DNA from: Trichlorobacter lovleyi SZ | Lineage (GTDB): Bacteria > Desulfobacterota > Desulfuromonadia > Geobacterales > Pseudopelobacteraceae | Direction of reading: 5' to 3' | DNA length: 32,000 nt | NCBI RefSeq assembly: GCF_000020385.1 | Contig: NC_010814.1 | Coordinates: forward strand, 3,570,001 to 3,602,000 | In this document: positions 1 through 32,000 of the stretch, piece by piece | How positions within the stretch are numbered: the stretch's first letter is position 1 | How the letters are laid out: the number at the start of each line of letters is the position of its first letter | Made by a program: the position numbers and the translations under genes | The notes under the pieces: model-generated | Databases searched by the model: none | Told to the model about the DNA's origin: nothing | What the model saw: only the letters and a program-made list of their open reading frames with translations

Positions 1-903
1 GACCGTTCCCTCTGCCTGCAGCGGCTGATTGCAGCACCACCAGACCTGCTGCATGCCTTCCATGCCTTTCACGCCGGACCAATAACCCGCAGTATGGCAC
101 ACACGCTTGGAGTTCCGTATCTGATCACCCTAACCGGCAGCGACCTGTTTGACCCAGCCTTGCGAGATCACCCCGAAACCCTGCTGGCCCTCAACGATGC
201 GACCAGCATTACCTGCTTTGACCACTTGGTGGCAGAACTTGCAACCCAGACATTCCCTCGGATTGCCGGCAAGCTGGTGGTGATCCCCCAAGGGGTTGAA
301 CCCTTTGCGGTTCCTGTCGCAGCGGAACGGACTACTGACCGTTTTTGCATCCTGCTGCCTGCAGCACTGCGGCCGGTCAAGGGGATCGACTACGCCATCA
401 CTCACCTGGCTCCGCTTGCAGCAGAGCGGCCCGAGCTGCGGCTCTGGATTGCCGGCGGGAGCCTTGACGACACGTATACTGAAGCAATAGAGAGGCAAGC
501 AGCCGGGCTGCCATGGGTAAAACTGTTAGGCGAGATCCCCCATCAGGAGATGGGAGCTCTCTATGCCGTTGCGGATCTGGTGCTGAACAGTTCGCAGTTT
601 GAGGGGGGAATGGCTAACGCCCTGCTGGAAGCCATGGCAATGGCAAAACCGGTACTGGCCCGTGATGTACCGGGCAACCGCTCACTGATCCACCATGGCA
701 GGACCGGCTGGCTCTACCGGGACGGCAGCGACTTATGCAACCAGACCAGACAACTGATGGATGATCCGGCACTGCGGGACACTGTTGCGCGTCAAGCCCG
801 GCAGCATGTTCTGACGCAGTACTCTCCGCAACAGGAGGCCGGTTTACTGATCCGGCTTTACCACTCTCTGCTGCCTGCCCCTGGCAGCGGTGGAGCAAAA
901 TAA
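1..903 (+). CDS. Glycosyltransferase family 4 (GT-B, Glycos_transf_1 type), 5'-truncated at window edge
   Basis: Frame 1 is open from nt 1, with no stop before the listed ATG at 94. The upstream residues DLLHAFHAFHAGP read like a GT4 N-domain. The C-terminal block FEGGMANALLEAMAMAKPVLARDVPGNRSLIHHGRTGWLY is typical of GT4. Stop TAA at 901-903 is followed by a hairpin. Confidence 0.8.
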   Translation, partial: DRSLCLQRLIAAPPDLLHAFHAFHAGPITRSMAHTLGVPYLITLTGSDLFDPALRDHPETLLALNDATSITCFDHLVAELATQTFPRIAGKLVVIPQGVEPFAVPVAAERTTDRFCILLPAALRPVKGIDYAITHLAPLAAERPELRLWIAGGSLDDTYTEAIERQAAGLPWVKLLGEIPHQEMGALYAVADLVLNSSQFEGGMANALLEAMAMAKPVLARDVPGNRSLIHHGRTGWLYRDGSDLCNQTRQLMDDPALRDTVARQARQHVLTQYSPQQEAGLLIRLYHSLLPAPGSGGAK

Positions 904-929
904 AAACGGGGAGCAGCAGCCCCCCGTTT
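904..929. terminator. Hairpin between convergent genes (GT4 on plus, OMP on minus)
   Basis: AAACGGGG (904-911) pairs with CCCCGTTT (922-929) around a 10-nt loop. It is flanked by an A-run on the left and TTTGTT on the right, so it could terminate both strands. Confidence 0.55.
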
Positions 930-960
930 GTTCCTGCAGTATAGACCAACCTATACAGTC

Positions 961-1722
961 CTAGAAGTTGATGTCCAGTTGGGTAGTAAAGGTCGGTTTG
1001 CCGCCGTACAGGGTCTTCTGGAAGGGGTTGTAGAAGTTTGCGCCAACCAGCACAGAGACGTTTGGCGTAAAGGCCCAGGAAGCACCTGCAGAAAGCGCAC
1101 TGTAGTAGTTATTGCCGCCCATGTAGTCTACTGCCATCCAGAGTTTGTCAGAGATCTCACTCATGGTCCGGTCCCAGGAAACCAGCACGCCATTGTTGTA
1201 CTTATGGCCCAGGTTTTTCTCTGCCCCATTGTAACCACCTGCTGAAAGACGCCCAACTACCGGCAGGGTCTTGGCCACAAGTCCATACGCAACGTTGGAC
1301 ATGGTGTTGCCGGAAAGCCCGCGATCAAACGTACCGATACCATACATACCTGCAGCTAACGCCGGCATGCCTTTGAAGAAGGCATCTTCAGGAATGGCGC
1401 CTTTAAAGTTAAAGTAGATGGGATGCTTGCTGGCAATTGAATCATTGCCCTGAAGCCCGTCCGTCATGTAATCGACACCGATTTCCAGCTTGAATTTTTC
1501 AAAAGGGAGTACACCTACGGTCACACCGGCATCATAGGTATTAGCACCGGCATCGTTGGCATTCGAAAAACGGATATAGTTATCAATACTGATGTTGACC
1601 TCTTTGAAGCCTTTGGCATCGGTGGACGGAATCCAGATTTGTCCTGACGGTGTGGCCAGGGCTGCGGTAGCACAGGACAGGGTCAGGGCTGCTGCCAGGA
1701 TCATGCTGCGAACTGATTTCAT
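961..1722 (-). CDS. Small outer-membrane beta-barrel protein (porin-like), family not recognised
   Basis: Sec signal peptide MKSVRSMILAAALTLSCATAALA. Sequence is aromatic- and Gly-rich with an alternating pattern. The C-terminus ends QLDINF; a terminal Phe is the usual BAM recognition signature. Strong SD AGGAGG sits upstream of the ATG at 1722. Confidence 0.6.
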   Translation of the reverse strand: MKSVRSMILAAALTLSCATAALATPSGQIWIPSTDAKGFKEVNISIDNYIRFSNANDAGANTYDAGVTVGVLPFEKFKLEIGVDYMTDGLQGNDSIASKHPIYFNFKGAIPEDAFFKGMPALAAGMYGIGTFDRGLSGNTMSNVAYGLVAKTLPVVGRLSAGGYNGAEKNLGHKYNNGVLVSWDRTMSEISDKLWMAVDYMGGNNYYSALSAGASWAFTPNVSVLVGANFYNPFQKTLYGGKPTFTTQLDINF

Positions 1723-1972
1723 AAGTACTCCTCCTATGGGGGGTGATTGGCACCTGCATAAAGCGGATCAAATGCGCCGTTGTTGACATTGCTGTAACAG
1801 TAAGCGTGCCAATAATGAGCACAAATTTGGTTGCAGTTGTTTGGCATTTGATTACAATAGGTTACAAACAGGAGCAATTGGAACCTGATGCACTTAATCG
1901 CACCACGCCCATGCAACATGACCATTTATTCAGCATTTCGTGCCCTATTGTGCAGCACCCAGGAGTTAGACC

Positions 1973-3016
1973 ATGCCCAACTATCTTGCATTTGCCAGTG
2001 ACAACTACGCCGGTGTCTGCCCGGAGGCCTGGCAGGCCATGGCAGAGGCCAATACCGGTTTTGTCAGTTCCTATGGTGACGACCCCTGGACCGCTCAAGC
2101 CTGCAGCCTGATTCGGGATACTTTTGAGACTGACTGCCAGGTGTTTTTTGTCTTTAACGGCACAGCAGCCAACTCTCTGGCCCTGGCCTCGCTCTGCCAG
2201 TCCTACCACAGCGTGATCTGCCATGAGCTGGCACATATCGAGACCGATGAATGCGGGGCCCCGGAGTTTTTCTCCAACGGCACCAAGATCCTGACTGCAC
2301 CTGGAGCAGAGGGCAAACTTGACCTTGCTGCGGTTGAGCAGCTGATTACGCGGCGGTCCGACATCCATTATCCCAAACCACGGGTGCTCTGTCTGACCCA
2401 GGCAACAGAACTGGGCACCGTCTATACCCCTGCGGAAGTGGATGCGGCAGGTGCTTTTGCCAGACAGCACGGCCTGCGTCTGCAGATGGATGGCGCCCGC
2501 TTTGCCAATGCCGTAGCCTCACTGGGCTGCCATCCCGGTGACATTACCTGGCGTGCAGGGGTGGATCTGCTCTGTTTTGGTGGTGCAAAAAACGGGATGG
2601 CGGTGGGAGAGGCGGTTGTTTTTTTCAAAAAGGAGCTGGCAGAGGAGTTTGATTACCGCTGCAAACAGGCCGGACAGCTAGCCTCAAAGATGCGCTTTCT
2701 GGCAGCGCCCTGGAGCGGCATGCTGCAAAATAATGCATGGATCAAACGGGCAACCCATGCCAATCGCTGTGCCCAAACCCTGGCAGATCAGCTTCGGGCA
2801 ATACCACAGGTAGAACTCATGTTTCCGGTACAGGCCAATGCGGTTTTTGTCAGCATGCCGCAAGCCCTGATCGACTCGCTGCACCGGCTGGGTTGGCATT
2901 TCTACAGTTTTATCGGCGCCGGTGGTGCCCGTCTGATGTGCTCATGGGCAACCGAGGAGAGCTACATTGAGGCATTGGTGAGTGATATTAGTGAATTATC
3001 GGGACATAGCTGCTGA
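1973..3016 (+). CDS. ltaE: Low-specificity L-threonine aldolase (Pseudomonas type, beta-eliminating lyase fold)
   Basis: Near-collinear with my recollection of Pseudomonas LtaE. Shared blocks: FASDNYAGVCPEAW, FNGTAANSLAL, SYHSVICHE, ETDECGAPEFFSNG, DIHYPKPRV, LCFGGAKNGMAVGEAVVFF, DYRCKQAGQLASKMRFL. SD AGGAG is upstream of the ATG at 1973. Confidence 0.9.
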   Translation: MPNYLAFASDNYAGVCPEAWQAMAEANTGFVSSYGDDPWTAQACSLIRDTFETDCQVFFVFNGTAANSLALASLCQSYHSVICHELAHIETDECGAPEFFSNGTKILTAPGAEGKLDLAAVEQLITRRSDIHYPKPRVLCLTQATELGTVYTPAEVDAAGAFARQHGLRLQMDGARFANAVASLGCHPGDITWRAGVDLLCFGGAKNGMAVGEAVVFFKKELAEEFDYRCKQAGQLASKMRFLAAPWSGMLQNNAWIKRATHANRCAQTLADQLRAIPQVELMFPVQANAVFVSMPQALIDSLHRLGWHFYSFIGAGGARLMCSWATEESYIEALVSDISELSGHSC

Positions 3017-3406
3017 TATTTCCTGTACCAGTTCTCTGGCATCCAGCAGTTCCGCCTTTCTATCAGGCGTCACGAGCCAGGTGCCATAGCTGTCCTGCTC
3101 AAGTCTGACCGGTGCCTCCAATACCACGCTGGAAACCTGCCCCACCTGAAGGGCCAGTCCCCCTAACCGCAGGTCCAGCACAACCAGCTTCTCCGGCGCC
3201 TGTTCCGGTTCCTCCCCGACATACCAGGCAAGGTCAACCACCGCTGCAACTACTCCGGCAGACCGGACAGCCCCCAGGCACCAGACCGGGGCACGGGGCA
3301 CCGGCGACAGAGGGCGCAACTCACTTACCTCGGACACCTGTTCAAGAGGCAGGGCATAGTTCTGGCTGCCGGCCTGCAGCACCAGAAAACGCCGGACCTC
3401 ACTCAT
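2996..3406 (-). CDS. cheW: Chemotaxis coupling protein CheW
   Basis: 136-aa single CheW domain: [21 protein letters not shown]...[25 protein letters not shown]. Its ATG overlaps the MCP stop (ATGA at 3403-3406), indicating translational coupling. Confidence 0.85.
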
Positions 3407-4695
3407 ACTGTTTCCACCAGCTCAATGGTTTCCTCCAGGGTAAAACGCCGCACCAGCCGTTCCAGTTCATCGGCCAGCTGGGTCAGTTCTCTGGTTGCCA
3501 GGGCCATATCCTGCATGGCAGCCAGCTGTTCTTCCGTAGCAGCCGAGACCTCTTCCGTGGCAGCGGCATTATCATCCGCAACCCTGGCGATCTCATCAAC
3601 GGCCTGCACCATCTTACCTGCCCCTTCCAACTGCATCTGCGACAGATCGGCAATACTGTTGGCCCGCCGCTCGGTGTCCTGAACACTGGCAATAATCTCA
3701 CCAAAGGCGTTGGCCGTGATATCGACGTTCTTCTTGCCGTCATGGATCATGCGGGAACTCTCCAGCAGGCTCTCATGCACCCGTTGGCTCTCATCACGCA
3801 AGGTCGCGATCAGGTCGGTGATCTCACCTACAGAATGGGAAGTACTGTCGGCCAGCTTACGGACCTCATCAGCCACTACGGCAAAGCCTTTGCCATATTC
3901 ACCGGCCCGCACCGCCTCAATCGAGGCGTTCAGGGCCAACAGATTGGTCTGACGGGCAACTTCTCCAATAAAATCAGCCACCTTACCTACCCGTTGCAGA
4001 CGACTGTTAAGCTGGTCAAAACGGGTGCTGAGCTCTTCGGTCCGCACGAAAAACTCTTTCATCAACAGCAGGGCAGCACCGGCCAGATCAGCGCCCCGCC
4101 TGGCCGTCTGACTGGTTTCACGGGCACAGCGGGAACTTTCCCGGGCGCGGGAGGCCACCAGCTCAATCGAGATCGCTGTCTCTTTGATAATGCGGGAACT
4201 GCGTTCAACCAGTTCAGCCTGGGTCTCAGCGCCATGGGAGATCTGTTCAATGGCCCGGGCCACCTCTTCGGTAGAAGCACTGATCTCCACGGCGGTGCCG
4301 TTAATCTCCTTGGAAGAGCCGGCCAGCTTGGCGGAACTGCTCCGGATATGCCCGACCAGATCCCGCAGATTCTGGATCATCTGGTTAATAGCCGCGGTCA
4401 GTTCATGGGTTTCATCCGGCGTGCTGGTAGGGGGCAGTTGAATATCACAGGAGAGGTCACCCTGGCTGACCTCATGGGCGGACTCCGTTAACATTCCGAT
4501 ATTACGGGCAAACCTTCTCGAAAAGAGCCATCCCATGATCAGGCCCACGGTCAGGGCGACCACAATAGTCAAAAACTGCGTAACGTCAGGAGAATAGCCC
4601 AGTGCCGCAACCACCGGCGGAGCAAAGGCCACCACCGCCACAACGGCAACAAAGCCGAGGATGAATTTATACCCGAGGGGCACCCGTACCCGCAT
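3403..4695 (-). CDS. Methyl-accepting chemotaxis protein: two TM helices with a loop of about 8 aa, HAMP, MA signalling domain
   Basis: TM1 [23 protein letters not shown], loop [10 protein letters not shown]2 [18 protein letters not shown], then HAMP. Conserved signalling hairpin: [41 protein letters not shown] chose the ATG at 4695 because GGAG lies 6 nt upstream. The track start at 4701 abuts the SD directly. Confidence 0.9.
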
Positions 4696-4705
4696 AATCA
4701 TCTCC

Positions 4706-5539
4706 TCATCTGCGAGAGTAAATTCGTTCTACCGGATCAAAGGCGGCAAACCTGCCCCGCAGGGACGCCGGCATACTCTCGGATTTGCCGAGCACCAGTA
4801 TACCATTCTGCGGCAAAATATCCGCAATGGCGTGCAGAATTTTTTCCTGGGCCGATCGTTTGAAATATATCAGGGTATTGCGGCAAAGAACGAGATCTGC
4901 CAACGGGTAACTCTCAATCTGCTGCAGGTCCATCTGCCTGAACCTGACCATTGAGCGCACTTGCGGGCAAAGCAGAAAGCCGCCTTCGGTCTCCGAAAAA
5001 AACCGGGCCTGACGGTCGGCAGAGACTTCACGCAGGGACGACGCTGCATAGAGGGCGCTCCGGGCCCGGGCCAGCGTACTGCTGTCTATATCAGTCGCCA
5101 GAATTTCGAACGGCACCTGCGGAGCCTGTTCACCATACAGCTCTGCAAGCAGTATGACCAGTGAGTATGGCTCCTCTCCGGCAGCACAGCCGATGCTCCA
5201 ATAGCGCTGCGGCTGGCCTGCGGCGCGCCGTACCAGTGCCGGTAGAACGACCGTTTGCAGTGTTTTAAACAGGCTTGGATTCCGGAAAAACTGGCTGACA
5301 TGGATCATCAGGGAGGCGTTCAACCGTTCCCGCTCCGCCGGATTGGCACCGAGAAGCTGCAGATACTGGTTAACATCCCGGCAACCGCTGCGCCTGATCC
5401 TGGAGGCAACCCGCCTTTTGATGCAGGACTCCTTATAGGCATCAACTACCGGCAGACCGAAGATTGCCGTAAGTTGCTCACGGTCCAGATCCGGCAGGAA
5501 ATCTTGTGTTCCAAACAGCTCCACCGGCACTCCATTCAT
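4706..5539 (-). CDS. cheR: Chemotaxis protein methyltransferase CheR
   Basis: CheR hallmarks: [62 protein letters not shown]. The listed 510-aa ORF is trimmed to the internal ATG at 5539 ([10 protein letters not shown]...). The upstream 233 codons are low-complexity and antisense to the 5621-6415 gene. There is no good SD at 5539, so the start is uncertain. Confidence 0.85.
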
Positions 5540-5620
5540 GGCGCAGACAATAAAATTGGTGTAGAGTTTGATTGTTGTTGTACCATGCGGTACCTTTACC
5601 CGCAACTGGACTGAAAGATC

Positions 5621-6415
5621 ATGAGCCCCCAGGATACCGATACTGCCTTTGATGAACTCCGCCTGATACACCGTGCGCTGAACGGCAGTAAAGAAGAGCT
5701 GTTTCAGCTGCTGGAACGGCCATCTCCGGATATCCTGCGGGCAGCCTTGCGTAACCCGGCCCTGGACGAAGGGCACCTGCTGGCACTGCTGCGCCACACC
5801 GGCCTGCACCCGGATCTGTTTACCCTGCTGCACCAGCAGCACGAGCCACCTGCCGGTAACTATCAGGTACTTTTTGCACTGGCACAGCATGCCGAGGTGC
5901 CGGCCCATATTGTCAGTGCCCTGCTGCCCCGGCTCTACCTGTTTGACCTGCTGAAACTCTGTTGTCTGCCAAGCATCCCGCAGGACCAGAGGGTAGCAGC
6001 TGAGCGAGCCATTATTCAACGAATACCAACCCAGCCACTGGGCAACAAACTTACCCTGGCCCGCAGAGGCACCGCTGCCATTGTTGAGGCGTTGCTGAAA
6101 GAGGGCCAACCGCAGCTGGTGGCGGCCTGCCTGGACAACCCCCACCTGAAGGAGGGAGCTGTCCATCAGTTTCTTGCCTCTGCCGCCGCCACTGCCGAGA
6201 CAATCTCCCAGATCGCCCGCCACAACCGCTGGAAACATCGTCCGGAACTGCAGCAGGCCATCCTGAAAAATCCCCGTACACCGGCTATCTGGTTCACGCT
6301 GTTTTTACCACGGCTGCCCCGCTCTGTGGTCAAGAACCTGGCCCTTTCGCCACGCCTGGCCCACCACCAGAAGCTATTGGTTAGCGAAGCACTTGGAGGT
6401 AAAAAACAGACATGA
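5621..6415 (+). CDS. Hypothetical alpha-helical repeat protein (LRV/HEAT-like repeats)
   Basis: Recurrent helical repeat with an NP motif: ALRNPALDEGHLLALL, CLDNPHLKEGAVHQFL, ILKNPRTPAIWFTLFL. No signal peptide seen. Its stop overlaps the next start (ATGA at 6412-6415). Confidence 0.55.
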   Translation: MSPQDTDTAFDELRLIHRALNGSKEELFQLLERPSPDILRAALRNPALDEGHLLALLRHTGLHPDLFTLLHQQHEPPAGNYQVLFALAQHAEVPAHIVSALLPRLYLFDLLKLCCLPSIPQDQRVAAERAIIQRIPTQPLGNKLTLARRGTAAIVEALLKEGQPQLVAACLDNPHLKEGAVHQFLASAAATAETISQIARHNRWKHRPELQQAILKNPRTPAIWFTLFLPRLPRSVVKNLALSPRLAHHQKLLVSEALGGKKQT

Positions 6416-7236
6416 TCCTGCGCATTGGTATCCTGCTACTATTCTGCTGCTGCATTGGCCCGCTAAAGGCCATGGCAGCAGATCTGCCCGGTTTTGCTGT
6501 TGCCGGAAAGCCAACCCCGGTATTTAACACCGCCCAATCAGCCCTGCCACTGGCAAAACAGCAGACAGATCACTGTGGTCAAATGCGGCAACTTGAATTC
6601 ATCGCCCTGCCCGGCACGACATTTGAGGTGATTGCCGCTCCAGCCGGCATCCCTGGTGTATTGGAGGTACATACCAACGAATATCAGGCACCGCCGGGAA
6701 CTCGGCTGTATGTTACTGCTGATCTGCTGACCCTGCAGCCAACAGCACCACCCAGGCGGATACCACAGCTACCGGCACCAGCCAGAATCATGCAGCAGTT
6801 GCGCAGCGCCGTGGGGCTGCCCTATGTCTGGGGAGGAAACCGGCGTGGTGGTGTCATACAAGCCGGACAGGTGCGATTTGCCGGGCTGGACTGTTCAGGA
6901 CTTTTGTATGAGGCTACCGATGGCTTCGCACCCCGCAATACCGAGCAGCTGGTGGATTTTGGCAAGGCAGTCGCCATTGAGGGGAAAAACCTCCTGGAAT
7001 TGCTGCAGTTGCTACGCCCCCTTGACCTGATTGTCTGGAAGGGGCATGTCATTATTGTGCTGGATCAGAAAACAACAGTGGAAAGTATCTTGAACTGCAG
7101 TGGGGGGAGTGATGGCGTTGTGACAACCCCGCTGGAAAAGCGGCTGAAGCAGTTGCTGAAACAGCGCAAACCAGCCAACAGCTGGCCTGCCGGTGCCGGC
7201 AAATCAGCACATTTCGTGGTCCGCAGGTGGATTTAA
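6412..7236 (+). CDS. Secreted NlpC/P60 (C40) cell-wall peptidase with N-terminal SH3b-like domain
   Basis: Signal peptide MILRIGILLLFCCCIGPLKAMA. Catalytic region LPYVWGGN...GLDCSGLLYEA supplies the Cys, and DLIVWKGHVIIV supplies the His. Confidence 0.8.
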   Translation: MILRIGILLLFCCCIGPLKAMAADLPGFAVAGKPTPVFNTAQSALPLAKQQTDHCGQMRQLEFIALPGTTFEVIAAPAGIPGVLEVHTNEYQAPPGTRLYVTADLLTLQPTAPPRRIPQLPAPARIMQQLRSAVGLPYVWGGNRRGGVIQAGQVRFAGLDCSGLLYEATDGFAPRNTEQLVDFGKAVAIEGKNLLELLQLLRPLDLIVWKGHVIIVLDQKTTVESILNCSGGSDGVVTTPLEKRLKQLLKQRKPANSWPAGAGKSAHFVVRRWI

Positions 7237-7982
7237 GCTTTTTTCTTTTTCTCTGGCACCGGTAATTTTAATTTGCGCAGCACCTGCTCCATATCGCTCC
7301 AGACATCCCAGTAATGCTGCTTGTTTTCCTTGTTATGCAGCAGGAACGAAGGGTGAAAGGTCGGCATCACCGGAATGCCGTGCCAGCTGTGAAACTGCCC
7401 CCGCATCCGGGAGATCGGTTCCTTGGTCTCCAGCAGGGTCTGGGCGGCAAAGGTCCCCAGGGCCACAATTACCTCCGGCTTGATAATCTGCAGCTGCTGC
7501 TGTAAAAACGGCGAGCAGGTGGCAATTTCATCTTTATGGGGATTACGATTGGCGGGAGGGCGGCACTTCAACACATTACAGATGTAGACCTGGGTCCGCT
7601 TTAACCCCATTGCCTCAATCAGACGGGTCAAGACCTGGCCGGCCTCTCCCACAAACGGTTGTCCCTGCCGGTCCTCGTCAGCTCCGGGAGCCTCTCCCAC
7701 AAACACCAGCCGGGCCTTTTCAGGGCCTGCCCCAAACACCAGATTGGTACGGGATTGGGCAAGATCGCAACGCTGGCAGTCACCAATCTTCCGGCGCAGC
7801 CCTTCAAGGCCCTGGAGGACGGCAGGCAGCGGCTGTTCCTGGCGCTGCTGCTCAGGCTCCCGGCCTCTGTTCACCGTCTGCTGCAACTCCTCAAACGGCA
7901 GTCCGTCAACACCGCTCTCTTCCAGCTCCTGCAGATATTCGCGCACCGAGGCGTACATGCTCTGGGGGTGCAGTCTGTTCAT
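7233..7982 (-). CDS. Uracil-DNA glycosylase, family 4
   Basis: Family-4 motifs: CQRCDL, LVFVGEAPGADEDRQGQPFVGEAG, VYICNVLKCRPPANRNP, FHPSFLL. The stop shares the TTAA at 7233-7236 with the convergent NlpC/P60 gene. Confidence 0.9.
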   Translation of the reverse strand: MNRLHPQSMYASVREYLQELEESGVDGLPFEELQQTVNRGREPEQQRQEQPLPAVLQGLEGLRRKIGDCQRCDLAQSRTNLVFGAGPEKARLVFVGEAPGADEDRQGQPFVGEAGQVLTRLIEAMGLKRTQVYICNVLKCRPPANRNPHKDEIATCSPFLQQQLQIIKPEVIVALGTFAAQTLLETKEPISRMRGQFHSWHGIPVMPTFHPSFLLHNKENKQHYWDVWSDMEQVLRKLKLPVPEKKKKA

Positions 7983-7998
7983 GGCGCAAACCTCATCT

Positions 7999-8027
7999 TT
8001 GCTTTTAGCTTCATCCTGCAGTATGCT
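7999..8027 (+). promoter_or_regulatory. Candidate sigma70-type promoter placing the TSS at or next to the ATG at 8034 (possible leaderless mRNA)
   Basis: TTGCTT (7999-8004), 17-nt spacer, TATGCT (8022-8027). The -10 ends 6 nt before the ATG at 8034, and no SD-like purine run lies upstream. This rests on a pattern match only. Confidence 0.3.
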
Positions 8028-8033
8028 GAAACA

Positions 8034-8972
8034 ATGCCTGTACTACTCTTGACATCGTTCTTGATCCTGCTCTTCCCAACCAGCGGTCTTGCCTGGGGAG
8101 GCGGCACCCATCTGCTGATCGGTCTTGATGTGTTGTCCCGGCTGCAGCAGTTGCCGCCCCAGCTTGCCACCCTGCTGGGAGGCTACGCCAATGACTTCCT
8201 CTATGGTTGCCTGGCGGCTGATATCATTGTAGGCAAAAAGCATACCCACTACCTGTTGAACTGTCACCGCTGGCGGGTGGGGGCACGACTGCTGCAGTCT
8301 GCCCAGGATGATCCGCAACGGGCCTGCGCCTATGGCTATCTCTGCCATCTGGCAGCCGATGTGGTGGCCCACAACTACTACGTGCCGTACAAGACCATCC
8401 GCTCCTTCTCAACCATTGCCCTGCGGCACACCTACTGGGAACTGCGTTTTGAATCCTTTATCGAGCCGCAGATCTGGGAACGCGCCCAGGAGATCTGCCG
8501 GGCCGGCCGCCCCCATGACGACGCCCTGCTGCGCCGGGTTATGGCACCGACCCTGTTTTCCTTTGGCAACAACAAGCGGATCTTCAACTCGATTCTGCTG
8601 CTCTCGCGGCTCGAGCGCTGGCAGCTGCTGATCAAGGCACTTTCCACCCGCTCACAGCACAGTCTTACCTTTGAAGACCGCCAGGAGTATCTGAAAGTTA
8701 CCATGGAAGTGGTGATGGACCTCTTGACCCATGGTGAGGAGTCATTCTGCTGGCTGGCTGATCCTACGGGAGAGGCGGCCCTGGAGGTTGCGCAGGAGAT
8801 GCGGCGTCATCTGCGCTTTCTGTACAAGAGTGGTCGTTTTACCCGTGAAGAGGGGATGGAGCGGGTTGAGTTCATCAAGCCTACCCTCAAGCGCTCGATC
8901 CACCACCCGGAACTGCTGGCAATCCTGAAAGGGGCCTGCCACGAATCAAGCTCACCTTTTATCCTGCAGTAG
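8034..8972 (+). CDS. Secreted zinc-dependent phospholipase C / S1-P1 nuclease-fold family protein
   Basis: The listed ORF (7659-8972) is trimmed to the ATG at 8034. Upstream codons are antisense to the UDG gene. The N-terminus MPVLLLTSFLILLFPTSGLA|WGGGTHLL resembles a signal peptide whose cleavage would leave an N-terminal Trp followed by His. That arrangement matches the zinc-ligating Trp1 of Bacillus and Clostridium PLCs. Further His/Asp blocks: CLAADIIVGKKHTHY and CHLAADVVAHNYY. Confidence 0.65.
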   Translation: MPVLLLTSFLILLFPTSGLAWGGGTHLLIGLDVLSRLQQLPPQLATLLGGYANDFLYGCLAADIIVGKKHTHYLLNCHRWRVGARLLQSAQDDPQRACAYGYLCHLAADVVAHNYYVPYKTIRSFSTIALRHTYWELRFESFIEPQIWERAQEICRAGRPHDDALLRRVMAPTLFSFGNNKRIFNSILLLSRLERWQLLIKALSTRSQHSLTFEDRQEYLKVTMEVVMDLLTHGEESFCWLADPTGEAALEVAQEMRRHLRFLYKSGRFTREEGMERVEFIKPTLKRSIHHPELLAILKGACHESSSPFILQ

Positions 8973-10157
8973 CTCCCGTATCCGATCCAGAATCAGTTCT
9001 GCCAGCCGGGTCTTGGCCATCAGCTCAAGCGGTTCGATCCTGCCATCCCGATACAAAATCCGGGCGATATTGGTGGACACATTGAAGCCAGCCCCTTCCT
9101 GACTGACATCGTTGGCTACAATCATATCAAGGTTTTTGGCGGCCAGCTTGGCTGCGGCATGGGTCTGCAGATCTGTGGTTTCTGCGGCAAAGCCCACCAG
9201 TAACGGACGCCGTTCCAGCTGCCCCAGCTCAGCCAGGATATCCGGATTTTTCTCCAGCTGCAGGGTGAGTGTTTCACCAGACTTTTTCATCTTTTCGCCA
9301 CACCGCAGTACAGGGCGATAGTCAGCAACCGCTGCTGCCTTGATCACCACACTGCAGTCCGGCACGCAAGCCATAACCGCCTCATGCATCTGACGGGCTG
9401 ACTCAACCTGCACCAATTCAACCCCTGGTGGCGGCGCAAGACAGGTCGGTCCGCTGACCAGTATCACCTTCGCCCCGCGATGCCGGGCTGCCCGGGCCAG
9501 TGCATAGCCCATCTTGCCTGAGGAATGATTGCTGATATAGCGCACCGGGTCCAGTTCCTCCCGGGTTGGCCCGGCAGTTATCAGCATGGTCTCACCGGCA
9601 AGGTCATCACCGGCAAGCAGGGCACAGGCCTCGTCAAAGATCCGTTCCGGCTGGGCTAGACGCCCGCTTCCCTCCCAGCCACAGGCCAGGCTGCCGCTTT
9701 CAGCATCAACAAAACAATAGCCGTGCCGCCGCAAACGGGCTTCATTCTCCTGATAGAGCGGATTTTGATACATATTCACATTCATGGCCGGTGCCAGTAA
9801 CACCGGCGCCTTGGTGGCCATGACGGTTGTGGTCAGCAGATCATCGGCAATGCCATGGGCAATCTTGCCGATCAGATTGGCTGTGGCTGGCGCAATCAGC
9901 AGCAGATCAGCACGGTCAGCCAGAGAGATATGCCCGATCTCACGTTCCTGATACAGGTTAAACAGTTCAGTTGAAACCGGATTACCGGACAACGCTTGAA
10001 AAGTGAGTGGCGTCACAAATTCTGTTGCTGCTCTGGTCATGATCACATGGACATCGGCACCGGCCTTGGTCAGCAGACGCAGCAGTTCCACCGCCTTATA
10101 CACCGCAATGCCGCCGGTTACCCCCAGTACAACCGTCTTGCCTGTCAGTTCTGTCAT
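8952..10157 (-). CDS. coaBC: Bifunctional phosphopantothenoylcysteine decarboxylase / phosphopantothenate-cysteine ligase
   Basis: Flavoprotein N-domain MTELTGKTVVLGVTGGIAVYKAVELLRLL. CoaB block ITAGPTREELDPVRYISNHSSGKMGYALA. Start moved to the ATG at 10157, because the 58 upstream codons overlap the MBL gene end and are not CoaBC-like. Confidence 0.92.
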   Translation of the reverse strand: MTELTGKTVVLGVTGGIAVYKAVELLRLLTKAGADVHVIMTRAATEFVTPLTFQALSGNPVSTELFNLYQEREIGHISLADRADLLLIAPATANLIGKIAHGIADDLLTTTVMATKAPVLLAPAMNVNMYQNPLYQENEARLRRHGYCFVDAESGSLACGWEGSGRLAQPERIFDEACALLAGDDLAGETMLITAGPTREELDPVRYISNHSSGKMGYALARAARHRGAKVILVSGPTCLAPPPGVELVQVESARQMHEAVMACVPDCSVVIKAAAVADYRPVLRCGEKMKKSGETLTLQLEKNPDILAELGQLERRPLLVGFAAETTDLQTHAAAKLAAKNLDMIVANDVSQEGAGFNVSTNIARILYRDGRIEPLELMAKTRLAELILDRIRELLQDKR

Positions 10158-10161
10158 GGTC

Positions 10162-10788
10162 TTAATCCAGATACGGGTTATGGCGTTTTTCATGGCCAAT
10201 GCTGGTGGTAGGGCCGTGACCGGGATAAACCTGCACCTGGTCCGGCAGGGTAAAGAGACGGGTCTTGATCGACTCCACCAACTGGGTATGAGAACCGCCC
10301 GGCAGGTCAGTCCGCCCGACACCATCGGCAAACAGGGTATCCCCGGCGATCAGCCTGCCTTCTGCCTCAAGATACAGGCAGCAGCCCCCCTGGGTATGCC
10401 CCGGTGTATGAATCACCTGCAGCCGGTGTGTCCCGAACTCGATCTGCATGCCATCTTCCAATAGACGATCAGGCTGAGGCGAATTCTCACCCGGCAGACC
10501 GTACATGCCTGCCGTTTTGGCTACCCGTTCCAGTAGCGGGGCGTCGGCCTGATGGATATAGAGCGGTGCACCGGTTGCCTGGGTCAGTTGGCGATTACCG
10601 CCGACATGATCAAAATGGCCATGGGTGTTAATGATTGCAACAATCGTGAGACCGCGCTGTTTGACCTGCGCAAGAATCCGGTCAACCTCATCTCCGGGAT
10701 CAACCACAACCCCCTGTCCGGTGGCTTCGCACCCGAGCACAAAGCAGTTGACTCCCAGTGCACCAACAACAACCGTATCGAAGATCAT
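10162..10788 (-). CDS. MBL-fold metallo-hydrolase (glyoxalase II-like)
   Basis: HxHxDH motif INTHGHFDHVGG, plus later HTPGHTQGG and PGHGP blocks. Length is 208 aa. Confidence 0.85.
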   Translation of the reverse strand: MIFDTVVVGALGVNCFVLGCEATGQGVVVDPGDEVDRILAQVKQRGLTIVAIINTHGHFDHVGGNRQLTQATGAPLYIHQADAPLLERVAKTAGMYGLPGENSPQPDRLLEDGMQIEFGTHRLQVIHTPGHTQGGCCLYLEAEGRLIAGDTLFADGVGRTDLPGGSHTQLVESIKTRLFTLPDQVQVYPGHGPTTSIGHEKRHNPYLD

Positions 10789-10834
10789 ATTCAGGTATCC
10801 TTCATTTACTGGATGGCATTCTTGCAGCAGCCTC

Positions 10835-10863
10835 TTGCCGCTGCATCAGATTAATGGTATCTT
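10835..10863 (+). promoter_or_regulatory. Candidate sigma70-type promoter for the ferredoxin-rubredoxin pair
   Basis: TTGCCG (10835-10840), 17-nt spacer, TATCTT (10858-10863). It lies about 12 nt upstream of SD AGGAGG (10875-10880). Pattern match only. Confidence 0.3.
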
Positions 10864-10888
10864 TTCCCATACTCAGGAGGGACCAGAA

Positions 10889-11080
10889 ATGGCAAAAAAA
10901 CCGGTCGTTGATCAAGAAGTCTGTATCAGCTGTGGTCTCTGTATCAGCCTCTGCCCGGAGGTATTCCGCTTTAACGCCTCCGGCAGGTCAGAATGCTTCA
11001 ACCCTGACGGGGCCGGTGAGGCCGATATCCAGGCCGCCATCGACGGCTGCCCGGTACAGGCCATCAGCTGGGAATCCTGA
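10889..11080 (+). CDS. Small single-cluster [4Fe-4S]/[3Fe-4S] ferredoxin (63 aa)
   Basis: MAKKPVVDQEVCISCGLCISLCPEVF...IDGCPVQAI carries CxxCxxCxxxCP plus a distal CP. SD AGGAGG lies 8 nt upstream. Only the last 63 codons of listed ORF 10625-11080 are ferredoxin-like. Confidence 0.8.
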   Translation: MAKKPVVDQEVCISCGLCISLCPEVFRFNASGRSECFNPDGAGEADIQAAIDGCPVQAISWES

Positions 11081-11122
11081 GCCACCTGTAAGTTCAGTAC
11101 ATTACACCAAAGGAGAGAACCG

Positions 11123-11281
11123 ATGCAAAAGTATGTCTGCACTATCTGCCAGTATGAGTATGATCCCGCTGTTGGCGACCCTGACCACGGTATTGCACCC
11201 GGCACTGCCTTTGAAGACCTGCCGGCCGACTGGTGTTGCCCGCTGTGCGGCGCCGGCAAGGATGTCTTTGAAGCAGTGTAA
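11123..11281 (+). CDS. Rubredoxin (52 aa), not in the supplied ORF track
   Basis: My translation: [52 protein letters not shown]. It has both CxxC knuckles (CTIC, CPLC) and the classic YEYDP, GTxFEDLP and W signature. SD AGGAGAG lies upstream. Stop TAA at 11279-11281. Confidence 0.9.
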
Positions 11282-11289
11282 CCGCGCCC

Positions 11290-11334
11290 CCTTCCCCTTT
11301 GCCAGGGTGGTAACACCACCGGCAGAGGGGAAGG
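11290..11334. terminator. Compound hairpin between convergent rubredoxin and aminotransferase genes
   Basis: CCTTCCCCT (11290-11298) pairs with AGGGGAAGG (11326-11334). An inner hairpin is GGTGGT (11306-11311) with ACCACC (11315-11320). Confidence 0.45.
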
Positions 11335-11344
11335 CTGTCTGACC

Positions 11345-12412
11345 TCACCCCTTCAGCTCACCATCCAGAACCGTCAGAAATTCTTCCAGTTCAGCCGGTT
11401 GCAAGTCTCCCATATGGGCGATCCGGAAGGTCTTGCCCTTGATCTTGCCATAGCCGTCATCAAAGGCGTACCCTTTTTCACCCAGTTGTTTTTTGATCGC
11501 AGCCAGATCCACCCCACGGCTGTTTGCCACACTGGTCAAGGTCACGGAACGGGCACCTTCTGGAGCAAACAGCTCAAACCCGCGCTCCAGCACCCAACTC
11601 CTGGTCCGCTCCGCCATAACACGATGCCGCTCCCAGCGGGCCTCCAGCCCTTCTGCAAAGAACCGCTGCAACTGGCAATCGAGACCGTAGATCAGTGAGA
11701 TGCAGGGAGTTGAAGGCGTGTTATCCTTGTCGTCGTTGGCAGCAAACTCCATGAAATCAAAGTAGTAGCCACGATTTTCAACGCTTTGCGCACGCTGCAG
11801 CGCCTTTTCCGTTGCCGTAAAGATGGCCAGGCCCGGCGGCAACGCAAAGGCCTTCTGGACACCAAAGATGCAGCAGTCAATTCCCAGCTCATCCAACCCG
11901 ATCGGCATGGCGCTCATGGATGAAACCGTATCAACAATAAACATGACATCCGGGTAGTTACGCATGACGGCAGCAATCTCGGCTAACGGTGACAGCACCC
12001 CGGTGGAGGTCTCATTGTGGATCATGGTCATGCTGTCGTACTTGCCGGTGGCCAGGGTTGCATCCACCAGCTCCGCAGTAATCGGCTGTCCCCAGGGGAC
12101 CTTGACCGCATCAGCCTCTTTGCCGCACCGCAGGGTCACATCATGCCACTTGTCAGAGAAGGCACCATTACAAAAATTGGCACAACGCCCCTTGACCAGG
12201 TTGCGCAGCGCCCCTTCCATGGCACCAAAGGCACTGGAGGTAGCCAGGAACACACGACTCTCCGTCATCATCAAACGTTTCAGGCTTGTCTTTATCCGTC
12301 CATGCAGTTCAGCATACTCTTTCATCCGATGGCCGATCATCGGCTGAGACATTGCCGCAAACACCTCTGGAGCCACATTGACCGGACCGGGAATAAACAG
12401 CTTCTTGACCAT
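11345..12412 (-). CDS. Class V PLP aminotransferase (serine-pyruvate / alanine-glyoxylate / archaeal-type phosphoserine aminotransferase family)
   Basis: MVKKLFIPGPVNVAPEVF N-terminus. Also HNETSTGV and a PLP-Lys block FGVQKAFALPPGLA. Start moved to the ATG at 12412, since the 39 upstream codons are Cys-rich and atypical. Confidence 0.85.
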   Translation of the reverse strand: MVKKLFIPGPVNVAPEVFAAMSQPMIGHRMKEYAELHGRIKTSLKRLMMTESRVFLATSSAFGAMEGALRNLVKGRCANFCNGAFSDKWHDVTLRCGKEADAVKVPWGQPITAELVDATLATGKYDSMTMIHNETSTGVLSPLAEIAAVMRNYPDVMFIVDTVSSMSAMPIGLDELGIDCCIFGVQKAFALPPGLAIFTATEKALQRAQSVENRGYYFDFMEFAANDDKDNTPSTPCISLIYGLDCQLQRFFAEGLEARWERHRVMAERTRSWVLERGFELFAPEGARSVTLTSVANSRGVDLAAIKKQLGEKGYAFDDGYGKIKGKTFRIAHMGDLQPAELEEFLTVLDGELKG

Positions 12413-12491
12413 TGCGCACAAACTCCGAATATCAGTAATAATAAGCTGTTTCGCTATAGCAGAGCAGCCGTTTAAAGTCAAGGCAGCCCCC

Positions 12492-12588
12492 ATGCAACAT
12501 TGCCGCAACACACACTGCAACACATGCAACTACGCACAATCCTGTTGCTTTTCTGTTTACAGCATGTTAGTTAGAGAAAATTTTGCAA
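12492..12588. repeat. Phased (T/C)GCAAC hexamer array in the divergent intergenic region upstream of the nrfD-like operon
   Basis: Direct copies: TGCAAC 12492-12497, CGCAAC 12503-12508, TGCAAC 12515-12520, TGCAAC 12524-12529, TGCAAC 12583-12588. One inverted GTTGC lies at 12543-12547. The first four are spaced 11, 12 and 9 nt apart. Confidence 0.5.
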
Positions 12589-12649
12589 CATTCAATAATA
12601 TGAATCTGTAGCATGTCTCAGAAATCAGATAACAAAGGGGAATCGACGC

Positions 12650-13858
12650 ATGGCACACCACCACACCACTCCATCTCTCAATGAGCTGGTCACCGGGGTA
12701 GCCAACCGGCTCAAGACAGCGGGAACCGGCTTCTACCTCATGGTCTTCATTGCCGCAGCCGTGGTACTGGCCTCTGCCGGTACCGGCCTGATGGCCATGA
12801 TCAAGGGGCATGAAGCATACTACAATGTATATCGCGAGGTCCCCTGGGGTGTTCTGATCGCCACCTACGTCTTTTTCGTCGTAAGCTCCACCGGCCTTTG
12901 CCTGATCTCCTCCATCGGCCACGTCTTCGGTGTCCAGGACTTCATGCCGATCGCCAAGCGTTCGGTCTTCCTCTCCATCGCCACCATTCTTTCCGGCTTC
13001 TTCGTGATCGCCTTTGAGATCAAACTCCCTTGGCGGATGGCAATCTGGAACGTGATCTCTCCCAACCTGACCTCCAACATCTGGTGGATGGGTACCCTCT
13101 ACGGCATCTACCTGGCCTTCATGTTTGCCGAATACATCTTCCTGTTGATGAACAAGCACCGTCCGGCCGTCATCTGCGGCTTCAGCGGTTCAGTGGCCGG
13201 TATTGCAGCCCACTCAAACCTGGGTGCCGTGTTCGGTCTGCTGATGGGCCGTCCCTACTGGCAGGGTCCCTATATGCCGATCTACTTTATCGCCTCAGCC
13301 ATGATGACCGGTTGTGCGGTTATCCTGATGTTCCACATCCTTGGCTACAAGATCAACAAGCAGGAAATGTCCCCTGACATGCAACGCGCCCTTGAGGTTA
13401 CCACCAAGATCGGTATCCTGTTGATCTGCGTGATTCTGTTCTTCACCACCTGGAAGCTGATTGCCGGAGCAGCCGGTCAACCCAACGGCGCCTTCCCGGT
13501 TGTTCAATCCGAGGTTGTCGGCCACCACGCCTTTGTATTCTGGTTCTTTGAAATCCTGCTGGGCATGGCCGGTCCGCTGGTACTCTTCATCCTGTCCAAA
13601 GGGCGCAATCTGAAGTTGATGCTGATCGCCTCCCTGTCGATGGTGATCGGTATTTTTGTCATGCGCTTCAACCTGGTCTATCTCGGCCAGTCCCTGCCGG
13701 TCTACTATGATCTGGGGGTCAATGAGTTCAAGGAAATGCTGCGCTATTCGCCGTCGGTATACGAATGGATCATTACCGCCGGCGGCTTTGGCCTGACTGC
13801 CCTGCTGTTCCTGATCGGAGAAAAGGTTTTTGACGGTCACAAGGTTGAAGATCACTAG
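12650..13858 (+). CDS. NrfD/PsrC-family integral membrane quinone-interacting subunit
   Basis: 402 aa with about 10 hydrophobic segments. N-terminal layout is typical of NrfD/PsrC/DsrP-type subunits. SD AAGGGGA lies 8 nt upstream. The next gene encodes a 4-cluster FeS subunit. Confidence 0.8.
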   Translation: MAHHHTTPSLNELVTGVANRLKTAGTGFYLMVFIAAAVVLASAGTGLMAMIKGHEAYYNVYREVPWGVLIATYVFFVVSSTGLCLISSIGHVFGVQDFMPIAKRSVFLSIATILSGFFVIAFEIKLPWRMAIWNVISPNLTSNIWWMGTLYGIYLAFMFAEYIFLLMNKHRPAVICGFSGSVAGIAAHSNLGAVFGLLMGRPYWQGPYMPIYFIASAMMTGCAVILMFHILGYKINKQEMSPDMQRALEVTTKIGILLICVILFFTTWKLIAGAAGQPNGAFPVVQSEVVGHHAFVFWFFEILLGMAGPLVLFILSKGRNLKLMLIASLSMVIGIFVMRFNLVYLGQSLPVYYDLGVNEFKEMLRYSPSVYEWIITAGGFGLTALLFLIGEKVFDGHKVEDH

Positions 13859-13899
13859 ACCACACGGCATACCAATCACTACAACAAGGATACCAAATC

Positions 13900-14652
13900 A
13901 TGAATAAAAACATAGATCTGAACAATCTGCAGAACGAAGGGGTCGAGAACGTACCGATGCAGGAGCGCCGGGATTTCCTCAAGATGGGTCTGGCCATTAC
14001 CGGTATTTTTGCCGGCGGCACCCTGTTTTCCGCCATCTCAACCTTCAACAGCGCCCACGCCTCTGACTTTGCCAAGAAATACCCCTACAAGCCCCATTAC
14101 AGCATGGTGATGCAACAGCACCGCTGTATCGACTGCGAGCGCTGTATGGAGGCCTGCGTGGCCACCAACCATGTGCCGCAGGTACACGGGGCCTACCGCA
14201 CCACCATCCTTGAAAAGGAAACTCCGGATGCCGTGGGCGGCAAGCGTGAATTTATTCCAATTCTCTGCAACCAGTGCAACCTTCCGCAATGTACCCGGGT
14301 CTGCCCCACCAAGGCCACCTACAAGGACAAGACCACCGGCATCGTGCTGATGGATATCAAAAAGTGCATCGGTTGTCTGACGTGCCAGGAAGGCTGTCCC
14401 TACAACGCCCGCTACTTCAACGAGCACAAAAAGGCGGTTGACAAGTGTAACTTCTGCTGGGATACCCGCCTTTCCAAAGGTGAAAAAGACACGGCCTGTG
14501 CCCACGCCTGTCCGGCAGACGTGCGCGTCTTTGGTGACCTGTCAAACCAGGAAGACCGGGTCTTCAAAATCGTCCACCAGATCGAGCGTCCGGTATGGGT
14601 TCTACGGCCCGAGGCAGGCACCCGTCCCAACGTGTTCTATACCAAAGGATAA
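13900..14652 (+). CDS. Periplasmic (Tat-exported) 4x[4Fe-4S] ferredoxin subunit, NrfC/PsrB/DsrO family
   Basis: Twin-arginine signal RRDFLKMGLAITGIFAGG...AHA. Four Cys clusters: CIDCERCMEAC, CNQCNLPQCTRVCP, CIGCLTCQEGCP, CNFC...CAHACP. Confidence 0.88.
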   Translation: MNKNIDLNNLQNEGVENVPMQERRDFLKMGLAITGIFAGGTLFSAISTFNSAHASDFAKKYPYKPHYSMVMQQHRCIDCERCMEACVATNHVPQVHGAYRTTILEKETPDAVGGKREFIPILCNQCNLPQCTRVCPTKATYKDKTTGIVLMDIKKCIGCLTCQEGCPYNARYFNEHKKAVDKCNFCWDTRLSKGEKDTACAHACPADVRVFGDLSNQEDRVFKIVHQIERPVWVLRPEAGTRPNVFYTKG

Positions 14653-14685
14653 CCAACACTATTTCTTTTACGAGGATTCTACGCT

Positions 14686-15066
14686 ATGACGATACGCACA
14701 CTGTTTATGACCGCTGTAGCCGCACTGTCCCTGGCAGCCGGAGTTGCCGTTGCCGCCAGCTACCCTGAGGCTCCGATCGTCTATGACAAGCCGGTTCGTG
14801 GAGTGATCTTCTCCCACAAGGTTCACGTTGACAAAGGCCTGGGCTGTGACATGTGCCACAACCACCTCTTTGAACAGCAGGCCAAAAAAGTTCAGGCCAA
14901 TAAGGACTTCGTCATGGAGTCGCTCTACCAAGGAAAATACTGCGGCGCCTGCCACAACGGCTCGTTGGCCTTCGCCTCCAACACCCGCTGCGCCACCTGC
15001 CATATTGGCGTAAAAGGAGATGAGCGTTCAAAGAATGGCGGCAAGGCGGAGAAAAAGGGGCACTAA
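14686..15066 (+). CDS. Periplasmic triheme cytochrome c (c7/c3 family)
   Basis: Signal peptide MTIRTLFMTAVAALSLAAGVAVA. Three CXXCH motifs: CDMCH, CGACH, CATCH. FSHKVH resembles the FPHKAH motif of Geobacter PpcA. YCGACHNG..AF is a typical c7-family block. Confidence 0.85.
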   Translation: MTIRTLFMTAVAALSLAAGVAVAASYPEAPIVYDKPVRGVIFSHKVHVDKGLGCDMCHNHLFEQQAKKVQANKDFVMESLYQGKYCGACHNGSLAFASNTRCATCHIGVKGDERSKNGGKAEKKGH

Positions 15067-15081
15067 GTCCACCAGCTCAAC

Positions 15082-15130
15082 GATACAAAGAAAGGCGCCT
15101 ACCGTTTCCGGTGGCGCCTTTCTTTGTATC
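15082..15130. terminator. Very strong bidirectional terminator hairpin
   Basis: GATACAAAGAAAGGCGCC (15082-15099) is the exact reverse complement of GGCGCCTTTCTTTGTATC (15113-15130). The loop adds ACCG/CGGT pairing. A/T runs sit at both stem bases. It lies between convergent transcription units. Confidence 0.8.
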
Positions 15131-15154
15131 AGCCTGTTGTGCTATTGAGGTACA

Positions 15155-15325
15155 CTATAACTCCTCAAACGTCTCCTCGCCATTCTCCTGATCTGCAAGG
15201 TCATCAACCTCATCAATCCGGTCTTCCTTCAATGCCTGCAGAAAACGCCGGTTTTCACCAAGAGTCCTGGAGACCTCCTGCAGCAAAGACTCCAGCTGTT
15301 CATCCTTCGGCGGGTCAACCGTCAT
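15155..15325 (-). CDS. Unlisted 56-aa acidic helical ORF immediately downstream of trxB
   Basis: My translation: MTVDPPKDEQLESLLQEVSRTLGENRRFLQALKEDRIDEVDDLADQENGEETFEEL. The ATG at 15325 lies 3 nt after the trxB stop (TAAGGTATG). The strong terminator begins 25 nt after its stop, so the transcript appears built to include it. No family recognised. Confidence 0.35.
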   Translation of the reverse strand: MTVDPPKDEQLESLLQEVSRTLGENRRFLQALKEDRIDEVDDLADQENGEETFEEL

Positions 15326-15328
15326 ACC

Positions 15329-16360
<1,032 letters not shown>

Positions 16361-16738
16361 TTATTCCGCCTTGGTTCGCAATCCTGCGGCGATATTGAAG
16401 TCTATATCCACCACAATAGTCAGCTTGTCCTTGTCAGGATCAGCCATCACTTCAAAGAGCCGTTTATCAATAAAAAGACTTAGATTGAGAATGTCTTGCT
16501 TTAAGGCTGTTGGCAGCGGGTTTTCCGGATCGGAAAGTTCGGCCTGAAAGAAACTCCAGACCTTCTGGTTGAATTTAATCGCCTCAAGCAGCTTTTCATC
16601 ACGGTCTGGCGCAGCCCAGTTTTCCTGCACCTGCTTTAACATCAGACCGGCACGGGTCAGTACCGACGCCTCAAGCTCGCGACCTGAAAGGGTCTCTTTC
16701 TGCATACTGGTGTAGCTGTTAAGTGCTGTCTGGCTCAT
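16361..16738 (-). CDS. flaF: Flagellin-synthesis regulator FlaF family protein
   Basis: 125 aa. Layout matches my recollection of Caulobacter FlaF. Elements: N-terminal Y..(Q/K).....RELEA..L, then LLEAIKFNQKVWSFF, NPLPTALKQDILNLSLFI, and C-terminal IDFNIAAGL. SD GAAGGAG lies upstream. Confidence 0.7.
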   Translation of the reverse strand: MSQTALNSYTSMQKETLSGRELEASVLTRAGLMLKQVQENWAAPDRDEKLLEAIKFNQKVWSFFQAELSDPENPLPTALKQDILNLSLFIDKRLFEVMADPDKDKLTIVVDIDFNIAAGLRTKAE

Positions 16739-16805
16739 CCGTTATGACTCCTTCTGCAATTTTGTTTCATAATAAACAATTCCAAGGGGAAATCAAGCCT
16801 GCCTT

Positions 16806-18020
16806 CTAAAACACTTCGCCTTTCCAGGCTTCATACTGATCAGCAGTCGGATCCATCGACTTACCGTTCGCATCTTTCCCCAAAAATTTAAAGACAAGGT
16901 GGCTGGGATCAAGAATGCCTCCTTCAGTTATAGGATCAAAAGTACCTCCGTTGGTATCTGCCTTTTGACGTAGCGTAAAGGTCAGGGTTGCCTGTCGGGT
17001 TGTCGGATCATAGGAGACACTTTTGGGAAGATAAGGCACCGAGGTATCCCGTGCGCTGTATAATCCATTGTTGTAGAGACCTGTGGTACCACCAGATGCC
17101 TTGCTGATCCGCCAGTTCAGCGGGTCCACCACTGAGCTGATATCCATTTCTGAATCAAAGGCAAATTTTACGGTAAAGTCTTTAGTTGCACTGGGCTCCA
17201 TAAACGCCGACGAAAGTGCCACCAGATTCACAGCCGACAAATCAAGCTTCAAAGAGCTCTTGGTACTGTTGTAGTAGGAAATCTTTGGCTGCTTGATCTC
17301 TGCAGCCAGCTCTTCAGCTGAGAGCAACGAATCTGACGTGGCAATTTCAGTCAGCGTATCAACAATTTCCTGGGCCTTGTCCTTTTCTCCAAGCCCTGCG
17401 TACGCCCTGCCGAGTTCAAGCAGAGCCGGCGAAAAATCTGCCTTGAGATCTGTGGCCTTTTGAAGTGCCTCAACTGCTTCGTCGTATTTTTCCTGTCCGT
17501 TCAGCGCCATTCCCAAGGCATAATAACCGTTGCCGTCCTTGGGCTCCAGCTTGATAACCTGCCGGAAATTGGCCTCGGCCGAAGTATAATCCCCATTTTG
17601 AGCCTGTAACTGACCCAGCATGTAATATGCCAAGGTGTTCTGATTATTCTGTTTAATGCCGTCCTTGAGAACCTTTTCAGCCTCGCTCTTCTGACCATTA
17701 TCAATATAGACACCAGCCAGAGTGGTGTAAACCGTATCCTGGGTCTTATCCACCTTCAGAGACATCTTGTAGGCATCAATCGCCTCTTTACGCTTACCCA
17801 GGCGGGCATAAGCATCGCCCTGATACGTATAAGCCTCGGTAAGATCGGGCTGCATGGCAGCGGCCTGCCTGAAAGCTGAGGCGGCCTCGCTGTACTTCTG
17901 GCTCTGCATCAGATTGATACCACTCGAAAGCAAGGTATTAGCGACATTTGTGCGAAGGTCTGCTGCAGAAGTCAGCGCAGAAAACATTTTCTGTACGTTA
18001 TCTGAAAAATCAAATGCCAT
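16806..18020 (-). CDS. TPR-repeat protein with C-terminal Ig-like/beta-sandwich domain, apparently co-transcribed with flaF
   Basis: About six TPR units span aa 30-235, for example YSEAASAFRQAAAMQPDLTEAYTYQGDAY and YDEAVEALQKATDLKADFSPALLELGRAY. The S/T/G-rich beta-type C-terminus contains DPLNWRISKASGGTTGLYN and SVSYDPTTRQATLTFTL. No signal peptide is present. Confidence 0.75.
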   Translation of the reverse strand: MAFDFSDNVQKMFSALTSAADLRTNVANTLLSSGINLMQSQKYSEAASAFRQAAAMQPDLTEAYTYQGDAYARLGKRKEAIDAYKMSLKVDKTQDTVYTTLAGVYIDNGQKSEAEKVLKDGIKQNNQNTLAYYMLGQLQAQNGDYTSAEANFRQVIKLEPKDGNGYYALGMALNGQEKYDEAVEALQKATDLKADFSPALLELGRAYAGLGEKDKAQEIVDTLTEIATSDSLLSAEELAAEIKQPKISYYNSTKSSLKLDLSAVNLVALSSAFMEPSATKDFTVKFAFDSEMDISSVVDPLNWRISKASGGTTGLYNNGLYSARDTSVPYLPKSVSYDPTTRQATLTFTLRQKADTNGGTFDPITEGGILDPSHLVFKFLGKDANGKSMDPTADQYEAWKGEVF

Positions 18021-18126
18021 GACTGCCGCCTCCTTCCTCGTATATTTTGCAACCCTACTTCTATTGCGTAATGGGAAACGTCTCGTGTATACTTCGTCTG
18101 TCCGAGCACAGCTACTCTACTTCTAC

Positions 18127-18154
18127 CTATCGGAGTATACCTCGATTTTCTTTA
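18127..18154 (-). promoter_or_regulatory. Sigma28 (FliA)-like promoter candidate for the TPR-flaF unit
   Basis: The minus strand reads TAAA (18151-18154), a 16-nt spacer, then TCCGATAG (18127-18134). The consensus is TAAA-N15-GCCGATAA, so the spacer is one nt longer and the -10 has two mismatches. It lies about 105 nt upstream of the ATG at 18020 and next to the plus-strand ATG at 18156. Confidence 0.3.
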
Positions 18155-18155
18155 C

Positions 18156-20774
18156 ATGAACAGTCCTGCACTTCACAATATTCTGGCCCAGGCCGAGCAG
18201 TTCCATACCGACGGTCGCCTTGAAGAGGCGGCCGACCTGTATCGACGTATTCTCACGATCAAGCCTGGGCTCTCCCGCACCGCCTACAACCTTGGTATAC
18301 TCCTGCTTGAGTTGCAGAATTATCACGGAGCCGGAGCTGCCTTTGAGCAGTGCCTTGCCATTGAACCACACCTGCTTGAGGCACGTCTGAACCATGCCTT
18401 TGCCCTGCAGGAACAGGGCAGAATCACTGACGCACTGACACGCTACCAAACAATAATCAGTACGACCCCCGACTGCATTGAAGCCCGCTTCAATCTGGCC
18501 TGCCTGCAACTCCTGCAAGGCAATCTGTCTGATGGTCTGAACGGTTATGAGCTGCGTTTTTCCACCAATGCTCCGGTTACGGCACGGCATGGCACCATGC
18601 CACTCTGGGACGGCAGCAGCAGACCTGGTCTGCGGCTTTTGATCCATGCCGAGCAGGGCTATGGCGACACCCTGCAGATGCTGCGTTATTTACCAATGCT
18701 GGCAAACGATGGCCTTGAAATCACGCTGGAAGTCCCTGCTCCGCTCTATCGACTCTGTTCACGGATTGACTCAATCCACTGTGTAGAGCGCGGCACCCCG
18801 TTACCGGAACTGGATTACCAACTGCCGATCATGAGCCTGCCGCGAGTTATGAAAGCGACTCTGTCCAGCATACCCGGCACAACCCCTTACCTGACGCCTG
18901 ATCCGGAACTGGTCAGTCAATGGCGGCACCGCCTGCCTGAAGCAGGCGGTCTGCGGGTCGGACTGGCCTGGGCCGGGCGGATGGACCTGCCGGTCAACCG
19001 CAAGCGCAGCTGTCCGCCGCCCCTGCTGCAACCACTTCTGGCAACCGATCGGGTCAGTTTCATCAGTCTGCAGGTTGCAGCACCGGAAGGTTTTCAGCTC
19101 AGCGATCCACGTCTGCTTGATTGCAGTGCCGATCTGACTGACTTCGACCAGACGGCAGCCCTGATTGCCACCCTTGATCTGGTCATCACCATTGACAGCG
19201 CTGTGGCGCATCTGGCCGGCGCCCTGGGTGTACCGACCTGGTTAATGCTGCCGACAGTGCCAGACTGGCGCTGGCTGCTTGAGCGCAATGACTCTCCCTG
19301 GTATCCGGAGATGCAGCTTTTCCGGCAACCGGCGCCGGGCGCCTGGGAAACGGTGATTTCAACGATAACTGAGCAGCTCTCCACTGCCTGCTCACCACGC
19401 ATCTGGTGCTATCACGACGGCCGGGATTTTCATAACAATCTGACAGCAACCCGCCCCACCCCGTTGAGCGACCGTTCTCAATGGCCCGCCCTGGGACTAC
19501 GTGAAGCCGATTCACCGGTTGCAGCTGACTGGCTGCTGTTCCCCTATTACCTTGAACATCTTGCCGAATACCACACCATTGAGGGGATGTGGCATTTCCT
19601 TGAACAGCTACCCTGGTTTAAAGAACGCCAGGAACATCATATCCTGTTCAGTGACCATGACTGTGAGGCACCCTATCACTCCAGCGCGCACTGGTTCAGG
19701 GCCAGTGTCCACCCCCGCCGCCATGATCCTGCTGTTTGCGTCATCCCCTATCAGGTTGCAGTACCGCCGGAGCAGCTCCACTTTGATCTGTCCCGCATCC
19801 GGCACCACGTCAGCTTTGCCGGCTTTCTGGGGCTGTTGCGGGAGCGTGCACCAATGCTGAACGGAGTAATTGCCGAACCGCGCCTGGTCCATATGTTTGA
19901 TCTGACCACCTCGTTCCATCTGCACCAGGCCACCGAAGTCCGGGAACAACGGCGTCAACGCTATCTTGAGATTTCCAGCGCATCCATCTGCATCCTCTGC
20001 CCACGGGGAGACGGCAGCTCTTCGATCCGTTTTTTTGAGGCCCTGGCGCTGGGCAGGATCGCGGTGGTACAGGAACCGGTTTTACTCCCCTTCAGTGACC
20101 GGATCGACTATACGCGTTTTGTGATCAGCATACCCCGGGACCGGCTGGATCAGGCCGGGACCATTATTTTCAACTGGCTTGCCGCCCTTGGTGACGAGGA
20201 ACTGCTCCAGCGCTGCCGGGAGGCACGCTTTGCCTGGGAACAACACCTTTCTCCCGCTGCACTGCCACGGGGAGTTGTCCGCCAGCTCAACCGGCAGATG
20301 CTTGCCCGCCCCTCCAAATGGCCGGAAGCGCTGCCCGGCCATGACCGTGATGGCTGGCAACAACAGATGAACCGGGCCGCCGTCCTGTTACTGAAAGGGA
20401 AACCGCTCGAAGCACGACAGCAGCTGGCTGCGGCCCTGCAGATCAACCCGCGTTCCGCCCTGCTGCAGGTCACCATGGGCGGTATTGAACAGGAGCTGGG
20501 TAACGACCGCTCTGCCGAGGCATATCTGCTGGACGCCATCCAGTATGACCATCGCTGTTATGATGCCTATCTGCTGTTGGCCGGCCTCCTGGCGCGAACC
20601 AACCGGCCGGTTGAGGCCGTGGGGCGTTTCTACCAGGCCAGTCTGATCCGCCCTGCCGAGCTGCTGCCCTACCAGCTGGCCCAGCCCCTGCTACTGCAGC
20701 TTGGTCGCCAGGATGAGGCCACCTACTGCCAGGAACAGATTACACTGCTGAGCGGTAGCGGGGCTGCAGCATGA
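18156..20774 (+). CDS. Multidomain protein: TPR - GT9-like (heptosyltransferase-fold) - exostosin/GT47-like - TPR
   Basis: Approximate domains:
- aa 1-125: TPR.
- aa 130-410: GT-B module with LLIHAEQGYGDTLQMLRY, IDSAVAHLAGALGVPTW, VPDWRW, PWYPEMQLFRQP.
- aa 455-705: exostosin-type block ICILCPRGDGSSSIRFFEALALGRIAVVQEPVLLPFSDRIDYTRFVISIP.
- aa 735-860: TPR.
The stop overlaps the next ATG (ATGA at 20771-20774). Confidence 0.75.
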   Translation: MNSPALHNILAQAEQFHTDGRLEEAADLYRRILTIKPGLSRTAYNLGILLLELQNYHGAGAAFEQCLAIEPHLLEARLNHAFALQEQGRITDALTRYQTIISTTPDCIEARFNLACLQLLQGNLSDGLNGYELRFSTNAPVTARHGTMPLWDGSSRPGLRLLIHAEQGYGDTLQMLRYLPMLANDGLEITLEVPAPLYRLCSRIDSIHCVERGTPLPELDYQLPIMSLPRVMKATLSSIPGTTPYLTPDPELVSQWRHRLPEAGGLRVGLAWAGRMDLPVNRKRSCPPPLLQPLLATDRVSFISLQVAAPEGFQLSDPRLLDCSADLTDFDQTAALIATLDLVITIDSAVAHLAGALGVPTWLMLPTVPDWRWLLERNDSPWYPEMQLFRQPAPGAWETVISTITEQLSTACSPRIWCYHDGRDFHNNLTATRPTPLSDRSQWPALGLREADSPVAADWLLFPYYLEHLAEYHTIEGMWHFLEQLPWFKERQEHHILFSDHDCEAPYHSSAHWFRASVHPRRHDPAVCVIPYQVAVPPEQLHFDLSRIRHHVSFAGFLGLLRERAPMLNGVIAEPRLVHMFDLTTSFHLHQATEVREQRRQRYLEISSASICILCPRGDGSSSIRFFEALALGRIAVVQEPVLLPFSDRIDYTRFVISIPRDRLDQAGTIIFNWLAALGDEELLQRCREARFAWEQHLSPAALPRGVVRQLNRQMLARPSKWPEALPGHDRDGWQQQMNRAAVLLLKGKPLEARQQLAAALQINPRSALLQVTMGGIEQELGNDRSAEAYLLDAIQYDHRCYDAYLLLAGLLARTNRPVEAVGRFYQASLIRPAELLPYQLAQPLLLQLGRQDEATYCQEQITLLSGSGAAA

Positions 20775-23700
20775 ACCGCCACCAGCGTCCTAAAGGTTCA
20801 GTCGCTGTCTGGTATCGTCTCGGCACCCGGCAACTCCGGCAGAATCGCCCGGATGACGCGGCTGCGAGCTTTCGTCAGGCGCTGGCACAGGATCCGATGC
20901 TGGCGGCAGCCTGGCACAACCTGGCCCACGCCTGTCAGCAGATGCGCCAGTATGATCACGCCCTGGTCAGCTACCGCCGGGCCTTGCAGTACTGTCCCAA
21001 TGATGCCTGCAGTCTCAACAACCTGGGCGTACTGCTCCGGGAGCTGGGACGCCTGGATGAATCACTGCAGGTTCTGGGACAGCTTGTCAGCCTCTACCCT
21101 GATGACGGCGACGGCCACTGGAACCTGGCGCTCTCCCTGTTGATGACCCGACGCTACCCTGAAGGCTGGCAGGAGTATGAATGGCGCTTCCGCCGGACTC
21201 TCCCGGTCCGGGTCCATGATCCCGGCAGCCCCCGCTGGCAGGGTGAAGCGTTGGAGGGGAAAACCATCCTGCTCTGCTGTGAACAGGCCTATGGCGACAG
21301 CATTCAATTTGTACGCTTTGCCGCCGGCCTTGCCGATTGGGGCGCCACGGTGCTGCTGCACTGTCCGGACCAGTCCCTGGCGCAGCTTCTTGCCGGTGCG
21401 CCGGGGGTCAGCCGGACCATGACCCCGGATGAACCGTTGCCGCCGCATGACTGCTGGTCTCCTCTGCTCAGCCTGCCGCTTTATCTGCAGACCAGTCAGG
21501 AAAGTATTCCGGCCTGCCCCTACCTGTTTGCCGGGAAAACCGCCAGCCAACCGGTACTATCCGGCACCGGCCTCAAGGTCGGTCTGGTCTGGTCCGGCCG
21601 CAGCACAGACCCGCAGCGGGCCTGCCCCGTGCAACTGCTGGCACCATTGGCGCGCTTTTCAAGGCAGGTCACGTTTTTTTCGCTCCAGCTGAACAGCACC
21701 CGCCATGACCTTGATCTGTTGCAGCACCTCTTGGGAATCATCGATCTGGCGCCGCACCTGAGCGATTTTCAGGCCACTGCAGGGATCATGCAGCAGCTTG
21801 ACCTGATCATCAGCATTGACAGTGCCCCGGCCCACCTGGCCGGTGCACTGGGACGGGAGACCTGGCTGCTGCTGCATCAGGCCCCTGACTGGCGCTGGGG
21901 CCTCCAGCACGCAGATTCAGACTGGTACCCCACCATGCGGCTCTTCCGCCAGCCGGCAGGTGAGTCGTGGCAACCGGTGATTGATCAAGTGGTCGAAGCC
22001 CTGGAGCAGCGGCTCAACAGCAGCGCCGCCAGCATTCCGGTTGCGGACACCGGCGACCTGCTGACACTGGGGGACCGCTTGCGTGAGCAGGAACAGTGGA
22101 GCGCAGCGCACCATCTCTACCGGCTGGCTGCCTGGCTGGCACCGAACAACTACCGTGCAGCGCTCTGTGCAGGCGGATGCCTGATGTTTCTCAATCGTCC
22201 TGACGAGGCAGCCACCTGGTTCCGGCAGGCCATTGCATTAAACCCGGAAGTGGCTGATGCCCATATCAATCTGGGCATGGCCTTGCTGAGCAGCGGCAAC
22301 CTGCAGGAAGGCTGGCGCGAGTTTGAATGGCGCAGCTGTGCCATCACCGCGCAGCTGCCCCCTATTCCCGCCCTGCCGGTCATACCGCCCAACAGCCGTC
22401 TTGACGGTACGACGGTCCTTATCCATGCCGAACAGGGATTGGGCGACCTGCTGCAGTTCGCCCGCTACCTGCCGCTGCTGGCAACAACCGGGGCGCAGAT
22501 TATCGTCAGTGTCCCGGCCGTGATGCAACGCCTGATAGCCGGTCTGACCGGCGTCAGCCGGGCCGTCTCCCATGGCGAACTGCTGCCTGAGGCTGACTAT
22601 CAGCTCCCGCTGCTTTCCCTGCCGGAATGTCTGTCAGAGCTGGTGCCCGCCATCCCTGTCCAGGTACCGTACCTGTTGCCTGATCCAGCCCTGCAAGCGG
22701 CATGGCAGTCACAGCTTGCCGACAACGGCGTACTCAAGGTCGGCCTGATCTGGCGCGGCAGCAATCTGGGGAAAAGCGGTTACAGCAGGGCTCTGACCAC
22801 AGAACTGCTGCGTCCCCTGACAGAGGTGGAACAGACCACCTGCTACAGCCTGCAACTTGGCGCCAGCAGCGAAGAGCTGTCCCAACTGCCCGGCATCATT
22901 GATCTGGCACCGCAGATTACTGATTTTGCCGATACGGCGGCCATCATGGTCAATCTTGATCTGGTGATCAGTGTCGATACCTCCACCGCCCACCTGGCCG
23001 GTGCCCTGGGCTGCCGCTGCTGGGTACCGCTCCTGTTTGCGCCTGACTGGCGCTGGTATCCGTTGCATGACCAAGGCAGCCGCTGGTATCCCTCCCTGAC
23101 CACTTTCCGCCAGCATATACCCGGCCGGTGGCAGCCGGTTATGGCTGAACTTGCCGCTGCCCTGCAGGGTGAGGCGTTATTGTACCAAGGGCACCAACTT
23201 GGCAGGACGGGCAGAAGGGAAGAAGCAATTGAAAAATTCCGGGCAGCGGCTGTACTCCCAGACAGAAACGGGCCCGCCTTTTTGAATCTCGGCATCTACC
23301 TGCGGGCCGATGGTAAGCTACTACAGGCAAAAGAGGCCTTACTGCAGGCGACCCAGGCAGATCCGGGCTACCCGGAGGCCTGGCAAAACCTGGGACTGAC
23401 CCATCAGGGACTGGGAGAACTGCCTGAGGCCTATACCTGCCTGAAACGGGCACTGACCCTCAGACCTGACTACAGCACTGCCCGCTGGAACCTGGGGCTA
23501 CTGCAACTATTGTTGGGGGAATACCGGCCTGGATTTGAAAATTTCGAAGCGCGTTTCACCAAACTTGGAGCCGTGGCCCGGCTGCACAACACCATCCCGG
23601 CCTGGGACGGCACTTCATATCCCGGCAAAACAATCCTGATTCATGCGGAACAGGGCTACGGTGACACTCTTCAGTTCGTACGCTTCATTCCGATGGTCAC

Positions 23701-24409
23701 TGAAAGGGTGGGGAAAGTGATCCTTGAGGTGCAGGATAACGCCTTGCGTGAACTCTGCCAAAGCGTACCAGGGGTTACAACAACCATTGTACGAGGTGAG
23801 ACGCTACCGGCAATTGACTGCCAGGCCCCGCTGCTATCGCTCCCCCGGCTGCTGAAAATCTCATTAGAGACGCTGCCGCACAAGATTCCGTACCTGACTG
23901 CCGATAAACAAAAAACAGGGTACTGGGAGAGCAGACTCCCCCATGATGGCCGACGCAGGATCGGCATCTGCTGGAAAGGACGGCCAACACCCGACCCGCA
24001 GCGCTCAATCCCGTTTGATGAGTTGCGACCTCTTTTTGAGCTGGCAGGAACCTGCTGGATCTCGCTGCAGGCGGAGCAGGACCAGACCGCTCGCCTCCCG
24101 GAGGTGATGATTGACCTTAGCAATGAGATTAACGATTTCTCCGATACCGCAGCGATTATGGGCTATCTGGACCTGGTGATCAGCATTGACTCGGCGGTAG
24201 CTCATCTGGCCGGTGCCCTGGGGGCACCCGGCATCGTGCTGCTCCCCTTTGCACCTGACTGGCGCTGGGCCCTGGATCAACCCCACAGCCCCTGGTATCC
24301 GGGATTGCAACTGTTCCGGCAACCGGCCCCGGGAGCATGGAAACCGGTAATTACGGCCCTGTGCAACGCCCTGACACAACCATCTCCTGCCGAGGCATCA
24401 CGTGGATAA
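20771..24409 (+). CDS. Protein with three tandem TPR + GT9-like glycosyltransferase modules (1212 aa)
   Basis: Motifs recur three times:
- EQAYGDSIQFVRF, EQGLGDLLQFARY and EQGYGDTLQFVRF at aa 171, 554, 960.
- IDSAPAHLAGALG, VDTSTAHLAGALG and IDSAVAHLAGALG at aa 349, 735, 1139.
- APDWRW at aa 371, 757, 1161.
- WYP....FRQ at aa 385, 772, 1175.
Each module is preceded by 3-4 TPR-like repeats. Confidence 0.8.
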   Translation: MNRHQRPKGSVAVWYRLGTRQLRQNRPDDAAASFRQALAQDPMLAAAWHNLAHACQQMRQYDHALVSYRRALQYCPNDACSLNNLGVLLRELGRLDESLQVLGQLVSLYPDDGDGHWNLALSLLMTRRYPEGWQEYEWRFRRTLPVRVHDPGSPRWQGEALEGKTILLCCEQAYGDSIQFVRFAAGLADWGATVLLHCPDQSLAQLLAGAPGVSRTMTPDEPLPPHDCWSPLLSLPLYLQTSQESIPACPYLFAGKTASQPVLSGTGLKVGLVWSGRSTDPQRACPVQLLAPLARFSRQVTFFSLQLNSTRHDLDLLQHLLGIIDLAPHLSDFQATAGIMQQLDLIISIDSAPAHLAGALGRETWLLLHQAPDWRWGLQHADSDWYPTMRLFRQPAGESWQPVIDQVVEALEQRLNSSAASIPVADTGDLLTLGDRLREQEQWSAAHHLYRLAAWLAPNNYRAALCAGGCLMFLNRPDEAATWFRQAIALNPEVADAHINLGMALLSSGNLQEGWREFEWRSCAITAQLPPIPALPVIPPNSRLDGTTVLIHAEQGLGDLLQFARYLPLLATTGAQIIVSVPAVMQRLIAGLTGVSRAVSHGELLPEADYQLPLLSLPECLSELVPAIPVQVPYLLPDPALQAAWQSQLADNGVLKVGLIWRGSNLGKSGYSRALTTELLRPLTEVEQTTCYSLQLGASSEELSQLPGIIDLAPQITDFADTAAIMVNLDLVISVDTSTAHLAGALGCRCWVPLLFAPDWRWYPLHDQGSRWYPSLTTFRQHIPGRWQPVMAELAAALQGEALLYQGHQLGRTGRREEAIEKFRAAAVLPDRNGPAFLNLGIYLRADGKLLQAKEALLQATQADPGYPEAWQNLGLTHQGLGELPEAYTCLKRALTLRPDYSTARWNLGLLQLLLGEYRPGFENFEARFTKLGAVARLHNTIPAWDGTSYPGKTILIHAEQGYGDTLQFVRFIPMVTERVGKVILEVQDNALRELCQSVPGVTTTIVRGETLPAIDCQAPLLSLPRLLKISLETLPHKIPYLTADKQKTGYWESRLPHDGRRRIGICWKGRPTPDPQRSIPFDELRPLFELAGTCWISLQAEQDQTARLPEVMIDLSNEINDFSDTAAIMGYLDLVISIDSAVAHLAGALGAPGIVLLPFAPDWRWALDQPHSPWYPGLQLFRQPAPGAWKPVITALCNALTQPSPAEASRG

Positions 24410-25259
24410 GCATCCTGACTGGGAAACGTACTGGAGTACGACGGAATTCAGTCCGCTCACCGGTACAAATTTTTTTACTCAGATATTCAATGTCTTTGTC
24501 CCGGAAGTACAGGGGCAGTTGACAGCAATGGAAATCGGCTGTTTTCCCGGACGTTTCATTGAGTACATCGGTCAAAAAGGTTATGTCATCAGCGGCATTG
24601 ATACCTGTCCAAAGGTGCTTGGCCTCAACCAGCTCTTTCGCGAGAGGGGATTGCGGGTAGGTGCTTTTTCCAACGTCGATCTCGATGATTTTTTCGGCCG
24701 CTTCGGCCTGGTTCTTTCGGTTGGTTTTATTGAGCATTTTGCCAATTGGCCCAGGATCATCATGAAGCATATCGAATGTACCAAACCCGGTGGAAGAATC
24801 ATTATCAATTGCCCGAACTTTGCGACCCCACTGCAGAGAGCGATGCATCAGACGGTAGACAAGGGGAATAGTGATCACCATGTCCTTTCCGCAATGTATC
24901 CGGCATTGTGGGGGGCATTTCTGAGACTGGTCGGGATGGACCTGCTGTATTGTGATTATATCGGTCCGTTTCAATTCTGGACCGAAACATGCCTGCATCC
25001 CGACAGCAATGAGTACAAACTGCAGCAAGCATTTCAGTCTGCCGGCAACTGGTTGCATAAAATCAAGGGAGAATTTGAGGCAAAGGAGTCAGGCTATTGC
25101 CTGGCAGTTGCAGACAGGCCCCGGGATTGGGTAGCCGACAATGACAGGATTGAAGCGCTCTGTTCTGAATTTCAGACTCTTGCAACGCTGCTTGACCTGA
25201 AAGACCAGCTGCTTGCCGATCAGCTGCGACACGCGTTTAAAACGGCAATACCGATCTAG
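24402..25259 (+). CDS. Class I SAM-dependent methyltransferase
   Basis: Motif I-like AMEIGCFPGRFIEYIGQKGYVISGID, later GGRIIINCPNF. GTG start at 24402 has GAGG 6 nt upstream and overlaps the previous gene by 8 nt. The 235-aa antisense ORF was rejected. Confidence 0.7.
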   Translation: MDKHPDWETYWSTTEFSPLTGTNFFTQIFNVFVPEVQGQLTAMEIGCFPGRFIEYIGQKGYVISGIDTCPKVLGLNQLFRERGLRVGAFSNVDLDDFFGRFGLVLSVGFIEHFANWPRIIMKHIECTKPGGRIIINCPNFATPLQRAMHQTVDKGNSDHHVLSAMYPALWGAFLRLVGMDLLYCDYIGPFQFWTETCLHPDSNEYKLQQAFQSAGNWLHKIKGEFEAKESGYCLAVADRPRDWVADNDRIEALCSEFQTLATLLDLKDQLLADQLRHAFKTAIPI

Positions 25260-25324
25260 GCCAAGCCCCACAGATACAGGACAGAGTACCACTCTCATTT
25301 TTCTTCACTCATGACAGGGGCCAT

Positions 25325-26617
25325 ATGAAGGTAGTTCACATAGCCTTATCAAATGACGGTGGAGCCGGTATTGCCGCCTACCGGTTGCATACAGCCTTGA
25401 GAAAAGCAGGGGTGGCGTCGCTCATGCTGGTGCTGTACAGCAAAAATGATGATCCTACGGTCAACATCATCAACACCACGACCCGGCCCTGCCTGACGAC
25501 CGGCCCCGGCATTTCCCCCCATTTCTATACCCATGAACAGCACACCCGTTGCCTGCTGGAACAGCACCCCCAGCGCAACCAGAAACGGGATATGTTTACC
25601 GGTGCGACCTCCGAAGTTGTACTGGAAGATATTGCAGCAATTCACGACGCCGACATCATCAACCTGCACTGGGTCGCAGGGGTGGTGGACTATTCCCGCC
25701 TCAGCCATATCTTCAAGGGCAAACAAACGGTACTGACGCTCCATGCCATGAACGACTTTACCGGTGGCTGCCACAACGCCTATGACTGCCGCAACTATAC
25801 GACCGAGTGTTGTCATTGCCCACAATTAGGTCCACACCCGTTTGACCATGCCAGACATATTTTTTATCAAAAACTCTATGGGATGCAGGAGCTTGAGATA
25901 ACAGCGGTCAGCCCCAGCAGATGGCTGGCCGGCTGCGCCGCCCAGAGCAGAATCCTGTCCGGCAGACGCGTACTGTGCATCCCCAACGGCATTCCGAGCG
26001 AGACCTTCAGACCACTGGAAAGTTCTGCTGCCCGTGACTATTTCGGCATTGCCCCTGATCGTTTCATCATCCTGTTTGGCGCCTTTGATGCTACCAATGA
26101 ACGCAAGGGAGGGGCATTACTTGCTGCTGCACTCGGGCAACTGCCTGTCACTGTCCTGGATAGAATCACCCTGGTTGGATTCGGCGCCTCATCAGAGACA
26201 CTGGTAACGTCTTTCCCCTGCGACGTCAAAGGCTTGGGACCAGTCTGCAATGAAGACAACCTGGCGCTGATCTATTCCATGGCAGACCTGTTTGCCCTGC
26301 CATCCATGGCGGATAATCTACCCAACTCCATTCTGGAATCACTGGCCTGCGGCACGCCGGTACTGGCATTCAGGGTTGGCGGCATACCGGAGATTGTCGA
26401 ACACAGGCGAAACGGGTATCTTGCCACACCGTTCAATACCGGTGAGCTGGCTGCAGGGATCGTCTGGTGCATGGAAAACCACAAACAACTCGCAGGCGAA
26501 CCGTGTACCGCCACCATCCGATATGGCTATACTGACCGTATCCAGGCCCTGCGCTATATCAGTCTCTACCAGAGCCTGCTTGACGGTTTGTCAACCAGGC
26601 AGAGCAGAATCCGATGA
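25325..26617 (+). CDS. Glycosyltransferase family 4 (GT-B, group 1)
   Basis: N-terminus MKVVHIALSNDGGAGIAAYRL. C-domain ERKGGALL and LFALPSMADNLPNSILESLACGTPVLAFRVGGIPEIVEHRRNGYLA. Confidence 0.85.
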   Translation: MKVVHIALSNDGGAGIAAYRLHTALRKAGVASLMLVLYSKNDDPTVNIINTTTRPCLTTGPGISPHFYTHEQHTRCLLEQHPQRNQKRDMFTGATSEVVLEDIAAIHDADIINLHWVAGVVDYSRLSHIFKGKQTVLTLHAMNDFTGGCHNAYDCRNYTTECCHCPQLGPHPFDHARHIFYQKLYGMQELEITAVSPSRWLAGCAAQSRILSGRRVLCIPNGIPSETFRPLESSAARDYFGIAPDRFIILFGAFDATNERKGGALLAAALGQLPVTVLDRITLVGFGASSETLVTSFPCDVKGLGPVCNEDNLALIYSMADLFALPSMADNLPNSILESLACGTPVLAFRVGGIPEIVEHRRNGYLATPFNTGELAAGIVWCMENHKQLAGEPCTATIRYGYTDRIQALRYISLYQSLLDGLSTRQSRIR

Positions 26618-27249
26618 CCAAACCGGCCTTTGCACAGACAAAGCTGTTGCAGTTCCTGGAAAAGATTGCAGTAGAGGTCTATCCTGAAGCACCGTCAGCA
26701 CTCCATACCCAGATTACCGCCAAGGCGATAGAGCATCTGTTTGCAGCCTACACAGTCGCCGGGCAGGCCCTGGTGCTTGATGTCGGTTGCGGGCAGGGGG
26801 TGGCTTTACAGCATTTTGTCGAACGGGGCTGTCGACCGGTGGGGATCACCCTCAATACAACCGATCTGGAGGAGTGCCGCAGGCAAGGATACACCGTGGC
26901 GCAGATGGACCAGTCCTTTCTTGATTTTGAAGACAACACCTTTGATCTTGTCTGGGCCCGGCATATTGTGGAGCACAGCATTTTTCCGTACTACACGCTG
27001 ACGGAGTTTGCCCGGATACTCAAGCCGGGCGGCCTGCTCTACCTTGAAGTACCCGGGGCGGAGACCTCCTGCAAACATGAACTGAACCGCAATCACTACA
27101 GTATCCTCAGCCACACCATGTGGTGCTCGCTGCTGGAGCGAAGCGGGTTCACTATCGCCGAAGAGCAAACCTATTTCCTGAAAAATGAGCAGGGACCTGA
27201 TGAATACTGGGCCTTTTTCGGGGTAACATCTGGAGGCACTCATGCCTGA
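26614..27249 (+). CDS. Class I SAM-dependent methyltransferase (Methyltransf_11-like)
   Basis: VLDVGCGQGVALQHFVERGCRPVGITL (motif I), FDLVWARHIVEHS and LKPGGLLYLEVP. ATGA overlap with the upstream gene. Confidence 0.8.
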   Translation: MTKPAFAQTKLLQFLEKIAVEVYPEAPSALHTQITAKAIEHLFAAYTVAGQALVLDVGCGQGVALQHFVERGCRPVGITLNTTDLEECRRQGYTVAQMDQSFLDFEDNTFDLVWARHIVEHSIFPYYTLTEFARILKPGGLLYLEVPGAETSCKHELNRNHYSILSHTMWCSLLERSGFTIAEEQTYFLKNEQGPDEYWAFFGVTSGGTHA

Positions 27250-28027
27250 AACGCATATCAGCACGACAGTAGCACCGTCTCTGTCAACAGACTCCTTTGT
27301 CTCCATCGGCTCACAACAGCCGATCTCAGCCATAGAAGAGGCGATGCTGGCAGCAGTCGCCGCCTCTCACGGACTGGTCACGGTCTCCGAGGCCCTGTCG
27401 TTACACCGTCTCTGTCAGATGCTCCCTGCCGGGGCGCGCATCCTTGAAATCGGTTCCTATCTTGGCGCCTCCACCACCGCCATAGGCCATGCTATCCTGG
27501 GAAGAGAGATCGATCTGTACTGCCTTGATTGTTGGCACGACTATGTCGCCCATGGTTTCATAGACCATCCCTGGGCCAAGTCGGCACATTCCGGCAACGA
27601 GGTCCTGCTCAAATTTCTCGAAACCACGGCGTTTATACACAGTCAGCTCCGGATACTGAAAGGTACCACCGAGCAGTTCCGGACCCTGCTACCGGCCTCG
27701 TTTTTTGATCTGATCTTTATTGATGCCGGCCATGATTATGATAGCGTCCTGAATGACCTGCTGATCAGCATGCGAGCGCTGGCCCCCGGCGGATTGCTGC
27801 TGGGGCATGACTACCACAGTGATGGCCATGGCGTTGTTGCCGCGGTCAACCAGGTGATCTATGAATCCCGCAACATCACGGTTAAAGGGATTATCCCGGG
27901 CACCAGCATCTGGTACGCCGTGATCAACAACCCGCTCCAGGAGTTGGTCAACTTGAACGCATCAGGTCTGCCACGACCTACTGATCGCACCTCCGTACCG
28001 GGTTCCCCGGCAAGCCGCTCGCTATGA
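27242..28027 (+). CDS. Class I SAM-dependent methyltransferase (Methyltransf_24 / family-3 O-MT-like)
   Basis: ILEIGSYLGASTTAIGHAI, DLIFIDAGHDYDSVLNDL and LAPGGLLLGHDY. Overlaps the upstream gene by 8 nt. Confidence 0.75.
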   Translation: MPETHISTTVAPSLSTDSFVSIGSQQPISAIEEAMLAAVAASHGLVTVSEALSLHRLCQMLPAGARILEIGSYLGASTTAIGHAILGREIDLYCLDCWHDYVAHGFIDHPWAKSAHSGNEVLLKFLETTAFIHSQLRILKGTTEQFRTLLPASFFDLIFIDAGHDYDSVLNDLLISMRALAPGGLLLGHDYHSDGHGVVAAVNQVIYESRNITVKGIIPGTSIWYAVINNPLQELVNLNASGLPRPTDRTSVPGSPASRSL

Positions 28028-29643
28028 AGATACTCTTAGTCATCCCCCTGTCAAACTATCCTCAAATGCACCCTGCGTTTTTGTCCAACACCGACTTCCC
28101 GGTCGGTTTTGCCTACATCGCTGCTGCTCTGAAACAGGCAGGGCATAAGGTCTTTGGCCTGAATCCCAACAATGACACCCGCTACGAATCTGCCCAAGAG
28201 CTCCTCAAGGCACGGCTGATCCAGTCTTTGATCGAAACCAACCCCCATATGATCGGCCTGGGCGGGCTTTCCACAGACATCCATTTTATTGCTGACGCCA
28301 TTCAGATCATCCGGTCGGTACGGCCGCACATCCCGATTGTGTGCGGCGGCGGGATCATCACTAATGATGCAGAGTACGTGTTCAAGCGGCTGCGTCCCGA
28401 CTTCTGTATTATTGGTGATGCTGAGCGTGCACTCGTACAACTTGTTGAGATGCTTGAGCAGGGCAGTGCCCTTTTCGATACGATTCCGAACCTCGGCTAC
28501 TGGCACGAGGGGCACGCCCGATTCAGCCCCCGTCTACGCAACGACGAGCCCGTCGATTCCTATCCCTTCCCCGATTACGAGCCCTTTGACATCAACAGCA
28601 TGCTCGGCGAGCACGCGCTGGTCACCCGCTATCAATACCGCTACACCCGCTCTCATCCGGTTCCAATGACCCTGGTGGCGGCTCGCGGTTGTCCGTTCAG
28701 ATGTTCGTTTTGCGTCAACAATGATGACAAGCGCTACCGTTTCCGGAGTATCGGAAACATTATGGACGAAATCAGGGTGCTGTATGAAAAATATCACTTT
28801 AATATCCTGATCATCCTGGATGAGCTGTTTGCAGTACACAGGGATCGGCTGCAGCAGTTTGCAACCGCCCTGCTTGAGGGGAGAGCACGCTATGGCTGGG
28901 ATTTTGACTGGAGCTTCCAGACCCACGCCAGTGCCAATATTGATCAGGCAACGCTCCAGCTTGCCAAGCAGGCCGGCTGTTTCTTTTTCAGCTATGGCAT
29001 TGAAAGCGCCAGCCCGACAGTCCTTGCCAGCATGAACAAGCGGACTCAGCCGGAACAGATTGAAGCAGCCCTGAAGCTCGCGGAGCAGGTACAGGTAGGG
29101 TTCGGAGGAAACTTTATCTTTGGTGACCCTGCCGAAACCTTCCAGACCGCCTTGGAATCGCTGGAATTTTACAAGAAGCACTGTCTTTATGCGCATGTCA
29201 ATGTCGGGTCGGTGCATCCCTATCCCGGCAGCAGGCTTTTTGACTACTGTCTCGAGCAGGGAATCATAGCAGACAAGTCTAAGTACTATGACAACATAGA
29301 CCAGGTTTCATATAACATGACCCGCTTGCCCCAGCAGGAGTGGGTACGGCTGATGACCGAGATTATGCAGTTCACCAGCCAATGCGGCGTTCCGGTGGTT
29401 GAAACACAAGCCGCACGCCAAGACCCCGGTGCAACGGAGCGTGAACGCCACGGCAACGGCAACAGATCACCGTGGGAACTTATATTCAACTGCCCGCACT
29501 GTAGCCACGGCATCTATACCCGCATGTTGCTGGTCAATGAAGAGGTACTGCAGGCCTATGCCAGCTTTGTAACCGGTTGCCCTGTATGTCACAAACGCTT
29601 TATCGTCAAGGCAGCGGCTAGTGAGCGGCCTGACCTGTACTAA
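28024..29643 (+). CDS. B12-binding-domain radical SAM enzyme (class B, probable methyltransferase) with C-terminal Cys4 zinc-ribbon-like tail
   Basis: N-terminal Rossmann/B12-like region MKILLVIP...IGLGGLST...IPIVCGGGIIT. Radical SAM cluster motif ARGCPFRCSFCVN (CxxxCxxC). C-terminus CPHCSHG...(36 aa)...CPVCHKRF. ATGA overlap with the upstream gene. Confidence 0.85.
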   Translation: MKILLVIPLSNYPQMHPAFLSNTDFPVGFAYIAAALKQAGHKVFGLNPNNDTRYESAQELLKARLIQSLIETNPHMIGLGGLSTDIHFIADAIQIIRSVRPHIPIVCGGGIITNDAEYVFKRLRPDFCIIGDAERALVQLVEMLEQGSALFDTIPNLGYWHEGHARFSPRLRNDEPVDSYPFPDYEPFDINSMLGEHALVTRYQYRYTRSHPVPMTLVAARGCPFRCSFCVNNDDKRYRFRSIGNIMDEIRVLYEKYHFNILIILDELFAVHRDRLQQFATALLEGRARYGWDFDWSFQTHASANIDQATLQLAKQAGCFFFSYGIESASPTVLASMNKRTQPEQIEAALKLAEQVQVGFGGNFIFGDPAETFQTALESLEFYKKHCLYAHVNVGSVHPYPGSRLFDYCLEQGIIADKSKYYDNIDQVSYNMTRLPQQEWVRLMTEIMQFTSQCGVPVVETQAARQDPGATERERHGNGNRSPWELIFNCPHCSHGIYTRMLLVNEEVLQAYASFVTGCPVCHKRFIVKAAASERPDLY

Positions 29644-29709
29644 CCAAGTACAGGCAGAACGCAATATGCTGACGACGCAGACACAACGTTTTTGAAAGGC
29701 AGATTACCG

Positions 29710-31086
29710 ATGGTAAGCCAGGAAAAGATAATTTCGTATGTAGAGAGCCTTATCTATTACATTGCCAAACCCGCCATGAGCGAACAGATTGCAGCATCTT
29801 TCGAGATCGACAGCCTGCCGCAAGCCGATACAGGAGCACAACTGCTAATCCTGGGGGCACTGCTGACAACAGGCCGGTTTGACGAGTTTTCCCAGCTGGC
29901 CGGCAAGCTTGATTTCAGCGCACACACCGCAGAAGAAAGGTCACAGCTTGCCCACTGCATCTTTACGACCTTCTCCGAAACCCTGCTGGCCAACTACGCC
30001 ACCTCATCCCGACATGCGGCGGCAATTCTGGAGCTCCTGACCGCAATCAGCCCGGAGGCCATACTGGCACACAGATCCGGCTGCGAATCACCAGCAGGGC
30101 ATGCACTGATCGAACTTGACTACGCCCGACAGATCAGCCCCTCCGTAAGCGGTGCCGTTTTTTCCAGGGAAAACTCCTTTGGACCAGGCTCACGAAAGAG
30201 CGAGTTTGGATATCGCATCCTGTCATCACTGGCCTCCCAGGGGTGGAACGTTGCGCTCTTGCCCTTAAAAGAGCTTTTCAGTTATACCACTCCCTGTCGG
30301 CAGGATTTTGTGCTGGTGGATGTGGGGCTGTTCTGGAAGCTGCCGCCGCTTGAGCAGCTCCATGAGCTGCTTGCGTACCTGAAACGTCATTTTCGCAAGA
30401 TCATCATCTTTGAACCGGACCCGTGGACCGGGTTCTATGATGAACTGTTGCGGTCAATTGCTGATCGTGTAGATTATATCTGGGGGTTCACCCCGGATTG
30501 GGAATTGACACAAGATCCGTGCTACAGGGGTAAAAGCATCATGTTCCCCAATGTCGGCGGATTCGAACAGCTGGCGCCGCCGCACCGGCATGAGCTTGAC
30601 TGGAACAGTTGCAGCTTCAACTTTACCGGCTCGGTACAGGGCTACAACCTGAACAGGGTCTACTGGATCCTTGAGGCGATCCGACGTAACCTGCCACTCG
30701 AGGTCCAGATTACGAATCCAGGTGTTGATGACGGCCTGGACTGTGAAAGTTCACTGAAGCTGTACATCCGGAAGCTGCTCTCCTCCCATGCCTCACTTAA
30801 CCTGGCAACGCGCAAGGATGGCTCACGGATGCTGACCGGCAGGGCGGTTGAGGTCATCAGCCTGAACCGGTTGCTGATTCAGGAATGGTGCCCCGCACTG
30901 CGACGGTATTATGTTGAAGGAGAGCACTTTCTGGAGTTCAAAGAGATTGAGGGACTTGCCACCAGCATCCACTTCCTGGAATCACACCCCAGGGTTGCAC
31001 AGACAATCTGCTCCCAGGGACATCAGTTCTATCTGGAACGGTATTCGTGCCGGAAAATGGTAGAACATATCCAGACCCTGCTCTGA
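29710..31086 (+). CDS. Divergent CgeB-like / Glyco_trans_1_2-type glycosyltransferase
   Basis: The C-terminal third resembles the CgeB family: FNFTGSVQGYNLNRV and LTGRAVEVISLNRLLIQEW...YVEGEHFLEFKEIEGL...QGHQFYLERYS. The N-terminal 200 aa are not recognised. Start set at the ATG at 29710; the listed start at 29692 is TTG. Confidence 0.5.
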   Translation: MVSQEKIISYVESLIYYIAKPAMSEQIAASFEIDSLPQADTGAQLLILGALLTTGRFDEFSQLAGKLDFSAHTAEERSQLAHCIFTTFSETLLANYATSSRHAAAILELLTAISPEAILAHRSGCESPAGHALIELDYARQISPSVSGAVFSRENSFGPGSRKSEFGYRILSSLASQGWNVALLPLKELFSYTTPCRQDFVLVDVGLFWKLPPLEQLHELLAYLKRHFRKIIIFEPDPWTGFYDELLRSIADRVDYIWGFTPDWELTQDPCYRGKSIMFPNVGGFEQLAPPHRHELDWNSCSFNFTGSVQGYNLNRVYWILEAIRRNLPLEVQITNPGVDDGLDCESSLKLYIRKLLSSHASLNLATRKDGSRMLTGRAVEVISLNRLLIQEWCPALRRYYVEGEHFLEFKEIEGLATSIHFLESHPRVAQTICSQGHQFYLERYSCRKMVEHIQTLL

Positions 31087-31097
31087 TATGGGGCAAA

Positions 31098-32000
31098 ATG
31101 CAATACCGTTACCTAGTCGCTCATGAGGTTCAAGTGCAGAAAGAAAACAACCAATTACATATCTGGCTGGCCTACGTAAACTACCCGATCACTACGGCCG
31201 TGTACCTGAAAAGGGCCTTGCAGCAGATGGGACATCAGGTCACCACCATTGGCCCACGCCTGCCGGAAAAGGCGATTGCCCTGTGGGGGCTTCAGAACAT
31301 GAAACTCCCGTTGGATCCTCAGGACATTGACACCTCCTTTACCCCTGATATGGCTGAAATATGGGAGTCGACACCGCCTGTAGAGCGCCCGGACCTGTAT
31401 CTCTGGGTGGAGTCGGTCAACGGACATAATCCGCAGAATCTGCAGCAGATTACCTGTCCCAAGGTCTGCTATCTGATCGATACCCATTACCATCTGGACC
31501 ATGCCATAGAGATTGCGCAGCACTTTGATTACGCCTTTATTGCCCAGTTGGTGGACCTGGAGGAATTCAGGACGCTACACCCGCAGGTTCACTGGCTGCC
31601 ACTGGCCTGCGACCCTGAAATCCATGGCAGGCAGACGGTCGCAAAGGAGTATGAGGTAAGCTTTGTCGGCGGCATGAATGAGCGCAGGGCAGCCCTGCTG
31701 GATCACCTGGCAAGCCGCTTCAATGTTCATCACGAGCGTTCCTTCTGGACCGATATGGCCCGCACCTTTTCCGCCACCCGGATCGTGCTGAATGATGCCA
31801 GTTATGACGACCTGAACATGCGCTTCTTTGAGGCGCTTGCCGCAGGCTCGCTGCTGCTCTCAAACCCGACCAGCGGCAGCGGACAGGACATCCTGTTTCA
31901 CGATGGCGCCGATTATGCCTGCCATCATGATCATGACCTGCTTGAGATAGTACAACGTTATCTGGACAACGAGCCACTGCGTGAACGGATTGCCGAGCAG
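31098..32000 (+). CDS. CgeB-family glycosyltransferase (DUF3880 + Glyco_trans_1_2-like), 3'-truncated by window edge; absent from the ORF track
   Basis: The frame is open from the ATG at 31098 (MQYRYLVAHEVQVQKENNQLHIWLAYVNYPITTAVYLKRAL...) to nt 32000. Typical CgeB blocks: YLWVES, CYLIDTHYHLDHAIEIAQHFDYAFIAQ, VSFVGGMNERRAALLDHL, ATRIVLNDASYDDLNMRFFEALAAGSLLLS. The two minus-strand ORFs listed here are shadows. Confidence 0.7.
   Translation, partial: MQYRYLVAHEVQVQKENNQLHIWLAYVNYPITTAVYLKRALQQMGHQVTTIGPRLPEKAIALWGLQNMKLPLDPQDIDTSFTPDMAEIWESTPPVERPDLYLWVESVNGHNPQNLQQITCPKVCYLIDTHYHLDHAIEIAQHFDYAFIAQLVDLEEFRTLHPQVHWLPLACDPEIHGRQTVAKEYEVSFVGGMNERRAALLDHLASRFNVHHERSFWTDMARTFSATRIVLNDASYDDLNMRFFEALAAGSLLLSNPTSGSGQDILFHDGADYACHHDHDLLEIVQRYLDNEPLRERIAEQ

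Follow-up and report, generated by a model that had tools for sequence, protein, structure and literature searches.

A probable flagellin modification island with tandem FlmG-like glycosyltransferase modules in Trichlorobacter lovleyi

The metal reducer Trichlorobacter (Geobacter) lovleyi carries, at positions 16361 to 32000 of the stretch of DNA analysed here (the window, 32,000 nucleotides in all), two genes on the minus strand and nine co-directional genes on the plus strand, g1 to g9, which run from 18156 to the window end. The two sets are separated by a divergent gap of 135 bp (18021–18155). The ORF listing confirms this layout as described in an earlier sequence-only reading of the window, and the junction sequences agree with the tight packing reported there. 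There are ATGA overlaps at 20771, 26614 and 28024, 8-nt overlaps at 24402 (a GTG start) and 27242, and gaps of 65 nt between g3 and g4 (25260–25324), 66 nt between g7 and g8 (29644–29709, if g8 starts at ATG 29710 and not at TTG 29692) and 11 nt between g8 and g9 (31087–31097). The encoded proteins match those of T. lovleyi SZ without any difference. Loci used for comparison carry L numbers.

The first minus-strand gene, flaF (16361–16738), forms one border of the island and encodes a flagellin synthesis/secretion regulator of 125 aa (116.8 bits with Pfam FlaF; 141 bits with the NCBIfam FlaF equivalog, whose cutoff is 91) that is identical to T. lovleyi ACD97057. At seven Geobacterales loci a flaF of 75–82% identity adjoins homologous islands. 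The second, TPR404 (16806–18020, minus strand), encodes 404 aa with an N-terminal TPR array (residues ~1–240, Pfam TPR) and a C-terminal region of 170 aa without a Pfam match at E≤1. The TPR half of the earlier “TPR/Ig” call therefore stands and the Ig half does not; in a single-sequence AlphaFold (AF2) model the TPR part is confident, and the C-terminus is beta-rich with a pLDDT below 50. Full-length homologues of TPR404, 36–56% identical and always inside the island, are found at L007 and L009–L013, and TPR404 is a conserved island component that is probably co-transcribed with flaF. The 3' end of this transcript is probably marked by a terminator-like hairpin (16306–16333, minus strand; 12-bp stem and T-run) just downstream of flaF, the strongest such site in a consensus scan of 16200–32000. 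Reading toward TPR404-flaF is a sigma-28 (FliA)-like promoter motif, TAAAG-N16-CCGATA (18128–18154, minus strand), which occurs just once in the 32-kb window (0.07 matches expected by chance; 6 of 100 shuffles contained one). Conservation of the motif extends to other genera, and it precedes the TPR404 homologues at L007 and L013 as well as a flagellin gene in L093; sigma-28 sites have been described upstream of Geobacter fliC (PMC2577667). TPR404 and flaF may be under FliA control.

The first two plus-strand genes are built from a repeated unit of about 400 aa. The product of g1 (18156–20774, 872 aa) consists of one such module (residues ~1–412), an Exostosin/GT47-like domain (~450–670) and a C-terminal TPR region (~735–850), seen in Pfam as TPR, partial Glyco_transf_9, Exostosin_GT47 and C-terminal TPR matches. 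That of g2 (20771–24409, 1212 aa, identical to T. lovleyi ACD97060) carries three TPR-GT-B modules in tandem, with GT domains at ~127–414, ~509–801 and ~916–1203; Pfam finds three TPR plus partial-GT9 units and the A1 profile three full-length domains. The four modules share 35–41% mutual identity (self-BLAST), and each retains all family-invariant residues.

Sequence comparison identifies these “TPR-GT9-like” modules as homologues of FlmG, the flagellin O-glycosyltransferase of Caulobacter. The FlmG class is known from Caulobacter crescentus and Brevundimonas subvibrioides (PMC7591256; bioRxiv 10.1101/2022.03.25.485807), and in FlmG the TPR binds flagellin and the GT-B domain sets the donor (PMC7591256). 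The flmG orthologue used here, located by published primers, scores E 2e-34 against the A1 profile. BLASTP aligns it with g1 over 434 columns at 30% identity (E 4e-34), the homology spanning the final TPRs and all of the GT domain, and hhalign pairs module and FlmG at 99.6% across the entire GT domain. Like FlmG, the modules are bipartite (N-terminal TPR, C-terminal GT-B), soluble and cytoplasmic, and encoded beside flaF and the genes of flagellins that are short (~275 aa) and FlaF/FlbT-associated. They differ in number and arrangement (three fused in one 1212-aa polypeptide, the fourth fused to a GT47-like domain) and in their host, a member of the Desulfuromonadota and not an alphaproteobacterium. 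FlmG does not conserve the motifs AHLAGALG, PDWRW and FRQ, which are invariant in the subfamily of the window. Its donor is CMP-pseudaminic or CMP-legionaminic acid, but no NulO pathway is visible within ~60 kb around the island; given this and the differing motifs, the modules here may use another donor.

The AF2 model of g1 residues 1–415 (pLDDT 94.7) has SPINDLY and OGT (GT41) as its top Foldseek matches (E 1e-11 to 1e-8, with TM-scores of only 0.3–0.37). In these TPR-guided protein O-glycosyltransferases too a TPR superhelix feeds a GT-B catalytic domain, but the modules have no PF13844 (GT41) match and their catalytic domain, at ~290 aa, is much smaller. Two true PF13844 TPR proteins do belong to this island, their genes lying just beyond the window.

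The remaining genes, all on the plus strand, encode further transferases and tailoring enzymes. g3 (24402–25259, 285 aa) is a class I SAM methyltransferase (Pfam Methyltransf_23/11) with its start taken at GTG 24402 and placed at 24528 by other gene callers. g4 (25325–26617, 430 aa) is a GT4-type (GT-B, “group 1”) glycosyltransferase (Glyco_trans_1_4, 76.8 bits; Glycos_transf_1, 63.8 bits), g5 (26614–27249, 211 aa) a SAM methyltransferase (Methyltransf_11/23/25) with orthologues of 54–58% identity in the islands of L007, L010, L012 and L016, and g6 (27242–28027, 261 aa) an O-methyltransferase-like protein (Methyltransf_24, 70.2 bits). g7 (28024–29643, 539 aa, identical to T. lovleyi ACD97065) is a class B B12-binding radical SAM enzyme (B12-binding, 60.5 bits; Radical_SAM, 57.9 bits) and probably a C-methyltransferase; its best NCBIfam matches are B12-radical-SAM methylases, all far under their cutoffs. 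g8 (29710–31086) is a CgeB-like glycosyltransferase (Glyco_trans_1_2, 39.7 bits) whose N-terminal 330 aa match no Pfam family; its ORF opens at TTG 29692, and the 458-aa protein from ATG 29710 is the one called in L001 and L003–L005. g9 (31098–32000; called in L001–L004) is present as its 5' part, 301 of 1049 aa, with DUF3880 and CgeB-like (Glyco_trans_1_2) domains, and the full protein, seen in L092, ends in a further Methyltransf_24 domain. Pfam thus bears out the domain calls of the sequence-only reading (TPR/GT9-like modules, exostosin, GT4, two CgeB-like transferases, three SAM methyltransferases and a B12-radical SAM enzyme); the FlmG homology of the TPR-GT modules had not been recognised there.

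The continuation of the island is known from a sister contig of the same species, JBLBSK010013256.1 (L092), which is 100% identical to window positions 26301–32000; past g11, the contig of the window itself (L002) is divergent over a length of 0.9 kb or more. The cluster in L092 runs ~16 kb past the window end in the order g9, g10, a CgeB-methyltransferase-B12-radical-SAM fusion, a 303-aa protein, an NAD-dependent epimerase/dehydratase, a GT8-like gene, a GT4, two TPR-GT41 genes and two genes for flagellins of 275 aa, both with Flagellin_N and Flagellin_C. Gene order is the same in an 82% identical relative (L093). The flagellins, which the earlier reading had proposed to look for nearby, and flaF therefore bracket the island. 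Ser and Thr make up 24–26% of these flagellins overall and 30–33% of their central region.

Many GT4, GT2, GT8 and CgeB-like transferases with methyltransferases, one epimerase/dehydratase, another GT4 gene 17 kb upstream and a partial Pfam GT9 (heptosyltransferase) match would also suit a conventional locus for exopolysaccharide, capsule or LPS that lies beside flagellar genes by chance and makes a lipid-carrier glycan, with export machinery encoded elsewhere. We regard such a locus as very improbable. As the sequence-only reading had noted, there is no Wzx/Wzy, ABC exporter, priming transferase or NDP-sugar gene among the major ORFs of the window. Nor does the L092 continuation to the flagellins, where export genes would have spoken for a polysaccharide locus, contain a flippase, polymerase, ABC exporter or priming transferase; it encodes more glycosyltransferases and methyltransferases, another B12-radical-SAM domain and the epimerase/dehydratase. 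All of the DNA between a point 10 kb upstream of the window and the flagellins lacks genes for Wzx, Wzy, Wzz, an ABC transporter, a polyprenyl-phosphate priming transferase, OPX or PCP. TM-like segments are absent from all island proteins, in line with the earlier judgement for the window, where the maximum Kyte-Doolittle 19-residue mean is 1.71. Of the 247 positions of the GT9 profile just 34–66 are matched, and scores against heptosyltransferase equivalogs reach at most 46 bits where the cutoffs are at least 170; rather than heptosyltransferases, these modules are FlmG homologues with TPR acceptor-binding arrays.

B12-radical-SAM C-methylases alongside multiple methyltransferases are typical of natural-product tailoring, and the glycosyltransferase/methyltransferase/radical-SAM fusions suggest channelling, as might be expected if the product of the island were soluble, a methylated glycoside or oligosaccharide serving as natural product or compatible solute, and the TPRs were only a scaffold for an enzyme complex. 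We give this little credence: the aglycone or scaffold biosynthesis, exporter and regulator typical of such clusters are missing, and the FlmG homology and the conserved flagellin/flbT/flaF adjacency would be left unexplained.

That adjacency extends to homologous islands in Oryzomonas and Geobacter, where flagellin-flbT-flaF lies inside or adjoining, in agreement with the co-occurrence with flagellar genes that the earlier interpretation implied. In Oryzomonas japonica (L016), g5-, g10-, g9C- and FlmG-like genes are followed by flagellin-flbT-flaF-trxB, all co-directional; in L013 and L008/L014, FlmG-like arrays lie directly against flagellin-flbT-flaF; and L009–L012 share the trxB-flaF-TPR404 and divergent g1 arrangement of the window. 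FlmG-like genes occur within a few kb of flaF at all seven sampled Geobacterales loci, and directly against flagellin at three of the seven.

The FlmG-like domain family as a whole is very broad (45,579 cluster representatives at 50% identity, E≤1e-3). Flagellin, flaF or flbT lies within 10 kb at 12 of 80 sampled genome loci and at none of the other 68, and multi-module members, including giants of 5–6 modules, occur in non-flagellated cyanobacteria. Belonging to the family is therefore not enough to single out flagellin. The island might instead glycosylate cytoplasmic or secreted proteins other than or besides flagellin, such as other flagellar type III substrates, pilins or cytochrome filaments, with proximity to flaF and flagellin reflecting shared regulation or partial target overlap. 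Six or more TPR-GT units with differing TPR arrays could recognise different acceptors, and the glycosyltransferases outnumber those of known flagellin glycans. We still hold this to be unlikely, since the Geobacterales linkage is so consistent, flaF and two flagellins flank the T. lovleyi island, and the one family member that has been characterised owes its flagellin specificity to its TPR.

We therefore read 16361–32000 as probably the proximal half of a ~32-kb T. lovleyi flagellin modification island with a cytoplasmic FlmG-type mechanism, and its most likely role is to decorate flagellin with a complex sugar rich in methyl groups by means of enzymes related to Caulobacter FlmG. The cytoplasmic, probably flagellin-directed glycosylation and methylation proposed earlier is thus supported by linkage, FlmG homology and the lack of export genes, and is put no more strongly because the FlmG-like family overall is not flagellin-specific. 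The TPR arrays of the four g1/g2 modules, and of the two TPR-GT41 enzymes adjoining the flagellin genes, would capture newly made flagellin, the two 275-aa paralogues from the far end of the island, in the cytoplasm. The GT-B domains would transfer a sugar from a soluble nucleotide-sugar donor to Ser/Thr in the exposed central region. Soluble GT4, GT47-like, GT2-like, GT8-like and five CgeB-like transferases may then extend the glycan, and it may be O- and C-methylated by SAM methyltransferase domains, of which there are at least six, and by one or two B12-radical-SAM enzymes. FlaF would then receive the modified flagellin for export via the flagellar type III apparatus. The glycosyltransferase domains of the island, more than 12 in number, are to our knowledge far above the need of any characterised flagellin glycan.

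The kind of system is known, and this variant, combining tandem FlmG-like modules with many CgeB-like glycosyltransferases and methyltransferase/B12-radical-SAM tailoring, is uncharacterised; literature searches found nothing on flagellin glycosylation in Geobacter or Trichlorobacter. The Caulobacter flm genes have nothing to match the further glycosyltransferase domains (at least nine), the methyltransferase domains (at least six) and the B12-radical-SAM enzymes (one or two) of the island. The flagellin islands of Pseudomonas aeruginosa a-type strains, P. syringae and Clostridioides difficile are likewise multi-gene, lie beside fliC and combine several glycosyltransferases and methyltransferases to give a tailored O-glycan; they use other enzyme families and include donor-sugar biosynthesis genes, and we know of no tandem FlmG-like modules, CgeB-like transferases or B12-radical-SAM enzymes among them. 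Maf (MAF_flag10) with Pse/Leg islands (Campylobacter, Helicobacter, Aeromonas, Shewanella, Magnetospirillum) also O-glycosylate flagellin in the cytoplasm before export. Here the transferases are GT-B, and in keeping with the mismatch to such islands remarked on earlier, no scanned protein has a MAF_flag10/DUF115 GT-A domain or belongs to a pse/leg/neu or other NulO pathway.

Like Maf/Pse/Leg islands, the island lies at a flagellin locus and varies between strains. In L001 and L006 a G-to-A change creates a nonsense mutation in g3, which is called there as a truncated protein of 216 aa, and in L095 g6 is replaced as a cassette by an unrelated 343-aa methyltransferase. Such cassette swaps and pseudogenisation between strains are typical of surface-glycan loci.

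The flaF gene (16361-16738, minus strand; ORF listing, Pfam and NCBIfam) and a gene for a 404-aa TPR protein, here called TPR404 (16806-18020, minus strand; ORF listing and Pfam), are separated by a 135-bp divergent gap from nine closely packed plus-strand genes (g1-g9), which the ORF listing and junction sequences place from 18156 to the window end. Adjacent genes overlap by ATGA at 20771, 26614 and 28024 and by 8 nt at 24402 and 27242, and the remaining junctions leave gaps of 65, 66 and 11 nt (the second value presumes ATG 29710 as the start of gene 8). The gene order, overlaps, gaps and domains proposed in the sequence-only reading are reproduced almost exactly by the ORF list, the junctions and Pfam/NCBIfam searches, as is its claim that the products carry no TM segment: a TM-like hydrophobic stretch is absent from every one of them.

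The first gene, g1 (872 aa, plus strand), encodes TPRs, a partial Glyco_transf_9 match, an Exostosin/GT47 domain and C-terminal TPRs, and g2 (1212 aa, plus strand) adds three more units of TPR and partial GT9. The four resulting modules, of about 400 aa each, share 35-41% mutual identity. They are followed on the plus strand by a methyltransferase (g3), a GT4 (g4), two further methyltransferases (g5 and g6), a B12-binding radical SAM protein (g7) and two CgeB-like (Glyco_trans_1_2) proteins, the second of which (g9) is truncated by the window end. With an N-terminal B12-binding domain (PF02310, 60.5 bits, cutoff 32.1) and a radical SAM core (PF04055, 57.9 bits, cutoff 29.5), g7 has the domain architecture of a putative class B (B12-binding) radical SAM methyltransferase; NCBIfam equivalogs all score below their cutoffs for this protein. 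Identical T. lovleyi (formerly Geobacter lovleyi) sequences are on record for FlaF (ACD97057), g2 (ACD97060), g7 (ACD97065) and CoaBC (ACD97047). The g2 region (20001-23000) has a G+C content of 62-63%, against 49-59% in the remaining window, adjacent island genes included; this excess could reflect the Ala/Leu/Arg-rich composition of TPRs or a separate acquisition.

The locus recurs in several assemblies, and the context past the window end was taken from sister contigs (L092, L093 and L095). Contig JBLBSK010013256.1 matches window 18770-32000 with 99.86% identity at one locus (L003) and window 26301-32000 with 100% identity at a second (L092). On L092 the complete g9 (1049 aa) is CgeB-like with a Methyltransf_24 domain, g10 (673 aa) is CgeB-like and GT2-like, and the gene after it encodes a 1288-aa CgeB-like/methyltransferase/B12-radical-SAM fusion, all on the plus strand. 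Next come, in order, a 303-aa protein of no assigned family, an NAD-dependent epimerase/dehydratase, a GT8-like protein and a GT4, then two TPR-GT41 (OGT-like) genes on the minus strand, and at the island end two plus-strand genes for 275-aa flagellins, at about 48.3-50.1 kb in window-equivalent coordinates. The flagellin genes sought near the locus are found on this sister contig, past the window end. Ser and Thr make up 24-26% of all residues in their products and 30-33% of those in the central region. The same gene order, again terminating in flagellin, is seen in a relative with 82% identity. From the gene order of L092, the island spans about 32 kb, with flaF at one border and the flagellins at the other. 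The upstream flank of the window (10 kb, L089) is free of flagellar and sugar genes.

Among all genes called from the 10-kb upstream flank through to the flagellins, none encodes a flippase, a polymerase, an ABC exporter, a chain-length regulator or a polyprenyl-phosphate priming transferase, and TM-like segments are absent from all island proteins, including those encoded on L092. The earlier claim that this is not a polysaccharide assembly system is upheld as far downstream as the flagellins, and an ordinary EPS, CPS or O-antigen locus dependent on Wzx/Wzy or an ABC exporter, which would require those missing genes, is a very improbable reading of the island.

Among functionally characterised proteins, the nearest analogue of the g1 and g2 modules is FlmG, the flagellin O-glycosyltransferase of Caulobacter, a 596-aa protein in which the N-terminal TPRs bind flagellin and the C-terminal GT-B domain sets donor specificity (PMC7591256). 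An exact-primer scan of metagenomes for Caulobacter flmG gave no match, and flmG-bearing loci were then fetched with a 20-mer from the start of fljK. The orthologue is a 596-aa ORF (L101, 3124-4914; L144, 2362-4152), recognised by its match to five published flmG primer sites (1-4 mismatches), which are spaced exactly as expected. It matches the profile built from the four GT domains of g1 and g2 (A1) with an E-value of 2e-34, and aligns to the g1 module in BLASTP with 30% identity over 434 columns (E 4e-34). In hhalign, FlmG 278-592 aligns to A1 1-290 with a probability of 99.6%, covering the whole GT-domain profile. Three motifs that are invariant in 51 close relatives of the window modules (AHLAGALG, PDWRW and FRQ) are altered in FlmG. 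Given the profile, BLASTP and hhalign matches together with these altered motifs, we classify the window modules as FlmG-family homologues that form a distinct subfamily. Pfam finds only TPRs in FlmG, and the kinship is therefore hidden from annotation.

The architecture is likewise shared. Pfam TPR matches stand before each GT domain in g1 and g2, and an AF2 model of g1 1-415 (51-sequence alignment, pLDDT 94.7) shows eight TPR-type helices and, after them, two Rossmann-like lobes. The best PDB matches to this model in Foldseek are the TPR-guided GT-B protein O-glycosyltransferases SPINDLY and OGT, with TM-scores of just 0.3-0.37; the window modules thus resemble the FlmG class in having an N-terminal TPR array and a C-terminal GT-B domain. 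A sequence search of the PDB with the GT-domain profile returned no match at E<=1. We also considered the modules as GT9 LPS heptosyltransferases (WaaC/WaaF/WaaQ) and rejected this assignment: the PF01075 match is partial (positions 172-205 or 139-204 of 247), and the best-scoring NCBIfam heptosyltransferase model reaches 45.9 bits where 185.3 are required. The "GT9" label is based on a stretch of 34-66 residues of a 247-position model.

A third likeness to the FlmG class is linkage to flagellins, through flaF in the window, the two flagellins of L092 and direct adjacency in other Geobacterales. The systems may differ in their donors. Whereas the FlmG class uses CMP-pseudaminic or CMP-legionaminic acid, no NulO pathway is visible in the window and the flanks scanned: domains of the NeuB/PseI, PseB/C and CMP-NulO synthetase types are missing from the window, 10 kb upstream and 18 kb downstream, and the island seems independent of nonulosonic acids. 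It also differs from Maf/Pse-Leg islands, which carry a MAF_flag10 (DUF115) GT-A transferase; Pfam finds none in any island protein.

A search with the A1 profile yielded 80 genome loci, which were scanned for flagellin, FlaF and FlbT. FlaF and FlbT are regulators known otherwise chiefly in alphaproteobacteria. All seven Geobacterales loci have flaF within a few kb, and four of them (L009-L012) repeat the window order of trxB, flaF and TPR404 facing g1. In Geobacter sp. H7geo (L014, the same locus as L008), Geobacteraceae X3 (L013) and Oryzomonas japonica (L016), FlmG-like arrays abut a flagellin-(unknown)-flbT-flaF unit, and in Oryzomonas a g5-like methyltransferase, a g10-like CgeB/GT2 protein and a methyltransferase like the g9 C-terminus are encoded co-directionally with flagellin. 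Of the 73 loci beyond Geobacterales, just 5 show flagellar markers within reach, and members of the A1 family are also present in Acidobacteriota, Planctomycetota, Verrucomicrobiota and cyanobacteria.

The flagellin-(206-aa unknown)-flbT-flaF unit is compact in L008 (11422-13718), L013 (17997-20365) and L016 (12265-14071), while T. lovleyi and four related MAGs have flaF without flbT, with the flagellins about 30 kb off at the opposite island end. This suggests that an inversion or insertion split the unit.

TPR404 is conserved as an island gene, with 36-56% full-length identity in six loci (L007, L009-L013). Its C-terminal 170 aa (window 16806-17330) have no Pfam match and form a conserved, beta-rich domain seen only in fusion with the TPR404 of the island; a single-sequence AF2 model of it was unusable, and the "Ig" label given to it earlier is neither confirmed nor refuted. 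Could TPR404, whose gene is putatively co-transcribed with flaF, be a flagellin adaptor or chaperone?

Directly upstream of TPR404-flaF lies a sigma-28-like motif, TAAAG-N16-CCGATA (18128-18154, minus strand), with spacing one base above the TAAA-N15-GCCGATAA-type consensus. It is the single match to TAAA-N14-18-CCGATA in the window, where 0.07 would be expected by chance. TPR404 homologues of Oryzomonas rubra (L007) and Geobacteraceae X3 (L013) have the same motif upstream, as does the flagellin gene of L093; by eye, both L092 flagellins are preceded by related ACTCAA-N16/17-CCGA(A/T) sequences. In Geobacter, sigma-28 sites are reported upstream of fliC (PMC2577667). These motifs point to possible FliA control. 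A strong terminator-like hairpin lies 3' of flaF. The g1 operon has no sigma-28-like motif and no convincing promoter, with weak sigma-70-like matches at most, and the sigma-54-like pattern TGGC-N8-10-TGC shows no enrichment, with 39 sites observed against 34.6 expected.

The most likely role of the island is to O-glycosylate its two short, Ser/Thr-rich flagellins in the cytoplasm, independently of an OTase, a reading in which we have good confidence. Homology to FlmG, linkage to the flagellins, the lack of export genes and the conserved context are established, while the acceptor, the donor sugars, the order of steps and FliA control are inferred. In the order of steps that we propose, glycan synthesis would start with the TPR-addressed enzymes of the FlmG-like and GT41 types, soluble GT4, GT47, GT2, GT8 and CgeB-like transferases would extend the glycan, SAM-dependent and B12-radical-SAM enzymes would methylate it, and the modified flagellin would afterwards be exported with the aid of FlaF. 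That the same enzymes instead make a soluble methylated glycoside seems highly unlikely.

The FlmG-like family comprises 45,579 representatives of 50%-identity clusters, and the best matches listed include more than 150 multi-module proteins. Giant proteins of 3,286-3,537 aa with five to six tandem FlmG-like TPR-GT-B modules occur in filamentous cyanobacteria of the genera Hormoscilla (L050, 7262-17872), Microcoleus (L062, 7289-17146) and Tychonema (L083, 7229-17122). Because these organisms are non-flagellated, flagellin cannot be the acceptor of the giants. The breadth of the family and these five- to six-module proteins keep alive the alternative that the T. lovleyi enzymes have additional or other protein targets; set against the linkage to flagellins, we give it a small chance. 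To our knowledge, FlmG is the sole studied example of this family of about 45,000 members.

Flagellin glycosylation of the kind favoured here might be embedded in a bolder scheme, which taken as a whole we regard as speculative and rather doubtful. Tandem FlmG-like modules would form a programmable, TPR-addressed assembly line for protein glycosylation, in which each module has a distinct acceptor array and a distinct donor and several sugars are placed at defined flagellin sites. Fusions of CgeB-like, methyltransferase and B12-radical-SAM domains would build and C-/O-methylate an unusually large glycan, a chemistry that would be novel on flagellin. More broadly, the family would be a general bacterial system for cytoplasmic protein O-glycosylation, with targets beyond flagellin in non-flagellated lineages such as filamentous cyanobacteria.

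The system is not categorically new, since both flagellin glycosylation islands and enzymes of the FlmG type have precedents and the genome has long been public. It is an uncharacterised variant, with tandem FlmG-like modules in one polypeptide, in a non-alphaproteobacterial lineage and with no visible nonulosonic-acid pathway. We know of FlmG-type flagellin glycosyltransferases described in two alphaproteobacteria only, and the literature searched held nothing relevant on Geobacter flagellin glycosylation, on CgeB with flagellin or on FlaF/FlbT in Geobacter. The homologues described here extend the FlmG-like family to Geobacterales, fused multi-module enzymes included, and embed the modules in an unusually large tailoring complement of CgeB-like transferases, at least six methyltransferase domains and B12-radical-SAM enzymes. 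Motile cultures exist for T. lovleyi SZ and Oryzomonas species, which opens the prediction to a direct test by mass spectrometry of flagellin. If true, it would assign a first role to some members of a very large, unannotated family labelled just "tetratricopeptide repeat protein", and would add modular parts to the toolkit for glyco-engineering of proteins in the cytoplasm. The surface chemistry of flagella may also bear on how Geobacter moves toward minerals and electrodes and attaches to them.

Upstream of the island, a cluster of NrfD, 4Fe-4S and cytochrome c7 genes followed by a TrxB-like oxidoreductase (12650-16321) is syntenic with sequence bordering the flagellin island of a Geobacter MAG (L008 1-8664), and this flank appears to mark a conserved chromosomal insertion point of the island. 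A CheW-MCP(HAMP)-CheR trio (2996-6238, minus strand) lies 10 kb upstream of flaF; the length of its CheR ORF differs by assembly (321, 486 or 510 aa). These remaining window genes are in keeping with Geobacterales. A lone GT4 (window 94-903; whole gene of 343 aa, L089 7900-8931), 17 kb upstream of the island, adjoins an MBL-fold (anti-Pycsar Apyc1-like) gene and has no evident tie to the island.

The island itself shows cassette exchange and pseudogenisation between strains. The g3 methyltransferase (24402-25259) carries a nonsense mutation in one strain (L001, 6379-7275), and g6 (27242-28027) is swapped for an unrelated 343-aa methyltransferase in another (L095, 634-1665). Right after g11, the window's own contig (L002) departs from L003, leaving two alternative cassettes 3' of this gene: a separate 273-aa methyltransferase in the former (from 20707) and a fused B12-radical-SAM domain in the latter (from 19961).

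Follow-up and report, generated by a model that had tools for sequence, protein, structure and literature searches.

Four modules, each a tetratricopeptide repeat (TPR) array followed by a GT9-like glycosyltransferase domain, are encoded by two overlapping genes of Trichlorobacter (Geobacter) lovleyi, for proteins of 1212 and 872 residues. The genes lie in the window, i.e. the whole 32,000-nucleotide stretch of DNA analysed here, inside a glycosylation island of ~38 kb, the edges of which are flaF and two flagellin genes. Our preferred reading, to which we assign a probability of roughly 60%, is that the two proteins constitute a soluble, cytoplasmic, multi-catalytic flagellin glycosyltransferase, the modules of which catalyse non-redundant steps.

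Architecture of the tandem modules

The 1212-aa ORF (20771..24409, + strand; WP_012471384.1/ACD97060.1) starts with ATG, and its T. lovleyi product is annotated only as "tetratricopeptide repeat protein". Module 1 (20771..22015, + strand; aa 1-415) has its TPRs at aa ~10-130 and its GT9-like domain at aa 139-415. Module 2 (22016..23176, + strand; aa 416-802) has a shorter TPR region and a GT9-like domain at aa 518-802, and in module 3 (23177..24406, + strand; aa 803-1212) the GT9-like domain occupies aa 928-1205. An initial, sequence-only reading had described the ORF as a triplicated TPR + GT-B unit, and both the recurring motifs and alignment of the thirds bear this out. EQxxGDxxQFxR is present at aa 171/554/960, D[ST]xxAHLAGALG (its Asp being aa 350/736/1140), APDWRW at aa 371/757/1161 and WYP...FRQ at aa 385/772/1175. 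These positions are as originally given, but the second motif had been described as DS throughout, whereas module 2 has DT, which is the majority state in the family.

AlphaFold modelling of module 3 (pLDDT 94.3) gave eight N-terminal helices, forming four TPR-like pairs, ahead of two Rossmann-like halves. Module 2 is without ~35 N-terminal residues and therefore has ~3 TPR-like pairs, in line with the three to four repeats per unit proposed from the sequence.

The fourth module, likewise anticipated in the gene immediately upstream, comprises aa 1-412 of the 872-aa ORF (18156..20774, + strand), with Asp171 and Asp347 at the key positions. The N-terminal 410 aa are 36-41% identical to each third of the 1212-aa protein (E 1e-59 to 1e-86). 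The same 872-aa protein continues with an Exostosin/GT47-like domain (aa 452-670) and then C-terminal TPRs (aa ~740-830). Its stop codon and the start codon of the 1212-aa ORF overlap by 4 nt (20771-20774), and the two proteins are translationally coupled.

Pairwise identity between the four modules is 35-41% at the amino acid level and 46-50% at the nucleotide level (34-43% at third codon positions), and the longest exact nucleotide run in common is at most 17 nt. Given such nucleotide divergence the duplication is old and no assembly artefact, in agreement with the sequence-only reading. Across the four modules 78 alignment columns are invariant. All 21 residues that are invariant in an 89-sequence family alignment are present in each, and thus none of the modules is degenerate, again in agreement with the sequence-only reading.

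Fold and candidate catalytic residues

Structural modelling supports a GT9-type GT-B fold for the repeated catalytic domain, which the initial reading had likened to GT9. In a Foldseek search of the PDB with an AF2 model of the catalytic half of module 3 (pLDDT 93.2), 29 of the top 30 matches were WaaF, WaaC, Veillonella GT9 and TibC chains, the exception, at rank 12, being an unrelated spinach NDH-PSI chain. WaaF (1psw) was the best match (E 1.2e-7, TM 0.60), with further matches to 3tov, WaaC (2gt1/2h1h/6dfe) and TibC (4rap/4rb4, E 7e-6 to 5e-4). PF01075 matched the whole 1212-aa protein at 52.5 bits (cutoff 22) and the single modules at 23.8, 19.2, 20.2 and 26.9 bits (same cutoff), the scores of modules 2 and 3 being slightly under the gathering threshold and the single-module matches spanning only profile positions ~139-208 of 247. 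The likeness in sequence to GT9 is limited to one motif region of about 35-65 residues; hhalign gave a probability of 55-60% across 33-40 columns versus WaaC/WaaF, and a PDB search by sequence returned no matches.

Structure searches with a whole module gave OGT/SPINDLY at the top (E ~3e-10), but with TM-scores of 0.3-0.4 and an rmsd of >12 Å. A GT41 identity was rejected because these enzymes are gone from the matches once the TPR is removed, and because there is no PF13844 match; OGT/SPINDLY resemble the modules in their TPR-then-GT-B layout only.

Both positions that align with the relevant WaaC aspartates are kept in every module. The Asp of the GD motif (Asp176, Asp559 and Asp965 in modules 1 to 3, and Asp171 of the 872-aa protein) lies in a strand-x4-5-GD-helix arrangement as at the N termini of WaaC and WaaF, where WaaC has Asp13, which we take to be the general (catalytic) base. 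The Asp of the ID[ST] motif (Asp350 in IDS, Asp736 in IDT and Asp1140 in IDS of modules 1 to 3, and Asp347 in the fourth) is placed by hhalign on WaaC Asp261, presumably a donor-sugar binding residue. Both candidate residues are invariant in the 89 sequences, and the His of AHL is conserved in all four modules.

The glycosylation island and its flagellar context

One edge of the island is formed by flaF (16361..16738, - strand), two genes upstream of the module-encoding genes; its 125-aa product is assigned as a flagellin secretion chaperone/flagellar biosynthesis regulator on the basis of 70% identity to C. bemidjiense FlaF and an NF009435 score of 141 bits (cutoff 91). Between flaF and the glycosyltransferase genes lies the gene for a 404-aa protein (16806..18020, - strand) with N-terminal TPRs and a C-terminal domain of ~170 aa, which is Ser/Thr-rich and gave no family match. 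The first island gene downstream of the 1212-aa ORF encodes a SAM methyltransferase (24402..25259); it is followed, all on the + strand, by genes for a GT4-type glycosyltransferase (Glycos_transf_1; 25325..26617), a second SAM methyltransferase (Methyltransf_11; 26614..27249), a Methyltransf_24 O-methyltransferase-like protein (27242..28027), a B12-binding radical SAM enzyme that is C- or P-methyltransferase-like (28024..29643) and a Glyco_trans_1_2 (CgeB-like) glycosyltransferase (29692..31086).

The island runs ~20 kb past the window, up to the two flagellin genes that close it at a T. lovleyi strain locus (L016). By accession arithmetic, the published tags Glov_3370/3371 (flagellins) and Glov_3373 (FlbT) are about 15 genes after the 1212-aa gene. 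The two flagellins have 275 aa each, with 30-34% Ser/Thr in the central region, and their genes are directly adjoined by those of two TPR-GT41 proteins (596 and 667 aa), the larger of which has a weak likeness to a protein N-glucosyltransferase model. Other enzymes of the island include GT4, GT47 and GT8-like glycosyltransferases, CgeB-like glycosyltransferase-methyltransferase fusions, and B12-radical-SAM and SAM methyltransferases. In the island no heptose-pathway genes were seen and no Pse/Leg pathway was identified; its epimerase is dTDP-glucose-dehydratase/LegB-like, under cutoffs, with an identity to RfaD of only 25%. A flagellar-type promoter was sought upstream, and none was found. Flagellar genes are expressed by T. 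lovleyi (PMC11972089).

Because the island sits between flaF and the flagellin genes, the 1212-aa protein most likely decorates flagellin. The suggestion of a protein-glycosylating role, made before the nearby flaF and the flagellins closing the island had been seen, is strengthened by this context.

Relatives in other genomes

The multi-copy TPR-GT9 architecture, the rarity of which had been implied, is common in databases: of the ~45,000 representatives of the domain family, at least 142 (clusters at 50% identity) have 3-6 copies of the domain per polypeptide. A literature search found no characterised member of the family, and the multi-copy layout is apparently unstudied.

Every one of the four modules can be matched to a positional orthologue of its own in related genomes, on which basis the modules are proposed to be non-redundant, even as gene boundaries vary (1+3, 4, 3+2, 5, or 872+1212 fused). 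That a single module is catalytically relevant, the others being kept as flagellin-binding or regulatory pseudo-enzymes, might be suggested by the sub-threshold PF01075 scores of modules 2 and 3, but is highly improbable given this orthology and the retention in all four modules of the 21 family-invariant residues, including both candidate Asp residues and the AHL His.

In C. bemidjiense, 3-module and 2-module relatives lie between motAB and flagellin-FlbT-FlaF, and TPR-GT41 genes are also found beside FlaF in that species. A 5-module fusion elsewhere has a like position. Other Geobacterales have modules beside flagellin/FlbT/FlaF, and modules adjoin flaF at loci L010, L011 and L020. Multi-module relatives in a Bordetella sp. 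and in a non-flagellate Oscillatoriales cyanobacterium are in non-flagellar contexts, as are single-module relatives in Paraburkholderia and Azospirillum, that in Azospirillum adjoining a giant calcium-binding protein. Thus, the family is not intrinsically flagellin-specific.

These occurrences without flagellar genes would be consistent with modules that glycosylate another protein, e.g. the 404-aa neighbour or a secreted protein, or an EPS/LPS-like acceptor, the flagellar neighbourhood then being a lineage-specific coincidence. At every T. lovleyi-type locus the 404-aa protein, with its Ser/Thr-rich domain of no known family, is encoded next door, between flaF and the glycosyltransferase genes, and the founding GT9 enzymes act on LPS. 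We nonetheless regard a non-flagellin target as unlikely, since flaF and/or flagellin is within 10 kb at 6 of the 9 multi-module loci examined (the window, L003, L010, L011, L012 and L020), in T. lovleyi the island has flaF at one end and flagellins at the other, neither a membrane anchor nor lipid-linked machinery (flippase, WaaL-like ligase) was seen in the window or its extension, and no TM segment was found in the 1212-aa protein.

Comparison with known systems

WaaC/WaaF (2gt1, 1psw), which come closest to the catalytic half in structure (TM-scores 0.5-0.6), share with the modules the strand-GD-helix motif, where WaaC has Asp13, and the D-[ST]-x-x-x-H-L motif, where it has Asp261. By contrast with the modules, which have TPRs and a flagellar context, they are single-domain enzymes without TPRs that use a lipid A-Kdo acceptor and an ADP-heptose donor. 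TibC/AAH (4rap, 4rb4) also share the GT9-type fold, and TibC O-glycosylates protein in the cytoplasm, although it does so on an autotransporter and not on flagellin. It forms an iron-binding dodecamer of single-domain subunits that lack TPRs; a conserved Cys for a TibC-like iron site was looked for among the 89 aligned sequences, in which no Cys column is invariant or ≥90% conserved. The large glycosyltransferases encoded upstream of fliC, i.e. Fgt1/Fgt2 in P. syringae and FgtA in P. aeruginosa, provide a model of several transfers per flagellin, but are separate proteins, unlike the T. lovleyi modules, and to our knowledge are not tandem TPR-GT9 modules. P. syringae Fgt1 attaches the proximal rhamnose to Ser and, with Fgt2 and VioT, gives a trisaccharide at six Ser (PMC3927599).

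FlmG, a flagellin O-glycosyltransferase of the cytoplasm with a TPR + GT-B layout, binds flagellin by its TPR (PMC7591256), its GT-B domain setting donor specificity (PMC7591256; 10.1101/2022.03.25.485807). By description, FlmG (Caulobacter crescentus CCNA_01524; Brevundimonas) is like the modules in being soluble, with an N-terminal TPR and a C-terminal GT-B domain of ~280 aa, and both systems have short ~275-aa flagellins, FlaF and FlbT. However, FlmG has one module per protein, whereas T. lovleyi has three (plus one) per operon and relatives have up to five or six, and FlmG transfers Pse or Leg, which have no identified pathway in the T. lovleyi island. The FlmG class has been described as restricted to Caulobacterales. 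It may be that the island TPR-GT41 proteins, one of which (596 aa) has the length of FlmG, are closer FlmG analogues than the GT9-like modules.

Should those TPR-GT41 enzymes prime the protein, the GT9-like modules would only elongate the flagellin glycan, their TPRs forming a multi-enzyme scaffold. The TPR-GT41 genes adjoin the flagellin genes in T. lovleyi, whereas the 1212-aa gene is ~17 genes away, and they adjoin FlaF in C. bemidjiense; the 667-aa protein is weakly like the N-glucosyltransferase model, the TPR-containing capsule multienzyme 8qoy is among the whole-module structural matches, and variable module fusion and fission suits parts of one complex. Such a division of labour is, however, rather doubtful, in that all four modules keep their own TPR array, which would be costly for a mere scaffold, flagellin is bound through the TPR in FlmG and Maf-1, and TibC demonstrates that direct action on the Ser/Thr of a protein is possible for a GT9 fold.

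Proposed function

We infer that flagellin is the acceptor of the multi-catalytic glycosyltransferase, with the TPRs as docking elements and one distinct step per module, such that, as the sequence-only reading had proposed, the modules would modify more than one site of a single substrate or attach more than one sugar to it. The TPR array of each module would dock a protein partner, which may be flagellin (alone or in complex with a chaperone) or the module next to it, and the GT9-fold domain would transfer a sugar from a nucleotide-sugar donor. By analogy with WaaC Asp13 and Asp261, the Asp of the 'EQGxGD' loop may act as general base and that of 'ID(S/T)xxAHL' may bind the donor sugar. Each step may concern its own sugar within an oligosaccharide and/or its own Ser/Thr sites on the two flagellins (275 aa each), with the GT4, GT47, GT8-like, CgeB-like, methyltransferase and TPR-GT41 enzymes of the island probably working alongside.

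A more tentative possibility, improbable in our view, is that the modules form a colinear, protein-templated assembly line, each recognising a particular stage or site of flagellin and adding one defined sugar. If so, the order of the glycan or sites would be laid down by the succession of modules along the polypeptide(s), and splitting or fusing the genes would leave the product unchanged, so that glycosylation would follow a logic analogous to that of modular NRPS/PKS systems; the TPR-GT9 cassette would then have been put to new use on non-flagellar proteins, in cyanobacteria as well as other lineages.

Organization of the 1212-aa protein

The ORF at window 20771..24409 (+) begins with ATG and encodes a 1212-aa protein identical to WP_012471384.1/ACD97060.1 from Trichlorobacter (formerly Geobacter) lovleyi, the sole annotation of which is 'tetratricopeptide repeat protein'; no transmembrane segment is predicted in it. 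The sequence-only reading had described this protein as a triplicated unit with recurring anchor motifs, and these (EQxxGDxxQFxR, xDSxxAHLAGALG, APDWRW, and WYP....FRQ) were found again at their claimed positions, with the correction that module 2 carries DTSTAHLAGALG instead of DS, DT being the majority state in the family. The fourth module that had been assigned to the upstream gene is also present, i.e. the first ~410 aa of the 872-aa ORF (window 18156..20774, +) align with each third of the 1212-aa protein (36-41% identity, E 1e-59 to 1e-86), and 78 columns are invariant across the four modules. The stop codon of the 872-aa ORF and the start codon of the 1212-aa ORF overlap by 4 nt, suggesting that the two genes are translationally coupled. 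Residues 452-670 of the 872-aa protein form an Exostosin/GT47-like domain (E 1e-11), located between the TPR-GT9-like module and a second, C-terminal TPR array.

The modules share only 46-50% identity at the DNA level (34-43% at third codon positions), with no exact run longer than 17 nt, which identifies an old duplication, as had been proposed, and rules out both an assembly artefact and a recent duplication. None of the modules looks degenerate, since all 21 of the residues that are invariant in an 89-sequence family alignment are kept in all four, in agreement with the earlier view. That the modules are pseudo-enzymes is very improbable, much more so than the GT41-based alternative considered below. 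The G+C content across the 872- and 1212-aa genes (62-63%, window 20001-23000) is higher than in the flanking kilobases (49-58%), which could reflect either amino acid composition or foreign origin.

Fold and family of the repeated unit

Pfam analysis of the whole 1212-aa protein returned many TPR families together with Glyco_transf_9 (PF01075, 52.5 bits). With the four single catalytic halves, i.e. the modules minus their TPR arrays, the PF01075 scores were 23.8, 19.2, 20.2, and 26.9 bits (cutoff, 22), with the match being confined to the D-[ST]-x-x-A-H-L region. Searches of PDB sequences with a whole-module profile gave only TPR proteins and the TPR regions of OGT, and with a catalytic-half profile gave no match even at E<=10. 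In hhalign comparisons with the single Escherichia coli WaaC and WaaF sequences, only the C-terminal D-[ST]-x-x-A-H-L motif aligned (probability 55-60%), the Asp of the module motif being placed on WaaC Asp261. Because the PDB sequence searches were empty for the catalytic half and the hhalign result was limited to one motif, the fold was tested by structure prediction.

The predicted structure of module 3 (77 homologues; pLDDT 94.3, pTM 0.92) comprises eight N-terminal helices, which form four TPR-like pairs, and two Rossmann-like halves after these. When the whole module was compared with the PDB using Foldseek, OGT and SPINDLY ranked first, with TM scores of 0.3-0.4 and rmsd values of >12 A, implying a likeness of architecture only; these matches disappear once the TPR is removed, and a GT41 identity was rejected. 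The catalytic half modelled alone (pLDDT 93.2) gave GT9 enzymes as 29 of its 30 best PDB matches, with GT41 absent, the best being WaaF (1psw, E 1.2e-7, TM 0.60). The other GT9 matches include a Veillonella GT9 enzyme (3tov), WaaC (2gt1/2h1h/6dfe), and TibC (4rap/4rb4), the last being a GT9-fold enzyme that glycosylates a protein; unlike TibC-type enzymes, the modules are without the conserved cysteines expected there, as judged from the 89-sequence alignment. Rank 12 was taken by a subunit of the spinach NDH-PSI-LHCI complex (PDB 9grx chain 1, TM 0.60, E 4e-5), which resembles the GT9-like model as well as WaaF does, suggesting that a GT9-fold protein is present inside a photosynthetic complex.

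The modules have an N-terminal 'strand, x4-5, G-D, helix' motif, TILIHAEQGYGDTLQF, with the same form as those at the N termini of WaaC (RVLIVKTSSMGD13VLHTL) and WaaF. By this likeness, Asp176, Asp559, and Asp965, as well as the Asp171 of the 872-aa protein, fall where GT9 enzymes have their catalytic base, Asp13 in WaaC. The proposal that the catalytic domain is GT9-like is thus supported by a predicted fold nearest to GT9 structures and by the motifs, which group the modules with GT9 and not with GT41, although for the Pfam model of GT9 they are borderline members. Identity as LPS-core heptosyltransferases is ruled out by architecture and context; a heptose donor was also rejected, the island epimerase not being RfaD-like, and no indication of such a donor was seen.

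Module orthology and distribution

The gene boundaries around the modules vary substantially among relatives. The closest relative of the window (locus L010) has the same layout, i.e. flaF followed by genes for a ~400-aa TPR protein and for proteins of 869 and 1213 aa. In another locus with flaF adjacent (L011) all four modules are within one 1729-aa protein from which the GT47 part is absent, and in a third (L020) the proteins corresponding to those of 872 and 1212 aa are fused, GT47 domain included, to give 2156 aa. Citrifermentans bemidjiense has a 1450-aa three-module protein and a 1005-aa two-module protein, located between motAB/GT4 and flagellin-FlbT-FlaF, and a metagenomic relative has five modules in one 2502-aa protein at the equivalent place. 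In a tree of HMM-delimited catalytic domains the modules cluster by position and not by genome; each position is therefore an old, separately maintained paralogue, and only the gene boundaries move. A 2232-aa 'six-stretch' protein (P0121, L005:10001-16699) has four full modules, followed by a match to the C-terminal half only of the domain (aa 1831-1980) and then by one to the N-terminal half only (aa 2091-2228), which could represent a permuted or decayed fifth module.

The rarity of the multi-module architecture, implied in the sequence-only reading, is not supported by the census. At E<=1e-3 the catalytic-half profile matched 45,015 representatives of 50%-identity clusters, a number that falls to 25,464 at E<=1e-30. 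Three to six matched stretches were counted in 142 of the 150 with the best scores (six in 2, five in 9, four in 26, and three in 105, with two in 8), so that 142 is a lower bound for the family. The single-module form (~400-470 aa), named 'tetratricopeptide repeat-containing glycosyltransferase family protein' by NCBI, is very abundant. Beyond the Geobacterales, multi-module forms include a 3114-aa protein of an Oscillatoriales cyanobacterium and a 2020-aa protein of a Bordetella sp. Flagellar context is absent at these two multi-module loci and at the loci of single-module relatives in Paraburkholderia and Azospirillum. The architecture is thus widespread and in itself no sign of a flagellar function; the association with flagellar genes is a feature of the Geobacterales clade, and was seen at six of all nine multi-module loci examined. 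That the modules of T. lovleyi act on an acceptor other than flagellin is a doubtful alternative, ranking behind priming by GT41 enzymes. On an Azospirillum oryzae plasmid (NZ_CP054615.1, L014), single- or double-module relatives of 729 and 997 aa, annotated as 'tetratricopeptide repeat proteins', adjoin a gene for a giant calcium-binding protein (>2,600 aa) and two GT2 genes, a neighbourhood suggesting that the family has non-flagellar protein substrates; Azospirillum chromids have 7-15 matching places each.

The flagellar island

Two genes from the 1212-aa gene is flaF (window 16361..16738, -; 125 aa), which was assigned by the curated equivalog model NF009435 (141 bits versus a cutoff of 91) and matched by tblastn with C. 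bemidjiense FlaF (window 16735..16373, 70% identity). In Caulobacter, FlaF has been described as a flagellin secretion chaperone (PMC7591256). A gene for a 404-aa protein (window 16806-18020, -) separates flaF from the 872-aa gene. TPRs make up the N-terminal part of this protein, and its C-terminal domain of ~170 aa is rich in Ser/Thr and had no Pfam or NCBIfam match. This protein is kept between flaF and the glycosyltransferase genes in L010, L011, L020, and Pelotalea chapellei (L006:1993-3213, 34% identity), and may serve as a substrate or as an adaptor, or may take a part functionally analogous to that of FlbT.

No flbT or flagellin genes are present in the window; in T. lovleyi they are at the far end of the island, and in C. 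bemidjiense the flagellin, FlbT, and FlaF genes are contiguous. Downstream of the 1212-aa gene, in the window and its extension, are genes for SAM methyltransferases, a B12-radical-SAM enzyme, GT4 enzymes, and CgeB-like fusions of a glycosyltransferase with a methyltransferase, the longest having 1049 aa. The island of a T. lovleyi strain (L016) goes on with an SDR dehydratase/epimerase, a GT8-like protein, another GT4 enzyme, and two TPR-GT41 proteins, and terminates with two tandem genes for 275-aa flagellins; a relative with a protein 82% identical to the query (L017) has the same layout. Published locus tags (Glov_3370/3371 for the flagellins, Glov_3373 for FlbT) are consistent with this arrangement, given that Glov_3294 is WP_012471324.1, which puts WP_012471384.1 at about Glov_3354. 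The gene is thus inside an island that spans some 38 kb, with flaF at one edge and the flagellins at the other. Flagellar genes are expressed in T. lovleyi (PMC11972089). Among the genes reported as regulated in the published DNRA data set are Glov_3370-3373, whereas the 1212-aa gene is not in that list.

The methyltransferase-rich part of the island (window 24402-31086, L016:1-18000) encodes several SAM methyltransferases, Methyltransf_24 proteins, one or two B12-radical-SAM enzymes, and CgeB-like fusions of 818-1049 aa, the 818-aa glycosyltransferase-methyltransferase being fused with a B12-radical-SAM domain in one strain (1288 aa); this wealth suggests that the island glycan is heavily methylated. 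No match to a sigma-54 or sigma-28 consensus was seen when the divergent intergenic region (18021-18155) was scanned, and the sigma-54 count was that expected by chance. In the whole window there are 32 matches to a loose sigma-28-like pattern (TAAAG-N14-GCCGATA, <=3 mismatches; 14.9 +/- 4.1 expected from shuffles), with none of the 32 inside 18021-18155; the excess is probably a codon-composition effect (GCC GAT). Some 10 kb upstream of the island, an MCP gene (window 3403-4701, -) adjoins a gene for a 510-aa CheR (window 4706-6238, -), in which methyltransferase domains start only from about aa 266, leaving the N-terminal ~250 aa without an assignment.

The TPR-GT41 (OGT-like) proteins are encoded directly beside the flagellin genes (L016:18015-21805, -; also L003:20085-24353 and L012:20292-25441 in relatives), so the island holds two different classes of TPR-guided GT-B enzymes. 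In L016 they comprise 596 aa, the length reported for FlmG, and 667 aa, the latter with a weak match to a protein N-glucosyltransferase model. It may be, as the main alternative, that these GT41 proteins prime the flagellin and that the GT9-like modules only elongate the glycan; this division appears unlikely, being nonetheless the strongest competitor to direct glycosylation of protein by the modules.

Proposed role and significance

We propose, with a probability of about 0.6, that the 1212-aa protein is a cytoplasmic multi-catalytic flagellin glycosyltransferase. The TPR of each module would dock the protein substrate or a partner, and each GT9-fold domain would use a nucleotide sugar to transfer one sugar, the Asp of the GD loop serving as base. 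Non-redundant steps, involving different sugars and/or sites, would fall to the positionally conserved modules, in cooperation with the island's many further glycosyltransferases and methyltransferases. The earlier interpretation is hence supported in part, i.e. for the fold, for the intact modules, and, through the flaF/flagellin setting, for a role in protein glycosylation, but not for rarity.

In being a predicted cytoplasmic TPR + GT-B protein associated with a short-flagellin/FlaF/FlbT system, the protein is like FlmG (PMC7591256; 10.1101/2022.03.25.485807), a likeness of layout and setting. The FlmG class has been called narrow and confined to Caulobacterales in the literature. A literature search covering TPR + GT9 flagellin enzymes or tandem forms, Geobacter flagellin glycosylation, and the domain content of Fgt1/Fgt2/FlmQ found no description of a TPR-GT9 family.

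How acceptor and donor specificity are encoded is an open question in flagellin O-glycosylation. To our knowledge, the mechanism is understood for only a few enzymes, i.e. Maf, FlmG, and some Pseudomonas and Burkholderia glycosyltransferases. The present locus is a cleanly modular system, in which FlaF and two small flagellins are accompanied by homologous TPR + GT9-fold units, four or five in number; since each unit has its own Geobacterales orthologue, naturally split or fused, the idea of 'one module, one step' is directly testable. The proposal is an extension and not a surprise, given that many proteins share the architecture and that it agrees with established ideas. If correct, it would add a GT9-fold catalytic domain to those known from TPR-guided glycosylation of proteins in the cytoplasm, well beyond the Caulobacterales, and, the family being very large (~45,000 representatives) and carrying no annotation other than 'tetratricopeptide repeat protein', a function for one member would transfer to many genomes, including those of non-flagellate organisms.

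Follow-up and report, generated by a model that had tools for sequence, protein, structure and literature searches.

A conserved gene with two glycosyltransferase-type domains between TPR arrays lies in a flagellar gene context in Trichlorobacter lovleyi and probably encodes a flagellin glycosyltransferase

Flagellin glycosylation controls filament assembly, motility, and immune and phage recognition. To our knowledge, Maf and FlmG are the only enzyme classes for flagellin glycosylation that have been reconstituted. GmaR of Listeria combines TPR with a glycosyltransferase (GT), its catalytic domain being of the GT-A type. Exostosin/GT47 domains are mainly eukaryotic, acting there as Golgi glycan polymerases, and as far as we know they have been studied almost only in such animal and plant enzymes. 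FlmG binds flagellin through its TPR domain, and its donor specificity is determined by the GT-B domain (PMC7591256; 10.1101/2022.03.25.485807). The C-terminal TPR of Maf-1 confers flagellin specificity (10.1101/2023.12.03.569772), and flagellin binding by the TPR domains has been described for both proteins (PMC7591256; bioRxiv 10.1101/2023.12.03.569772). T. lovleyi expresses flagellar genes (PMC11972089), and a Geobacterales genome paper remarked that flagellin glycosylation enzymes are encoded among the flagellar genes (PMC3543383). The literature that we searched contained no description of flagellin glycosylation in Geobacter or Trichlorobacter, nor of a TPR-GT9-GT47-TPR architecture.

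We analyzed a 32-kb stretch of the T. lovleyi SZ genome (NC_010814.1; hereafter the window, whose numbering is used throughout). The gene under study encodes ACD97059.1/WP_012471383.1 (UniProt B3EBM0; about Glov_3353) and comprises the following parts:

18156..20774, plus strand: 872-aa ORF with the order TPR, GT9-like, GT47-like, TPR (ATG start, translation, Pfam, AlphaFold2)
18165..18545, plus strand: N-terminal TPR array, aa 4–130, seven helices (Pfam TPR families, AlphaFold2 helices)
18558..19391, plus strand: GT9-like GT-B domain, aa 135–412 (PF01075, Foldseek, motifs)
19392..20306, plus strand: exostosin/GT47-like GT-B domain, aa 413–717 (PF03016, PDB sequence matches, Foldseek)
20352..20750, plus strand: C-terminal TPR array, aa 733–865, eight helices (Pfam TPR_16 at aa 781–830, AlphaFold2 helices)

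An earlier note on this DNA had described a single 872-aa ORF carrying TPR blocks at both ends and two GT-type domains, and the analysis confirmed both the intact ORF and the domain order. The AlphaFold2 model (pLDDT 87.4, pTM 0.85) consists of a helical repeat (4–130), a GT-B domain (~135–412), a second GT-B domain (~413–717), and a further helical repeat (733–865); Pfam TPR families match at aa ~10–130 and ~735–830. The two GT domains, previously called unrelated, do belong to different sequence families but share a common GT-B fold. In the whole-protein profile search against the PDB, as in the whole-model Foldseek search, the results were swamped by designed TPR proteins and the TPRs of OGT, and domain-only queries were used instead. 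OGT and SPY were the top whole-chain Foldseek matches because of their TPR plus GT-B layout. Neither a signal peptide nor a membrane-spanning segment was found in the protein, and it is most likely soluble and cytoplasmic.

The fusion is conserved. About 22 full-length homologues (841–913 aa, 46–89% identity) keep it, are conserved along their whole length, and contain no internal stop; the exact B3EBM0 protein is present on 19 contigs, and its cluster has 15 members, mostly of 872 aa. The homologue survey proposed in the earlier note thus returned fused rather than split orthologues. That the ORF might be a chance reading frame or a frameshift-fused pseudogene of two genes is hinted at solely by distant relatives in which the GT47-like module is split off or stands alone, and its probability is negligible given the identical protein on so many contigs, the end-to-end conservation, and a model that is confident across both domains. 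Frameshift or pseudogene fusion was ruled out by the full-length architecture of the 22 homologues: the ORF is a real, conserved gene and the fusion is not an artefact. The modules also recur in other orders, as TPR-GT47-TPR-GT9 and in proteins of 1477 and 2156 aa, and stand-alone GT47-like modules occur in proteins of 304–445 aa.

The assignment of the second GT domain to GT47 is solid. Exostosin_GT47 (PF03016) matched aa 452–670 with 45.1 bits against a gathering score of 33.4 (E=1e-11; model positions 52–289 of 293), and the family was also matched in homologues P0122–P0134. Sequence searches of the PDB with this domain returned EXTL3 (1.7e-9), its closest solved relative, followed by EXT1 (2e-7) and EXT2 (2.5e-6). 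When the two-GT model was submitted to Foldseek, these three proteins took 14 of the 15 best ranks (E 7e-10 to 9e-8; 325–361 aligned columns, rmsd 4.9–7.9). The exostosin signature CPRGDGSSSIRFFEALALGRIAVV...LLPFSDRIDYTRFVISIP that had been read from the sequence (within nt 19518–20270, that is, aa 455–705) was found at aa 615–659; both the Pfam match and the exostosin-type fold bear out the identification made there. The description of GT47 as sporadic in bacteria, however, is an understatement: in an exhaustive representative search, 1450 clusters (50% identity) proved to be related to this domain at E<=1e-3, and many of them have the size of a bacterial gene. This search replaced the result of a word-indexed protein database, from which the GT47-like domain alone had returned one fragment.

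Across 23 sequences, the invariant residues of the GT47-like domain are H495, HD501-502, RAS515-517, FH587-588, HQ590-591, CP615-616, G618, G620, S623, R625, E628, GR633-634, P645, R649, and Y652. HMMER alignment to EXT1/EXTL3 places EXT1 E349, R346, and S344 at E628, R625, and S623, respectively. In EXT1, Glu349 (EXTL3 E453) is the conserved acid that opens helix C-alpha-4 and binds the donor ribose, and its mutation inactivates GlcAT-II (PMC9178029). The donor-pocket stretch aligns to EXT1 without gaps, and so the pre-helix insertion that occludes the EXTL3 pocket is probably absent here. EXT1 R340, a hot-spot residue for GlcA transfer, is not conserved and aligns with D619, a variable position (D, E, or A); this argues against UDP-GlcA as the donor, though not against membership of the wider family, and implies a donor chemistry different from that of the exostosins.

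The first GT domain is more divergent, and at the sequence level its assignment is marginal. Glyco_transf_9 (PF01075) scored 25.2 bits against a cut-off of 22 (E=1.2e-5), which, together with a GT9-type fold, agrees with the earlier proposal, but the match spans aa 328–361 only (34 of 247 model positions). The NCBIfam heptosyltransferase models (WaaC, WaaF, WaaQ) scored 11.8–15.1 bits, far below their cut-offs of 170–569. Because a profile of this domain found no PDB chain at E<=10, the label was not raised beyond GT9-like, which stands on the fold and one motif. In the Foldseek search with the two-GT model, the GT9 structures 1psw, 3tov, 2gt1, 2h1h, and 6dfe, WaaC and WaaF among them (E 2e-6 to 9e-6, TMt 0.45–0.52, rmsd 5.7–8.7) gave the best single-domain superpositions behind the GT47 matches. 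Invariant motifs comprise EQGYGD166-171, R284, D329, TAAL333-336, LDLVITID340-347, AHL351-353, and DWRW370-373. The invariant G170-D171 follows the strand 160–164 of the AlphaFold2 model, at what we take to be the position of the GT9 catalytic Asp (WaaC D13). The three modules of the neighboring protein share this GD motif and also the LDLVITID..AHL donor motif.

These residues bear on whether both domains are catalytic. The protein could instead act on flagellin through one GT domain, the other being a degenerate pseudo-GT that provides a scaffold or binds the acceptor or a sugar, much as GT47 does in EXTL3. EXTL3 is the best match in both sequence and fold, and its GT47 domain appears catalytically inactive (PMC9178029); the loss of EXT1 R340 and the divergence of the GT9-like domain, which reaches no solved GT9 structure by sequence profile, point the same way. 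Nevertheless, invariant polar residues occupy the expected donor-binding positions of both domains in 23 sequences down to 46% identity, the pocket stretch follows EXT1 without the EXTL3 insertion in the alignment, and none of the four paralogous modules in the operon has lost the GT9-like motifs. GT47-like proteins of 304–408 aa stand alone, which argues for autonomous function of this module. We therefore regard activity of a single domain as unlikely. The earlier suggestion of an enzyme with two activities that TPRs tether to its substrate is in line with how FlmG and Maf-1 have been shown experimentally to work and would agree with the conserved donor-pocket residues in both domains.

The surroundings of the gene were then considered. 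The features of the window that matter here are:

16361..16738, minus strand: FlaF, flagellin secretion chaperone family (PF07309, E=6e-34), left border of the island, downstream of the 404-aa TPR gene
16806..18020, minus strand: 404-aa all-TPR protein, divergently transcribed, in the same position in L003, L004, L005, and L007
18128..18154, minus strand: promoter-like site of the sigma-28 (FliA) type in the divergent intergenic region, TAAAG-N16-TCCGATAG, directed at the TPR and FlaF genes
20771..20774, plus strand: ATGA stop/start overlap with the ORF at 20771..24409 (GCAGCATGAACC), a candidate for translational coupling
20771..24409, plus strand: 1212-aa protein with three TPR plus GT9-like modules, each 35–41% identical to aa 9–409 of the 872-aa protein
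24402..31086, plus strand: downstream island genes for a methyltransferase, a GT4-type GT, two methyltransferases, a B12-binding radical SAM enzyme, and a GT
31134..32000, plus strand: start of a 1049-aa GT plus methyltransferase fusion that continues past the window end

The ATGA overlap pointed out previously is real, and relatives keep overlaps of 4 nt (L001/L002, L003, L005) or 8 nt (L004). Homologues of the 1212-aa protein share contigs with homologues of the 872-aa protein, and the overlap suggests that the two products may be made in fixed stoichiometry. The 872-aa gene opens a glycosylation island of ~34 kb that runs on past the window, where two TPR-GT41 genes, two flagellin genes, a hypothetical gene, and FlbT follow (flagellins and FlbT at window-equivalent positions of ~48.3–50.9 kb). 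The far end was placed with L010, which covers positions 30191–32000 at 100% identity, and agrees with the Glov_3370-3373 numbering derived from accession anchors; a metagenome walk added only 1.1 kb before the contig end was reached. Identity between two T. lovleyi genomes drops from 91–99% to ~63% exactly at the island border, which fits strong diversification. The island holds four other TPR proteins, possibly the true flagellin-binding or initiating enzymes. Among the Pfam families recorded for its genes, there was no NeuB, PseB/C-type, or CMP-transferase family, and one NAD-dependent epimerase/dehydratase only; NeuB/Pse/Leg-type genes could sit elsewhere in the genome.

Flagellar genes flank the island on both sides. 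FlaF, a flagellin secretion chaperone (PMC7591256), lies 1.4 kb upstream of the 872-aa ORF, an arrangement shared by L003, L004, L005, and L008, and the 404-aa all-TPR protein is a conserved partner of the locus. The two flagellins (about Glov_3370 and Glov_3371) are Ser/Thr-rich proteins of 275 aa, whose genes lie ~27 kb from the 872-aa gene rather than adjacent to it. A tblastn search with the termini of E. coli FliC found no flagellin in the window or in L001–L004; the flagellins were found further downstream by walking. The sigma-28-like site, whose -35 element overlaps the ATG of the 872-aa ORF, is the single match in the window (0.04 expected). It recurs in the same place in L003 and L005, and the distant L007 has a near-consensus TAAAGTTT-N11-GCCGATAC. 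The strict pattern was absent upstream of the L010 flagellin genes and from L006, where looser CCGA(A/T)-type -10 elements only were seen, and the promoter evidence is therefore limited to the TPR and FlaF operon. In Citrifermentans bemidjiense, TPR-GT9 giants lie between motAB and flagellin-FlbT-FlaF, and in L007 a TPR-GT47-GT9 protein follows flgM-flgN-flgK-flgL-flbD-motAB.

A polysaccharide or glycolipid enzyme (LPS core, capsule, or exopolysaccharide) with coincidental flagellar neighbors might be proposed, as GT9 enzymes are classically LPS heptosyltransferases and GT47 enzymes glycan elongators; the JGI label on cluster fragments is heptosyltransferase ('ADP-heptose:LPS heptosyltransferase'), the wealth of GT and methyltransferase genes recalls O-antigen loci, and the TPR-containing capsule polymerase 8qoy is among the fold matches. 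We consider this very unlikely, since the protein is soluble with two TPR arrays and the island is bracketed by FlaF on one side and flagellins and FlbT on the other. Moreover, two further lineages have homologues within their flagellar gene clusters, there is a sigma-28-like promoter, and the Pfam families recorded over the ~34 kb included no lipid-carrier, export, flippase, polymerase, ABC exporter, polyprenyl-phosphate transferase, or other membrane-protein family. Another protein acceptor (pilin, a cytochrome filament subunit, FlaF, or the TPR partners) would be compatible with TPR domains as generic protein-binding modules, with the distance to the flagellin genes, and with the several other surface filaments that Geobacterales make. 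However, flagellar genes were linked to the locus in all six contexts examined and pilin or cytochrome-filament genes in none, and we hold such an acceptor to be highly improbable.

Weighing sequence, model, gene context, and analogy, we think it probable that the 872-aa protein is a soluble cytoplasmic bifunctional flagellin glycosyltransferase of the T. lovleyi island, resembling FlmG but with two catalytic domains. We infer that flagellin is the most likely acceptor, that the TPR would be the binding element, and that both domains would be active, and likewise the step of each domain and the donors. The N-terminal array is the proposed flagellin-binding arm by analogy with FlmG (PMC7591256); it, the C-terminal array, or both would hold newly made flagellin (candidates being the two 275-aa proteins) before FlaF hands it over to the flagellar export apparatus. 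Between these arms, two inverting GT-B domains, one divergent GT9-like and one exostosin/GT47-like, would each transfer a different nucleotide-activated sugar, so that two consecutive or parallel steps of a flagellin O-glycan could take place on one scaffold. The coupled triple-module neighbor, the two TPR-GT41 proteins, and the GT/methyltransferase fusions may then add to, extend, and methylate the glycan.

A broader reading can be offered as a speculation that we find rather doubtful. Here, the two coupled proteins would work as a cytoplasmic 'assembly line' in which five TPR-scaffolded GT-B modules, one exostosin-like and four GT9-like, build a defined oligosaccharide directly on flagellin, to be methylated afterwards. 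Such a line would constitute a third mechanistic class beside Maf and FlmG and would include the first exostosin-type enzyme shown in bacterial protein glycosylation. Bacterial bi-domain enzymes of this kind would then be a plausible prokaryotic counterpart of the bi-domain exostosins of eukaryotes, or even their root.

What is new here is the flagellar gene context of the TPR-GT9-GT47-TPR gene. If the flagellin role holds, the 872-aa protein would add an undescribed variant to a known kind of enzyme, and TPR-scaffolded tandem GT9-like plus exostosin-like enzymes in Geobacterales flagellar loci would represent another class, one that suggests diversification of a surface glycan through the shuffling of TPR and GT-B modules. 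Exostosin-type domains would thereby gain a tractable bacterial context, and the modules could be parts for protein glyco-engineering. This significance is drawn from gene context and homology.

With WaaC/WaaF (GT9), the first domain shares a compact GT-B fold, the C-lobe donor-binding motif ..LDLVItiDs..aHLAgAlG.., and the Gly-Asp after the first strand. In contrast to those enzymes, it has no detectable profile similarity outside ~34 residues, is fused to TPRs, and occurs in no lipid A or Kdo context. EXT1/EXT2/EXTL3 (GT47) and the chlorovirus xylosyltransferase A075L (GT114) have a minimal GT-B fold and are the best sequence and structure matches of the second domain. The exostosins share with it the PxG...S.RF.E motif with the ribose-binding Glu (E349, here E628) and Arg (R346, here R625), and they too are bi-domain proteins that pair GT47 with a second GT domain. 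However, identity over the structural alignment is only ~14–16%, R340 is replaced, and the partner is a GT9-like GT-B rather than a GT64 GT-A domain. Exostosins are type II Golgi membrane proteins acting on heparan sulfate or a plant wall polymer, whereas the present protein is predicted to be soluble and cytoplasmic, with an acceptor that is presumably a protein or a protein-linked glycan.

The combination of a TPR array with a GT as a cytoplasmic, protein-directed enzyme is common to Maf-1 of Shewanella, GmaR of Listeria, and the TPR-GT41 enzymes (OGT/SPY-like), two of which are encoded in the same island. The catalytic domain of Maf is of the GT-A type and GT41 is a different GT-B family, and none of these proteins has two catalytic domains. 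FlmG of Caulobacter crescentus and Brevundimonas subvibrioides is similar in architecture and gene context, the features by which we liken the two: in this soluble protein, an N-terminal TPR array precedes a GT-B domain of ~280–290 aa, and its genomes have FlaF/FlbT control of flagellin and short flagellins of ~275 aa. The published primers FlmG_int_N (C. crescentus) and Bs_flmG_del_3 (B. subvibrioides) had no matches in the genome contigs; the latter encodes ..SCALDLVV.., which resembles the LDLVIT motif. Unlike the FlmG systems, the island has no pseudaminic or legionaminic acid synthesis family among its recorded Pfam families, and the donors are therefore probably not nonulosonic acids. 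FlmG has been reported as confined to Caulobacterales, whereas the 872-aa protein comes from Geobacterales, where it combines GT-B domains from two families, has an additional TPR array at its C terminus, and is probably coupled to the neighbor that bears three further TPR-GT modules.

The 872-aa protein is encoded by a single uninterrupted ORF with an ATG start (window 18156..20774, plus strand), as the earlier note had claimed, and its stop codon indeed overlaps the ATG of the triple-module gene (ORF 20771..24409; GCAGCATGAACC). It corresponds to ACD97059.1 (WP_012471383.1; UniProt B3EBM0) of Trichlorobacter (Geobacter) lovleyi SZ and is labeled 'tetratricopeptide repeat protein' at NCBI and 'Exostosin family protein' in UniRef. 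Using Glov_3294 (WP_012471324.1; supplement of PMC11972089) as an anchor, accession arithmetic placed it at approximately Glov_3353. Its sequence and exostosin label are thus already in the databases, but its biology is not. We found 22 full-length homologues (841–913 aa, 46–89% identity) in Geobacteraceae and metagenomes, all of which align end to end. As the fusion is kept in these homologues, a frameshift artefact or artefactual ORF was excluded.

Pfam analysis revealed TPR families at each terminus, where TPR blocks had been proposed. Exostosin_GT47 (PF03016) matched aa 452–670 with 45.1 bits (gathering score 33.4; E = 1e-11), and Glyco_transf_9 (PF01075) matched aa 328–361 only, with 25.2 bits (cut-off 22). 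NCBIfam returned TPR matches only, plus heptosyltransferase matches below threshold. An AlphaFold2 model of the whole protein, built on an alignment of 23 homologues (pLDDT 87.4, pTM 0.85), predicted the following domains:

aa 4–130, helical repeat
aa ~135–412, compact GT-B domain
aa ~413–717, second GT-B domain, with ~5 strands per lobe
aa 733–865, helical repeat

The second GT-B domain resembles the GT47 domain of EXTL3, which has been described as a 'minimal GT-B' (PMC9178029). Foldseek matches to the whole model were dominated by OGT and SPY, because these share its TPR and GT-B layout. The outcome was clearer with a model of the two GT domains only (pLDDT 86.4, pTM 0.87): EXTL3, EXT1, and EXT2 were the best matches (E 7e-10 to 9e-8), followed by the GT9 structures WaaF, WaaC, and 3tov (E 2e-6 to 9e-6, TMt 0.45–0.52). 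Sequence searches against solved structures matched the GT47-like domain to EXTL3 (1.7e-9), EXT1 (2e-7), EXT2 (2.5e-6), and chlorovirus A075L (0.04), and gave no match for the GT9-like domain profile. The exostosin-type signature previously pointed out, CPRGDGSSSIRFFEALALGRIAVV...LLPFSDRIDYTRFVISIP, was located at aa 615–659. Therefore, HMM, fold, and motif all place the second domain in the exostosin/PF03016 family. For the first, the proposed PF01075 match exceeded its cut-off over aa 328–361 only and GT9 structures were among the fold matches, and we refer to it only as 'GT9-like'.

To compare the donor pockets, EXT1 PRGRRLGSFRFLE was aligned with P616-R-G-D-G-S-S-S-I-R625-F-F-E628 of the protein. 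This stretch is gap-free and lacks the gap expected from the pocket-occluding insertion of EXTL3. EXT1 Glu349, a conserved ribose-binding acid whose mutation abolishes GlcAT-II activity (PMC9178029), aligned with E628, which is invariant across the 23 homologues, as are R625 and S623. EXT1 R340 is not conserved and aligned with D619, suggesting that UDP-GlcA is probably not the donor. The invariants of the GT9-like domain, which are common to all three modules of the triple-module protein, comprise EQGYGD (166–171), R284, D329, TAAL, LDLVITID (340–347), AHL (351–353), and DWRW. EQGYGD directly follows the first strand of the domain, and D171 presumably corresponds to the catalytic Asp of GT9 enzymes such as WaaC.

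An exhaustive search for relatives of the GT47-like domain identified 1450 clusters at E ≤ 1e-3, 41 of which reached E ≤ 1e-30. Their architectures include:

stand-alone GT47-like proteins, 304–408 aa (P0142, P0134)
GT47-TPR, 445 aa (P0123)
TPR-GT47-TPR-GT9 (P0125, P0126)
giants, 1477–2156 aa (P0014, P0122)

The N-terminal TPR and GT9-like module of the 872-aa protein is 35–41% identical to each of the three modules of its neighbor. These comparisons point to autonomous TPR and GT-B modules that have been duplicated and shuffled, not to a one-off chimera. They also bear on whether one catalytic domain is a pseudo-enzyme, as the GT47 domain of the closest solved relative, EXTL3, is thought to be inactive; the conserved pocket residues and the stand-alone versions argue against this, and we consider it unlikely.

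Two genes lie to the left of the 872-aa ORF:

16361..16738, minus strand, FlaF (PF07309, E = 6e-34), after the TPR gene
16806..18020, minus strand, all-TPR gene (404 aa), divergent from the 872-aa ORF

A strong intrinsic-terminator-like hairpin (16306–16333, minus strand; 12-bp stem followed by a T-run) lies directly after FlaF and marks the end of the TPR–FlaF transcription unit, before a thioredoxin-reductase-like gene. The divergent genes are separated by 135 bp (18021–18155). Scanning for a sigma-28 (FliA)-type pattern, TAAA-N14-17-CCGATA, gave a sole match in the window (0.04 expected) at 18128–18154 (minus strand), TAAAG-N16-TCCGATAG, which is oriented toward the TPR and FlaF genes and has a −35 element that overlaps the start codon of the 872-aa ORF. 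The site is also found in two related loci, L003 and L005 (T. lovleyi CP058409), and its counterpart in the distant locus L007, TAAAGTTT-N11-GCCGATAC, is close to the sigma-28 promoter consensus. In addition, CTACTTCT occurs twice in the intergenic region, as does a GTATAC palindrome (GTGTATACT, GAGTATACC); these elements are kept in the window, L003, and L005 and could be regulator binding sites.

The order of FlaF, TPR gene, and then GT genes on the opposite strand is kept in four relatives (L003, L004, L005, and L008). In Citrifermentans bemidjiense, the homologous TPR-GT9 giants are flanked by motAB on one side and flagellin-FlbT-FlaF on the other, and L007 encodes a TPR-GT47-GT9 protein after flgM-flgN-flgK-flgL-flbD-motAB. 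Accession arithmetic placed flagellins Glov_3370 and Glov_3371, and FlbT Glov_3373, ~17 genes beyond the 872-aa ORF. This linkage was physically confirmed by the contig L010, which overlaps window 30191–32000 at 100% identity and carries, in order, an FkbM methyltransferase (= ACD97070), an epimerase, two GTs, two TPR-GT41 genes, and further on two flagellin genes (275 aa each; Ser+Thr 24–26%), a hypothetical gene, and FlbT. The island thus spans FlaF (16.4 kb) to FlbT (window-equivalent ~50.9 kb), and this flagellar context is the main new result.

The TPR-GT41 (OGT/SPINDLY-like) pair lies directly upstream of the flagellin genes (L010 14125–17915, minus strand; window-equivalent ~44.3–48.1 kb), and the same pair follows FlaF in C. 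bemidjiense (L006 20085–24353); either of these proteins could instead be the enzyme that initiates flagellin glycosylation. The flagellins (L010 18124–19914) are short and accompanied by FlbT and FlaF, resembling, in a member of the Geobacterales, the alphaproteobacterial (Caulobacter-type) flagellin control system; their genes show only looser CCGA(A/T) elements.

Genes downstream in the window and its extensions include one for a B12-binding radical SAM enzyme (window 28024–29643, plus strand), together with methyltransferase genes and genes for GT4-type and 'Glyco_trans_1_2' GTs that are fused to methyltransferases. In L010, a near-identical contig, the GT-methyltransferase gene also carries a B12/radical-SAM domain (6111–9977; 1288-aa product). 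The B12/radical-SAM genes suggest that the glycan undergoes unusual (C-?)methylation and that domains are still being shuffled.

Window 16361–24409 and its flanks were compared with CP058409, another genome that bears the name T. lovleyi. Proteins of the flanking genes were 91–99.5% identical (NrfD 99.5%, Fer4 98%, TrxR-like 93%) and FlaF 91%; identity fell to 72% for the TPR partner, 63% for the 872-aa protein, and 65% for the triple-module protein; downstream gene content also differs. This sharp drop at the border and the differing gene sets are what would be expected if a surface-glycan locus is diversifying, and point to a hypervariable glycosylation island. GC content was 0.49–0.50 over the FlaF and TPR genes (16001–18000) and 0.62–0.63 over the 3' part of the 872-aa ORF and the triple-module gene (20001–23000), against a window average of ~0.56.

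Elsewhere in the window, an MCP gene (HAMP and MCPsignal) is followed by a 510-aa CheR (3403–6238, minus strand), whose methyltransferase domains begin only at ~aa 265, after a long uncharacterised N-terminal extension. Two ORFs had no significant Pfam family: 961–1722 (minus strand, 253 aa), within a low-GC (0.50) stretch, and 6412–7236 (plus strand, 274 aa), with a weak NlpC/P60 hint (E = 0.0015).

The 872-aa protein lacks a signal peptide and membrane segments (highest 19-residue hydropathy 1.71, in the Rossmann core), suggesting that it should act in the cytoplasm. Flagellin glycosylation occurs in this compartment, ahead of export, and GT47 enzymes typically elongate glycans. FlmG binds flagellin through its N-terminal TPR and owes its donor specificity to its GT-B domain (PMC7591256; 10.1101/2022.03.25.485807); Maf-1 binds flagellin through a C-terminal TPR (10.1101/2023.12.03.569772). 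Based on these precedents and the predicted location, we propose that one or both TPR arms would dock flagellin, that the GT9-like and GT47-like domains would each add one sugar, and that the coupled triple-module protein and the rest of the island would extend and methylate the glycan. A role in polysaccharide or LPS synthesis is improbable, because no export or lipid-carrier family was among the Pfam families recorded for the downstream genes of the window and extensions, and the context is consistently flagellar. An acceptor protein other than flagellin finds no support and is similarly improbable.

In the literature searched, neither this architecture nor flagellin glycosylation in Geobacterales is described; the sole mention was one remark that places genes for glycosylation enzymes among the flagellar genes (PMC3543383). 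Well supported and testable as a candidate, the protein may represent a further class of flagellin glycosyltransferases, but not a new principle. By analogy, it may work like FlmG. It differs from FlmG in having two catalytic domains from different families, a second TPR arm, and coupling to a multi-module partner, and no nonulosonic-acid synthesis family was recorded in its island. Its partner domain and cellular location, one key residue, and its presumed acceptor set it apart from exostosins. It is also a candidate for a bacterial role of exostosin-like domains.
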